Below, piece after piece: positions 1 through 64,000 of a stretch of DNA of 64,000 nucleotides; position 1 is the stretch's first letter, and every line of letters begins with the position of its first letter. The stretch comes from Centroscyllium fabricii (Eukaryota), in NCBI GenBank assembly GCA_051313645.2, contig JBNRSN020000031.1, positions 18,662,001-18,726,000 on the forward strand. Direction: 5' to 3'. Below the pieces are notes generated by a model. The model did no database searches, was not told where the DNA came from, and saw nothing but the letters and a program-made list of their open reading frames with translations. The position numbers were made by a program, and so were the translations under genes.

Positions 1-245
1 CACCCTATCCCCGCAACCCCACACATTCAATCGCCCTAACACTAAGGGTCAATTTATCATGGCCAATCAACCTAACCCGCACATCTTTGGACTGTGGGAG
101 GAAACCGGAGCACCCGAAGGAAACCCACGCAGACACGGGGAGAATGTGGAAACTCCACACAGATAGTCACCCGAGGCTGGATTTGAACCCGGGTCTCCAG
201 TGCTGTGAGGCAACAGTGCTAACCACTATGCCACCGTGCCGCCCT
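1..245 (-). mobile_element. HE1-like V-SINE (tRNA-derived), cut by the window edge
   Basis: Reverse complement of GGGCGGCACGGTGGCATAGTGGTTAGC (A box) ... GGTTCAAATCC (B box), plus V-domain TGTGTGGAGTTT..CATTCTCCCCGTG. Confidence 0.85.
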
Positions 246-1814
246 GATAACGGTGTTATCATCAGCTTTTGGAGGACAAAAAGCTGATGATAACACCGTG
301 GGGTGCGGGCAGGTGGAGAATCATTACATTGTGGAATGTTACAGCACTGAAGCAGGTCTTTGAGTCTTTTCAGGGTTTTTTTCCCCGTTCAGTTCGTTAA
401 TTGTCGGGCTTTATTAGTGTGCACTGTATATTTGTGCCATTGGCTTCCCTATTCCTGGCCTGTTATCTGCTGGTCAGTCAGAATTGGACTGAAAGTTACT
501 GGCCAGTGTTTTCAACAGTGACTGAAAGCTTTGGGAGCTCTTCATCTGATTACTAGATTGGCAATGTTAGTAAAGTAGCCATGTACAGGACAACCTAGCT
601 AATGAGGGAACAGAGTTTTTATAACTGTCTGCTGTTGCTTTACAGTTGATCCAGTCATTTGGCACTTACTGGGCCAGAAGTATCCCCTGCAGCCGAAGAC
701 ATTCCTGGTTTAAAGTTAGTTTAATTCTTAGATACAGCATCTGTTAACTCCCGGATGGCATCATGTGCGTGTACTTTATCTAATGGAACATTTGAATAAA
801 AGGAACACTTTGCTCCTTCACAAAGTGTTATTGTGTCTGATTCCAACGCTTCTGCATTATTGCAAGCAGTGTTGTTTCCTCATTTGAGCTGATGAGGCCA
901 AATAGTTAAAATTTTCAAATGTGTATTTAGATGATTGCACTGTAGAAATCAATTGTTGTGTTTCCGAAATTGTTTTAGAATGCAGAAGTGATTTGGGCCA
1001 GCTGTGTAGTCTGGGTTGTTTCAGTCGTTTGTGAGGCCAGTGCAGTTATCGATGGCTTGTCTGCAGCGGTTGTGCTGGTGATCGGAATACTTTCGGTAAC
1101 CTTGAGGGCAGGAGAGAAGTCTCCTGCTTTCCACCCACCTCATTTCTTTGCCTGCCTTTCATAAAAATATCCCCGAGTGTCATGTTTTTCACAGAGGTAC
1201 ATCTGCAGTGTCTGATGCAACAGGCAAGGAGGCAAATGGATTGATTATCCCCTTTTTACTCTGCATTTGTTAAACGGTGCAACTCGGTTGCCTGGTTACT
1301 TCTCTAATACCGTTCGCTAATTCTTCAAATCTGAATTGCCTTGTTTGGAAATGACCTCGTTTTAGTTGAGTGAAAGAATGAATTAAACCTCAAAGTAAAA
1401 TGGCCAAGCATTTTGATGATTGATGCTTCACAGCAAAGCAATGCAATTGTGCCATAGGATTTTTAGACCTTTTCAAAAGCGGAACCACCCAGGACAGAAG
1501 CGTTTTGCAGGGAATGTTCAGAAGCAGGTGCTTAGTCCTGCGCTGCAGCAGATCACTCTACATTTTAAGTACAAATTGTGTATCTGTTCTCCTCCTGGTC
1601 GGACATCGCTGATTCATACTGTCTGATTTCATGTTTTCCTTTTGATTCTGAACCTGTTAGCATTGAATCAGTTTTCCATAACCAGGCAATGAACTCTTCT
1701 AACCAGATTTTCCTGGGCCTATACGTCTGCCTACAGAAGACCGATTTAACACCGAATTGCCAGGTGTTTGTTCACAGACTCTAGGCTCCCAGAATTCAAA
1801 TTCAAATTCACATT

Positions 1815-2200
1815 GTTTCAGTGGCTCCCGCCTTTGAGTCAGAAGGTTGTAGGTTCCAGCCCCACATCAGGTCTTGAGCACTCGATCTAGACTTTTGGGG
1901 AGTGCTACACCTGCAGATGGAACGTCAAACTGATGCTGTGTCTGGTTATTCAGGTGGAAGCGAAAGAACAAAGGGGAGAAGTGGGGTTCGCCCAATGTCC
2001 CGGCCAACGTTCATCCCTCAATCAACACCACCAAAAGAGATTGAGTGGACACTCCTCTCGTTGCTGTTTGTGTAGCCGTAATGTGGGAATTGGTCCTACA
2101 TCCCAACAGTGTCTACACTTCAAAAATAAGCTCCTCAGCTGTGATGTGCTTTGGGGTGTCCAAGGACATGAAAGAAAGACATTGTAAATGCAAGTTCTAC
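1815..2200 (+). mobile_element. Old Deu-type SINE fragment
   Basis: tRNA-like head and a degenerate Deu-like core. Related sequence at 12385-13265, 31390-31500 and 59230-59930. Family assignment from recall. Confidence 0.5.
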
Positions 2201-2482
2201 TGAAAGAGCAACAATATAAAAGCAGCTTCGAAGTTTAGATGGTGCGGGTGATTGTGTCTGCCCTCTCGAAGCTTCTAAATCAGTTCCCCATAGACGTAGG
2301 AGGTCCTGGCACGTGTTGGAGCCTGATTTGACACCACAGTGGATTTACACTGCCAAACTGTAGTGGTGTGGAACTCTGTTCCGGCGAGCCTCATTACATT
2401 GCCCCAGAATGAAGTCAGTCCTGTGGTGTACCCAACACTAAAGCTCTAGTAAATTGATTAGTCTTTAATAAGAAAATAAAAA

Positions 2483-2850
2483 ATAGGAGTAGGCCATACG
2501 GCCCTTCTCCGCCATTCAATAAGATCATGGCTGATCTTCGACCTCAACACCACTTTCCCACCCTATCCCCATATCGCTTGATTCCCCTAAAATCTATCGA
2601 CCTCAGTCTTGAATATACTCAACGACTGAGCATCCACAGCCCTCGGGTAGAGAATTCCAAAGATTCACAACCCTTTGAGTGAAGACATTTCTCCTCATCC
2701 TTGAGACTATGACTCCCTAGTTCAAGGCTTTCCAACAAGGGGAAACAGCTCCTCGACATCTACCCTGTCAAGCTTTGCTAAGAATTTTATACGTTTCAAT
2801 GAGATCACCTCTAATTCTTCGAAACTCCAGCGAATATAGGCCTATTTACC
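2483..2850 (-). mobile_element. CR1/HER1 LINE 3' fragment
   Basis: Shares the tail GATCAGCCATGATCTTATTGAATGGCGG...GGCCTACTCC with other copies. Confidence 0.75.
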
Positions 2851-3409
2851 TCCAAAATAATCCTTTATTTACAGTTCTGTTTTCATTGCGATTGATCATA
2901 CATGCAGAAATCTTCGCTCCTTATTTATGAATTTGTGTTTTGTATCGTCTAGAATGCAACTCATAGTCTGTCCCCAACATGAGACTTGTTTGGGCTCTGC
3001 GGGTGGCTGAATTTATAAAGCCTCAGTGTAACTGAGCTATACAGAGTGGAAGGCCCGGGATTCAATTCCTGGTCTGTCCTGAGTTGCCAGATCTTAGTCA
3101 GTATGGCGTGCAACACTTTATCTTGGCAACCCTGGGCTAGGGAACGGAGAATCATCCGAGGTTCTTGTTTCCGAGCGGTATGCAGTGATTCCTGCTGGAA
3201 CATGCATGTGTGTGGATAACACAGTCCAGTAGTTTGTTGCCACTCAGTGGGTTCACATGAAATACTGTTATTTGAGGGAGGTAGGAGGATGCCACTACTT
3301 GCAGTAGCCATGGGACCATACCGAAGGAAAAGCCACCACCGACAGACAGTACAGGAGGAAAGCAAATTGGCCAAAAAGGTTGCTTCCTTTCAGGAGTGAA
3401 ATTCGGAAA

Positions 3410-3900
3410 CACTTCTACACACAAAAGGTGGTTTGGAACTCTCTTCCGCTAATGGCAATTGAAGCTAGATCACTTGTTAACTTTAAATCTGAGATTGATA
3501 GATTTTGTTAGCCAAAGGTGTTAAGCAATATGGCGCAAATGCGGGTATATGGAGTTAGGTCACAGATCAGCCATGATCTCATTGAATGGTGGAACAGGCT
3601 CGAGGGGCTAAATGACCTCCTGTTCCTATGTTGTGTTATAGAAGCATAGAGGATAGGAGCAGGCCATTCGGCCCCTCGAGCCTGCTCCGCCATTCAATGC
3701 GATCATGGCTGATCATCCAAACTCAGTACCCTGTCCCTGCTTTCTCCCCATATCCCTTGATCCCTTTAGCCTTAAGGAATATATCCAACTCCTTCTTGAA
3801 TATATTTAATGAATTGGCCTCCACCGCCCTCTGGTAGAGAATTCCACAGGTTCACCACTCTCTGGGTGATGAAATTCCCCCTCATCTCTGTCCTAAATGA
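3410..3900. mobile_element. Two CR1/HER1 3' fragments, tail to tail
   Basis: + strand tail ends ~3635; - strand tail starts ~3640 (ataggagcaggccattcggcccc). Confidence 0.65.
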
Positions 3901-4863
3901 TTGTTCCCCAAAACCAAAAGGGGCTTTTATTCATATCTGGTGCTGAATACAATTGGAAACCTCTTGATTTGTGTCCTTGTGAGGGAGGGATTTTCACTGA
4001 TAAAGAAACCACCTCCCTCAGACAGTAATGTTCAAAACAGACATCAAGTAATCGTTCAGTTGTTGCATGTACCTGAAGGTTTAGTGCCAGTGAAATATGC
4101 CGTTTGGAATTATTTTGTTTTGCAAGGAACTTGAAACTTTTATAAAACCAAACTTTGTACTGCTGCCCTGTAGTTGGGACACTTATTTTTGCTGAAGTGC
4201 AGTGTCAGGGTTACTGCAGTTGCTCAAGGTGAAGCCATCGGCACCTTTGACATCATGAAAAGCAGCGGATTCTGTGGGCGATTGACCATTGAAGATGGCG
4301 GCGTGTCCTTTTGCTGTCATCTGCTCACCTCCCTCCAGTGTTCAGGCTAGTAAAACGTTTGAATGTTTTATTTTTTATTGCCAGCCTGTAGGGACTTCAG
4401 TTAGTTTATCCAACTTAAAACAACTGAGTTTGCATATCTGGCAGTTCTGTAGTATAGAGACACCGCAAGATATCTAAACGCTACTGGGGAAAATTCACAA
4501 GTCATCGCGAGGGTGAGCAAGGTGATTGTTCTGTGCGATGTGTTGTTAGAATCCTTGGATTTCGGAGGGGAGAGTCATGAATGAGCGTAAACAAGAATTG
4601 TAAAAGGTATGCACTTTTCTTCAGTCACCTGATTATTGCACTATTTCGCAGAATGTTTTTTCAAAAAGTCACATTTAACAATTGAGTTCGACTGTTCCTG
4701 ACCTTGCTGATAAACAATGGAAAGTTTACATATTTGCTTAATTACCGAGGGTTCTGTCCCTTTCATGGTTTTATGAAGGGGAAATCATGTTTGACAAATT
4801 TGCTGGAGTTCTTGAGGATGTAACAAGCAGGGTGGATAAAGGGGAACCAGTCGATGTGGTGTA

Positions 4864-5335
4864 CAGGTTGAGCACCGGAAATCCGGCACGGGTGGGACCA
4901 GGCCCGTGCCGGGAAAGTGAAAAAAACGGCAGAATGAAGTCGGTCAGTGCATGCGCGCACCATGCAAAATGGCCATGCGCACAACATTGGACATGGCCGC
5001 CGAACGTCTTTGTGGAGTCTCAGCTGCCTCCTGATGACGGCCTGCAGGCTGCTCCGGGAAACCGCGCGCTTCACCTTGGCGGGCGCTCGGGACTCGCACA
5101 TTCAAAACGCGGCGCGGGCCGCCGCACCCTGACGCCACGGAAGGCCCGGCTCGTCCGGCGGCCGTTTTGAATGATCTGCGCATGCGCTCGCCGTTCGGCG
5201 GCGCATGCGCAGATCATTCGCCGAAGCCGCAATCGCGGCTGCCATTTTGCGCATGCGCAGTGCAGTCGGGGCAATTTGTTCCGGCAGACTGAAGCTACCG
5301 GCATTTCGGGTCACGGATTTTCGGTGCTCAACCTG
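4864..5335. mobile_element. Tigger/pogo-like MITE (TA TSD)
   Basis: TIRs CAGGTTGAGCACCG/CGGTGCTCAACCTG flanked by TA. Removing it and one TA restores the LINE codons GTG GTG TAT TTG GAT (VVYLD). Confidence 0.9.
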
Positions 5336-5780
5336 TATTTGGATTTACAGAAGGCATTCGATAAGGTGCTACATAAAAGGATACTGCACAAGATAAGAGC
5401 TCACGGGGTTGGGGGTAATATATTCGCGTGGATAGACGATTGGCTAACGAACAGAAAACAGAGAGTCGGGATAAATGGGTAATTTTCAGGTTGGCAAACT
5501 AACTAGTGGGGTGCCACAGGGATCAGTGCTGTGGCCTCAGCTGTTTACAATCTATATTAATGACTTGGAAGAAGGGACCGAGTGTAATGTAGCCAAATTT
5601 GCCGATGATACAAAGATAGGTGGGAAAGCACGTTGTGAAGAGGACACAAAGAATCTGCAAAGGGATATAGATAGGTTAAGTGATTGGGCAAAAATTTGGC
5701 AGATGGCGTATAATGTGGGAAAATGTGAGGTTATCCACTTTGGTAGGAAAAATAAAAAAGCAAATTATTATTTAAATGGA

Positions 5781-6008
5781 CAAATGCAAGAAGTCACAAC
5801 ACCAGGTTATAGTCCAACAGTTTTATTTGAAATCACAAGCTTTCGGAGCGCTGCTCCTTCGTCAGGCGAAAGAGAACTTCTCTTACACCTGAGGAAGGAG
5901 CAGCACTCCGAAAGCTTGTGATTTCAAATAAAACTGTTGGACTATAACCTGTTGTTGTGTGACTTCTTGCATTTGTCCACCCCAGTCCAACAGCAGCATC
6001 TCCACATC
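5781..6008. mobile_element. Penelope-like inverted (hairpin) insert, family A
   Basis: ~100-bp inverted arms, 14-bp direct duplication ATTATTTAAATGGA, hammerhead-like cores on both arms. Confidence 0.7.
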
Positions 6009-6111
6009 ATTATTTAAATGGAGGGAGACTACAAAATGCTGCGTTACAGAAGGAGCTGGGGATCCTTGCACATGAAACACAAAGTTAGCATGCAGGTACA
6101 GCAAGTAATTA

Positions 6112-6461
6112 CACAGAAACACAGAAGATAGGAGCAGGAGTAGGCCATTTGGCCCTTCGAGCCTGCTCCACCATTTTTAATGAGATCGTGGCTGATCATC
6201 CAAACCCAACACCCCCCTCTCCCCGACACCCCCAACTCTAAGAACGATATCTCATACACATACTCTTGGGCAATTTTTAGTATCTCCAATTCGCCTAACC
6301 TACATGTCTTTGGGTGGTGGGCGGAAACCGGAGTACCCGGAGGAAACCCACACGAACACGGGGAGAACATGCAAACTCCACGCAGAGGGGTCTCTGGCCA
6401 AGCAGGATTCGAACCCAGGAGCTCCTTATTGCGGGGCAGCAGTGCTAACCACTGCGCCACC
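6112..6461 (-). mobile_element. HE1-related SINE, variant subfamily
   Basis: tRNA-like head, V-domain and HER1-type tail; interrupts the LINE. Same subfamily as the split copy at 24500/27215. Confidence 0.8.
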
Positions 6462-7580
6462 TTAGGAAGGCAAATGGAATGTTGGCCTTTATTGCAAATG
6501 GAATGGAGTATAAAAGTTGGGAAGTCCTGTTACAATTGTACAGGGTATTGGTGAGACCACACCTGGAGTACTGCGTACAGTTTTGGTCTCCTTATTTAAG
6601 GAAGGATATACTTGCATTTGAGGCAGTTCAGAAAAGGTTCACGAGGTTAATTCCTCAGATGAACGAGTTATCTTATGAAGAAAGGTTGAGCAGGCTGGGC
6701 CTATTGGAGTTTAGAAGAATGAGGGGATCTTACTGAAACGTATAAGATTCTGAGGGGGCTTGACAGGGTAGATGCCGAGAGGATGTTTCCCCTCGTGGAG
6801 GAATCAAGAACTAGGGGACATAGTTTCAGAATAAGGGGTTGTCCATTTAAAATGGAGATGAGGAATTTCTTCTCTGAGGGTGGTGAATCTTTGCAATTCT
6901 CTTCCCCAGAGAGCTGTGGAGGCTGGGTCATTGAATATATTTAAGGTGGCGATAAACAGATTTTTGAATGGTAAGGGAGTCGAGGGTTATGGGGAGCGGG
7001 CAGGGAAGTGGAGTTGAGGCCAAGATCAGATCAGCCAGGATCTTATTGAATGGCAGAGCAGGCTCGAGGGGCCAAATGGCCGACTCCTCCTATTTCTCAC
7101 GTTATGTAGAACAAAACGTGCCGTTAAACTTTGACTGATAGCTGTTTGTGATAACCAGTGCAGGTGGAGGTACATGAAGTCTTTATTTTTAAGCTTTCAG
7201 TCATGAATTTTAAAAATTTTAAATAAAGCACGGCACAGAAAGAAACCAGATGTAAGATGTTTGAGAATATCCTCTGACAAGGTGCATAAATCGGTCCCTA
7301 GGAAGTTTCAGCAGTGTAAAACGCACAAAACCTTCGATAGGTTTAAATTCACTCTGCATTTATGTACATGCTCTGCTCTCAGATCCTTAAGCAACAGGAA
7401 ATGTTTCTTGAATGCATTTCCACATTTGGTTCGTTCGGACCCTGCGTAGTGTGTTTTTAGAAAAAAAGGCCACTGCAGAATAATCTTATCTCTGATCTTG
7501 AAACTGCAATTCTTAGATGTACACAGGGTTCCAGGTCATCCACATGCCATAAGAAGCAATTCGTTAATCACATTATTTTG

Positions 7581-7780
7581 GAAGTCACACAACACCAGGT
7601 TATAGTCCAACAGTTTTATTTGAAATCCACAAGCTTTCAGAGAGCTGCACCTTCATCACCTGACAAAGGAGCAGCGCTCCGAAAGCTTGTGATTTCAAAT
7701 AAAGCTGTTGGACTATAACCTGGTGTTTGTGTGACTTCTTACATTTGTCCACCCCAGTCCAACACCAGCACCTCCACATC
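7581..7780. mobile_element. Penelope-like hairpin insert, family A
   Basis: Same inverted arms and CATTTGTCCACCCCAGTCCAACA tail as 5781-6008. Confidence 0.7.
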
Positions 7781-7785
7781 ACATT

Positions 7786-7990
7786 ATAGAAACATAGAAG
7801 ATAGGAGCAGGAGTAGGCCATTCGGCCCTCCGAGCCTGCTCCGCCATTCAATGAGATCATGGCTGATCATCCAAACCCAGTACCCCGCCCCTGCCCCTGC
7901 CCTCTCCCCATGTCCCTCGATCCCTTGCGAGCCTGCACATATCCCACCCCATCGCCGCCCACATATTTAATCCCCCTAACACTAAGGGTT
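7786..7990 (-). mobile_element. 5'-truncated HE1-like SINE
   Basis: Tail and 3' body match the full-length copies. Confidence 0.75.
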
Positions 7991-8609
7991 TATTTTGGGT
8001 CATTGGTGTGTACTTGCTCATCCTCCTTGAACTTTGGCTGATTGCAGACTCTGTGTAGTCACCTGGAAGAGGCATCAACGTTATTATTTGGTCAGCAGTA
8101 TTGGTATTTAAATGTATTGCCTGGTAAATTGAAGATTAAAATATGACTGACCATTTATTTATCTTTTAAATATCTGCAGTCACCACCAGCAGCTTGGCAA
8201 AGTATTGCTGAAAGACAATTTGAAGTATTTACTTGAGACCAGTGAAATAGTGCGTGGTTATGCCAGGGTTTCAGAAGGATTTCAGTATTAAATAACAAAA
8301 AGCGATACAGACTGTATTTTTCCATATTTGGTCAATGTCTATCGACATCTGTTTGGGGGAGGGGAGGAATTCACCCGGCGGCGCTGTCCCTTTAAGAACT
8401 TTATGTTTTTGTGTATTGCATAAGATTGACAAAAACCTCGGGGATTCCCTCTTTGTCCACCTTCTGCTTCCCCATATGCTGCATTTAAATAACCTTTTGT
8501 CTTGTTCCCAGTACCAGTTGCCCATGCACCCAGGAAAGTTTGCTTACCATGTTTCATGGCGTATTATCACCTGAGCAATATTGCTGCACAAGATCTAAAT
8601 TTCTTAAAG

Positions 8610-8989
8610 CAGCGGTCCCCAACCGCCGGTCCGCGGAAGGGTCTGTGCCTCTTTGTAAAAGAACGCTTTTTTTGGACCGCCTCCGTCTGTGCCTCGGAAG
8701 ACGTTAAGTGAGGCACAGACGGAAGACGCCAGCAGCCCCCCCCCCCCTGCTCAATGGAAAAACTCCGCCAGCAGCACCCCCCCCCCCCCCCCCCCCCCCC
8801 GGTCAGTGAAAAAAAACTCCGGCAGCACCCACCCACCCCCCACGGTCAGTCAAAAAAAACTCCATAGCCCCCCCCCCCCCCCCCCCCAGGTCAGTCAAAA
8901 AAAACTCCGCCAGCACCCCCGCCCCGGTCCGTGAAAAAATGTGACTAGCCCAAAATGGTCCGCGGTCCAAAAAAGGTTGGGGACCGCTG
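8610..8989. mobile_element. hAT (Charlie-like) MITE
   Basis: TIR CAGCGGTCCCCAACC/GGTTGGGGACCGCTG, perfect 8-bp TSD TCTTAAAG, internal repeats of GGTCAGT-A-run-CTCC-C-run. Confidence 0.9.
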
Positions 8990-10114
8990 TCTTAAAGGGT
9001 CTGCAGGTCTTGTTGACAGCAATTCCTATTTTTCGGATGACATTGAGCTTCTTCCAAAGAATGAGGAAGGCTAAACTCAAGTGTGGTTTTTTCGTTGCGA
9101 TTTTCTCTCCTCCATGCTTCCTGCAGACGCATCGACAGCTGCAGAGTATCATTCCATGGCAGCCGCCCCCCACCAGTATCGCACCCAAATGTCCATTCTT
9201 CATGAGTGAGCCGAGAGTGTGATGGGTCCTGGTCTTGTCCTCATGAAACATCCACATACATTTTTCACTCTGGGGGATGTTTCTGGATAGCGGTTGATTT
9301 CCCGCTCGGGAATTCCAGTGCCAATGGTGACGAGGATCAGCCAGCCAGCCCAACACAGATTGGGAATTCAACCTGGGGCCTTGCATCTATATGGCTTGGT
9401 TACATGCTTTTCACCGATCCAGTTGATAATCTTCCATTAGTTGGTAATTAATCTATAATGCTGTAATTTTTCCTTTTAAGATTTTTGATGAATGGAAAAT
9501 TGTGTTCGCTTTTTTAAAAAATCGCAAATCCATAAACATACCAGTTTTCAAAATGAAACTCCTCTACTCTTGCTACCCGGCTCATTGCTGGTCCCAGCTT
9601 GTAGCTCCCACACAATGCTGTTGGTTTCATCCAGGGATCAGATTCTACTTTTCACAGCGTTAGGCATTGCTGACCTGGTGACAGTTGTCCTAGATCAGTG
9701 ATACCCACCTGCAGTGTGTAGCCGAGTGTCTGCTGCCAAAGAGGCCACTCGGGTGTCGGATAGGAGCTCGACTGGAGAGTAACATAGTGGGAGAATTATG
9801 GAGGAGGAGGAGGAAAGTGCCTCGGAACTGAGGAGATTGGGAGATTTTGAGTCAACTTGATTTGACAAAAGCGTGTTTGATCAAATATCCGCAATAGCCT
9901 GCAATTTATTCACGACGTGGGTGGGAAAACCCCTCCAGCATTCGTCACAATCTTCTGCAATTTTCCAGTGGTCTTGCTGTTGATCAGTGTGTTAACAGAC
10001 AGTGGGTTCTGCAACGTTGTATAGCAACAAAAACATGTTCCTTTTTAGTTGTACTTTGTCATATGCTTTCTGTTTTTTTTCCCCTTCTAAAAAATCTTCC
10101 CTTTTCACACGCAG

Positions 10115-10223
10115 CAGCTTCTGCCGAGTAAGAAATTCTGGGAGTCTGATGATACAAGCAAGGATGGACCTAAAGGGATATTTCTTGGGGATCAGTGGCG
10201 GGACAGTGCATGGGGAGCTTCAG
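10115..10223 (+). CDS. PUM1: PUM1 coding exon (~human exon 4): [36 protein letters not shown]
   Basis: Pyrimidine tract and CAGCAG acceptor, GTAAG donor, 109 nt. Translation matches the vertebrate PUM1 motif QLLPGKKFWETD...[14 protein letters not shown]. Not in the ORF track. Confidence 0.93.
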
Positions 10224-10709
10224 GTAAGAAGGATGATGGTTTTAGCAAAGAGCGAACACGGGTTCAATTGTATTTTAATTTTAATTATAAAGGATCAATA
10301 TCGATGTTAATGGAATTAATATTAACAAACCACTCTTACCTGTGCTTCTGGATACATGATGCTTTTTAACATGTCTGACATGACCACCTGAGATACTGTT
10401 CAATTGCATCATGTTGGGAGTTTCTTAACAGCAAATAGATTCGAACTGTGGTGCGAGAACTATATGAACTATTTTGAAATGGCAAATTTTCATCAGAGAT
10501 GATGACAGTCTTGGCCTTTCCCTGTCTTCAGTTTCTTGTTCATACAAATGGGAAGGTCCATCAAGTTAATTCCTCCGGGTGTTCAACGCGCCTCACCTAG
10601 CAATTTGAATTCCCAAAGTTCTTGGTAGATTATTATCTTTTTGTGTGAGTAGGTTTTAAGTTCTGTTTTACTTTTCACTCAATTAAATTTCAGGCCTCTG
10701 TCTGAAGTA

Positions 10710-11376
10710 CGGGCTGGGCACCGGTAAACCGTCACCCGATGGTCCGGGCACCTTCATTGGTCCGGCACGAAATCGAAGCAGCGGTCTTCAGTTTGCCGAG
10801 CAGCCGCTTGGCGGCGCCAGCATTTCCCACGGTTTGGTTTGCTGGTATTTTAAGTGTTCTATCCCCGGGCTCCCTCCCGGGGAGTGTTCCACCCACACAC
10901 TCCAGCCCCGTGGAGTGCTCTACCGTGCGCTCCGGCCCCGTGGAGTGCTCTTTGGCCTGTTCTACCCGCGCGCTCTCCAAACATAGAAACATAGAAGATA
11001 GGAGCAGGAGTAGGCCATTCGGCCCTTCGAGCCTGCTCCGCCATTCAATGAGATCATGGCTGACCATCCAAACCCAGTGCCCGGTCCCCATATTCCCCGA
11101 TCCCTATCGAGCCTGCACCGCCACATATCCCACCCTATCCCCGTAACCCCACATATTTAATCCCCCTAACACTAAGGGTTAATTTATCCTGGCCAATCAA
11201 CCTAATCCGCACATCTTTGGACTGTGGGAGGAAACCGGAGCACCTGGAGGAATCCCACGCAGACACGGGGAGAATGTGCAAACTCCACACAGCAAACCTT
11301 CAGTGGTTCACAGTTTTCAATGGTCCGGCACCGTCATGGTCCCGAGGGTGCCAGATTACACCCGGTGCTCAACCTG
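10710..11376. mobile_element. Tigger-like MITE interrupted by a HE1-like SINE (10980-11292, - strand)
   Basis: Degenerate left TIR after TA; right TIR CGGTGCTCAACCTG+TA; interior related to the 12566 and 55910 copies. Confidence 0.75.
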
Positions 11377-12565
11377 TACCTTTTATATCTCATGCTCAAC
11401 ATACCTTGATGAGGCCCTGTCCCAACCTCTTAACCACCTTCGCTGTTGACTGTAAAGCTTAAGCTGCTCTTATCTTCCATCATCCCCCAAGATGGTACCA
11501 GTTTTGGGGAAATGATGCTTTCGGTTCTTGATGTTAAGTCTGGCAGACTGCTCGAAGGTCACCTCCAGCCAAACATCTTTGGTGAACAAACTTGTTAAAA
11601 ACCCATTGGCTGTTCAGTATCTATTCCCTGCTTGTTTTGCTGCACTCAGACGTTGTTACTGATCTCTTGCTAACTTTTCTGAAAAGATAACGGGAACTCT
11701 GCTTGGAGGCGGTGTTGGATTTTATTTTTCATTCTCTTGTCCACTGATTCCTGGCTTCGAAGCTACTTAAAATTGTGCCACCATTGCTTGAAAAACCACC
11801 TATGCATGCAGTCCGAGTCCACAGAGAAAAGGTGGTTCGTCATTTCAAAAGGCTGGTGGCCTTGTGAGGCAGTGATTGCCTGTGTTTCGAATCTGATTGA
11901 AGATGGTCAAACAAGTTTGTTAAGAGCATTTTAATTTCGTATTTGACCTCCAGGATGGTTTGCAACTTAGTTTAACTGGGAATTTTATGAAATCTTTAAA
12001 GTAAGTCTTGTTTGAATGACTGTTCTTAAAAACTGAAATGTCAATTGATGTAGTTGGGTGATTTATATTACAGAGTAAATGATGAAAAAGCATGAATTTA
12101 TCTCCAGTGGAACTGCAACTTGTTTGCCTAAAATAATTCTGTTCAGTTTTGTTGTTTTTCTGAGGGTGGCTTTGCACAGTGTTAGTTTTAATTGGTGAAT
12201 ACAATTTTTCTCCAGTGCGGTGCTGTGTTACCAGATCTTTATAGTTCAGATACTTGAAGCTGTGTCATTTAAAAAAAAAAATTTAGACTAAGAATTTTTA
12301 GGATGAAGGGCCGATAGACTTTGCTCACCATTTTCCTCAATTTCTATTTTGCAGAAATACACTCGATTGAGTGTTGGCTTTGCTCCGTATTAATGCGGGC
12401 TCACATGAGTCTGACACTTCTAGGTTAAAGCCTCGCTCCAGAATTTGAGGACATAATCTAGTCTTGCCACTTGGGTGCAGTACCTGAGAGAGTGCTGCTT
12501 TCCGAGATAGTAAACCGAAGCCCAGTCTGCCTGTTGAGGTGGGCGTACAAGATCCCATGGTACCG

Positions 12566-12870
12566 CAGGTTGAGCACTGGTAATCCGGCACGAATCGAAA
12601 CCGGCGGTCTTCAGTTTGAGGAGCAGCTGCTCGGAGGTGCCACCGTTCCCTGCAATGGGCGGGCGAGCGCCGATGGCATCGGGCGTTTGGGTTTCTGCTT
12701 GTTAGTGTTCTATCCCTGGGCTCCCTCTCGGGGCGTGTTCTACCCACGCGCTCCGGGCCCCGGGGAGTGTTTCACCCGCGCGCTCCCCTCGAACCTTCAG
12801 TGGTTCGGAATTTTCAATGGTTTGGCACCAGCCTGGTCCCGAGGGTGTCGGATTACCGGTGCTCAACCTG
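12566..12870. mobile_element. Tigger-like MITE
   Basis: CAGGTTGAGCACTGGTAATCCGGCAC ... GATTACCGGTGCTCAACCTG+TA. Confidence 0.85.
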
Positions 12871-12884
12871 TAATACAAAAAGAA

Positions 12885-13052
12885 AATACTGCTGATGCTG
12901 GAAATCTGGAACAAAAAACGAAAATGCTGGAGATGCTTAGGTTAGGCAGCATCTGTGAAGAGAGAAACAGAGTTAACCTGAAACGTCAACTCTGTTTCTC
13001 TCTGCACAGATGCTGCCTGACCTGCTGAGCATCTCCAGCATTTTCGGTTTTT
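12885..13052. mobile_element. Penelope-like palindromic insert, family B
   Basis: Inverted arms GAAAATGCTGGAGATGCT..GGCAGCATCTGTG..GAGAGAAACAGAGTT and their reverse complement. Related to 38790-38915, 58480-58790, 61610-61870. Confidence 0.6.
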
Positions 13053-13580
13053 ATCCCATGGTAACTATTTTGAAGAGTAGCACGGGAGTGGTCTGACCAA
13101 TGTTTGTCTCAACCAACATCTCCAAAACACATTAACGGGTCAGTCATCTCATTGCAAGAATAGCTGCCACCTTTGCTCACATGACAACAGTGGCCACACT
13201 TCAGAAGTCGTTAATTGGCTGTGAACTGCACTGGGACGCGATAGACTCTATAACTGCGAGTTCATAATTCTCTTTTGAGTCCATTTATACTGTCTGTGCT
13301 AGTGTCTTTCACCGTCACTTACTGCACACGTCTACTACCCTTCAGAGGAAAAACTGACTTGACTTCACTTCTTGGTCTTAACGTTTGTCCCCGATAAGTA
13401 AACATTTCACCACACTGGACAATTTGGATCAGTTTGTCAGGTTCCTTCATAATTTGGAGAACTTCAATCAGACAGGTCACTTTGCAAATGCCTCTTCGCC
13501 AAAGAAAATGAGCCCGACTTCTTTAACTCTTCCTTGTAAATTCAATGAAGTTACATTAACGAACTGCTACAAGTACAATA

Positions 13581-14166
13581 CAGGTTGAAGTTCATTAATC
13601 CGGCAGGGTCGGGTCCAGCACCCTGCCGGATTGTTGAAAACGCCGAATTAGTGAAGTCACGGAGAATATGCGCAGAACATTCAAAATGGCCGCCGCGAAA
13701 TTTTCAATGCTCTGCGCATGCGCTCGCCGGTACCTGGCAGTTGATTTTCGGCCCAAGGGTCGGGTGGAACTCGCACTCGATTCTGCTGCGGGTCAGGGAG
13801 CGGGCTGCACGGCTCCAGCGGGCCTGAGGCCCAATGTGCGGTTCAAGCCCGGCTTCGGAACGCGGCGACGTCGGCACGCAGCCAGGCAGGAGCCTCCGGC
13901 AGCGATGGGCACCGAGCATTGCCTGTATCGCGTCCTGCGAAAGGCGGCTGGCACAACAGCTCATCTTCTGGGCCTGGGATTCACCATCGGCATCGGGGTG
14001 GTCACTAAGCCGGGATCCAGTGAGTATATGTCAGGTGAAAGAGAAGCCCAGCCCCGACGGCGGCCATTTTGAATTGTCTGCGCATGCACCGGGCAGTCGG
14101 GAAAATCTGTGCCGAACGACTGAAGCTGCCGGTTTTTCGGGTGCCGGATTAATGGACTTCAACCTG
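13581..14166. mobile_element. Tigger-like MITE
   Basis: TIRs CAGGTTGAAGTTCATTAATCCGGCA / TGCCGGATTAATGGACTTCAACCTG, TA on both sides. Confidence 0.88.
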
Positions 14167-14248
14167 TATTCTTTTCACATGTTGTGGATGGGAAGAGCCA
14201 AGCAATTTACAAGTGTTCACATTTTCATTAAATGTAAATCCATTTACA

Positions 14249-14501
14249 TTAATCCGTCACGGTCGGGACGGGGACAGTGCCGGATTTTTTAAAAATCAGA
14301 ACGATTGAAGCCGGCGGCCATATTGAGTGGTCCGGGCATGTGCAGCCACGCGCGGCGGCCATTTTTTGCATGCGCAGACCAGTCGGGGAGAGGCCTGGGC
14401 ATGCGCAGCCAAGCGCGGCGGCCATTTTGCGCATGCGCACACCAGTTCAGCCAGATTCGTTCCGGACGACTGAAGTTGCCGGATTAACAGTGCTCAACCT
14501 G
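14249..14501. mobile_element. Tigger-like MITE, left end truncated
   Basis: Right TIR ...CAGTGCTCAACCTG+TA; interior with GCATGCGCA and GGCCATTTT modules. Confidence 0.8.
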
Positions 14502-14711
14502 TATCCGTTTTTACATTGGCAGTGACTAGGCTCCAGACACTGTTCTGCTATTGGTCTTTTGGCCTACGTTTGCAGGGAGACTCGGCTTTAGGGTGTCCTA
14601 TCATCTCGAGTATTATATCTATCTGTGCTATTTTCAGGAGAGTCTCAGTATGTGAGACTTGCCTGAAAATAGCACACGCAGATCTCCTCGTGTGTGTGTG
14701 CAGGCAACTAA

Positions 14712-14736
14712 ATATATATATATATATATATATATA
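14712..14736. repeat. (TA)n microsatellite
   Basis: About 12 TA units. Confidence 0.9.
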
Positions 14737-15159
14737 ATCTATTTGCTGTAAGAACTTTCAAGTGTTGGGTTTTGGAAAAGATTGAATATAAATTCGGACT
14801 GCAGTTGGTTTAAAAATGCTGTTTTAGAATTGGTGTTGAACTTCACTTTCTTTAGATGCAAAAGAAAAACTGTATAGTTGAAGCCAAGTGTTGCATATTT
14901 AATTGAACTGGAGCACCAGAAAGTGTTGTTGTCTGAGGGCTACTGGCATTCACTATTGCGATTTACTATTTAAAGATGAGCAGTTGCATTTTGACGCTTA
15001 TGGGTTATTTTACCATCTGCGCAGCTGCCTTCCAGTAAATTGTAATTGGGGCCATGCGGAGCTCCAAAACGCCGAGTTCCATGTCAGCTCATCTGTTATA
15101 CTGTACATTACTTTAGTAACGGGGAACTAACGTCTCTCTCAATTCACGACCTCTCTCAG

Positions 15160-15347
15160 ATCACTCTGTGTCGCAGCCAATCATGGTGCAGAGGCGTCCT
15201 GGTCAAGGCTTCCACGGCAGCAACGAGGTCAACTCCGTCCTGTCTCCGCGGTCTGAGAGTGGCGGGCTGGGCGTCAGCATGGTGGAGTACGTGCTGAGCT
15301 CTTCTCCCGGGGAAAAACTGGAGTCCTGCCTCAGAAAAGGGCCATTT
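15160..15347 (+). CDS. PUM1: PUM1 exon (~5): [18 protein letters not shown]...[37 protein letters not shown]
   Basis: ctctctcag acceptor, GTAAGT donor, 188 nt, in frame with flanking exons. Conserved Pumilio N-terminal motif. Confidence 0.95.
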
Positions 15348-15557
15348 GTAAGTATTGGAAGCATTTGCTTTGCAATAACACTGATCCTGCAACCGCGGAG
15401 GGGAGGGGGGAAACACACTCCCGCACATCAGCCAGTGACTTTAATGTTGTACAATGTGGTTTTTGTGCCACTCTCAATTCATCATTTTAAATTGACCCCA
15501 GCACCATCATCAGTACTTCACCCTGGTGTTTTCAGTTCAAAATGGTCTCCGAGAACA

Positions 15558-15906
15558 ATGGAAAGCATCTACCTCAAACGCTGCTTACGGAGGTCTATGA
15601 ACATTATTAAAGACCCCACACACCCCAGCCACAGTCTGTTCGCCCCTCTGCCCTCCGGGAGACGCTACAGAGCAATTTGCACCCGCACGACTAGATTTCA
15701 GAACAGCTTCTTCCCCAGGGCTGTCAGCCTCCTGAACTCTAAAAAGAAACTCCGGTACCTGCACGCCTGATAATGAACTTTACTGTATGCAATTTTCATG
15801 TAATTTATTTATTTTGTTTGCACTACTCTCGGGAGAGTCGAGTCTTCGTCTCGTTGTATTGTACTAGTACTCTGCAATGACAATAAAACTTGAATTGAAT
15901 TGAATT
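15558..15906 (+). mobile_element. Rex1/Babar-type LINE 3' end
   Basis: [23 protein letters not shown]...[19 protein letters not shown], (TTGAA)n tail, TSD GAGAACA. Confidence 0.85.
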
Positions 15907-15919
15907 GAGAACAGCCCAC

Positions 15920-16270
15920 GTTTTTAAAAATTCATTGATGGGATCTGGGCGTCGCTGGCTGGCTAGGCCTGCATTTAGTGCCCATCCCTAATTGCCCTTG
16001 AGAAGATGGTGGTGAGCCGCCTTCTTGAACCGCTGCAGTCTTATTGTTTTTTGTAGCGGTTGTTTACAACCGAGTGGCTTGCTGGGCCATTTCAGAGGGC
16101 ATTAAGAGTCAACCACATTGCTGTGGGTCTGGAGTCACATGTAGGCCAGACCAGGTAAGGACGGCAGATTTCCTTCCCTAAAGGACATTAGTGAACCAGA
16201 TGGGTTTTTGCAACAATCGACAATGGTATCATGGTCGCCATTGCTAAGACTAACATTTTTAATTCCAGAA
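15920..16270 (-). mobile_element. LINE 3'-end / LINE-derived repeat
   Basis: Left part is the reverse complement of the tail at 53890-54000 (CTCACCACCACCTTCTCAAGGGCAA..GGGATGGGCA). A related piece lies at ~42500-42800. Confidence 0.6.
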
Positions 16271-17358
16271 TTAAATTGAATGGGCAGTTACATTTGGAAG
16301 GGCAGATTCTGAAGTTCTGCTGCAAAGTGTAAGTTATGCCTACAGTTCAAGTAGACATAATTCAGACTCTGCATTACTAAAATGTCCCTTGGTTGCTTGA
16401 CAAATTATGGTTGTGTGGCAGGTCCACATCCCACTGTAGATATCTGTATATAATTCTCTCCAACAGCCTCCTAACACCTTCCGGCAATTCAACCAGGGTG
16501 TTAGGCACAAATGTAACTGTTAATGTATCCTTTGCAGGTACAGGGCTTATGGCGGGCTTTTGTGTTCAGTGTTGAGATTGACAAGAAGTAAAAGACCTGT
16601 TTTTTGTCGTACCTCCGTCTGGGCTCCCTCATTTTGTTAGGAAATTGTTCTTTTCTACAGTTCCACGGACGCTGGCTGCCCTGTATTAACTCACTCGAGT
16701 GACCATTGTTCAGATGTGAACCTTGATAAACGTTAGCAGGCATTGTGACCACAAGGAAACCCGTCCACGCGCAGCTTTACCCTCACCTGATATCACCACG
16801 CGCACAGATGCACTTCCAGCGCAGGTTGGCTGATAGTGGGTCGAAGCAGAAACCCTAGCTGTTTCGCGGCTCCATTATCTCCGAGGCGATTATAGCCCAA
16901 CCACCGCCCAAGTTAAGACTATCTCGAACCTGCCTGGCCTGTATGGCTTGGCAACTGATTGGACAAACTCTCTGAACCATTTGGGCGCTTCTCCAAGGTG
17001 ACGTCAATGGTGAAGTTGTTCAAAGCTGTGACTCATTAACTCTGCTATTGTTTATAATTTTAGCAATGTTTTACCAGTGCACCACCTTTGTCTATTGTTG
17101 ATGCTGTCTGGAGGTTAATAGCTGTACTTTCAAAATCACATTATTTAACCTCGTGTAACGGGGCTTTCCAGACTTCAGAGGAATAGTAATTAGGCTATCT
17201 TAGCAGTTCTGTGCTGTCTGACCTATGCACTTTTTCAGCTGTGTGGGTAGTGTTTAAACCGGCAGCGTGACTGTGTTGGTACAGCACTTCAGCTATGGTA
17301 TATTAAAACCGCTTGCCCTGTCTCTTCCCACACCCCCCTCTCTGCCCACTCCGTTTAG

Positions 17359-17525
17359 GGTTCTGGAGATGCTGAGACTCATAATGAAAAGGGAGACAAA
17401 AAAGGAAAATCTTCATTCGATGGGGATAAGATGGGGGACCTGAAAGAAGTGGAGGATGACGGGATTGATAAAACAAATGGTCTGGTGGTACAAAATGGCA
17501 TAGATTCTGATGTTAAGGACTTCAG
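17359..17525 (+). CDS. PUM1: PUM1 exon (~6): [30 protein letters not shown]...[12 protein letters not shown]
   Basis: tttag acceptor, GTATGT donor, 167 nt. Similar to human FDGDKLGDLKEE...QNGIDADVKDFS, a PUM1-type segment. Confidence 0.93.
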
Positions 17526-17785
17526 GTATGTAGTGTAAGGTTACAATGTTTTTGTTTCACTTAATAACATTTTTGATAAAGGTCAATAAGGCCAAGTCTT
17601 GCAATGGATTTATTGGGATATTTGTCCACTATGATTGTGACGAGTGTTTCCATTTTGGACCAATATCAGAATTTTCATATCCATTAACACCGAAAACAAA
17701 AAATATTACAGATGAAAGTATTGCATTCTGTCCAAAAGCTTGCTTCATGCTCCAATGCTGTTATCGGAATAGCACATTCCGATCA

Positions 17786-18035
17786 TGTGGTAAACCGGTT
17801 TACCACGAATACTGTATTGTATATAGTTACCTCTTGTCCACCTGGGATCTACCTGGGATGCCTCAGCCGGCTTCGCCTCCTGGCTCCACCCACAGACGGT
17901 GGTATAAAGGTGGCAGCCCTGCTGACCTCCTGGCATTCCAGGACCAGATAGTGACAAGACCTGTACTCCAGTTCTTTGTTAATAAAAGCCTCAATTACTT
18001 AACTTCGCCGACTCGCAGTAATTGATCGTGCATCA
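17786..18035 (+). mobile_element. Solo LTR
   Basis: TG...CA termini, 5-bp TSD GATCA on both sides, internal TATAAA (~17903) and AATAAA (17981). Confidence 0.8.
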
Positions 18036-19224
18036 GATCACATGACTTGCCACACCATGAGACTCTACCCAGAACACGACACTACATACACCACCTTTGA
18101 GTGGCAAATGGCAGCATTTCCTGGCAGGCATGAAAACATTAACCAAGTCAGCCCCCCCCCCCCCCCCCAAAAAAGCCCACTGGCATCCAGAAATTGAATA
18201 TTAACTTTGGAGGTACAATTGACTGAAGCGGAAGTGTCTAATAAAAAGAAAATCAACATATGTTGTTTTTTACAGCACCAGCAATTGCCCAGTCCAACCG
18301 TGACAACTTTTGCTGTGCTGATTCATGCTCCATTAACAATAAATAAATAAACTCCCTTTCTCATTCACATCCAAGTCCACTAGCGCAAAATAAATAAAAT
18401 GATATAAACTTGCCCGAGACCACAGTTTGATTATTGGGTGTCGTTTTGGGCTGCACACTGCAGGAAGGATGTCGAGGCCGTAGAGCAGGTTCAGGGCTTT
18501 CGCTTACTTGCCCGGCGGCGCATTTTACTTGCCCCGGGCAAGCGGTTATGTCGCGCCCTGGCACATGGTATTCGAGCTATTGCTCGTGTGGCGGTTAAAC
18601 ACCAACGTGGACTGGTTGGGTGGAATTGCCTGTTTCTTTGTTAAGATGCAGTAACAAGCCATTCCCCTGTCACTCCTTCACTGCATAAACTTCCAGGATT
18701 GATGCATCTTGGATGTTGTAATCTTGACAAGTGGTAAGGATTCTAGGTTTTTTCTTCTATTATAGTACTGCGCTCCATTCAGGACATAAGTACCATTGTA
18801 CAAGACCAAAATCTCACTGCTGGAAGTCATTGTTCTTAACAGCATAACAGGAAGTTAGAATGCACCATACATAGAATGTGGTGTTGATGCTTGTTGAAGG
18901 CAGTATTTTTCCACTTGTGAAACAAACATTTTAGTCAAGTGTGTATCTCTGCAGTACAGTGCTGGGTTTAATCTACCAGCGTGGAAGACCTATTTCACTC
19001 CTCAATTATTGGTCTTGGCAGGAGGGAAGGAGAGACGCAAGCTGTGCAATATCTTCTATGCAGTCGAGACCTTTTCAGCCCTCGTGCACACCTGCACCCA
19101 GCAATATTTTCAGAGTAAGGAGTAGAGAGGTGGAGGCAATGTGATTCTGTACCCAGTTGCTGCGGGGCGTCCAGCAGTGTCACAGGGTGACTCACTGTCT
19201 TGGCCAATCGGGAGAGGTGTTAGG

Positions 19225-19450
19225 AATCACTTCTTCACATAAAGGGCGGTAGAACCGTGGAACTCTTCTCCCACAAAAAGCTGTAGATGCTCGCTCAGTT
19301 AATTTTAAATCTGAAATCGATAAATTGTTTGCTATGAAGATATGGAGCCAAGGTGGGTGGATTGAGTTAGGATGCAGGTCAGCCACGATCTCATTCAATG
19401 GCAGAAAAGGCTATAGGGTCTGAATGGCCCACTCCTGTTCCTATATTGTG
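19225..19450 (+). mobile_element. CR1/HER1 3' fragment
   Basis: Degenerate tail matching 3410-3635. Confidence 0.6.
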
Positions 19451-19759
19451 TTCCATTCTCTTATGCTGCGTACCTTTCACTTGATGCTTGTCCTAGTGGC
19501 ATAGTCAAAATCTCACATTTGCTGTGTACAGAATTATGGGTGCTAACTTATGTCCCCCCATAAATCCATGGGGTAAGCTGTTGGTATATCAACGTGCTTG
19601 GCCATCAGGCCACAATCCCCTCTTGCAGCTTGGTCAACAGCACTTCTCTCCCTGCAGTGTTAAATATCGATTAAAACATTAAGTTATATTTAACTTTCCG
19701 GCTTTGAACTGTGCATTAAAAATGTAGGTTTCAAATTCTGGAAATTTGCCATTACTTAG

Positions 19760-20410
19760 AATCTACAGCACAATTAGGCCATTTGGCTCAACAGATTTAG
19801 GCCGATGTTTATAATCCACACGAGCCTCCTACTCACATTACCTCTTTCCACACAGTTCCTATATCCCTCTATTCCCGTATCCCTCATGTATTCATCAAGC
19901 CTCCCTTTAAATGCACCAATGTTCTCTGTTTCAACCACTCCATGAGTTCCATATTCTCGCCACTCTGATACTCCTCCTAAATTCTTTATTTGATCTGTTG
20001 GTGGCTGTTCTATTTGTGCTCCTTTGTACTGGGCTCCACCACAAGTGGGAACAGTTTCTCCACATCGCCCTATTGAACCACGGCATAAGTTTTTAAAGAC
20101 CTATCTGGTCTCCTTAGTCTTCTCTTACAGAGAAAAGCACCCCAGCCTGCTCAATCTTTCATGATAGTTGCATCCTCTCAATTCTGATAACAGCCTTGTA
20201 CATCTTTTCTGCACTTTCTCCAGTGCTTCAGTCTCCTTTTTGCAGTGTGGAGACCAGAACTACGCACAGTACTTGTGTGTGGTCTAAGCAAGGTTCTATA
20301 TAAATTTAACATTACCTCCCTGCTTTTTTATTCTGTGGCTCTAGAAATGAGCCCCAGTACTTTGTTTAAACTCATATATGGCCTTAATCAACCGGTATTG
20401 CTACTTTTAG
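19760..20410 (-). mobile_element. Old CR1 LINE fragment
   Basis: Reverse complement encodes a degenerate RPH..YCA.FWSP segment. Confidence 0.6.
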
Positions 20411-20793
20411 TGATTTATTTGCTTTTCTACCCCATTTAATCTCTTCCCTTCCAAGGAATAAGTGGCCTCATTATTCCACTTCTGTTGAAAGGAACAGAAA
20501 AATGGTCAATTTTCCACATATATTGGATCTAACCAGGGAACACTTGCACTTTTATGTAATTTCAAGCATGTGATCCTCAATATGTTTTACATAATGTTAC
20601 ATCTGAGGAACGTTCTGTGGTTCTATTTTCCCTTTGTCAGCAGCACTTCTTTTGATTCGTATTAAATGGCTCAACGACTGCATAAGAGCAAATGTTATCT
20701 CTTTAAGCGATGTATCTTTTGTTTAAATGAGATTTTATGTTGTAGATTTTTAGTTCTATGCCATTATTGGTTCGTGGGGTGGCATTCATTTCA

Positions 20794-21074
20794 CAGGTCC
20801 GACACTTCATCCGGCACCGTCGGGACCAGGCCGTTGCCGGACTAGTGAAAAATCCAAACGACTGAAGCTTCGGCGAATGCATGCGCAGACCATTCAAAAT
20901 GGCCGCCGCGCATGCGCAGACCATTCAAAATGGCCGACGGCACATGCCAGCGGCCATTTTGAATGGATTGCGCATGCACGGCGGCCATTTTGAATGGTCT
21001 GCGCAGACCTGTCGGGGAGAAGCCCAGATTCGTACCGGACGACTGAAGTTTCAGGATTAACGGTGTCGGACTTG
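20794..21074. mobile_element. Tigger-like MITE, CAGGTCCGACAC subfamily
   Basis: TIR variant; interior repeats CCATTCAAAATGGCCG and GCATGCGCA. Confidence 0.8.
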
Positions 21075-21392
21075 TGTTAAAAAATCTAAATATTTAATGT
21101 TGCATGCTGACTATGGCTGTGCTTGACCAAGACTGCTTTTACCACTTACAGTAAAACAAACAATCCTCTGAAAAGTCTTGTAATTAAGATCTTGTATGTA
21201 AATTCAAATCTCCAGATCAACATATATTTATTTGCACAACATGGTCCCTTTTATGTTTTCTGTGACTGATTTTAAAGTTGCACAGTTGCTGTTAAATGTG
21301 CCTGTCTTCTGGTATAAGCATTACTAATAACAATGAGATGTGAGTATTTCTGTTGCATATACAAGAATGCTGACTAACGTTTCTTTGTGTAG

Positions 21393-21666
21393 CCGTACCC
21401 CCGGCAGCTGTCAGACCTCCCCAAACGAAGTAGTGGATCTTCTGGGCCCCAACCAGAACAGTTCGGAAGGCCTGGGTCAGCTGGCCAACAGCAACAATGT
21501 AAAGCCTACAGAAGACTTCAACAATGTGGAGTCGCAGAACGTGCCCTTGGATTCGATGGAACCTGTAGGGCTGGACTCGCTACAGTTCGATTATTCCAGT
21601 AGCCAGGTGCAAATGGATTCGGCAACGGCTGCTGTGAGTCTGTTTGACTACAGCTCGCAACAACAG
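21393..21666 (+). CDS. PUM1: PUM1 exon (~7): [22 protein letters not shown]...LFDYSSQQQ
   Basis: tgtag acceptor, GTTAGT donor, 274 nt. Lies within ORF 21340..21705. Confidence 0.94.
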
Positions 21667-21999
21667 GTTAGTTTGCCTACGTCGGCACAACTGAGTTTAA
21701 GTTAGAGAATTGAAGGACCCGCCAATCCATTCTTGACTAGCTGGTCCTGCGGTGGGAGGGATGTACATATTAACTGTTCGTACAAACTGAAGTACCTCAC
21801 TCCCTTACCCCCACGCCATCTCAGTTTTCTCCCCGACTCCCCCCTCAAGCAGACCCTACAGGGATACAGTTCCAAAGCTCCTGACAGCTGCGGAAGATGG
21901 AATTCAATGTCAGTAAGGTGAGGTAGTGCATTTTAGTTTTTTTTTAAGTGGAATTGTAATTGACTGGAGGGCGGTTGCGGCAGAACAAAGGAGATTAAG

Positions 22000-22390
22000 A
22001 AGTGATTCGATAGATGTTTATAAAATTCTGAAGGGATTCTCAAGTAGATAGAAACTGAATTTTTCCAGTGGTTGAGAAGTCCAGAACAAGGAGACATTGG
22101 GTATAAGATGAAATGCAAGAGGTTTAGGACAGAGTGCAGGAGAAACTTTTTTTTATGCACAGAGTGGAAAGCACTACCAGAGTTAGTGATTGCACCTCCA
22201 AGTTAGTGACTGAAGCAGAGATCATATCAACGTTTAAAAAATGTTACGTGGGTGGTTGATGGAATGGCGGGACGGGATGTAGGAGCAGGGTGGCTGCAGT
22301 GGATTGAGACTATTGCTCGTGGAGGACAAACACCACATGAACTTCTTCAGCTGAACAACCTGTTTCCGTGTTGTAATTTCTATGTAATTA
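22000..22390 (+). mobile_element. Old CR1 3' fragment
   Basis: Degenerate C-terminal coding region and tail. Confidence 0.55.
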
Positions 22391-22870
22391 TATGTCTAGT
22401 CCCATGCCATTAAAAACCAAACCCCTCTATCTTTACTCTTGTATGGTAGTAACTACACATTATATCACTGCGGTTTTAGTTGAGGAATATTGCTCCTTTT
22501 AGTACCCAAATCAAGTGGCTGTTGTTCTGTGAACGTAGTTAGAAAGTGTTGGCAGGTTATTTGGCTGTGGTTGACATTTGTAGTCAAGCCCAAACCTGCC
22601 CTCGCCCAATGTTGGCAGTTACACAGGCCCTGTGGCGAGCGGGAGCACTGGCTGGGTTTTCCCGGCCCCACCTCAGAGCCAGTTGTCGTCTCCCAGGTGC
22701 TGCCTGGGCTTAGACCGGCTGATTCAGCCCAGACTGGGAATCGAATCGATAGCCTTTCGGTGTGTATGGCTTCATACAGTGTTGAGTAGTGACTTGACAT
22801 AAGAAATAGGAGCAGGAGTAGGCTGTGTTCCCTGTAATTGTTTATGGCCCTGCGCGGCCCCTTCAAAATA

Positions 22871-23545
22871 CAGGTTGAGCACCGTTATACCGGCACGGAC
22901 GGGATTAGACCCACGCCGGTATAATGAAAAAACCGGTAGACTGAAGCCTGCCAGTGCGCATGCGCGCACCATTCAAAATGGCCGCCGAACATTCAAAATA
23001 TCAGATCATCTCATCCAGAACTCTGCTGTTTGCATCCTTGTTTGTCCATCGCTGACCTGCATTGGCACCAAGTTCCTCAATGCGCTCACTTAAAATTCTA
23101 ACCTCCGTGTTTAAATCTCTTCACGGGCTCACCCCTCCCTATCTCGGTAATCTCCACCAACCCCACAACCACCCACTTCTGTCCCTTAACTATCGGTTCC
23201 TTTGACTGTGGGCATTTGTGCATCTTCACCTCCATTCCCCTTCGTTTAAGGGTTTCAGGGATGGTCGTCGAGCTGCTGCGCCCTGACGCCACGGAAGGCC
23301 CGACTCGTCCGGCGGCTGTTTTGAATGATCTGCGCATGCGCTAGCCATCCGGCGACGCATGCGCAGATCATTCAAAACACCTAGCAGCCGTTTTGAATGA
23401 TTGTTCGGCGGCGCATGTGCAGATCATTCGCCAAAGCCACAATCGCGGCTGCCATTTTGCGCATGCGCAGTGCAGTCGGGGCAATTTGTTCCGGCAGACT
23501 GAAGCTGCCGGCGTTTCGGGTCACGGATTTTCGGTGCACAACCTG
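22871..23545. mobile_element. Two Tigger-like MITE halves (22871-22997 left; 23275-23545 right) separated by an L2-like fragment
   Basis: TA+CAGGTTGAGCACCG on the left; CGGTGCACAACCTG+TA on the right. The right half closely matches 5125-5335. Confidence 0.7.
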
Positions 23546-24099
23546 TACCACGTATGCTGCCAAGCTGACTACACAGGCTCCCTGGAGCAGTGTGGGGCCG
23601 CGGGCCGCACACCTTACAGGGAACACTGGGATTTGGCTCTTCAGTAAAATCATGGCTGATCTACCTCAAGTCCACCTTCCCGCACTAACCCCATATCCCT
23701 CGAGTCCCTCAGTATCCAAAATTGACCTATTGGGCCAGATAAGGAGCCCTGAACATCCCTTCACTTCATTCAGAAATTGTAACTCGCAAATACATTTTAT
23801 AACCTGCTTCGCGCACTTTCACTTTTCCCATCCTCGTCCTCGTGTGCAGTTGTCCCCACCGCCACACCAGATTCCCCCTCTTGCGTAGTAAGTCTGCCTT
23901 GACCTTGCTGCTGAGCTGTAAATTTACTGGCAGAAGGTGGTCATCAGCAATCGAAGTTGACTTCACCCTCTTGATGGCCATCAATATGTGATAGTCACCA
24001 AGAAATCAAAGCGGGAAAGAAGCGTCTTTACCCAGAGCGTGGTGAGAATGTGGAACTCACTACCACAGAGAGTGGTTGAAGCAAACAGCATTTAAGGGG

Positions 24100-24488
24100 C
24101 CTGAGCGAGAATACGGAGGTTGGTGTGCCTATCCAGCCAATGGATTGGCAGGATCTTGCGGAGGCAGCGTTGGTGGTGCCTCTCCAGTGCTTTGAGGTGC
24201 CTGCTGTACATGGTCAATGTCTCTGAGGCACACAGCAGGGCGGGTATCACTGCTGCTCTGTAGACCATGAGCTTAGTGCCGGGTTTGAGGTCCTGGTCTT
24301 CAAACACTCTCTTCCTGAGGCGACCGAAGGCTGCATTGACACACTCAAGGCGGTGTTGGGGAGAACTTCGTCATCGACTTCTGCCCTTATTGACAGTAGG
24401 CTCCCGAGGTATGGAAAGTTGTCAAAGGCCATGTCGTGGATTTTGATAATCAGGAGGCAGTACTGTGTGGCGGGGGAAGGTTGGATGA
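24100..24488 (-). mobile_element. RTE-clade LINE, inverted 5' segment
   Basis: DNFPYLGSLLS and LKPGTKLMVYRAAVIPALLCASET motifs on the - strand. Confidence 0.8.
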
Positions 24489-24499
24489 CACGGTGGAAC

Positions 24500-24695
24500 A
24501 GCGGTTAGCACTGCTGCCTCGCAATAAGGAGCTCCTGGGTTTGAATCCTGCTTGGCCAGGGACACCTCTGCGTGGAGTTTGCATGTTCTCCCCGTGTTCG
24601 TGTGGGTTTCCTCCGGGTACTCTGGTTTCCTCCCACGACCCAAAGACATGCAGGTTAGGTGAATTGGAGATATTAAAAATTGCCCATGAGTATGT
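24500..24695 (+). mobile_element. HE1-related SINE, 5' part (3' part at 27205-27352)
   Basis: Colinear with the intact copy at 6112-6461 once the intervening CR1 is removed. Confidence 0.78.
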
Positions 24696-27204
24696 CATAG
24701 AGTAATACAGCACAGCAAGACGACCTTCGGCCCATCACGTCCGTGCCGCCCATCAATCCCAGTCTATACTAGTCCCATTTTCCCGCATTTGGTCCGTAGC
24801 CTTGTATGCTGCGGCATTTCAAGTGCTCATCCAAATGCTTTTTGAATGTTATGAGGGTTCCTGCCTCTGCCACCCTTTCCGGCAGTGAGTTGCAGACTCC
24901 AACCACTCTCTGGGTGAAAAAGTTCTTCCTCACATCCCCACGATACCTCCTGCCCCTTAACCTAAAATTATGCCCCCTAGTTATTGACCCCTCAACCAAG
25001 GAAAAAAGTTCCACTCCATCCACCCTATCTATTCCCCTCATAATTTTGTACACCTCAATCAGGTCCCCCCTCGGCCTCCTCTGCTCCAAGGAAAACCACT
25101 CCAGCCTCTCCAGTCTCTCTTCACAGCTGAGGCTCCCCAGCCCAGGCAGCATCCTGGTGAATCTCCTCTGCACCCTCTCCAAAGCTATTACATCCTTCCT
25201 ATAGTGTGGCGACCAGAACTGCACACAGTACTCCAGCTGTGGTCTTACCAGCGTTTTGTGCAGCTCCATCATAACCTCCCTGCTCTTATATTCTATGCCT
25301 CGGCTAATGAAGGCAAGTATCCCATATGCCTTTTTAACCACCTTATCCACCTGTCCTGCTGCCTTCAGGGACCTATGTACCTGCACACCAAGGTCCCTCT
25401 GATCCTCTGCCTTCCCTAGCGTCCTACCATTCATGGTGTATTCCTTTGCCATGTTAGACCTACCGAAATGCATCACCTCACACTTTTCAGGATTAAATGC
25501 CATTTGCCACTGTTCCGCCCATCTGACCAACTCATCTATGTCGTCCTGCATGTTGCGGATTTCCTCCTCAGTATTTACCAACCCCCAACTTTTGTGTCAT
25601 CTGCATACTTACTGATCATGCCTTTTACATTAATATCTAAATCATTAATATAGACTACAAACAGCAAGTGACCCAACACCAATCCCTGCGGTACCCCACT
25701 GGACACAGGCTTCCAGTCACAAAAACAACCTTCGACCATCACCCTCTGCCTCCCGTCACTAAGCCAGTTTTGGATCCTCTGTGCCAAGGTGCCCTGGGTC
25801 CCATGGGCTCTTACCTTCTTGACCAGTCTCCTATGCGGGACCTTATCAAAAGCCTTACTAAAATCCATGTATACCACGTCCACTGCACTACCCTCATCCA
25901 CACACCTGGTCACCCCTTCAAAAAATTCAATCAAATTAGTCAGACACGATCTTCCCTTGACGAAGCCATGCTGACTATCCTTAATTAACCCTTGCCTCTC
26001 CAAGTGGAGACTAATTTTGTCCCTCAGGATTCTTTCTAGTAATTTCCCCACCACTGATGTCAGGCTCACCGGCCTGTAATTCCCTGGTTTCTCCCTACTA
26101 CCTTTCTTGAATAATGGCACTACATTGGCCATTCTCCAGTCCTCTGGCACATCCCCTGTGGCCAGAGGGGTTCTGAAAATTTGTGACAGAGCCCCTGCAA
26201 TCTCTTCCTTAGCCTCACCCAGCAGCCTGGGATACATCTCGTCAGGGCCTGGAGACTTATCCACTTTTAAGCCTGCGAAAACTGCTAGTACCTCCTCCCT
26301 GTCGATACAGGTTGTGCACCGAAAATCCGTGACCCGAAACGCCAGCAGCTTCAGTCTGCCGGAACAAATTGCTCCGCGTTTTGAATGTACGAGTCCCGAG
26401 CGCCCGCCAAGGTGAAGCGCGCGCTTCCCGGAGCAGCCTGCTGGCCGTCAGCTGAGACTCCACAAAGACGTTCGGCGGCCATTTCCGATGTTGTGCGCAT
26501 GCGCGCAGCCATTTTGCATGGTGCGCGCATGCGCACTGACTGACTTCATTCTGCCGTTTTTTTCACTTTCCCAGCACGGGCCTGGTCCCGCCCGTGCCGG
26601 ATTTCCGGTGCACAACCTGTACTAATATGATCAAGTGTATCGCATTCCTCCTGTCTTATTTCAATGTCCACATTGCCCTTCTCCACAGTGAACACAGATG
26701 CAAAAAATTCATTCAAAACCCCACCTACATCCTCTGGCTCTACACACAGTTCCCCACTTTGGTCCCTAATGGGCCCCACCCTTTCCCTCGTTATCCTCTT
26801 GCCCTTAATATATTAATAAAACATCTTAGGATTTTCCTTTATTTTGCCTGCCAGGGTTATCTCATGGCCCCTCCTCGCTCTCCTAATTTCTTTTTTAAGT
26901 AACCCCCTGCACCTTCTATACTCCTCTAGAGCCTCCTCTGTCATTAGTTCTTTATGTCTGCCGAAAGCCCCCCTTTTTTTCCGAATCAATTCACGTATAT
27001 CCCTTGACATCCAAGGTTCCCTGGGCTTATTGGTCCCACCCTTGACCTTAAGGGGAACATGTTTCCCTTGCACTCTCTCAATTTCCTTTCTGAACGCCTC
27101 CCACTGTTCTGATGCGGACTTTCCTTCGAGTAGCTGGTCCCAGTCCACTTGGGCCAGCTCCAGCCTTATATTAAAATCGGCCGTGCCCCAATTTAGAACC
27201 TTTG
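24696..27204 (-). mobile_element. 5'-truncated CR1 LINE, ORF2/RT with frameshifts
   Basis: ORFs 26813..27280, 25575..26264 (KSPGPD, PGNYRPVSLTS, DFSKAFDKVPH, GVPQG, KYADD) and 24769..25581. Confidence 0.93.
26308..26619. mobile_element. Tigger-like MITE inside CR1
   Basis: TA-CAGGTTGTGCACCG ... CGGTGCACAACCTG-TA; reverse-oriented, internally deleted relative of 4864-5335. Confidence 0.9.
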
Positions 27205-27352
27205 TGTGTGAGATAGTTGGGGTGTCGGGGGATATCGGGAGAGGGTAGGAGGGGGGTGCTGGGTTTGGATGGTCAGCCATGATCTCATTGAATGGCGGAG
27301 CAGGCTCGAAGGACCGAATGGCCTACTCCTGCTCCTATCTTCTGTGTTTCTG

Positions 27353-27607
27353 TGGAACCTTTGTCCAAGACCGCACAAAGTGGAGGAGAAACATCCGGGA
27401 ATGCGCCGAACACCTCGAGTCTCTTCGCCGGGAGCAAGCGGAAGGAGCGCACGTCAACCCAAGCATCCCACCCGCCCCTTCAACCACCGTCTGCCCCACC
27501 TGTGGCAGAGACTGTAGGTCCCGCATTGGACTCATCAGTCACCTGAGAACTTACTTTCAATGTGGAAGCAAGTCATCCTCGGTTCCGAGGGACTGCCTCA
27601 GAAGATG
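27353..27607 (+). mobile_element. RTE-clade LINE 3' end
   Basis: QDRTKWRRNIRE...CPTCGRDCRSRIGLISHLRT zinc-finger-like C terminus and a GAAGATGA tail. Confidence 0.82.
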
Positions 27608-28245
27608 ATTTAAGGGGAGGCCAGATAAGCATATGAGGGAGAAGCGAATAGATAATTATGCTGGTAGTTAGATGAGGAAGGATGGAAGGAGGCTTGAGTG
27701 GAGCATAAACGCTGGCATGGCCTGGTTGGGCTGAATTGCCTTTTTTTGTGCTGTAAATCCTATGTAATCCCAATGATTTAATTATTACTCATTGAATGCC
27801 TTGAGATTATAGCTGTGTTTCGCAAACTTTTTTGATTAATGTACCCCTTTTCAAATGGATTAGCAATCCCGGACCCCCCCCCCCCCCCCCCCCATCTAAA
27901 TTATAATACTATATAATACTCGTAATATGAAAGTGCTGCAGAGTAAAGAATGATTTAATGATGCTTTTAAGAAAACCGGTATTTACTGAGATGTCAGTGA
28001 GATGGGTGCGCCTGCTTCTCACTGCAGAGTCTGTCTATCCTTGGTGTGCTGTTTCTCCCCAGGCGAGGGAGGGGAAGTGTCCCTAATTCCGCAGCTTAAA
28101 CTCTACCACTATGTTTCCTGAAAATGTTGGTATAGCAGTGCTGAGGGCACTCCGTACCAGCTGCATTTATGCGTTTAGAAGGTAGGTGGCATGATTTTGG
28201 CCACACACTATGTCTCTGCACAGTCTGTGATCTGTTGTAAAGAGG

Positions 28246-28524
28246 AATGCAAAAAGTCACACAACACCAGGTTTATAGTCCAACGTTTTATTTTAAATCA
28301 CAAGCTTTCGGAGCGTCGCTCCTTCGTCAAGGTGAACAGAGAGAGACTGAACTTAAACATCACACATCAGGGGAGGGGAGAGTTCAGTCTCTCTCTGTTC
28401 ACCTTGACGAAGGAGCGACGCTCCGAAAGCTTGTGATTTAAAATAAAACGTTGGACTATAAACCTGGTGTTGTGTGACTTTTTGCATTTGTCCACCCCAG
28501 TCCAACACCGGCACCTCCACATTA
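28246..28524. mobile_element. Penelope-like hairpin insert, family A, young
   Basis: 108-bp inverted arms (28246-28353 / 28381-28488), 13-bp TSD TGTTGTAAAGAGG. Confidence 0.8.
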
Positions 28525-28656
28525 TGTTGTAAAGAGGGTTCTTCTGTTGGTTAGCTGAGTTGGTCTGTTTTCCTTCCTTGTAAAATAATGCAGCATTTTA
28601 TCCAGGGAAGAGACTTGTGAACTGATTAAACTTTTAGCCATACCCCTCAGATTTAA

Positions 28657-29062
28657 TGCAAGAAGTCACACAACACCAGGATATAGTCCAACAGTTTTAT
28701 TTGAAATTACAAGCTTTCGGAGCGTAGCTCCTAAGAGAGATTCATTTAAACACAGCATATATACGAGGGAGAGAGCAGTGTAATCTTTCCAACATCACAC
28801 CTCAGCAGAGAGACATACAAAGCAAACAAAGGTATTTTAACATATAATCAGGTACCAGCCGGAGATCAATGAGGTATAGTCACAAAGGGTCAAATGTTGC
28901 AGTCTGTTTGTGTGAAAACCCACAGAATGATTTTTTTTTAAAAAAGAAAGATTTTTCTTACTGGAGATCGCCGTAGCATCGGTGTAGAGAGAACAAGACA
29001 AAGACGAGTCGAGTCTGGATGACTCTACGTCAGGCGGGGTCACGTAGCAAGACATGAAGCTA
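28657..29062. mobile_element. Insert starting with a family A arm, followed by unique sequence
   Basis: Bracketed by the 12-bp direct repeat CCTCAGATTTAA. Confidence 0.6.
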
Positions 29063-29271
29063 CCTCAGATTTAAGGAATGGTCTGTAAACTGCAACCTAT
29101 TGTTTTCAGCCTGGACAACGAGGGAAGCTATTTTGTTGGTAAACAGCAATTTGCGAATTGATTGTAAATGGGTTTATAACCGCCAGGCATCTTCCCCATC
29201 TATGCTGCACATGGCGGCTGTCCTCCGCTCCCATCTCGCACCAAGCCGGCCTCCGGCTGCACATTCACATT

Positions 29272-30033
29272 GGCCCAGAAATTCGGGTCGGAGGTTTCCC
29301 GCGGGTGTAAGCCTCCAACCCGCACTTAATTTGCGCGGCGGCCGTTGAGCTGTAGGCCCGCGTGGAATTACGATCCGGGGCCTGCTTCAACTGCCGGCAT
29401 GCTGTGCTCGCGTATCCCAGCGGCGAAGATAGTGCGATGGATCACCTGGGCCACGGAGTGCCAATCGGAGCAGAGAATGCTCCATTCATAAGTTTGACAG
29501 GAAGAGCTGGCAAAACTATGAAAATACAAGCCCCAAAACATCACAGTAACTTCAAATAATTTTTTTAAATCACATTTTGAAATAATTAAATTACATTAAA
29601 TAACTTATTTTAAACAATTCAAATTTTTGAAAAAATTTATTATTTTTCCTAACGGGGCTAAAAATAAACTTACCTTTCTTTAAAATATTTTAAAATAATA
29701 AACCTGTGGAAACATTTTTTAAATTTGAAATAATTCAGCATTTACCTTGTTAAAAGCAGGCCTTACGCCTGCTTTTTGTCATTTCTAACTTTTCTTATTT
29801 ACCTGGACAGAAAATCCTGTAAAAAAATTAAAATAATAATAATTACGCGCAAGTGTGATGCGCACGCGCTGCCGCTCCCGCACACGAGCTTCACCACGTA
29901 ACCCCTTAGTTCGGGGAACGGAAGTGCCGGTTTCCCGCGCATGCGCAATGCATTCAGGAAACCGGCACTTTGCAGTGGCCGACGTGTGAGTACCCCGTCC
30001 GCACTCAGGCGCTCAGAGGCCAATTTCTGGGCC
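29272..30033. mobile_element. PIF/Harbinger-like MITE
   Basis: TIR GGCCCAGAAATT/AATTTCTGGGCC, 3-bp TSD ATT, GC-rich ends and AT-rich core. Confidence 0.7.
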
Positions 30034-31056
30034 ATTATCTTACGGACCTCTGGAAAGTCTCTCCGGACCCCAGTTTGAGAACCGCTGCTGGAGCTTGTGG
30101 GGATTGCGGGCATGGGTCTGATGCCACAGAAGCTGCACCTTTTCCCCCCATCTCCACACCACCGCCTCATTTCTGTTTTAGAAACCTGGAGTTGTTTTTT
30201 TTTGTCTTGTCTAACTGTGTAATGACTATGTGCTGAAATGAGGCAAGCAGCTACAACTGCACAGATCTCTCAGTTAAACAGTTTGCCGTCATTACTGCAG
30301 CACCCAAACAGCAGACTTGGAATTGACCCAACAGACGCATGCATTCTTAATGAACCAACAGTAAAATCCGTGGTACCGAAGTCTCTCTTTAACTGAAGCT
30401 TCAGAAAAAGCTACAAGTATCTTTTTAACATTTGAAATTACATAACAGCTTTTTAAAACTGAGTGATTCATTATAACTAAATCGATTCGAGTTGTTTTAG
30501 ACCTTGGAAACTATAGATCTGCCAATAATTAATCTGGGCAGATACAAGTTCACCACAGAGGAAAGTAGGTTTCAGTGGAATCCGAACGTTTATTCTGTAT
30601 AGACAAAACAAAAAATCCCCTGCAAATTGTTGGGAAAGTTCACTTGCGCGATACAGTTTTCCCTTTTTTAAAGAAGTTAATTAGTGGGCTTTATTGAGAA
30701 ATAATGAAAAAGAAGGAAAAATGGCAAACACTAGAAATCCAAAGCAACATTGACAATACTGAGCAGGTCAATCAACATCTGTAAAATGAACATTTTGGGT
30801 GTAACCTTTCGTCCGTTACACTCAACATTAACTTACTTCTTTTCACAGATGCTGACTGATTTGTCTATTTCCAACAGAGGTCCCTATACTGCGTGTCTGC
30901 TCCATGTGTGTCTGGGCTGAGAGGAGCAAGTACCCAGTGGCATGTCGTCAATCAGCCATGCAGTATTGCACCGCTTGACACTTTTTGGGGTTTAATTTTC
31001 TCTCCCCCTCAATGTGCCTCATTGCTGCTGGGAAACGGTGTTATTCTTCCCATGTA

Positions 31057-31347
31057 CAGGTCTGGCACCGTTTATCTGAAAACTTCAGGTGTCCGGCACG
31101 AATCTGGGCCTCTCCCCGACGGGTCTGCGCATGCGCAGCGGCCATTTTGAATGGTCTGTGCATACGCAGCAGTCATTTTGAATGGTCTGCGCACGCGCGG
31201 TGGCCATTTTAAATGGTTTGCGCCGGTGCGGTGGCCATTTTGAATGGTCTGTGCGTACGTGGTGGCCATTTTGAATGGCATACGCTCACCGAAGCTTCAG
31301 TCGTTCGGATTTTTCAGTAGTCTGGCACCGGCCTGGTCCCAACGGTG
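31057..31347. mobile_element. Tigger-like MITE, right end truncated
   Basis: TA+CAGGTCTGGCACCG; five ~31-bp GGCCATTTTGAATGGT units. Confidence 0.8.
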
Positions 31348-31794
31348 TATTGTGAAACTGGTCTATCCCTAGTCTCAAAATTAGGGAATAGAAATAAAGA
31401 TTTGCATTTATATAGCGCCTTTCATGACCACCGGATGTCCCAAAATGCTTTACAGCCAATGAAGTACTTTTTGAAGTGTAATCACTGGTGTAATGTAGGA
31501 AATAACATTTATACATGTAGCTCGAGAAGTACTTAAAAAACCTGGTGGCTCACCTTTAAGCTTTCCTTCATTTTGAGGGGACAGGCAGCCTCTGAAAGTC
31601 TGTTGTAATAACCTAGCTAAATTTCTTACTGAGAAGCAGTTGTTGTTGAAATAAGAAGAAATAGTATACGGAATTGTAGGAGTAAACTACAGCTGTGCTA
31701 GATAATGGCATAAATGTACGGCACCGGGGACTGTAAGCACAGTAAGTGGCCCAGTGTTCAGTGTAATTTATAAACTTCTCTTTTTTTTGTTTAG

Positions 31795-31917
<123 letters not shown>

Positions 31918-32973
31918 TAAACCAGTTTGTGTACCTATTGTGCACCCACCTAACTATCTGATGGCAGATTATTTGGTCGTGCAGCAGTTTCCACAGTTCC
32001 CGGTATTTAGCTGTGCTAAATGGGGAGCAAATGGTTTGAAGATGTGTCGACAGGCAGATGTGAAATCCCTGCTTTAAAGGAGAACTTAACCTTGGTAGTA
32101 ATTGTATGTAATTTGGTGGCTATTTAATGTATTGGATGGAGGGGAGTTGACAGTAAACTCTGGAGGAAGTACTCACTAATGACTAGAACGACATCTGTGT
32201 TACTTGGACGAGAACCCAGTATAATTGGGACCGAGACTTAATCTTCCTGTTTATGTACTTCATTACCTTCTGGAGCCATTGGGTATCCATGGGGGATGTG
32301 TCAATTTGTTGAGCTGTAGTATGAAGTGTGAGCATAAAGGCTCGAGATAGCCATTTTAACTTAAATATGTTTGTTTGGCTGGGTAAGTGAATTTTTAGTC
32401 GATTTTGAAATCTTTTAACGTTAGTTTTTTGTCTTGTTACTCAAGTGTCCTAATTTAAATTCAGTTTGTCTGAGCATGATTACTAAAATGAAATGATGTT
32501 TAGTTACAGTTTGGTAACTGGTTGAAGGGGGAAAATGGTTTCTGAGACAGAATGTACTGCTTCAATTTAAAAACTGCGGATTTCCCCTTGAGGAATTTTC
32601 AGCAGTTAAGCTGTGATGCCGTCCTTTATTAGATGTGTTAAAGTCCCTGAAATTACCATTTTATCTCCGTGCAGCACTGCTGGGCAGTCAAATGGCACCA
32701 ATAACATTGTAATGCAATGCTGCGAGATTAAATAGTACAATTCTATACAGCTTAATGGCTGAATAATTCAGGGCCAACAGGAGAATGCTTGGGTTGTTTC
32801 ACTGATATTTTACACGTGGAGTGGCTTTTTGTTTTGCGCACAAGATGGAATAAAATGTATTTTATTGGATTTAGACAGCCTTGTACAAAAATATACCATT
32901 TCTGCTCCTGCATTGATAGGTTTGTATGGTCCCTGTTTTTGTTGTAATTGGAAATATTGCATTCATTGTGAAC

Positions 32974-33055
32974 GCCTGGGAGTTCATTGGCCCTCAGTCG
33001 AAAAGCATTCAGTATCGAGAACATTTTATGTCGTCTGTAGTGATCTGAGCCAGAC
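32974..33055 (+). pseudogene. Decayed SNORD103/85-family snoRNA copy
   Basis: Aligns by eye to copy 3 (gcctgggagt / cattggccctcagtcg / ttcagtatcgagaac / tgatctgagccagac). C box deleted; guide and D' box mutated. Confidence 0.6.
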
Positions 33056-33751
33056 TCAACTGGTTGGGGTGGAGGCGGGGAGTAGTTAAAGAAAGCCTTA
33101 TCAATGTTTGCAGGCTAGTTGCACAGGGTGGCTCTTTGGTCTGTCTGTCTTGGAAACACATCGCTTGGTGCATTTATCAACAGAAGCAGCAGGAACTTCA
33201 TTGTCGTTTTTTTATTTCCATTCTTACTGGTTGCAGTGCATTTCTTAGCTCCATCGAATCTTGCAAGCAATGCCAGTGTACCCCTACCACTGCGGGTTAC
33301 TGTTAGACAAATAAAATGCAACGCAATAGGCACCTCAAGTAATGCATTGAACAAATCAAATTGGAATTACATTTGCAGTGTGTATATACTTAGATTACAA
33401 GTTTTCTTTGTTATGTTTCGTGTATCTGTGAAGTATTTGACCCTGAGATTTTAAGTAACAATTTTTAGTGCTCGTGCAAATCAACTTCCTATTGTGCGTG
33501 TCATCTGATTTTCCCTTGCAACAACAAATAGTAAGCTTTGGAGTATCATAATTCCAGAAATGGTTTTCTTTGGTGTTGTAAAAAAGATACGAGCAATGAC
33601 TTCTAATTAATTGCATGCTAAAGGCTATTGATTTGTGATTGCGGTTACAGTTAATCAGTATTAATTTACACTGTTACAAATGTATGTAGTTTTGTGTTTG
33701 TTCGAGCAGTGACGAAGATTGTAACTGGACCGCAGCTCTTTTTATTAAATA

Positions 33752-34139
33752 CAGGTTGTGCACCGTTAATCCGGCACCCGATAATTCATTGGTCCGGCAC
33801 GAATCCCACTGGCCGGCCCACGTGATCCCAGGGATGCTCGCGATGTGCGGGCCTCTCCCCGGCAGCACCCCGCGATGCGCGGGCCTCTCCCCGGCAGCAC
33901 CGGAGATTCCCAGGACCGCGAATCCCATTCCCTCACTCTTTGACTGGTCTGCGCATGCGCAGCGGCCATTTTGACTGGTCTGCGCATGCGCAGCGGCCAT
34001 TTTGACTGGTCTGCGCATGCGCAGCGGCCATTTTGACTGGTCTGCGCATGCGCTCCCCCGAACCTTCAGTGGTTCGGCATTTTCAGTAGTCTGGCACCGG
34101 CCTGGTCCTGAGGGTGCCGGATTAACGGTGCACAACCTG
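33752..34139. mobile_element. Tigger-like MITE with an internal 31-bp tandem repeat
   Basis: Perfect TIRs CAGGTTGTGCACCGTTAATCCGGCACCC, TA TSD; unit GACTGGTCTGCGCATGCGCAGCGGCCATTTT x3.5 from 33942. Confidence 0.92.
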
Positions 34140-34160
34140 TATTATAGAGAGAGAGACATA

Positions 34161-34506
34161 CAGGTTGGGCACCGCTAATCCGGCACCCAAAAACCCGACA
34201 GCTTCAGACGTCCGGCATAAGATTTCCCCGACTGCCCTGCGCATGCGCAAAATGGCCACCGCGCGTGGCTGCGCATGCCCGGACCTCCCCGACTGGTCTG
34301 CGCATGCGCAACATGGCCGCTGCGCATGCGCAGGCCTCCCCAAACGATTGATGCTTCGGCGAGCGCATGCTCAGACCATTCAAAATTTCGCGGCGGCCAT
34401 TTTGAATGGTCTGCGAATGCGCTGCTGAAGCTGCAATCATTCGCCGTTTTCAAAAATTCAGCACGGTGCTGGCCCCGTCCGTGCCGGATTAATGAAGCTC
34501 AACCTG
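34161..34506. mobile_element. Tigger-like MITE
   Basis: TA-CAGGTTGGGCACCG ... GCTCAACCTG-TA, 21 nt from the previous copy. Confidence 0.87.
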
Positions 34507-34580
34507 TATAGAGAGAAAGATATATATAGAGAGAGAGGTGTCATTCCAAATGTTTTATGTATGTATTTTATGTTGCGCAG

Positions 34581-34700
34581 GTATGTTTTCAGCAGGCCTT
34601 GCTCCAGCGACCTTTGTTCCTAATCCATACATCATTAGTGCTGCTCCTCCAGGTACAGACCCCTACACTGCAGGGCTTGCTGCAGCTGCAACTCTGGCAG
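34581..34700 (+). CDS. PUM1: PUM1 exon (~9): [40 protein letters not shown]
   Basis: GTAAAA donor. Three in-frame acceptors are possible (exon start 34581, 34593 or 34596), so the 5' boundary is uncertain. Confidence 0.9.
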
Positions 34701-35478
34701 GTAAAACTTCAGTAATGATTTCAATGATCTGAATGAAGAGAATTAATCGCACTGCTTGATTATTTCTTTCCCCCCCCCCCCCCCCCCATTCCCCCAATCG
34801 AAGGTAAGGGCAGGAACTTAATGATCCTCTTGAAGTCGGCGATGAAGGGGAAAGGAGAAATTCCACATTAAAATAATACATTGTTCTGGATGGAGAAGCC
34901 GGGATGAGCGGAATGGCCTTTCCTCATTCTGGACTTCACTTTATCTCAATCGGCGTGTCGTGTAGTAAGATTTGAGATTTCGTGCAACCTAGAGCATTTA
35001 ATGGACTGGTTTAATTTGCAGAAGTGATGGCACTCTTGGCCCACACGGCTTGTGCTTGAAGCGAGGCAAATTCAAAACTAATCTGCAGAAACACAGTGTG
35101 TGTGTCATTTTAATTCAGCAAAGTTCCTTTTAGACAAGAATGATGGTTCCTAAACCCAATGAATTGACTCAAGGATGAAATGTAACCTTGACAAGATTAT
35201 ACGGATAGCGTCATGACAGGATATGTTTTAAGTTTTTTCATTCATTGTAACAGGTTGTTTGTTGTACTTTTCAAATCCTTGCCAAATTCAGTGAGCAATG
35301 GATTGCCGATGAGAGTTTGCAAGGCAAAATCAATTGAACCTAATCTAGTCCAATTCCAATAAGTCTCAAATGGGGGCAAGAACACCTTCAAAGTGGTAAA
35401 AAGTTGTTTGTTCCAGTTGAGAACGAGATCATTTAAAAAAGTATTTCTATAGATACAGCAAAAGGGTTATGGAGTCAG

Positions 35479-35564
35479 TCTGGCAATGATGACACACTTG
35501 CCCTCACTGAGAACCGTGTTCGATAATGAGAATTTCAGTTCTGTACTCAAAGACCTGAGCCAGA
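35479..35564 (+). ncRNA. SNORD103: C/D box snoRNA, SNORD103/SNORD85 family, copy 1
   Basis: Terminal stem cagtctggc/gccagactg, C box ATGATGA (35486), guide ACTTGCCCTC complementary to 18S rRNA GAGGGCAAGU followed by D' CTGA, D box CTGA (35555). This family is intronic in human PUM1. Confidence 0.92.
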
Positions 35565-35600
35565 CTGCGTATATTGTTACTGATGAACCCCCAAATCCAT

Positions 35601-35706
35601 ACCTTTTGCTGCCATTGATAATTTTACTTATCAAAACTATTCTGTTGGGGGTGACCTTTTGCTGCCATTGATAATTTTACTTATCAAAACTATTCTGTTG
35701 GGGGTG
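35601..35706. repeat. Perfect 53-bp tandem duplication
   Basis: ACCTTTTGCTGCCATTGATAATTTTACTTATCAAAACTATTCTGTTGGGGGTG twice. Confidence 0.9.
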
Positions 35707-36369
35707 AGGGGCGAGTTTGCAGTTAACTGAAGAATAAATATAGATCGGCTTTTAAAAATGTGGGAAAGAAAGGAGAAGTGTGCTTCTGTTGGACACACTC
35801 AGTGAACTCCTGTTTTTAATCCATTTGATTGATTTATGTTGGTACCAGATTGAGCATATCTCGGCTTCCTTTAGTCCACGATTCATTTCAACTCCGTTTT
35901 CAATAGGCCCCCAACAAGCATGCATTAAAAGGTGTGTATTGTAACTGCAACGTATTCAGTGGGTAGTGTATAGGTTAGGTTGTCTTCCCTAATGGTGTGT
36001 GTAGGTTTGGGTTTCACGTTGCCAATGTTAATGTATCTGGAAACAGAGACGCACAAATGTTGTTGTTGTCGATCAGTTCACCTTGAAGGGAATCTCGTTC
36101 AGCTGTCTTTTGCAGTGTACCTCTGTAATCTCATTTTTGTTTAATTGACTTTATTGAAGTCATCCTGACCCCCCTGGTTTAAGCACTGCTAATTTTAACT
36201 GATGCGCCGACCCATTCCTGGTTTCATTAAGGAGCATCCACTGTAACCAGGCATATTTTGTTGTGCTTTTTTTCTTTTCAGAAAGCTATAAAGGTCTAGA
36301 ATTTATTCAAGTGTAGCCAGTGTATACGATTTTTACTAACCTGTGGAAAAAAGCTGGAATACACAAATA

Positions 36370-36648
36370 CAGGTCCGGCACCGTTAATCCGGAAACTTCA
36401 GTCATCCGGCACGAATACGGGCCTCTCCCCGACTGGTCTGCACAAGCACAGACCATTCAAAATGGCCGCCGCGCATGTGCAAACCATTCAAAATGGCCAG
36501 CGCCGTTCATTTTGAATGGTTTGCGCATGCACAACGGCCATTTTGAATGGTCTGTGCATGCGCTCGCCGAAGCTTCAGTCGTTTGGATTTTTCACTAGTC
36601 CGGCACCGGCCTGGTCCCAACGGTGCCGGATTAACGGTGTCGGACCTG
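36370..36648. mobile_element. Tigger-like MITE, CAGGTCCG subfamily
   Basis: TA-CAGGTCCGGCACCGTTAATCCGG ... CCGGATTAACGGTGTCGGACCTG. Confidence 0.87.
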
Positions 36649-36807
36649 CAGTGAGATTTACTGTGTCCCCCACATAAAATTTGTGGCAAGTCCGTTAGAC
36701 AATAAATGCACCGTTGTGATAATTTTTCACCTGGATTGTTTTCATGAACTGCAATAATGTAAATAGTGCATAATGTGTTTTTAAAATCCTTGTATTTACT
36801 ATGTTAG

Positions 36808-36953
36808 GCCCTGCAGTGGTTCCACCTCAGTATTACGGTGTTCCATGGGGTGTTTATCCAGCGAATCTCTTCCAGCAGCAAGCTGCAGCAGCAGCTGCTA
36901 ACAACTCTGCAAACCAGCAGGCCGCATCACAGGCACAGCAAGGGCAGCAACAG
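36808..36953 (+). CDS. PUM1: PUM1 exon (~10): [49 protein letters not shown]
   Basis: ttag acceptor. Homology ends at CAG|GCAAGT, a non-canonical GC donor. 146 nt keeps frame with the next exon. Confidence 0.92.
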
Positions 36954-37368
36954 GCAAGTCACCCATCTGTTTATAGCTTGGTACATGACAACATTAACAC
37001 TGAATCTGGGAAATTGGGCAAATATGTTTTGGTTTGGAACACAGGCATGGACTTTGCCCACTTTGAAATATTTTTGGGCGATTCTACCACAATCTTTTCA
37101 TCTTTACGGCCTTTAAAGATTCAGCGTTCTGCTTTTAAATTACATCGATCGAATGTGAGGTAAAAACATTTGTAAAATACATATCTAATGTGCCGTAAAT
37201 AAATTAATGTCAAGGAACGCCATTATTACAGTCACTGTCGAATGCACTTGGTCAGGTTTTTAAAAAGGTGTAGATTGTAAAGTTGTATTTATACTGATCA
37301 TCTTTAAAAGCTGTATAAGTGGGGCTAAAGTGTTAGCGAAGTGTTAGTGGCCAGTTTACAAAAGTCAG

Positions 37369-37455
37369 TCTGGCAATGATGACACACTTGCCCTCACTGA
37401 GAACAGTGTTCGATAATGAGAATTTAAATTCTGTACTCAAAAGACCTGAGCCAGA
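37369..37455 (+). ncRNA. SNORD103: C/D box snoRNA, SNORD103/SNORD85 family, copy 2
   Basis: 10-bp stem tcagtctggc/gccagactga, same C box, guide, D' and D boxes. Nearly identical to copy 1. Confidence 0.92.
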
Positions 37456-37614
37456 CTGAGTATAGTGTTGTTGCAGCTAAAACTGATAATTATAGGGTGC
37501 TTAGATGTTGGATTGATCTTCATACAATTTGGAGCTATTGCTCTACCCTGGAATTGCGTCTTTTAACTTATTTTGCTTGAATTTTTTTTTTGTTTTAAAC
37601 TATCTTCTATTCTA

Positions 37615-38213
37615 CATGGAGGCGTGGAGTATAAAAGTAGGGAGGTGATGATGGAGCTGTACAAAACACTGGCGAGGCCACAGCTGGAGTATTGTGTGCA
37701 GTTCTGGTCGCCACACTATAGGAAGGATGTGATATCTTTGGAGAGGGTGCAGAGGAGATTCACCAGGATGCTGCCTGGGATGGAGAGCTTAGAGACTGGA
37801 TAGGCTGGGGTTGTTTTCCTTGGAGCAGAGGAGGCTGAGAGGGGACATGATTGAGGTGTACAAAATCATGAGGGGCATAGATATGGTAGATGGCGGGCAA
37901 CTTTTTCCATTGGTGGAAGGGTCAATAACAAGGGGGCATAGATACAGGGTAAGAGGCAGGAGGTTTTGGGGGGATGTGAGGAAGAACTTTTTCACCCAGA
38001 GGGTGGTTGGAGTCTGGAACTCACTGCCTGAAAGGGTGGTAGAGGCGGGAACAGTCACAACGTTCAAGAAGCATTTGGATGTACACTTGAAAGGTTACAA
38101 CATACAAGGCTACGGTCCAAATGCAGGAAAGTGGGATTAGAATAGACTAGGTTTGGATGGGCGGCACGGACGTGATGGGCCGAAGGGCCTCTTTCTGTGC
38201 TGTATGACTCTAC
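37615..38213 (+). mobile_element. CR1 LINE 3' end
   Basis: EYKSREVMMELYKTLARPQLEYCVQFWSP...GYGPNAGKWD; same family as 24696-27204. Confidence 0.9.
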
Positions 38214-38789
38214 CTTAGAATATGCTGACAGCCGGAATAATGGTTTCTTTTTTTGAAGTCTGGTGTTGATTCCCTGATGACCCTCCTTGTATGTCCCGTG
38301 AATAGCTGAGCCACAGCAGGAAAGTCACTCGTCCCATCACCGATCTCTGCTGAGGTAGTGATAGGGGTGCTATTGTTGGTCTCTTGAGCCCTTGGTCAGG
38401 AAAGGTAATGCGGGCTAACATACTTAGGCCGCTTCCAATGCACCGGCCCCTGACAGACATGCGAGGGTGAGGACACACTAGGGCTTGGCTAGGGTCGTCG
38501 TCCCATTCCCCACCCCCGCACAAAACAGACAAAAAAGTGAATAATGGATGAAGCCCCGAGGTTGCTTAGCACCTGTGCAATAATACTTTAGTGATGAATC
38601 TGCACCTTAAGGAAAAGAGGGGAAAGGAGACCATTAGCAAGGAAAGTCTACCACCCCTATTTCCCACAAGATAGAATAATAAATTCTGTTACACTTTTCT
38701 TTGAATCGTGAATGTGGCGATCTACATCACAGTGCCTTCTAAGTGTGAAGCACTGTTGGGCTGCCCCCAACTGTCTCGACACCTGTTTA

Positions 38790-38915
38790 ATATCTGTTAC
38801 ATCTCCAGCTTTTTCCAGTTCTGATGAAGGGTCCCAGACCTGAAACGGTGACTCTGTTTCTCTCTCCACGGATGCTGCCTGGCCTGCTGAGTTTCTCCAG
38901 CGTTTTCTGTTATTT
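38790..38915 (+). mobile_element. Penelope-like pLTR fragment, family B
   Basis: CTGATGAAGGGTCCCAGACCTGAAACG..ACTCTGTTTCTCTCTCCAC; ends just upstream of the acceptor at 38941. Confidence 0.6.
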
Positions 38916-38941
38916 CAATAGTCCCGTCTGTTTTATACCAG

Positions 38942-39080
38942 GTTCTGCGTGCTGGAGCCAATCAGCGGCCTTTGACCCCGAATCAAAGCCAACAAGGACA
39001 ACAAGCAGACAGCCTGGTAGCGGCTGCAGCTGTGAACTCAGCCCTGGCTTTTAGCCAGGGACTGGCCACTGGAATGCCAG
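38942..39080 (+). CDS. PUM1: PUM1 exon (~11): [46 protein letters not shown]
   Basis: ccag acceptor, GTATAT donor, 139 nt. Confidence 0.94.
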
Positions 39081-39794
39081 GTATATTATTGCTTACTTCT
39101 GTGCAGCAGATGCGTGCCTTATTATTTGGTGGGGAAAGGTTGTTTACAGAAACCTCACTGCATTATGAACAAGTTAATTGTTGGCAATTGTAGAACTTTT
39201 TCAAGTTCCAACGATACATAGCTGAATTCTGGGAAGTAATTGGTCAGCTTTCCTCATTTTCTGAAGAACTTATAATGAAAAGCATGGGAAATGTTATGGA
39301 GCATATTTCTGCTGTGTACACATAAAATTATAACTAATCCCTTCTTGAAAAGTGCTTGGAACAAAAACCTTTTTAGCAGTAGAAATCTTACCATGTGAGT
39401 ATTTCGTAAATTTTAAATTAAAAAATCCAAACCAGCTGAATTTTAGAAATGCTTTTTGAATGCTGCAATTTCCGAATAACTTGCACAGACCTGATTACTG
39501 TACCAGCTAGGATTGAGTTCCAAGTGCACAGTGTCTGGTTATGTAAACTATTTCTGTTATTGGTGGATTTGCTGTCACTGCTGAAGCACAAGGTCAAAGA
39601 AGGAAGTTTAATCATAATTTGCAATTTTAGATGTACAGAAAAGCTGGTTAAAATCAACCAGTTCAGTACAGGCTAGCAGGGAGCACACCAAATTAGATGT
39701 TAACGGTGGTTAATCTTAAAGTTAAAGACTTTTCGCTCAACATTGGAAGTTTTAAAATAAAGCACTGTTGGAGATGTTGTCATTTTTGAATTTG

Positions 39795-39879
39795 TCTGGC
39801 AGTGATGACACACTTGCCCTCACTGAGAACGATGTTCAGTTATGAGAACTTCACTTGTACTCAAATGATCTGAGCCAGA
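39795..39879 (+). ncRNA. SNORD103: C/D box snoRNA, SNORD103/SNORD85 family, copy 3
   Basis: Stem gtctggc/gccagac, C box GTGATGA, identical guide ACTTGCCCTC-A-CTGA, terminal CTGA. Confidence 0.9.
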
Positions 39880-40429
39880 CGTTGCTAACAGTTTGATGTT
39901 TTGGTTAGCGCTACAAGCTGAAATACTAATTTGCTTAAAACACAACACATTGTGAATGTGCAGGAGCTGCATGTTTTTGCCACAGGCCGATTTTAATAAA
40001 ATATTGTAATACTTCACAACCTCTCCATGATCTAGTCAACATTCATGTCCTGATGTAGGTTTATGGGGGGGGGGGGGGGCTGATTTCCGGACATGTTGAA
40101 GATCCAGATTCCAACAGCTTGCAATGACATAGCGCCGACAACATAGCAAAATGTTACAAAGCGTTTCACTGAGGTGTGATCAGAACTACGCAACACTGGG
40201 CGAAAGATCAGATTGGATGGGGTGACCGCAAGCTTGGTCAAAGAAATGGGTTTTAAGGCAGGTCTGAAAGGAGGAGAGGGAGGTGGGGGGGGGGGGCGGT
40301 GGGGGGGGGCGCTCAGGGGAGGAATTGGAGCCGTGGGCCGAGACGCCTCAAGGCACCTTGCGCTACCATTGATGGTGGAGGTGGCACTAAAAACCAGAAT
40401 CTGCGGAATGCAGAATTCTGGTTGGGGAA

Positions 40430-40790
40430 TAAGAACATAAGAAATAGGAGCAGGAGTAGGCCAATCGGCCCCTCGAGCCTGCTCCGCCATTCAACAAGAT
40501 CATGGCTGATCTGATCCTAACCTCAGTTTTATTTTTACTCTCCACCCCGCCCAAACCCATGTGATCACCCGGGAGAGGCGAAAAACCAGATAAAAAACCC
40601 AGTAGCCAATTTGGGAGAAAAAATCTGGGAAATTCCTCTCCGACCCGTCTAGGCGATCGAAAACTGGTCCAGGAGATCACATGGCCGATCTGAACCTAGC
40701 CTCACGCCCACTTACCTGCCCGCTCACCGTAACCCCTAATTCCCTTTAATTCCAGGAAACTGTCTACCTCTGTTTTAAATTTATTCAACG
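40430..40790 (-). mobile_element. CR1/HER1 3' tail with an inserted second repeat (~40525-40685)
   Basis: Matches 47935-48110 when the central block is removed. Confidence 0.6.
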
Positions 40791-40839
40791 TAGGGGAATG
40801 CGGGGAAAGTGCCGGGGAGGTAACAGAGACAAGGACGGA

Positions 40840-41190
40840 CAAAACCATAGTGGGATTTAAACACAAGGGATGAGAATTTTATGAGGTTTTGGGATACTGG
40901 GAGCCAATGCCAGCGAGAAAGGGGTGATGATTGAGCTGTATTGTTGTGGAACAGGATGATGGCAGCAGAGATTTGGATGAACTGAAATTTATTGTGGGTG
41001 GAAGATGGACGGTCAGCCAGGAGAGCATTGGCATAGTCTAGTCTGGAAGTGACGACAGCACGGATGAGGGTTTCGGCAGCAGATAGTTGGAGGCATGGGT
41101 GGAGACAAGTGATGTTCGGAGATGAAGAGAGGAGGCATGCGGGAGGGAGGTTTAGCTTGCAGTCAGAATAGGCCGAGGTTGCCCTTGCTT
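40840..41190 (-). mobile_element. L2-clade LINE fragment
   Basis: AAETLIRAVVTSRLDYANALLA...LPV motif (ORF 40781..41200). Confidence 0.75.
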
Positions 41191-41598
41191 CACCTCCCAA
41201 TTTCCACCCCTCTCCTCTGGTGATGACTCCTTTTGTGAGCAGGCTAGTGACTGACGGGCAGTTTGATCACAGCAGAGGCCGGTCTGGTTCTCGCCCGTCT
41301 TCCAAGAGTAGACGTCCCACAGGCTTGGAATCGGCCCCTCCTAGCATGGAAGCATTGAGGCCAGTTTCAATTCCTTGGTCACCAGTCTAGTAGACATCAA
41401 CAAACTAAACACAGGGCAGGGGATTGACTTTGTGATATTTTTGGTAGGTGTGGCTGTCACACATGACACAGTGAATTTACCAGCTGAGCTACTGAAGGCA
41501 AATAGACGTTGAATGAATTCTGAACTGTTAAGTGTTGACTGCAATCTCTAAATGCTAGGCTGTTTCTCATTACTGCATTTCCACTTGGCATTTCTTAA

Positions 41599-41847
<249 letters not shown>

Positions 41848-43443
41848 TAAAAACTGAACCCTGGTAGGTCGTTGTCATTTCAGATGCTGCAGTGTTTTCA
41901 CCGTCTGACCCACGAGCCTATTTACCCTGCACTAGAAGTTTTCTTGTCATAAAATAGCAGTCATAACGAATCTTCAGCTGTCGTCATGAGATATTTCTTT
42001 TACCGTGGCACTTTTGCAGTTCTTCCACCCCCCCCCCCCCCCTTTTGCTTCTAATTTTCTGACGAATATTGCGCTCTTCAAATTGAACAATCTTAGTTTG
42101 CAGAAATTAAATTAACCCTTTTATTGCACAGTTACTGCAGCTTAAACCTCACCCTGCTCTGCCCCAACTATATGCAAAGCCCCCCCCCCCCCCCCCCCCC
42201 TTCTCCTGCCACTTTCCGTGCCAGTAATCCACTGGCCTTTGTGAGTGAGATTACCTATTGGTGTCAAATTAGGGGGAGTTTTACGCTGTGAAAACACACC
42301 CAGCAGAAACTGGATTGACTCGGCCCAAATTCATTTCTCAGTTTCTGAATAACTTAAAAAAAAAAAAAAATCAACTCCCCTCAATTTCCCCCCGCTTGCC
42401 ACGCACATTCTTGCAGGAGAGGTTCTGCAGCTCAGTTTGAAAACATTGAGTTTGACGTGAGTATTTTAGCCAAAAGCATATATTGATCGTTGCATCAGCT
42501 TTGGAGGGCATGAGTTCAAATCCCAGCACGGCAAGTTATGAACTTTAATTGAATCTGTCAATGAATTGTGGGCTGGCACCAGGAACAATCCTGCCAGATT
42601 AGCGTAAAAATCAAAACCGGTTCACTAATGGGAAGAGAACCTGCGACCTCTACCCAGCCTGGTCTGGTCTACAAGTGAGAAGTCCACACTGAATTCTGAA
42701 AGACGTCTGACGTGGCAAGTCAGTCATTTGCTCGGGCAATGAGGAATGGGAAATAAAGGTGGCTTGGCCAGCATCAGCCCCAACCTGGAACACATTAAAC
42801 AAAAATTGTATTGTGGGAACGCAATCAGTAGAATCATTCACAATAAAACGATTTGTGGTTACAATGATCTCACATCAATGACCAGTTGCAATGAAAGTTG
42901 TTCAGTTTTTATGATGGTGCAACTTAACATAAAACTTAATCAAATGTTGCTCCATTTAATGGCCTAATTTAAACAATTGATTCTAACTGGACCACGTTGA
43001 TGTTTGAATTGCCCTCTGTTCGAGTGCCCCCATGATCCCCCTTAAAGGTTCAGTCAAAAATTGAAGTGTTCTTTCACATATGTCGGCCCACTTCTGTATC
43101 GTAATTATATTGTGATTCTGCAACACTAACCATGTTGTCGAACCTCATGTTTATATTGCGGAGCAGTTTTTACAGCAGCCGGTTCCATTTGAACATTGGG
43201 AGCAGGTTTGGTCACATGGGTGTCATTGATCATTGTAACCACAAATCGTTTTAAAGGGAGGGTGTCGCTTGATGTGAATTCTCCCAGCAGAATGAGGCCT
43301 GGTACAGCCCCCAGCCCAGTGATATTCCTTTAAAGGACGCAGATAATCCGATAAAGTTGTCAACCTTTCTGTTCCTGCTGCATTCCGATCTCATCGTCTG
43401 TACGTTAAACACTTCAGTGGATCTTTCTTTCTGTTTATGACAG

Positions 43444-43737
43444 TTGCCGCGGCAGCAGCCACAGCGAATGGTACAGCTGGTGGGCTAGCAGGGACAGCAA
43501 ATGGCTCCTTTCGCCCGATGGGCGGCCAGCAGCCACAGCAACAACCGCAGCAGCAGCCCACCAACAGTTTGGCCTCAAACTCATTCTACGGTAACAATTC
43601 CCTGTCTAGCACTTCACAAAGCAACTCACTGTTCTCCCAGGGGTCTGGCCAGCCTGGCAGCACTTCCCTGGGCTTTGGAAGCACGAGTTCACTTGGGGCT
43701 ACACTTGGATCGGCACTTGGAGGATTTGGCTCAGCAG
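43444..43737 (+). CDS. PUM1: PUM1 exon (~13): [17 protein letters not shown]...[16 protein letters not shown]
   Basis: gacag acceptor, GTACAT donor, 294 nt. Lies within ORF 43437..43769. Confidence 0.93.
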
Positions 43738-43895
43738 GTACATTTATAATTGTAGGAATGCAATGCTAACTGCACAACTTTAATGGTCGAGTGTTGTATG
43801 AGTGGTGTTGGACTGAGTCGTCACGTTTTCCCTGCCAGGCATGTGCCTTCACGTATTTGTTGGCTGACTTGACGAGACATTATTCAAAGACTTAA

Positions 43896-44286
43896 GGGCG
43901 GCACGGTGGCATAGTGGTTAGCACCATTGCCTCACCGCACTAGAGACCCGGGTTCAAATCCAGCCTCGGGTGACTATCTGTGTGGAGTTTGCACATTCTC
44001 CCCGTGTCTGCGTGGGTTTCCTCCGGGTGCTCCGGTTTCCTCCCACAGTCCAAAGATGTGCGGGTTAGGTTGATCGGCCAGGATAAATTGACCCTTAGTG
44101 TTAGGGGGATTGAATATGTGGGGTTACAGGGAGAGGGTGAGCTACGTGTCGGTGGAGGCTCGATAGGGATCGAGGGATATGGGGAGAAGGCAGGGATAGG
44201 GTGCTGGGTTTGGATGATCAGCCATGATCTGATTGAAAGGCGGAGCTGGCTGGAAGGGCGAATAGCCTACTCCTGCTCCTATCTTC
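43896..44286 (+). mobile_element. Full-length HE1-like SINE
   Basis: A/B boxes, V-domain, HER1-type tail. Confidence 0.9.
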
Positions 44287-44672
44287 ATAGAAACTAGGAG
44301 CAGGAGTAGGCCATTCGGCCCTTCGAGCCTGCTCCGCCATTCAATGAGATCATGGCTGATCATCCAAACCCAGTATCCCGCCCCTGCCCTCTCCCCATAT
44401 CCCTATCGAGCCTGCATCAACACATATCCCACCCTATCCCCGTAACCCCACATATTCAATCCCCCTAACACTAAGGGTCAATTTATCCTGGCCAATCAAC
44501 CTAACCCGCACATCTTTGGACTGTGGGAGGAAACCGAAGCACCCGGAGGAAACCCACGCAGACACGGGGAGAATGTGCAAACTCCACACAGATAGTACCC
44601 GAGGCTGGATTTGAACCCGGGTCTCCAGTGCTCTGAGGCAACAATGCTAACCACTATGCCACCGTGCCGCCC
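44287..44672 (-). mobile_element. Full-length HE1-like SINE inserted in the tail of the previous copy
   Basis: Opposite orientation; ATCTTC duplicated on both sides, and the host tail resumes as ATCTTCTATGTT. Confidence 0.9.
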
Positions 44673-45562
44673 ATCTTCTATGTTACGGCGCACTTCAAAT
44701 GTACTTGGGAGCCAGTAGCTTAATTTTCTTGCGCTAAAACCATCTCCAAAAACAAAAGATCTTAAAGTGCCACGCAATAAGCTGATTTCTGCTTTTGTAG
44801 CATTGAGATAAAGTCTAATGACACATGTCTAGCAGGTTACAACGTGATACTTCAGGTTTGTCATGAGGCACATAATGATATCGACACGCTATCAGAAAAA
44901 TCACATCTAAGTTAATACTCTTTTCAGTGTTAATGCCAATGCATACCTTGTGTGTTAATTCACCCGTGTAGTCACCAGTATTTCTACCCTAATGTTTCCT
45001 CAAAATGCCCGCTCCGGGCACAACACAAGTTTGGAAAGATAATATCTAACTGTACTGCTGGGTGCTCTCCGTCGTTTTAAGTCGACCTAGCATGTAAATT
45101 TGGCCCACCCATCATTATGCTTCACTGAAATCCTAGTGACAGCACTGATCTTGCAGCAAGCTTAGAATAATTGCCGAGAATTTATTAGTTTTCCACCAAA
45201 AAAAAAAGTGGGCTGTTTGTCACTCCAGGGTGTACTTGGATCCTAAGCGGTAGGTAGTGAAGCAGTCCTTCTGATCTACAGAGACTAATGGTGTGGAAAC
45301 GGCATTTAATTCCATATGCAGAGCTGTCCACATGCGGAAATTGAGAGATTTATGGTCAAAAAAAGAAGCGGTTTATGCACCCATGTTAAACACATGCTAA
45401 TTTTTTTAAGAGTTGAGGTACATCAAATTGTTAACCTTTCGAAATGAAAATGAATCGATTCTTATTCCAAAGGCTTGGACAGGTCTGCATATTTTTGTGC
45501 ACACAAAGTTGATTTATTGTAGGCGATCAAAAGTAAACCCTTTTTTTAATTTTGTTTTTAAG

Positions 45563-45799
45563 TTGGAAGCTCAAACACCAGCAGCGGCACACGGAGAGAC
45601 TCCCTAACTGGTAGCTCTGATCTGTACAAGCGAACGACCAGCAGCCTTGCTCCCATTGGCCACAACTTTTACAATGGGTTGGGATTCTCCTCCTCCCCGG
45701 GCCCAGTAGGGATGCCTCTTCCAAACCAGGGTCCCAGCCACTCGTTAACACCACCGCCATCATTATCATCACACGGATCATCATCGAGCCTTAACCTGG
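45563..45799 (+). CDS. PUM1: PUM1 exon (~14): [33 protein letters not shown]...[17 protein letters not shown]
   Basis: T-rich tract with AAG acceptor, GTAAG donor, 237 nt. Confidence 0.94.
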
Positions 45800-45918
45800 G
45801 TAAGAGGGGTGGGTAACTCTCTTATTACAGATGATTTTTTTTTTGTCACAAATTTCTAATTATGCCAGGAGTTAGAACTATTGTCTGAAATATTACAGGG
45901 CCATAAAACGTGACTTTA

Positions 45919-46339
45919 CAGGTTGAGCACCGTTAATCCGGACGCCATTTGTCTGGCAACTTCAAACGTTCGGCGCGAATCTGGCCGACTGATGCGCGCA
46001 TGCGCAAAATGGCCGCCGCGCATGCCAGGCCTCTCCCCGACTGGCCTGCGCGTGCGCAGAATGGCCACCGCGCGTGGCTGCGCATGCCCAGGCCTCTGCC
46101 CGACTGCCCTGCACATGCGCAAAATGGCCGCCGCGCGTGGCTGCTCATGCCTGGGCCTACCCGATTGGTCTGCGCATGCCTGTGCCTCTCGGTGGGCGCA
46201 TGCGCAGACCATTCAAAATTTTGCGGCGGATATTTTGAATGGTCTGCGCATGCGCTCACCGAGCTTCAATCATTCGGAGTTTTCAAAAATTCGGCGCGGT
46301 CCTGGTCACGACCGCGCCGAATTAACGGTGCTCAACCTG
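45919..46339. mobile_element. Tigger-like MITE
   Basis: TA-CAGGTTGAGCACCGTTAAT ... ATTAACGGTGCTCAACCTG-TA; many GCGCATGC and AAAATGGCCGCC modules. Confidence 0.92.
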
Positions 46340-46512
46340 TACCAGCAGATGCCTGTGTGATTTTTTAAAAAATTGTTGAGCATAATTTGGATTTCTTTGA
46401 CAAAAAGCAGAAATACTATAGGAAGAAAAGTCTTCATGAATATTAAGTTGAGTCTATTGATGTAGGAGAATTGGTTGGAGAATCTTAAACTGTTCAGGGT
46501 GTTTGCGATCCA

Positions 46513-46604
46513 TTGGCGATGATGACACACTTGCCCTCACTGAGAGCTGTTGCACACTGCTCCTTTATGAGACTAATTCATGTACTCATTATGGGCTGAG
46601 CCAA
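46513..46604 (+). ncRNA. C/D box snoRNA, SNORD103/SNORD85 family, divergent copy 4
   Basis: Stem ttggc/gccaa, C box ATGATGA, same guide and D' box, divergent 3' half, D box CTGA. Confidence 0.87.
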
Positions 46605-47038
46605 GAGTGCACCTGATTGTTTCAGAATAGTCTTTGTGTACGTGTTGAGTTAGTCACAGCAGTTAGTGGGCCATAATGTCGAGCTTTGCTTTTAATGTTG
46701 GTTGTCGTATAAGATTTAAAAGCCTGTTGGCGTCAAATCTGAGTAAATCGGCCTGATTGGGGATAAAGTATATCTGCAGCCTAGCATTGCACACAAATTA
46801 AGTGTGTACCATACTTACCCAACAGCTGTAAATCACCTCACTGAAGTAAATCAACTGATGCACCTTTAAATGGAAAGCTGCCCTTTTAAAAGATCAAGCT
46901 GCTAAGAAGAACTTACAAGTGCTTCGAAAACATTGTTTCCTCTTGATTTTGTCAAACCAAGATGTTCAAAATATATAGTGCCAATGACCTCATTGGGTGG
47001 TTCAAGTAATTGCAATGTTGATGCATTTGTAATGACAG

Positions 47039-47306
47039 GTGGGCTGACAAATGGAAGTGGAAGATTTATCTCGGCGGCCCCGGGTGCTGAAGCCAAGTAC
47101 CGCAGTGTCAACAGTGCCTCCAGTCTGTTCAGCTCCAGCAGTCAGTTGTTTCCACCGTCGCGTCTGCGGTATAGCATGTCAGATGTGATGCCATCGGGGC
47201 GCAGCCGATTACTGGAAGATTTCCGTAACAACCGTTATCCAAACCTTCAGCTGCGCGAGATAGCCGGCCACATCATGGAGTTCTCTCAGGATCAACACGG
47301 CTCAAG
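47039..47306 (+). CDS. PUM1: PUM1 exon (~15): [23 protein letters not shown]...[36 protein letters not shown] (start of PUM-HD)
   Basis: gacag acceptor, GTGCGG donor, 268 nt. [19 protein letters not shown] is the PUM1 version; PUM2 has NNRFPNLQLRDLIGHIVEF. Confidence 0.97.
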
Positions 47307-47469
47307 GTGCGGTATTTGAATTGGCGTACATTTTACACAGGTTAATTGAGTATCACAAAAATACAGCAAAGTACTTTAGGCAGGGGGGAGACCATTGATC
47401 CATCTCGCCTGTCAGTGCAGAAGTGACGCACGAGGATTAATTATTGCCTCCCTAATAACTAAGTTGATT

Positions 47470-47680
47470 ATAGAAACTAGGAGCAGGAGTCGGCCATTCG
47501 GCCCTTCGAGCCCGCTCCGCCATTCAATGAGATCATGGCTGATCATCCAAACCCAGTACCCCGCCCCTACCCTCTCCCTATATCCCTCGCTCCCTATCCC
47601 CGTAACCCCACATATTCAATCCCCCTAACACTAAGGGTCAATTTATCCTGGCCAATCAACCTAACCCGCACATCTTTGGA
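47470..47680 (-). mobile_element. 5'-truncated HE1-like SINE
   Basis: Tail and 3' body match other copies. Confidence 0.78.
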
Positions 47681-47934
47681 TTATGGCACCGCCCATTGTT
47701 GAACTTGGCCGTACAGATCAGAAGGCCTCAATTTTGTTTCCTAGCCTATCGACCTTGGCTCAGGCAACAACTCGGGCACTACAATTGGTCACAATATACA
47801 GGGTTAGAGTAGAGCAAAGTCAGATCTTGGTTATTATGTAGTGTTTCCTGTTGGGTGGTGCATATGTGTAGATGTTAGCAGAGGCCAGGATTGGGGTTGG
47901 ATCTGGTGTCACTCACGACCCAAAATGTCCAATA

Positions 47935-49152
47935 AGAAGTAGGTGCAGGAGTCGGCCATACGGCCCCTCGGGCCTGCTCCGCCATTCAATAGGATCGTGG
48001 CTGATCCGAACTTAGACTCACGTCCACTTCCCTGCCCGCTCCCCGTAACCCCTTATTCCCCTATCAACTAGGAAACTGTCTATCTCCGTTTTAAATTTAT
48101 TTAATGTCGCAGCTTCCACAGCTCTCTGAGGTAGTACATTCCATAGATTCACTACCCTCTGAGTGAAGAAGTTTCTCCTCATTCTCAGTTTTGAAAGGGC
48201 AGCCCCTTATTCTCAGATTAGGCCCCCTAGTTCTAGTCTCACCCATCAGTGGAAACATCCTCATCACATCCACCCGATCAAGCCCCCTCACAATCTTATA
48301 TGTTCCGATAAGATCGCCTCTCACTCTTTTGAACTCCAATGAGTAGAGGCCCAACCGACTCAACCTTTCCTCATAAGTCAACCCCCTCATCTCCGGAATC
48401 AACCGAGTGAATCTTCTCTGAACTGCCTCGAGAGCAAGTATATCTTTTCTTAAATATGGAAACCAAAACTGTACGCAGTATTCCAGGTGTGGCCTCACCA
48501 GTACCCTGTATAACTGCAGCAAGACTTCCCCGCTTTTATACTCCACCCCCTTGCAATAAAAGCCAAGATTCTATTGGCCTTCCTGATCACCTGCTGTACC
48601 TGAAAATAACCTCCTGTGTTTCATGCACCAGGACCCCCAGATCTCTTTGTGCTGTAACACTTTGCAGTTTCTCTCCATTTAGAAAATAACTTGCTCTTGA
48701 TTGTTTTCTGCCAAAGTGCATAACCTCACACTTTCCAACATTCTATTCCACCTGCCAAATTTTTGCCCACTCACTTAGCCTGTCTATGTCCCTTTGCAGG
48801 TTTTTTATGTCCTCCTCACTCACTGCTTTCCCTCCCATCTTAGTATCGTCTGCAAACTTGGATACGTTGCACCCGGCCCCTTCCTCCAAAATCGTCAATA
48901 TAGATTGTAAAGAGTTGGGGTCCCAGCACTGACCCCTGCGGAACACCACTAGTCACTGATTGCCAATCCGAGAATAAACAATTTATTCCAACTCTCTGTT
49001 TTTTGTTAGAAAGCCAATCATCCACCCATGCCAGTATATTACCCCCAATCCCGTGATTTTTTATCTTGTGCAGTAATCTTTTGTGTGGCACCTTGTCAAA
49101 TGCCTTTTGGAAGTCCAAATACACCACATCCACTGCTTCCCCTTTATCCACC
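47935..49152 (-). mobile_element. 5'-truncated CR1/HER1 LINE
   Basis: VDVVYLDFQKAFDKVPH, GVPQGSVLGP, KFADDTK, VRPHLEYCVQFW and the HER1-type tail. Confidence 0.92.
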
Positions 49153-50425
49153 AATAGGCTGCTAACGCTCACTGGGTTCAAGCATAAGGAATGCCCCCTT
49201 AAGCGAGGTACCGGAGGGGACTGTTGGTGCCTACACGCTGCACCCTAGCAAGTGCCAGCACCTTTTAGGAGAGATGGGGAGAAAATTTGCCAAAACAAAT
49301 GTACCCATCTCAGAAACGATCATTTGGGGAGAGGCACGGCAAGAGAGAACAGTGTTTGGATATTTTGCTGTATTTGGGGAAAACTCTGCTGTCTTTGGCC
49401 TTTGTGAGTGGACTTCGTCATTTGTTTTAGCAGGCTATGACTTTTAGTACCTTTTTTAGAAGTTTTCTTTAAGTAGCAAATTAACTTCTGCAAATATTTA
49501 TACCATGTAACCACTTAACGTGATGGGTGTACCTAAATGTAGTTGTTGGTTTAAATTTGAAATGTCCAGCAAAATACGGAAAACTAAACATCCATTTGGC
49601 AATTTTGAACCTTAAAAAGGAAGGCCTGACACTGCAAGGTTTAACGGTCACTGATGTACTGTGTATGTTGGAATAAATACAAATACTGTTTTGAAAGAAA
49701 GTTACAGAAGCTTTGTCGTATTATGGCAGCACAATCTGCTGCAAATCAGCAAACGGGGCAAGAAGTGTTTAACGCAGCCCCGAAGCCTTGAATGTTTTTG
49801 CGCAAAAAAATAATAATTTTGCCGAGACACTTCGATTCATCTGCGGAAAAGCATGTCGGCCATGTAACAAAACAATTGCTGTTGTCTAGCATTTCACAGC
49901 TCATGTTACACTATAGGAGCAGATGGACCCTGTATCATCATCGTCATCATGCACACTAGCAGCTGTTAAGTTTGTATCCCACACAGAGCGATGAGGTAAG
50001 TTCACACTTCAGACAGAGTAAAACTAGAGAGTTTTAAAATTCCTATGCGGCCACGCACTTTATAATGTGGTCTGTTAGCCACTTGGTGGATGCATTTCTG
50101 GAGAGAGGATGGGTTCAGCTGGGCCTACATGCACTTAGATATTCACTGCTGCTACTCTGGGGTGGTATATGGGACCACCCTGAGATACCTTTTGGTGGAG
50201 AGTCTTCAGCTTCTGCTTTGGACTGCCTAAAGTTGGCAGGGCTAAGACTGGAACAATGTGCTGTGTGAGGGAATTGCATTCATTGACGAGCTACGTCTGC
50301 CTCCTGTTGGGGAAGGGGCGTGTTGAATGTGCCGTGCATGTAGCCTGATTTCCATGCTCCAAGTAAGTACCTGCCAGTTTCAGAAATAGTTCAGTGCAAG
50401 CAAGCCAGCCAACATCCAGTTGGTA

Positions 50426-50778
50426 CAGGTCAGACACCGTTAATCCGGCACGGGCGGGACCAGTCCGGTGCCGGACAAGTGAAAACTCCCGAACGATTGA
50501 AGCTTCGGCGAGCGCATGCGCAGACCATTCAAAATGGCCGCCGCGAAGCATTTTGAATGGTCTGCGCATGCGCTCGCTGAAGCATCAATCGTTTGGGACC
50601 ATTCAAAATGGCCGCCGCAAAGGCCGGCGGCCATTTTGAATGGTCTGCGCATGCGCTTGCTGAAGCATGAATTGTTCGGGGAGGCCCGTGCATACGCAGC
50701 CATTTCGCACATGCGCAGACCAGTCGGCCGGATTCGTTCCGGACGACCGAAGTTAGCGGATTACCAGTGCCAGGACTG
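50426..50778. mobile_element. Tigger-like MITE
   Basis: TA-CAGGTCAGACACCGTTAATCCGG; degenerate right TIR+TA; two nested palindromic modules. Confidence 0.82.
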
Positions 50779-50829
50779 TACGTGAGCAGAAAGGTGCATT
50801 TTTACCACCACCACTGTACAGACGTTTAA

Positions 50830-51081
<252 letters not shown>

Positions 51082-51987
51082 TAATTTCAATCTGCTTTGC
51101 TGATGCTAGCAATTCAAATGAAAACTTTACCAACTAATACCTCTGCATTAGAGAGATTAAAATTAGTAGAATAAATGAAATACGTCGTAGAAATTTCTGG
51201 TAGGATTGGACTACCCCTTTGTTGAAGCATCAAATGAACACGCTGAGGATTGTGTCTCTGTTGGGAATCTCTCTTAATCTTCAGAATATGAAATATAGCA
51301 TGTTGGCTTGTTCTCCTGACCTCCCTCCCTTGCTTATTTTTGCCCCTTTTTTCCTTGTGGGGTACAGGTTGCTTCTGGTACCTCACCGTCCAACCCCGAT
51401 CCAATCACCGTACAAATATTTTCCAGCAGGAAAACTGCCTTGTGATCAAGAGAATGGATTTTTCCTTTTCCCAACTTGGAGTTGAGGGAAAAAAGTTGTA
51501 GCATGCCTTCCAGGGCGCTGTGGTAGAATCCAGTTAATTCATCGCCGACAAGAAATTGAACCTGGGACCTTCGCGGTCCGTGTGGCTCGGCTACAGAGCA
51601 AATCTATCTATTTAAAAGAAAAAAACTCATTAATGTTTCTACTCATTGGTCCGAAACACAAGATGGTAAAAATGATCAAACCACGAGCCTGATCCGGTTT
51701 CACTCAATTTTCCGAGGAAGTTTTTAACAAGAATTCGGGAGACACTTCTTTACCCATAGAGTAATGAGAATGTGGAACTTGCTACAACGAGGAGTGCTTG
51801 AGGCGATTGAATAGAAGGATGTGCAGATAGGGTCAGATGACGTCGGGTGGAAGGAGGCTCGCGCGGAGCAGAAGAATGACCCGTTTACTGTGCTGTAAAT
51901 TCAGTGTAATTTTTACGTAAAAGCGTTAACCATGTACATGGCTAAATTTGTCCCAGTAAAACTTTAGCTTTGCTCCCAATCCTCTAG

Positions 51988-52122
51988 TTTGGAAGCCTGG
52001 ATCAGAAGCTGGCGTTAGCGCAACGTATCCGTGGACACGTTCTCTCTTTGGCGCTGCAGATGTACGGCTGTCGTGTGATACAGAAGGCTCTGGAATCTAT
52101 TCCCCCAGACCAGCAGATCATT
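51988..52122 (+). CDS. PUM1: PUM1 exon (~17): [45 protein letters not shown] (PUF repeat 3)
   Basis: ctctag acceptor, GTAAGA donor, 135 nt. Confidence 0.95.
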
Positions 52123-52687
52123 GTAAGATTGAACTTGTAACCTGAATGTTTGGCCCAGGTATTGATTTTGGGCATGTTACTGGAGATTTTCCACTGGGGC
52201 ACATGCTAGGAGTCAAATATATGGGAAAATTGCACACACTTCTGTCCGTTAATTTTAATGGGTGGAAAGTCCCAGATTGGGTGTGTAATTTCCTGGGAAA
52301 GCCAAAATGGAAAATCTCCCCTCTGTACAGTTTACTAAGCTGATTCGGACAGCAATTTTTTTCCTTCTGATTCACAGTTCACTGAGCAAGCTGGTTAGGA
52401 GCAAGTCGAATTTCAGATATGTTTGTTTAATGTCAAATATCGAAATACTTTTTATTATTTAAAACTCCCCACTTCAAACTAAAGTCAGTTATTTGCGTCT
52501 GTTGCTCTGTAATCCAGCCAGGAAATCATAGGGAACTGTTTTCCCGAAACATAATCTGTCCAGAGTCCACACAGCCTTACTCTCGAGTGGCCTGCCTCAC
52601 CAGCGCTTGTCTTTCTTCACACTACACTTAACCCTGGGCCACTTTTTATTATTATTTGTGTATGCTAAATGTCATGTTTTTGTAATC

Positions 52688-53030
52688 ATAGAATAGTACA
52701 GCAAAGAAGGCGGCCATTTGGCCCATCCAGTGCACCAGTCTTTGAAGAGCAATCCAGTTCGTTCCACTCCCCCGCTCTTTCCCCATTTCCCTGCAATGTT
52801 TTCTCCATCAAGTATTTATCCAATTCCCTTTTGAAGGCTACCATTGAATGGCTACCATTGAATCTGTATCCACCACAGTGCATTTCAAATCCTAATCACT
52901 ATTTGCAAAAAAAAAAATTCCTCATGTCATCTCTAGCTCTTTTGCCCATCGCCTCAAATCTGTACCATCTGGTTATCGACCCTTCAGCCATTGGAAACAG
53001 TTTCTCTTTATTTACTCTCATTTAACCCTT
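52688..53030 (-). mobile_element. CR1 3' fragment
   Basis: Degenerate AFKRELDKYL C terminus and tail. Confidence 0.65.
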
Positions 53031-54003
53031 CATGCGTGTCCTAGGCCCAACCATCTTCACCTACTTCATCAATGACCTTCCCTCCATCATAAGATTAGAA
53101 GTGGGGATGTTCACTGATGATTGCACAGTGTTCGGTTCCAATCACAACTCCTCAGTTGATGAAGCAATCTGTGGCCGTATGCAGAAAGACCTGGACAACA
53201 TTCAGGCTTGGGCTGATAAGTGGCAAGTCACATTCGCGCCACACAAGTGCCAGGCAATGACTATCTCCCGACAAAAGAGTCTAACAACCTCCCAATGACA
53301 TTTAACGGCATTACCGTCACCAAATCCCCCCACCTTCAACATCCTGGGGGTCACCGTTGACCAGAAACTTAACTGGACCAGCCATATAAATACTTTGGCT
53401 ACAAAAGCAGGTCAGAGGTTAGGTATTCTGTGTCGAGTGACTCACCTCCTGACTCCCCAAAGCCTACAAGGCACAAGTAAGGAGTGTGATGGAACGCTCT
53501 CCACCTTCGTGAGTGCAGCTCCAACAACACTTGACGAAGCTCGACACCATCCAAGACAAAGCAGCCTGCTTGATTGGCACCCCATCCATCATCTTAAAGA
53601 TTCACTCCCTCCACCACCAGCGTACCGTGTCTGCAGTGTGTACCATCTGCAAGATGCACTGCAGCAACTCGCCAAGGCTTCTTCGACAGCACCTCCAAAA
53701 CCCGCGACCTCTTCCACCTAGAAGGACAAGGGCAGCAGGTGCATGGGAACACCACTACCTCCAAGTCACACACCATCCTGACTTGGAAATATATCACCGT
53801 TCCTTCATCGCCACTGCGTCAAAATCCTGGAACTCTCCCCCTAACCGCGCGGTGGGAGTACCTTCACCACACGGACTGCAGCAGTTCAAGAAGGCGGCTC
53901 ACCACCACCTTCTCAAGGGCAACTAGGGATGGGCAATAAAAGCAGGTCAGAGGCTGCTGGGTTTTGCCAGTGACACCCACATCCTGGGAATGAATTAAAA
54001 AAT
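53030..54003 (+). mobile_element. CR1/L2-group LINE 3' portion (RT pseudogene)
   Basis: VLGPTIFTYFINDLP..MFTDDCTV..QKDLDNIQAWADKWQVTFAPHKC, followed by the 3' tail. Confidence 0.85.
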
Positions 54004-54290
54004 GAATTTAATTTCCGTTTCTAGCTACAGTTTAATCTATTTGGCACTTATTTTAACCAGCATTCACTTCTAATCGGCATGTACCTTATTCTCCAGAATG
54101 GCAAAAATCTAGCGCCACAATAATATATTCTGCGTTATATCATCTAATTTCCCCTCTCCTTACAGAGTGCTTCCCTTGACTATGGTGAGCTTTGCATGGG
54201 GGGGAGCTGTGTGTTTGTTTTGGATATTTGAAAATATTGACTTAAATTAATTTTTCATTCAGCTACAGAATGCACATTTCACAACCCTGA

Positions 54291-54689
54291 GGGCGGCACG
54301 GTGGCATAGTGGTTAGCACTGTTGCCTTACAGCACTGGAGACCCGGGTTCAAATCCAGCCTCGGGTGACTATTTGTGTGGAGTTTGCACATTCTCCCCGT
54401 GTCTGCGTGGGTTTCCTCCGGGTGCTCCGGTTTCCTGCCACAGTCCAAAGATGTGCGGGTTAGGTTGATTGGCCAGGATAAATTGGCCCTTACTATTAGG
54501 TGGGATTACTTATATGTGGGGTTACGGGGATAGGGTGGGATGTGTGTCGGTGCAGGCTCGGTAGGGGTATGGGGGCATGGCAGGGGCGGGGTACTGGGTT
54601 TGGATGATCAGCCATGATCTCATTGAATGGCAGAGCAGGCTCGAAGGGCCGAATGGCCTACTCCTGCTCCTATCTTCTATGTTTCTATG
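54291..54689 (+). mobile_element. Full-length HE1-like SINE
   Basis: A/B boxes, V-domain, tail ending CTATCTTCTATGTTTCTATG. Confidence 0.9.
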
Positions 54690-54954
54690 AATGTGCTTCA
54701 CACATTAATTGATATATGGGGCAGATTTCATCAGTTTAAAATGACTGAGTCTTGAAGGTAGACTTTTTATCAAGGAATGGAATGTTAAAAGATCTCTAAA
54801 ACACCTCAAGAAATGAGATGAAGAAAATATCTGTACAATGTATAGTGTGAGAGAGATAATGAGTTGGGTCATTGACCTAATCCAGCAGGGAATGTTTGAC
54901 TTGAAGCGTAACCTTTATCAATGTTACTTTCTGCATCTCCCCTATGGTATACAG

Positions 54955-55092
54955 AATGAAATGGTGAAGGAGCTTGATGGGCATGTCCTGAAATGCGTCA
55001 AAGATCAGAATGGGAACCATGTGGTACAGAAGTGCATTGAATGTGTACAGCCACAATCTCTGCAATTCATCATTGATGCTTTCCAAGGGCAG
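54955..55092 (+). CDS. PUM1: PUM1 exon (~18): [46 protein letters not shown] (PUF repeat 4)
   Basis: tacag acceptor, GTAGGA donor, 138 nt. Confidence 0.97.
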
Positions 55093-55313
55093 GTAGGACC
55101 TGCTGAGAACCTGATTGTGTTTTGTGACTAATTTTGTCCCTCCCTTACATTGACACTCGGGGATTCCCGCTGGGCTATGGTACTGCTGGCACCTGGCCAT
55201 TCGTTGTGTGTGAACCTGGATAGACGGGATCAATATGCAGTCCAACTTTGCAAAGGCCGGCTCTCGGCACAGGCCAGGAATTAAACCTAGGCGGGGGCTC
55301 GGTTACACACTGG

Positions 55314-55670
55314 TTTGGATTGGATTGGATTCGCTTTATTGTCATTACACAGTACAAGTAAAATGCAACGAAATTAGGTGTGTCCAACCAGAGTGCAAAC
55401 AGCAGTTATATGCATATATACAAATAATAATACACAGTAAAAGAGTATATACAGTAAGTGCAGGGGGTAGACATGCCGTAAAAAATAGACTATATAAAAG
55501 GTATATTCGCTATGATCTTATGTACAAACAGGTTAAGAACATAGTGGCATCTCATGATCTTCAAGGGCTAGGCAGTATGAGACGGGGTGGAGTTCTTTGT
55601 CAACAGTCTTGACAGCTGAGGGGAAGAAGCCGTTAATAGTCCTGTTGGTTCTGCCCGGGAGGCTGCGATA
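55314..55670 (-). mobile_element. Rex1-like LINE 3' end
   Basis: (TTGGA)n tail next to TTTATTGTCA, and the reverse complement of an NGFFPSAV-like C terminus. Confidence 0.6.
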
Positions 55671-55909
55671 GCTAGTTTCACCGAGCAAAGCATCAGTAGA
55701 ACTCTGGTTCCATTTTCCAAACCGAGCTACTATCCATAGGAAGGGTCCAAGTTACACTTTACAATGTATAATACAACAGAAAAGCAAATAAGTTAGATAC
55801 AAATTAAAATGATCATTCAGATGCACTTTCAGAATAGCTGCATTTTTTGCCAGTTAGTTCTCAGCTGTGTAGCACTAATTTAATAATGTGGTCAGAAAAA
55901 AAGGGACCA

Positions 55910-56227
55910 CAGGTTGAGCACTGTTAATCCGGCACCCTCGGGACCAGGCCGGTGCCGGACCACTGAAAATTTTGAACCACTGAAGGTTCGGGGGGAGTGC
56001 ACGGTAGACCCCGGGGCCTGGAGCGCGCAGTAGAACACTCCCCGGGAGGGAGCCCGGGGATAGAACACTTACAAAACCGTAAAAAACAGAAACCCAAATG
56101 CCCGACGCCTTCGGTGCTCGCTTACCCTTCGCGGGAAACGGTGGCGCCGCCGAGCGGCAGTTTCCGATTGTGCCGGACCACTGAAGTTGCCGGACCATCA
56201 GGTGCCGGATAACCGGTGCTCAACCTG
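55910..56227. mobile_element. Tigger-like MITE
   Basis: CAGGTTGAGCACTG ... CCGGTGCTCAACCTG-TA; reverse-oriented relative of 12566-12870. Confidence 0.87.
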
Positions 56228-56559
56228 TACTTGTATAAATGATGGTATGTGTAAATGACCTTTATGAAATTGTACGATTTCACCTCGGTGTTGATGAGGA
56301 TTTAATTATGAGTCCTTCCTCGTGCGTTGCAATGTACAGTGAGCATTATTATGCATCCCTTTTTAGAGGAATTGTAAATGCATGTTAGTCATTAGGAAAT
56401 CACAAATGAGGGGCTCTGTCTGGTGGGATATTCAACAACGTGGCTTTGTATTTTAAGTTGCAAGATGGTGACTAGTGCAAGACAGTATAGAACTACATAT
56501 TTAGTAGTAAACTAGATGAGTGACGTATGAGCGGTATAGATACAATGTGTATGACCTGA

Positions 56560-57480
56560 ATGTGGGAAAGTAAGCTGTGAGGAGCACACAAAGAGCCTGC
56601 AAGGTGATGTAGATAGGTTAAGAGAATGGGCGATAAGGTGGCAGGTGGAGTATAATGTGGGGAAATGTGAGGTTATTCACTTTGGTAGAAAAAATAGAAA
56701 AAACAATCTTTTTAAATAGTGAGAAGCTGTTAAATGTTGGTGTTCAGAGAGATTTCGGTGTCCTCGTACAGGAAACGCGGAGAGTTAACAAGCAGGTACA
56801 ACAAGCAGTTAGGAAGGCAAATGGCATGTTGGCCTTTATTGCAAGTGGATTGAAGTACAAGAGTGAGGAAGTCTTACTCCGATTGTACAGGGCTTTGGTG
56901 AGACCACACCTGGAGTACTGTGGTGAGACCACACCTGGAGTACTGTGCACAGTTTTGGTCTCCTTAACTGAGAAAGGATATACGTGCCTTCGATGCGGCG
57001 CAGCGAAGGTTCACGAGATTGATCCCTGGGATGAGAGGTTGTCCTGTGAGGAGAGATTGTGTAGAATGGGGCCGATACTCTCTGCAGTTGAGAGGAATGA
57101 GGTGATCTCACTGAAACATGTAAGATTCTGATGGTGGAGTGACAGGGTCGATGCTGAGAGGTTGTTTCCCCCTGGCTGAAGAGTCTCGACCTAGGGGTCA
57201 CAGTCTCAGGATAAGGGGCCGGCCATTTAAGACTGAGATGAGGAGGAATTTCTTTGCTCAGAGGGGTGTGAATCGGTCTCTACCCCAGAGGGCTGTGGAT
57301 GCTGAGCTGTTGAGTATATTCAAGGCTGAGATCGATAGATTTTTGGACTTTAGGGGAATCAAGGGAATGGGGATCGGGCGAGAAAGTGGAGCTGATGTAG
57401 GAGATCAGCCATGATCTTATTGAATGGCGGAGCAGGCTTGACGGGCCATTTGGGCTACTCCTGCTCCTAATTCTTATGTG
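56560..57480 (+). mobile_element. CR1/HER1 LINE 3' portion
   Basis: VRKANGMLAFI..VRPHLEYC and the tail; contains a short internal tandem duplication at ~56897-56948. Confidence 0.88.
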
Positions 57481-57944
57481 GTCTTTTGAGAACGGTGAGG
57501 TATTCAAGCTGTGGAGATGATTTAGAGAAGAGCCTCAAAACACAACCATGACTGTCACAAGAGATATCAGCAAAGCCTGGAGAAATTTGGGCATTTATTC
57601 TTGAAAGGAGGTGACAGAGATGATCTAGGTATATACGGCATTAAATGGTGGGAGAGGTGCAGCTGAAACACTAATTCAAAGGTACAAACTAGGAAACTTT
57701 TTCACACGGTGTGATCAATGTAAAGAATGGACTTGGGCAGAGCAGTTGGGACAACCCATTGGAATCACTTAAGCAGTTCGACAATGTGATCGGACTGTGT
57801 AGTCTTTCTGGATAGGTTGCCATCTTATGGTAATAAATAAAATGGTGATTTTTGATTACGTCATAAATTTACTCTGTGCATGTTGCTTTAAACCATTTCC
57901 CCCCGTTAAAACCCGTTGCTGAGCTGTTTGGTTTTGTCCAAAAG

Positions 57945-58070
57945 GTGTTTGCCCTATCGACTCATCCATATGGCTGTCGTGTTATCCAGAGGATCTTGGA
58001 GCATTGCATGCCTGAGCAGACATTGCCTATTCTGGAGGAGCTCCACCAGCATACTGAGCAGTTAGTTCAG
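57945..58070 (+). CDS. PUM1: PUM1 exon (~19): [42 protein letters not shown] (PUF repeat 5, start of 6)
   Basis: AAG acceptor, GTATGT donor, 126 nt. The next exon (DQYGNYVIQ...) was not found in the window. Confidence 0.96.
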
Positions 58071-58479
58071 GTATGTGCCCTCATTCACACTGAGACTAAG
58101 GCAGCTGGCAATGTATGTTGCTGTAACGTTACGCACTGGCCGGGGCAGCAAAGATAAGAGAAGCAAGACTCAACGCTGGCTGTTATGTTTCCCAATTGAA
58201 GTGTCTTCGATAAACCATGACATCTGACCCACTTCGAAATGCAGCAGCCCTATTAGACAGTGACTCTGAATCTTGACTTGCACTAATATAGTCGTGCACA
58301 TCAGACTATCTGCTGGCCTGAGACTCTATTCTGGTGTGCTTGGATTCCAGTTCAAGAGTATTGATATTATGGCAGTGCAGGTTTCAGAAACCTTCAACAC
58401 AGGGTAACTCAAAGTTCACACAATCGGCCACGTGTAGTTTGAGAGTTTTGATTATTTGTTGATGATTCTGCCATCGCCA

Positions 58480-58790
58480 TTTACATCTCATCAAGAGTCA
58501 TCTTTTGTTTCTTAACTTGTCCCATTACCATCTCCTTTTGCCTCGCACCATCATCCCTTTTGTCATTTAATCTCTCCTGCCTTCCAACTTATCACAGACC
58601 TTCCCTTTTGTTCTTTCCTCCCCTCCCCCCCTCTCCCTGCCCTCTACACTTGCTTAAAAATCTGTTACTTCCAGTTCTGACGAAGGGTCATAGACCTGAA
58701 ACGTTAACTCTGTTTCTCTCACCTTGATGCTGCCCTGGCCTTTTCCCAGCCTTTTCTGTTTCATATTTCCAGCATCCACAGCATTTTGCT
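58480..58790 (+). mobile_element. Penelope-like pLTR fragment, family B, with intact hammerhead-like core
   Basis: Pyrimidine-rich leader, then AGTT-CTGACGA-A-GGGTC-ATA-GACCT-GAAA-CG-TT-AACT. Confidence 0.62.
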
Positions 58791-59303
58791 GTTGTGTTGT
58801 GGCACCGTTTCGCGTTGGATGACGGTTACTTTCTGACTTTGTACAAGCGGTTATTCTTCACGTGCGTCCAGGCGATGAGGGTAGGCTATTGCCCCATTTG
58901 AGGCATTGTAACTGAACTTGATGCTGTCCTTGCCTGACAGCTGTCGTGCGCACTTGCACTGGATCACGATCAGGAATTGGAACCCTTTCTGTTTGTTTCC
59001 CCGCCCCCAGCAAAACAACTTGGGTGTACTCCCAATTTCTGCCGTGCCTGCGATCAGTTCAGTTAGCACAGACCAGGAATCGAACCTTCTGCGCTGACTG
59101 ACGTCGTGTTGCATCATGTGGTGTGTTTACTCACGAGGAGGAGCCCAGCCCGCACGTACTGATGATTCAAAGTCATATTTTTTGCTGCAAGTTATTTCAA
59201 TTGTCCCAATAATTTGAATAAGCGACGGAAAGAAAGATCTTGCATTTATGTAGCGCCTTTCACGATTCAGGAAATCTCAGTGGGCTTAACAACCAATGAA
59301 GTA

Positions 59304-59844
59304 CAGGAAACTCTTTGGTATCCGGCACCGACGGGACCGGCCTGTTGTCGGTTGATCCAAAATTCCAGATGACGGCGAGGGTTATCCACCGAGGCTATTT
59401 TTAACAAAGAAAATTTTAAAAAATCAAGAAATGTGCAGTGTACAGTAATTGGGTACTCACCTGCAGAATGCTGTGTTAAATGGATGGTGGAAGATGCTTG
59501 ATTAAGTACAGTGCTGCCAGTTGAGGGTAATGCAATGCAATGACTACCAGCAGCGTGGGAGACACACAGTACCCCCTGTAAAATGGCGGATCAGAAGAGA
59601 CTACCGGCAGCGCGGGAGAGCCAGACTCCTGTTACAGGGGGATTGAGGTGGTCCGACTCCCAACAGCGCCAAGAAGCCGAGTAGTGGCAGTTTGGAGAAC
59701 TACCCCCACTGATTAACTCGGCCACCACGGGAGACTCGGACTCGGCAACATTGCCGGTTATTGAGGCGTTGTTTTCGGATGAGAATTTTGCCGGTTAATA
59801 GAGAATTCCGGATATTTAGGTGCCGTTTAAACAAGAGTTTCCTG
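59304..59844. mobile_element. Tigger-like MITE, CAGGAAACTCTT subfamily
   Basis: TIR CAGGAAACTCTT/AAGAGTTTCCTG, TA TSD; removal restores the host repeat CCAATGAAGTACTTT seen intact at ~31456. Confidence 0.83.
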
Positions 59845-59931
59845 TACTTTGAATTGTAGTCATTGTAATCTAAACGCAGCGGCCAATTTACGCACCACAA
59901 GGTCCCACAATCGGCAGTGAGCTAATGACCA

Positions 59932-61258
59932 GTGATGTTGAAGCCCATGGAATAAAAGGGACAGTGGCAGCATGGATACGAAATTGGCTACGTGACAGGA
60001 AACAGAGAGTAGTGGAGGAAGGTGTACCCTTTGAGTCGGTACTGGGACCACTGCTTTTCTTGATATATATTAATGAATCGGACTTGGGTGTACAGGGCAC
60101 TATTTCAAAATTTGCAGTTGACACAAAACTTGGAAGTATATTGAACAGAGAGGAGGATAGGATAGGCGTAGACTTAAAGAGGACATCGACAGGCTGGTGA
60201 AATGGGCAGACACGTGACAGATGAAGTTTAACGCAGAAAAGTGCGCAGTGATGCATTTTGGTAGGAAGAACGAGGGGAGGCAATATAAACTGAAGGGTAC
60301 AATTCTAAAAGGGGGTTCATGAACAGAGAGACCTGGGGGGTATATGCACAAGTCGTTGAAGGTGGCAGGGCAGGTTGAGAAAGCAGTAAAAAAAACATGA
60401 GGGATCCTGGGCTTCATAAATAGAGGCACAGAGTCCAAAAGCAAAGACGTTACGATGAACCTTTTTAAAACACTGATTCGGCCACAACCGGAATATTGGG
60501 TCCAATTCTGGGCACTGCACTTTAGGAAGGATGTGAAGGTCTTAGAGAGGGTGCAAAAAAGATTTACAAGAATGGTTCCAGGGAGGAGGGACTTCAGTTA
60601 TGTGGATAGACTGGAGAAACTAGGAGCAGGAGTAGGCCATTCGGCCCTTCGAGCCTGCTCCGCCATTCAACGAGATCATGGCTGATCATCCAAACCCAGC
60701 ACCCTGTCCCTGCCTTGTCCCCATATCCCTCGATCCCTATCGAGCCTGCACCAACACACATCCCACCCTATCCCCGTAACCCCACATATTCAATCCCCCT
60801 AACACTAAGGGTCAATTTATAATGGCCAATTAACCTGACCCGCACATCTTTGGACTGTGGGAGGAAACCGGAGCACCCGGAGGAAACCCACGCAGACACG
60901 GGGAGAATGTGCAAACTCCACACAGATAGTACCCGAGGCTGGATTTGAACCCGGGTCTCCAGAGCTGTGAGGCAACAGTGCTAACCAACATAGCAACCCT
61001 TCGGAGCTGCTATTAGAAGTAAATAAAGAAGCTGGGGTTGTTCTCCTTGGAGCAGAAAAGGTTGAGAGGAGACTTGATAGAGGCATTCAAAAGCATAGAC
61101 AGAAACTGTTCCCCTTGGCGGAAAGGTCGAGAACCAAGAGGGCACAGATTTAAGGTGGTTGGCAGAAGATCCGAAGGCGACGTGAGGAAAAACTTTTTTT
61201 TACACAGCGAGTGGTTAGGATCTGGAATGTACTGCCTGAAAGGGTGGTGGAGGCAGAA
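59932..61258 (+). mobile_element. Degenerate CR1 LINE with a nested HE1-like SINE (60620-60992, - strand)
   Basis: AHGIKGTVAAWIRNWL, GPLLFLIYIN, RPQPEYWVQFWA; coding sequence resumes at ~61030. Confidence 0.85.
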
Positions 61259-61675
61259 AAATGTGAATTCAGCATATTGTCCGACCCAACACCTCTCGTT
61301 CTCAGTCTCTTACTCTTTTGGTGTTACCAGGAATTCTGATCATGCACTGTATTTGAACCTGTGATGCACTGATTTGTAGTGTTGCAGGCCAAGCAGCGGT
61401 GCTACAGTAAATGCTTGTGATAACTGGAGCTTCTCAGCATTTGAACACTGAGCTGTTCTTTTAAGGACAAGTGACATACTGCTGGCATGGGAAACGGCAA
61501 CCCTTCGGAGATGCTTTTAGAAGTAAATATTTGAGGATTGTTGGCTTCATAAGGCACCGTGGGGGACATTTTAGTTGTTCCTGCTGATACAGGGTAAGTA
61601 ATTGAACAACAGCAAAAATACTGCAGAGGCTGGAAATTTGAAATAAAAGCAAAAAATGCCAGAAATGCTCAGCAG

Positions 61676-61805
61676 CAATCTGTTCTCTCTAGGCTGCGCA
61701 GCGCTCCAGGGAACCCCCGCGCAGCCGGCTTTCCGGTACAAAAACCGTGCGTGCGCGGTAGGTTGAATGGCCCGCACAGCCGGAACATAATTCAAGCGAA
61801 CATTG
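61676..61805. mobile_element. Small hAT-like MITE inside a family B fragment (61610-61870, - strand)
   Basis: Imperfect TIR CAAT(CT)GTTC / GAACATTG; flanks CTCAGCAG / CTCAGCAC (7 of 8 match). Confidence 0.5.
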
Positions 61806-62087
61806 CTCAGCACGTGAAGGCAGCATCTGTGGAGAGAGAAACACTGTTCACGTTTTAGGTTGTTGACCTTTGGTGATGGGGATAAATAACTTCAGAACAG
61901 AAGAAAAAATGGGCATCATATCCAACACGTCTCCATCTCGCGCTCTCTTTGTCCTCTCTCGCACAGTAATATTTGAGTTGCCATAAAGTTACACGGCTGT
62001 TTTATGATTTTTAAATTCTTCTTCCTTCCCCTGCTCCTTCACAGAACAGCAAAGTCAATGACGTAGCTCTCCTGCAAGCATCTTATT

Positions 62088-62827
62088 GGCCCAAAAAGTA
62101 GCCCCGGAGCCTTGCTGCGGGTGCAAGCTTCAAACCTACACTTACTTGTCCTCTTCTAAGATGTGAAATCCCGATTCTCTGGCCGACTCCAAGCTTCAGG
62201 CGCCGTGCTGAGGCAACTCAGTGGCGTAGTTAGTGGGAGATCTCGCGCGGGACCACGTGATCTGCAGGGAGCCAATGAATGGAAGCAATCCTCCATTCAT
62301 AACTTACATGGAGAAATCTATATAATTTATGAAAAGGAAGAGCTTCAAAAACACATCTAAACACAAAAATAAAATTAAAAAAACACCACATTTTTAAACA
62401 ATAATCTAACTAACATAAATTACCTATTTTAAAGAAAAAATGTAAATTTAGAAAAAAAATAATCTAACTGGCCTAAAAAAATACGTAACTGTCTTTAAAG
62501 TTTAAAAAAAAGTAAAAACCTGTGGAAAAAAAACTTAAATTCTATAAAATAAAACACTTGCCTGATTTAAAAAAGGGGTTGTTACGGCTGATATTTTTCA
62601 GCATAAAATCTTCAATACTTACCCCGATAAAAAAAACTGGGAAAAAATTGGAATTCCACTGCGCACATCCTGGTACGCAGACCAATGCGCTTCAGCTCGC
62701 GATCCCCCGCTGGCCGTCATCGGAATTGCAGGCAGCAGCGGGAAATGGCTGCTACCTGCAATTCGGAGCCCGCGTGCGTGAGTACCCGGCTCCTGGAACG
62801 GCCCACGGTCACCTTAATTTTTGGGCC
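62088..62827. mobile_element. PIF/Harbinger-like MITE related to 29272-30033
   Basis: GGCCCAAAAA/TTTTTGGGCC ends, TSD ATT, same GC-AT-GC architecture, shared AAAACCTGTGGAAA and GTGAGTACCC. Confidence 0.68.
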
Positions 62828-63599
62828 ATTATCTTTATCTCTCATTCGCTCTCTCTATTTACACAGTGAAGGAGAGGTGCCCTGGAATGCCAATTAACTA
62901 AGGAGAAACTCATATTCACTGCACCTAAAAATGCTTATTTAGTCTCAGTAAAAATATCGCTGTTAATCCTGTGTGCACGAGAAACTGGATTCTGATCCCT
63001 TTCACAATCAGTGCATTGGGAGCATAGATTTCCTCTCATTCTTGTTTATTTTTCTGTCGAGCTCGATGAATGGTTTTCTCCTCTTGGTTGCTTTTATGCA
63101 TGATCATAACAGCAACCACCAGTGCTTGCTGGGCTTGTGCCTGTATACATTCTGCACTTAAAAGAAACATTTCTCTTTGGTGTAGAAATATTTTGATCAG
63201 GCTTTTAGCATTGAGATGGGACTTTCATTAGGCGTAGCTTTTTTTTAAACGTGATCAGCCTGCATGCACCTTTACTTGTGCATAAATTGCAACCATTAGT
63301 CCCGATACTTTCTTTGGCCGTTCTTTCCTCATTGATCGTTGCACCGTACCCGGTCCCAAGGATTTGGGGTAGAGAATGTTTGCAAACCTCCGCCAACGCT
63401 ACCTAGCAATAGAAGACAAATTGTTTTGATTTTCCCTCGTTGCCGACACTGCAGTGGTTAGCCTTCCTCTTGGTGTCTCCTTTCAGTGGATCGACACAAT
63501 CTCAATACTCAGCAGGTGCCGATGTGGTGAGCTTTGAGACTGCATCAGATTTTGCATAGTGGGGGAGAAAACTGGTTTGTGACTGGGATTGCCTCAGAT

Positions 63600-63851
63600 T
63601 CATCAGGTGCAGTGGATGGTATGAGGGAAGGTATACAACGTCGAACTGGAGAGCCGGAGCATCAGCGAACCCACAATTGATGGCGCCGGAGAATGGCTTG
63701 ACGTCTTGTGGGTTTCGCGCGTGCTGTGTATCTCTATGTTCTTTTGTTGCGCGGTTTGATGTACAGCACGTGTGTAAATAGCAGTAAGCATTTCACTGTT
63801 TGAATTTTCTGTTCAATTCATGTGACAATAAAAATTTTACTTACTTACTTA
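63600..63851 (+). mobile_element. Probable LINE 3' end (Rex1-like tail)
   Basis: GTGACAATAAA followed by a (TTAC)n tail. Confidence 0.45.
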
Positions 63852-64000
63852 AACAATCACTTGTACGTAAAGGAAAATCGAGAGGTAAAAATCACCACCT
63901 TGCACACCTCCCAGTGGTTTGTTTCAAAAGGCCCGGACGGAGCATTTGCCTGCCTTTGGTTCCAGTGAATGCAAACTAGCAATGTGAGCATTTATTTTAA

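Follow-up and report, generated by a model that had tools for sequence, protein, structure and literature searches.

A composite NRF1- and YY1-like unit near the ends of a Tigger transposon and its MITEs in Centroscyllium fabricii

Main finding

A Tigger transposon of C. fabricii and the MITEs derived from it share a composite unit, in which an NRF1-like palindrome is followed by a YY1-like site, and the motifs of this unit are conserved across subfamilies almost like the terminal inverted repeat (TIR). On balance, sequence comparison suggests that the unit is probably a cis-element for host factors which the transposon retains because it profits from it, in the manner of YY1 on ProtoRAG.

MITEs of the window

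The window is the whole 64,000-nt stretch that was analysed, from a vertebrate genome of about 7 gigabases. Sixteen elements can be delimited between 4864 and 59844, all of them in a Pumilio gene (best match PUM1) whose coding exons, as far as they were located, span 15282..47304 on the + strand. Being non-coding and 252-675 bp long, they have the properties of MITEs. The initial annotation had described about 16 elements with shared ends and TA duplications as a single MITE family; the 16 elements are real, TA is found on both flanks in 10 of them, and the single family gives way to three Tigger lineages, with 12 elements of type A or chimeric, three of type B and one of a third Tigger. Three of the 16 have one decayed or truncated end, and that coordinate is approximate.

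The type A and chimeric elements differ in detail. The element at 4864..5335 (- strand), which holds three exact NRF1 10-mers, matches the autonomous transposon at its ends, over 181 nt at 95% and over 143 nt at 83%, and the element at 22871..23545 (-), which has an unrelated interior, matches the autonomous left end over 243 nt at 87%. Modules are present at both ends of 13581..14166 (-), around a GC-rich interior, and its neighbour at 14250..14501 (-) has a decayed low-coordinate end, the coordinate of which is approximate. Inverted pairs of the 31-bp unit occur at 20795..21074 (-), where the ends are decayed and the start is approximate, and inverted module pairs at 50426..50778 (-). The element at 26308..26619 (+) is inserted within a LINE-like reverse-transcriptase reading frame. 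A MITE at 31057..31345 (+), with a truncated right end and so an approximate coordinate there, contains about five tandem 31-bp units, and the chimeric MITE at 33752..34139 (+) has B-like ends enclosing 3.7 tandem 31-bp NRF1+YY1 units at 33939-34053; only 21 bp separate it from the type A element at 34161..34506 (+). At 36370..36648 (+), every NRF1 copy has at least one mismatch, and at 45919..46339 (+) the module is part of a 63-bp higher-order repeat.

The type B elements, at 10710..11376 (+), 12566..12870 (+) and 55910..56227 (-), have no motifs; the first encloses a nested repeat (about 10981-11291) that we take to be SINE-like. The element at 59304..59844 (-), which also lacks the NRF1 motif, is an internal-deletion derivative of the third Tigger (family D; 2.38 kb, TIR beginning CAGGAAACTC), with about 90% identity. 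A further MITE at 29272..30033 (strand not assigned), with TIR GGCCCAGAAATT and an ATT duplication, is unrelated to the Tigger MITEs.

Motifs are found in 12 of the 16 elements, as exact GCGCATGCGC in 11 and only as one-mismatch copies in one. The 6,484 bp of the elements contain 25 exact NRF1 10-mers and 24 strict YY1-like sites, while 200 dinucleotide shuffles give means of 0.09 (maximum 1) and 0.26 (maximum 2), respectively; the remaining 57,516 bp of the window hold one of each. The CpG observed/expected ratio is 1.03 in the elements and 0.50 outside them. The motif enrichment and the CpG contrast proposed initially are both borne out, as is the presence of the two motifs in most elements; they are not independent modules, however. 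The YY1-like site follows the NRF1-like site at an exact spacing of 0 or 9 bases in 25 of 32 cases, and palindrome, spacer and YY1-like site together form one composite unit of 31 bp, repeated in tandem. Common descent would likewise give a constant spacing among members of one family.

The palindrome corresponds to the preferred, best-binding NRF1 10-mer, GCGCATGCGC with a 2-bp AT spacer (PMC10810270), so its identification as the NRF1 consensus holds. The YY1 consensus is given as CGCCATNTT / GCCATCTTG (PMC7481187). In the window, the YY1-like form is AAAATGGCCGCC (14 sites), in which the leading C is replaced by G and the GCCATNTT core is present. The forms quoted in the initial annotation, AAAATGGCGGC and CAAGATGGC, have no occurrence in the window, although CAAGATGGC does appear in the autonomous left end. 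The degenerate (N) position of the YY1 site is nearly invariant (varying in 1/30 and 2/28 ends), a point against the host-factor reading, and its variation is too small to be of use in a test.

One exact TIR pattern has 91,193 matches in the genome and a control pattern has none; small MITE copies with promoter-like motifs number in the tens of thousands, and perfect NRF1 12-mers total 120,506. The window is about 9-fold above the genome average (7 exact ends, 0.81 expected).

The autonomous parent and its sister families

The type A parent, about 4 kb long, is represented by 14 full-length copies of 3.9-4.7 kb that carry the TIR of the MITEs (about 22 bp) and modules at both ends, with TA on both sides in 13/14. 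Since this autonomous partner has the TIRs and TA duplications of the MITEs, the Tigger origin suggested for them is supported. Its transposase is 578-616 aa long in 9/14 copies, with shorter open frames in 5/14, and contains CENP-B_N, HTH_Tnp_Tc5 and DDE_1 domains (Pfam matches above cut-off) and a catalytic spacing of DD32D, counted by hand on the alignment. The criteria for pogo/Tigger elements are a TA duplication, a TIR of <=40 bp, a length of 1.2-5.2 kb, a transposase of 300-977 aa and DD29-36D. The three domains and DD29-36D are common to Tigger and pogoR, so that placement in Tigger is tentative. The best named relatives are JRK/TIGD2-like proteins, which match at up to 55% for most of their length and whose genes derive from Tigger (PMC7386202).

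Other candidates for the parent were set aside. The first transposase search led to family D, which is the parent of 59304-59844 only, and a PF03221 search led to another family; a further candidate locus proved to be a domesticated TIGD-like gene, present once in the genome, and the MITE lying downstream of it is separate. The parent also has other captured repeats and an internal NRF1 site near +680. It is covered by contigs of three runs, which are uninformative on transcription.

In the parent, the NRF1+YY1 unit lies at +78 on the left and +86 on the right, both copies pointing inwards, and the left end contains exact GCCATCTTG and CAAGATGGC. In the MITEs, the unit retains the parent's offsets, occurs in extra copies and has also been transferred to ends of the sister family. 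Among 60 loci chosen by TIR alone, 40 have the module; of 108 ends, 27 have a first NRF1 site beginning at +78 and 28 have one beginning at +86. Since the module is part of the parent's own ends, a selfish cis-element is a better reading than a host cassette.

Symmetric, fixed offsets inside both ends and conservation like that of the TIR would also be expected if the type A transposase itself bound the units, their likeness to NRF1 and YY1 sites being superficial; many DNA transposons have subterminal sites for their transposase. Such a repeat should share sequence with the TIR and be kept wherever the DNA-binding domain is kept. The unit contains no evident TIR sequence, whereas separate CCGGCA-type repeats at +19/+34/+51, common to A and its sister family B, do share it and fit that role instead. 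Family B has a transposase 75% identical to that of A, near-identical HTH domains and the same TIR, yet its ends lack the NRF1+YY1 module; the palindrome also occurs in families with unrelated ends. Because of the sister family in particular, this explanation, the fallback of the initial annotation, is quite improbable.

Conservation of the motifs across subfamilies

Outside CpG positions, divergence among left ends (15 clusters) is 0.03 in the TIR, 0.06 in the NRF1 site and 0.075 in the YY1 site, compared with 0.20 in the scaffold and 0.25 downstream (p=0.001). Among right ends (17 clusters), the corresponding values, from a gapped alignment with gaps scored as differences, are 0.08, 0.11, 0.03, 0.17 and 0.29 (p=0.006). 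Both p-values are optimistic, since most clusters are single copies sharing ancestry. An ungapped test of the right ends gave the reverse outcome (motif 0.41, scaffold 0.24), but register shifts, together with a B end filed in the wrong group, made it unreliable. Against a host-factor role, the right-end spacer is conserved about as well as the NRF1 site (0.118 and 0.112), which a model of factor sites alone would not predict, and some right-end subfamilies have lost their first NRF1 site.

The parent could once have captured a promoter fragment that is functionless in the MITEs and was duplicated through slippage and template switching, its apparent conservation then stemming from the recurrent, recent origin of copies from a small number of masters and from homogenisation of the repeated units. 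Spacer conservation along with the motifs is consistent with such neutral carry-over, as are the parent's further captured repeats and a unit number that is free to vary among copies. The module is dispensable, and families without it also thrive: it is absent from 20 of the 60 TIR-picked loci, from families B, D, E and F and from 4 of the 16 window elements, all of which are nevertheless amplified. The motifs, however, are fixed nearly like the TIR while the bases flanking them on both sides diverge 2-8 fold more, and families of other descent have the palindrome close to their ends as well. Neutral carry-over is unlikely.

The palindrome might instead be kept for DNA structure, as a Z-DNA-capable alternating purine-pyrimidine run or as small hairpins aiding excision or gap repair. 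The strict alternation of TGCGCATGCGCA and the frequent inverted pairs of units would suit this idea, and the NRF1 copy of the Harbinger-like element sits inside a hairpin. However, the conserved letters are exactly those of NRF1's best-binding 10-mer (PMC10810270), and the adjacent YY1-like core is conserved even though it does not alternate, which makes a structural role very improbable.

CpG decay and methylation

With element 33752..34139 as the reference sequence, CpG transitions in inserted MITE copies reach 10.7% per site, compared with 1.1-2.0% elsewhere; overall, CpG transitions in inserted copies run at 5-11 times background. The motif CpGs are not spared: transitions are 8.5% at NRF1 CpGs (p=0.12 against other interior CpGs) and 17% at YY1 CpGs, and 11.9% and 22%, respectively, in copies chosen by their motif-free half. 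The right-hand rates of CpG-decay set B are noisy, because unit number varies and the right side aligns poorly. In autonomous copies, NRF1 CpGs equal all CpGs, at 2.4%. Since CpG decay is fast and NRF1 CpGs decay equally, the CpG richness of the elements reflects the youth of the copies. The proposed resistance to methylation is contradicted by these rates, and a methylation-protected CpG-island cassette is rejected.

It is accordingly very unlikely that the family spreads ready-made NRF1+YY1 cassettes that resist methylation and widely serve host genes as enhancers within introns or as cryptic promoters, even though the motifs are real, dense and CpG-rich, the window is enriched over the genome average, and 47/7,230 Xenopus MITE copies overlap liver-specific open chromatin (PMC12676858). 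Methylation blocks NRF1 (PMC9729108), the elements show no orientation bias within the Pumilio gene (7 vs 8), and the motif-bearing MITEs share introns with motif-free ones. Since inserted copies show methylation-type decay, they are probably silent and not working host promoters.

NRF1 palindromes in other families

Subterminal NRF1 10-mers are also present in other families. The MITE at 29272-30033, which we take to be PIF/Harbinger-like, has one at 29937-29946, 88 bp inside its right end; the family has the 10-mer at +88 and 7,147 exact ends. Membership of PIF/Harbinger would call for a 3-bp duplication, a GGC-type TIR and an autonomous partner; of the 12 copies in which both flanks can be read, 6 have the same 3 bp on either side. 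A CpG patch at 29850-29990, which resembles a host promoter, is a repeat. Tigger C, a second Tigger family with the site, has 10-mers at +80 to +106, and hAT-like families at +83, +65/+115 and +46. NRF1 exons are present in the genome, one DNA-binding-domain exon differing from human at 3/56 residues.

A further, though doubtful, possibility is that the cut-and-paste transposons of this genome have convergently come to require a host factor, NRF1, at a site some 80-90 bp in from the end. Unrelated pogo, Harbinger-like and hAT-like families would then each rely on NRF1, joined by YY1 in Tigger A, as a licence that is sensitive to methylation and gives the transposase access to fresh, unmethylated ends. 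If so, motif methylation would gate transposition itself and not only transposase expression, and such elements would supply nearly all of the perfect NRF1 12-mers of the genome.

Comparison with known systems

Tigger A resembles described Tigger/pogo MITEs (PMC7386202) in its TA duplication, short TIR, domains and DD32D, and differs in having a host-factor-like module at both subterminal ends, in one lineage only and absent in its sister. No such module is found in the available text of that account of the Tigger family, and a literature search, outside which most subscription papers lie, returned no report of NRF1+YY1 modules in Tigger or shark MITEs.

The closest parallel is lancelet ProtoRAG, whose TIRs contain the 9-mer GCCATCTTG, a site bound by YY1 (Liu et al. 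2020, PMC7481187); the exact 9-mer also occurs in the left end of the Tigger A parent. The ProtoRAG ends are the element's own promoter, and the host factor affects both transcription and end handling. ProtoRAG belongs to another superfamily, and there YY1 binding has been demonstrated and represses transcription and transposition (PMC7481187), whereas in Tigger A the YY1-like site, known from sequence, accompanies an NRF1 palindrome some 80 bp from the end and has been amplified in MITEs. In mouse IAP LTRs, CREB1 binds a CRE site only when it is unmethylated (PMC9729108); here too, a mobile element would have a housekeeping-factor site for its own use that is shut by motif methylation. The IAP LTR is a retroelement promoter, while Tigger A is a cut-and-paste element with symmetric sites, non-coding derivatives included. 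Transposons have likewise dispersed transcription-factor motifs in the genomes of Xenopus, where MITEs were domesticated into liver enhancers (PMC12676858), and of Poecilia picta, whose X has repeats with YY1 motifs (PMC10760456). In those studies ATAC or bisulfite data support use of some copies by the host, whereas the copies here show methylation-type sequence decay and give no sign of host use. The NRF1 of the Xenopus paper is the ER-sensor protein of the same name (PMC12676858).

Proposed role and implications

As a selfish cis-element, the unit at the parent's subterminal ends would likely recruit host NRF1 and YY1. In fresh unmethylated copies, or in a hypomethylated germline window, these factors would open the ends and thereby drive or tune transposase transcription, and YY1 may also help the transposase to handle the ends, as on ProtoRAG. 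A master that retained the sites would give rise to more copies, and this would account for their conservation in MITEs that code for nothing. Once a copy has inserted, NRF1 would be blocked by methylation, leaving the sites to decay neutrally.

Should the sites prove inert, NRF1 matches of transposon origin would still overwhelm any motif-based prediction of promoters in this genome, and the copies offer a large pool for occasional co-option. Since families A (with the module) and B (without it) form a natural pair with near-identical transposases and TIRs, the question is testable in a cell-culture transposition assay. If NRF1 and YY1 do act on the ends, the retention of housekeeping-promoter motifs by non-coding MITEs would be explained, motif methylation would be linked directly to DNA-transposon silencing, and the single case of YY1 on ProtoRAG would be extended to a mainstream superfamily.

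Elements in the window

Sixteen elements are delimited in the 64-kb window (G000:C834:18662001-18726000, C834 being this contig of the 7.2-Gb genome), which also contains coding exons of a Pumilio gene whose best match is PUM1. To judge by its SINE- and CR1-like repeats, the genome is apparently that of a shark. TA is present on both sides of 10 of the 16 elements, and 12 carry the NRF1-like and YY1-like motifs. The 6,484 bp of the elements hold 25 exact copies of GCGCATGCGC and 24 strict YY1-like sites; dinucleotide shuffles (200 runs) average 0.09 and 0.26, and the remaining 57.5 kb has one of each. The CpG observed/expected ratio is 1.03 in the elements and 0.50 in the rest of the window. 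The initial annotation, which described about 16 elements, most of them built from motifs, and CpG-rich on a CpG-poor background, is borne out on both points. Its single family built from two modules holds only in part: the motifs are real, but there are three lineages and one composite unit. The NRF1-like and YY1-like motifs form this unit together, 25 of the 32 YY1-like sites in the window following an NRF1-like site after exactly 0 (n=8) or 9 (n=17) bases, and the unit is repeated in tandem in 31-bp arrays. Twelve elements are type A or chimeric, three are type B and one, 59304-59844, derives from family D. Because element 33752-34139 joins B-like ends to A-type units, modules move between lineages. 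Orientation within the gene is unbiased (7 versus 8, 1 unclear).

Genome-wide, one TIR pattern has 91,193 exact matches, perfect NRF1 12-mers number 120,506 versus 43 for the reversed control, and exact 28-base units number 1,593. Exact ends and 12-mers are about nine times as dense in the window as in the genome on average, and the window has 24 loose ends, whereas a 200-kb sample scattered along the contig has 11. The density of ends remains high for about 60 kb upstream and about 10 kb downstream; across the roughly 130 kb that surround the Pumilio exons (G000:C834:18602001-18736000), MITEs are several times denser than the contig and genome averages, and beyond that their density drops. 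This would be consistent with an expressed gene either attracting insertions or tolerating them. MITEs frequently lie 20-90 bp apart or nested in other Tigger elements (33752-34506 and 13581-14501 in the window; L040, L047 and L210 elsewhere in the genome), which suggests local clustering or nested targeting. The window also has a long inverted repeat of two SINE-like copies head to head (43896-44672; 210-nt arms, 93%) and a perfect 108-nt hairpin (28246-28488).

Autonomous parents

Two autonomous families that share the MITE TIR, A and B, came up when a domesticated pogo protein served as the query; they include the pogo/Tigger partner whose search had been proposed as a check. Of the 14 family A copies examined, which are 3.9-4.7 kb long, 13 are flanked by TA at each end and 9 have open frames that span 578-616 aa. 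The family A transposase has CENP-B_N, HTH_Tnp_Tc5 and DDE_1 domains with a counted DD32D spacing, and its closest named relatives are JRK/TIGD2-like. At the left end, an NRF1 site at +78 is followed without a gap by AA(A/G)ATGGC; at the right end, an NRF1 site at +86 is followed by 9 bases and AAAATGGC. Both modules are directed inwards with additional NRF1 copies behind them, and another NRF1 site lies near +680, about 330 bp upstream of the ATG. Family B, represented by 2 copies of 3.35-3.5 kb, has a transposase 75% identical to that of A, with near-identical HTH domains, and shares with A the TIR and the CCGGCA-type repeats at +19, +34 and +51; the module is absent from the ends of both copies examined. 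Set against this pair, the fallback reading that the units are transposase sites is unlikely.

The young family A copies L201-L216 (non-CpG transitions about 0.2%, open frames of 602-616 aa) and the family B copies L217-L218, also with open frames, suggest from their sequences recent or ongoing activity, and are candidates for a transposon tool. Locus L096:1421-2923, a single-copy pogo-derived gene without TIRs and with a type A MITE immediately downstream, is probably a domesticated TIGD gene.

In autonomous copy L201, 724-945 (+204 to +425) is a captured hairpin repeat related to a host repeat at 7581-7781, 5781-6019 and 28246-28526 of the window. Its changes are chiefly T>C and A>G (28/36; after cleaning, in the part covered, 16/25 versus 23/121 in ordinary copies, p=2e-5) and are concentrated in the stem. 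Subfamily L204 has fewer, so the changes accumulated stepwise. The pattern looks like A-to-I hyper-editing by ADAR that became fixed in a DNA transposon; if true, this would mean that one step was templated by RNA. Alternatively, the hairpins may have undergone GC-biased repair. Tigger B has a weaker form of the pattern in a different captured repeat.

Conservation across subfamilies

Among 60 loci chosen by exact TIR alone (those listed first for contig C1), the module is present in 40 and absent in 20. The first NRF1 site starts at +78 in 27 ends and at +86 in 28; 32 ends have none, out of 108 that include about a dozen false second ends. With CpG transitions omitted, divergence across 15 left-end clusters is 0.03 in the TIR, 0.20 in the scaffold, 0.06 in NRF1, 0.075 in YY1 and 0.25 downstream (p=0.001); across 17 right-end clusters it is 0.08, 0.17, 0.11, 0.03 and 0.29 respectively, with 0.12 in the spacer (p=0.006). 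These p-values are optimistic, since clusters have common ancestry. A test without clustering agrees with motif conservation; an ungapped right-end test gives the opposite outcome because of register shifts. Constraint is, however, opposed by the right-end spacer, conserved equally with the NRF1 site, and by the nearly invariant N position of YY1. Neutral carry-over of the module is given a minor but appreciable chance beside constraint; retention of the motif for DNA structure seems very improbable.

Decay after insertion

Across 29 copies of element 33752-34139, 10.7% of CpG sites (248/2,315) carry transitions, versus 2.0% of other C/G and 1.1% of A/T positions. NRF1 CpGs in this set decay at 8.5% (39/460; p=0.12 versus other interior CpGs) and YY1 CpGs at 17%; in 29 copies chosen by the motif-free half, the values are 11.9% and 22%. 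Ten autonomous copies give 2.4% at CpG versus 0.22%, with NRF1 CpGs also at 2.4%, and CpG transitions make up 9 of the 17 single-mismatch NRF1 sites in the window (p=1e-4). Such decay would be a signature of germline methylation. NRF1 is blocked by methylation (PMC9729108). Since inserted copies decay at CpGs, those of NRF1 included, CpG richness reflects youth, and the proposed resistance to methylation is contradicted. That the copies serve as host cassettes is, with the motif excess for it and this decay against it, decidedly unlikely.

NRF1 sites in other families

A 400-kb sample of C834 drawn regardless of motifs, half of it (200 kb) scattered and half (200 kb) adjoining the window, contains 64 exact NRF1 10-mers, 54 of which have an A/B-type TIR on their outward side. 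The other ten comprise three in Tigger C MITEs (+85, +89, +106; the parent has a near-site at +80), two in Harbinger-like ends (+88), two (+65, +115) in a single hAT-like element that has an 8-bp duplication, two at +46 in a short CAATG-ended element, both ends being visible in one case only, and one A-type unit without a nearby TIR. We presume the non-Tigger superfamily labels from TIR and duplication shape. The Harbinger-like family has at least 7,147 exact TIR-plus-NRF1 ends genome-wide, with identical spacing in 92 of 100 among the matches listed (read by eye), and its NRF1 CpGs decay too. The first 15 genomic 12-mer loci are Tigger-type in 12 cases, Harbinger-like in two and unassigned in one. 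The distribution is patchy: the site is present in A and C but missing from their respective sisters B and E, and Tiggers D, E and F all lack it. The Harbinger-like MITE at 29272-30033 of the window has its 10-mer at +88 in a small inverted repeat with CGGAAGTG, which we take to be ETS-like. The hAT-like family, with TIR CAG(C/G/T)GGTCCCCAACC and an 8-bp duplication, has copies at approximately L326:6313-6720, L054:1028-1357 and 8608-8988 of the window; some carry NRF1 10-mers, an additional copy has a site at +83, and the window copy has no 10-mer.

Role of the module

Both Tigger MITEs and factor motifs carried by transposons belong to known kinds (background literature: PMC7386202, PMC7481187, PMC10810270, PMC3820735, PMC12676858, PMC6004289, PMC9729108 and PMC10760456). 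Literature searches turned up no paper on this NRF1+YY1 module; what is new here is the autonomous parent, the comparison of A with B, the test of constraint and the reappearance of the site in several families. ProtoRAG offers a precedent: its TIRs are bidirectional promoters in which GCCATCTTG is bound by YY1, affecting end handling, and YY1 represses transposition (PMC7481187). The same 9-mer occurs, as sequence, in the left end of family A.

The module comes from the parent ends, keeps fixed offsets, is conserved across subfamilies, is absent in the sister family and decays after insertion; the tested exon of host NRF1 is almost identical to the human one. Unmethylated ends would be bound by NRF1 and YY1, the bound ends may act as a promoter for the transposase, and a role in end opening would favour MITE masters that retain the sites. 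On balance, and with confidence a little above even, the NRF1/YY1 module may be a host-factor element kept at transposon ends for the transposon's own benefit.
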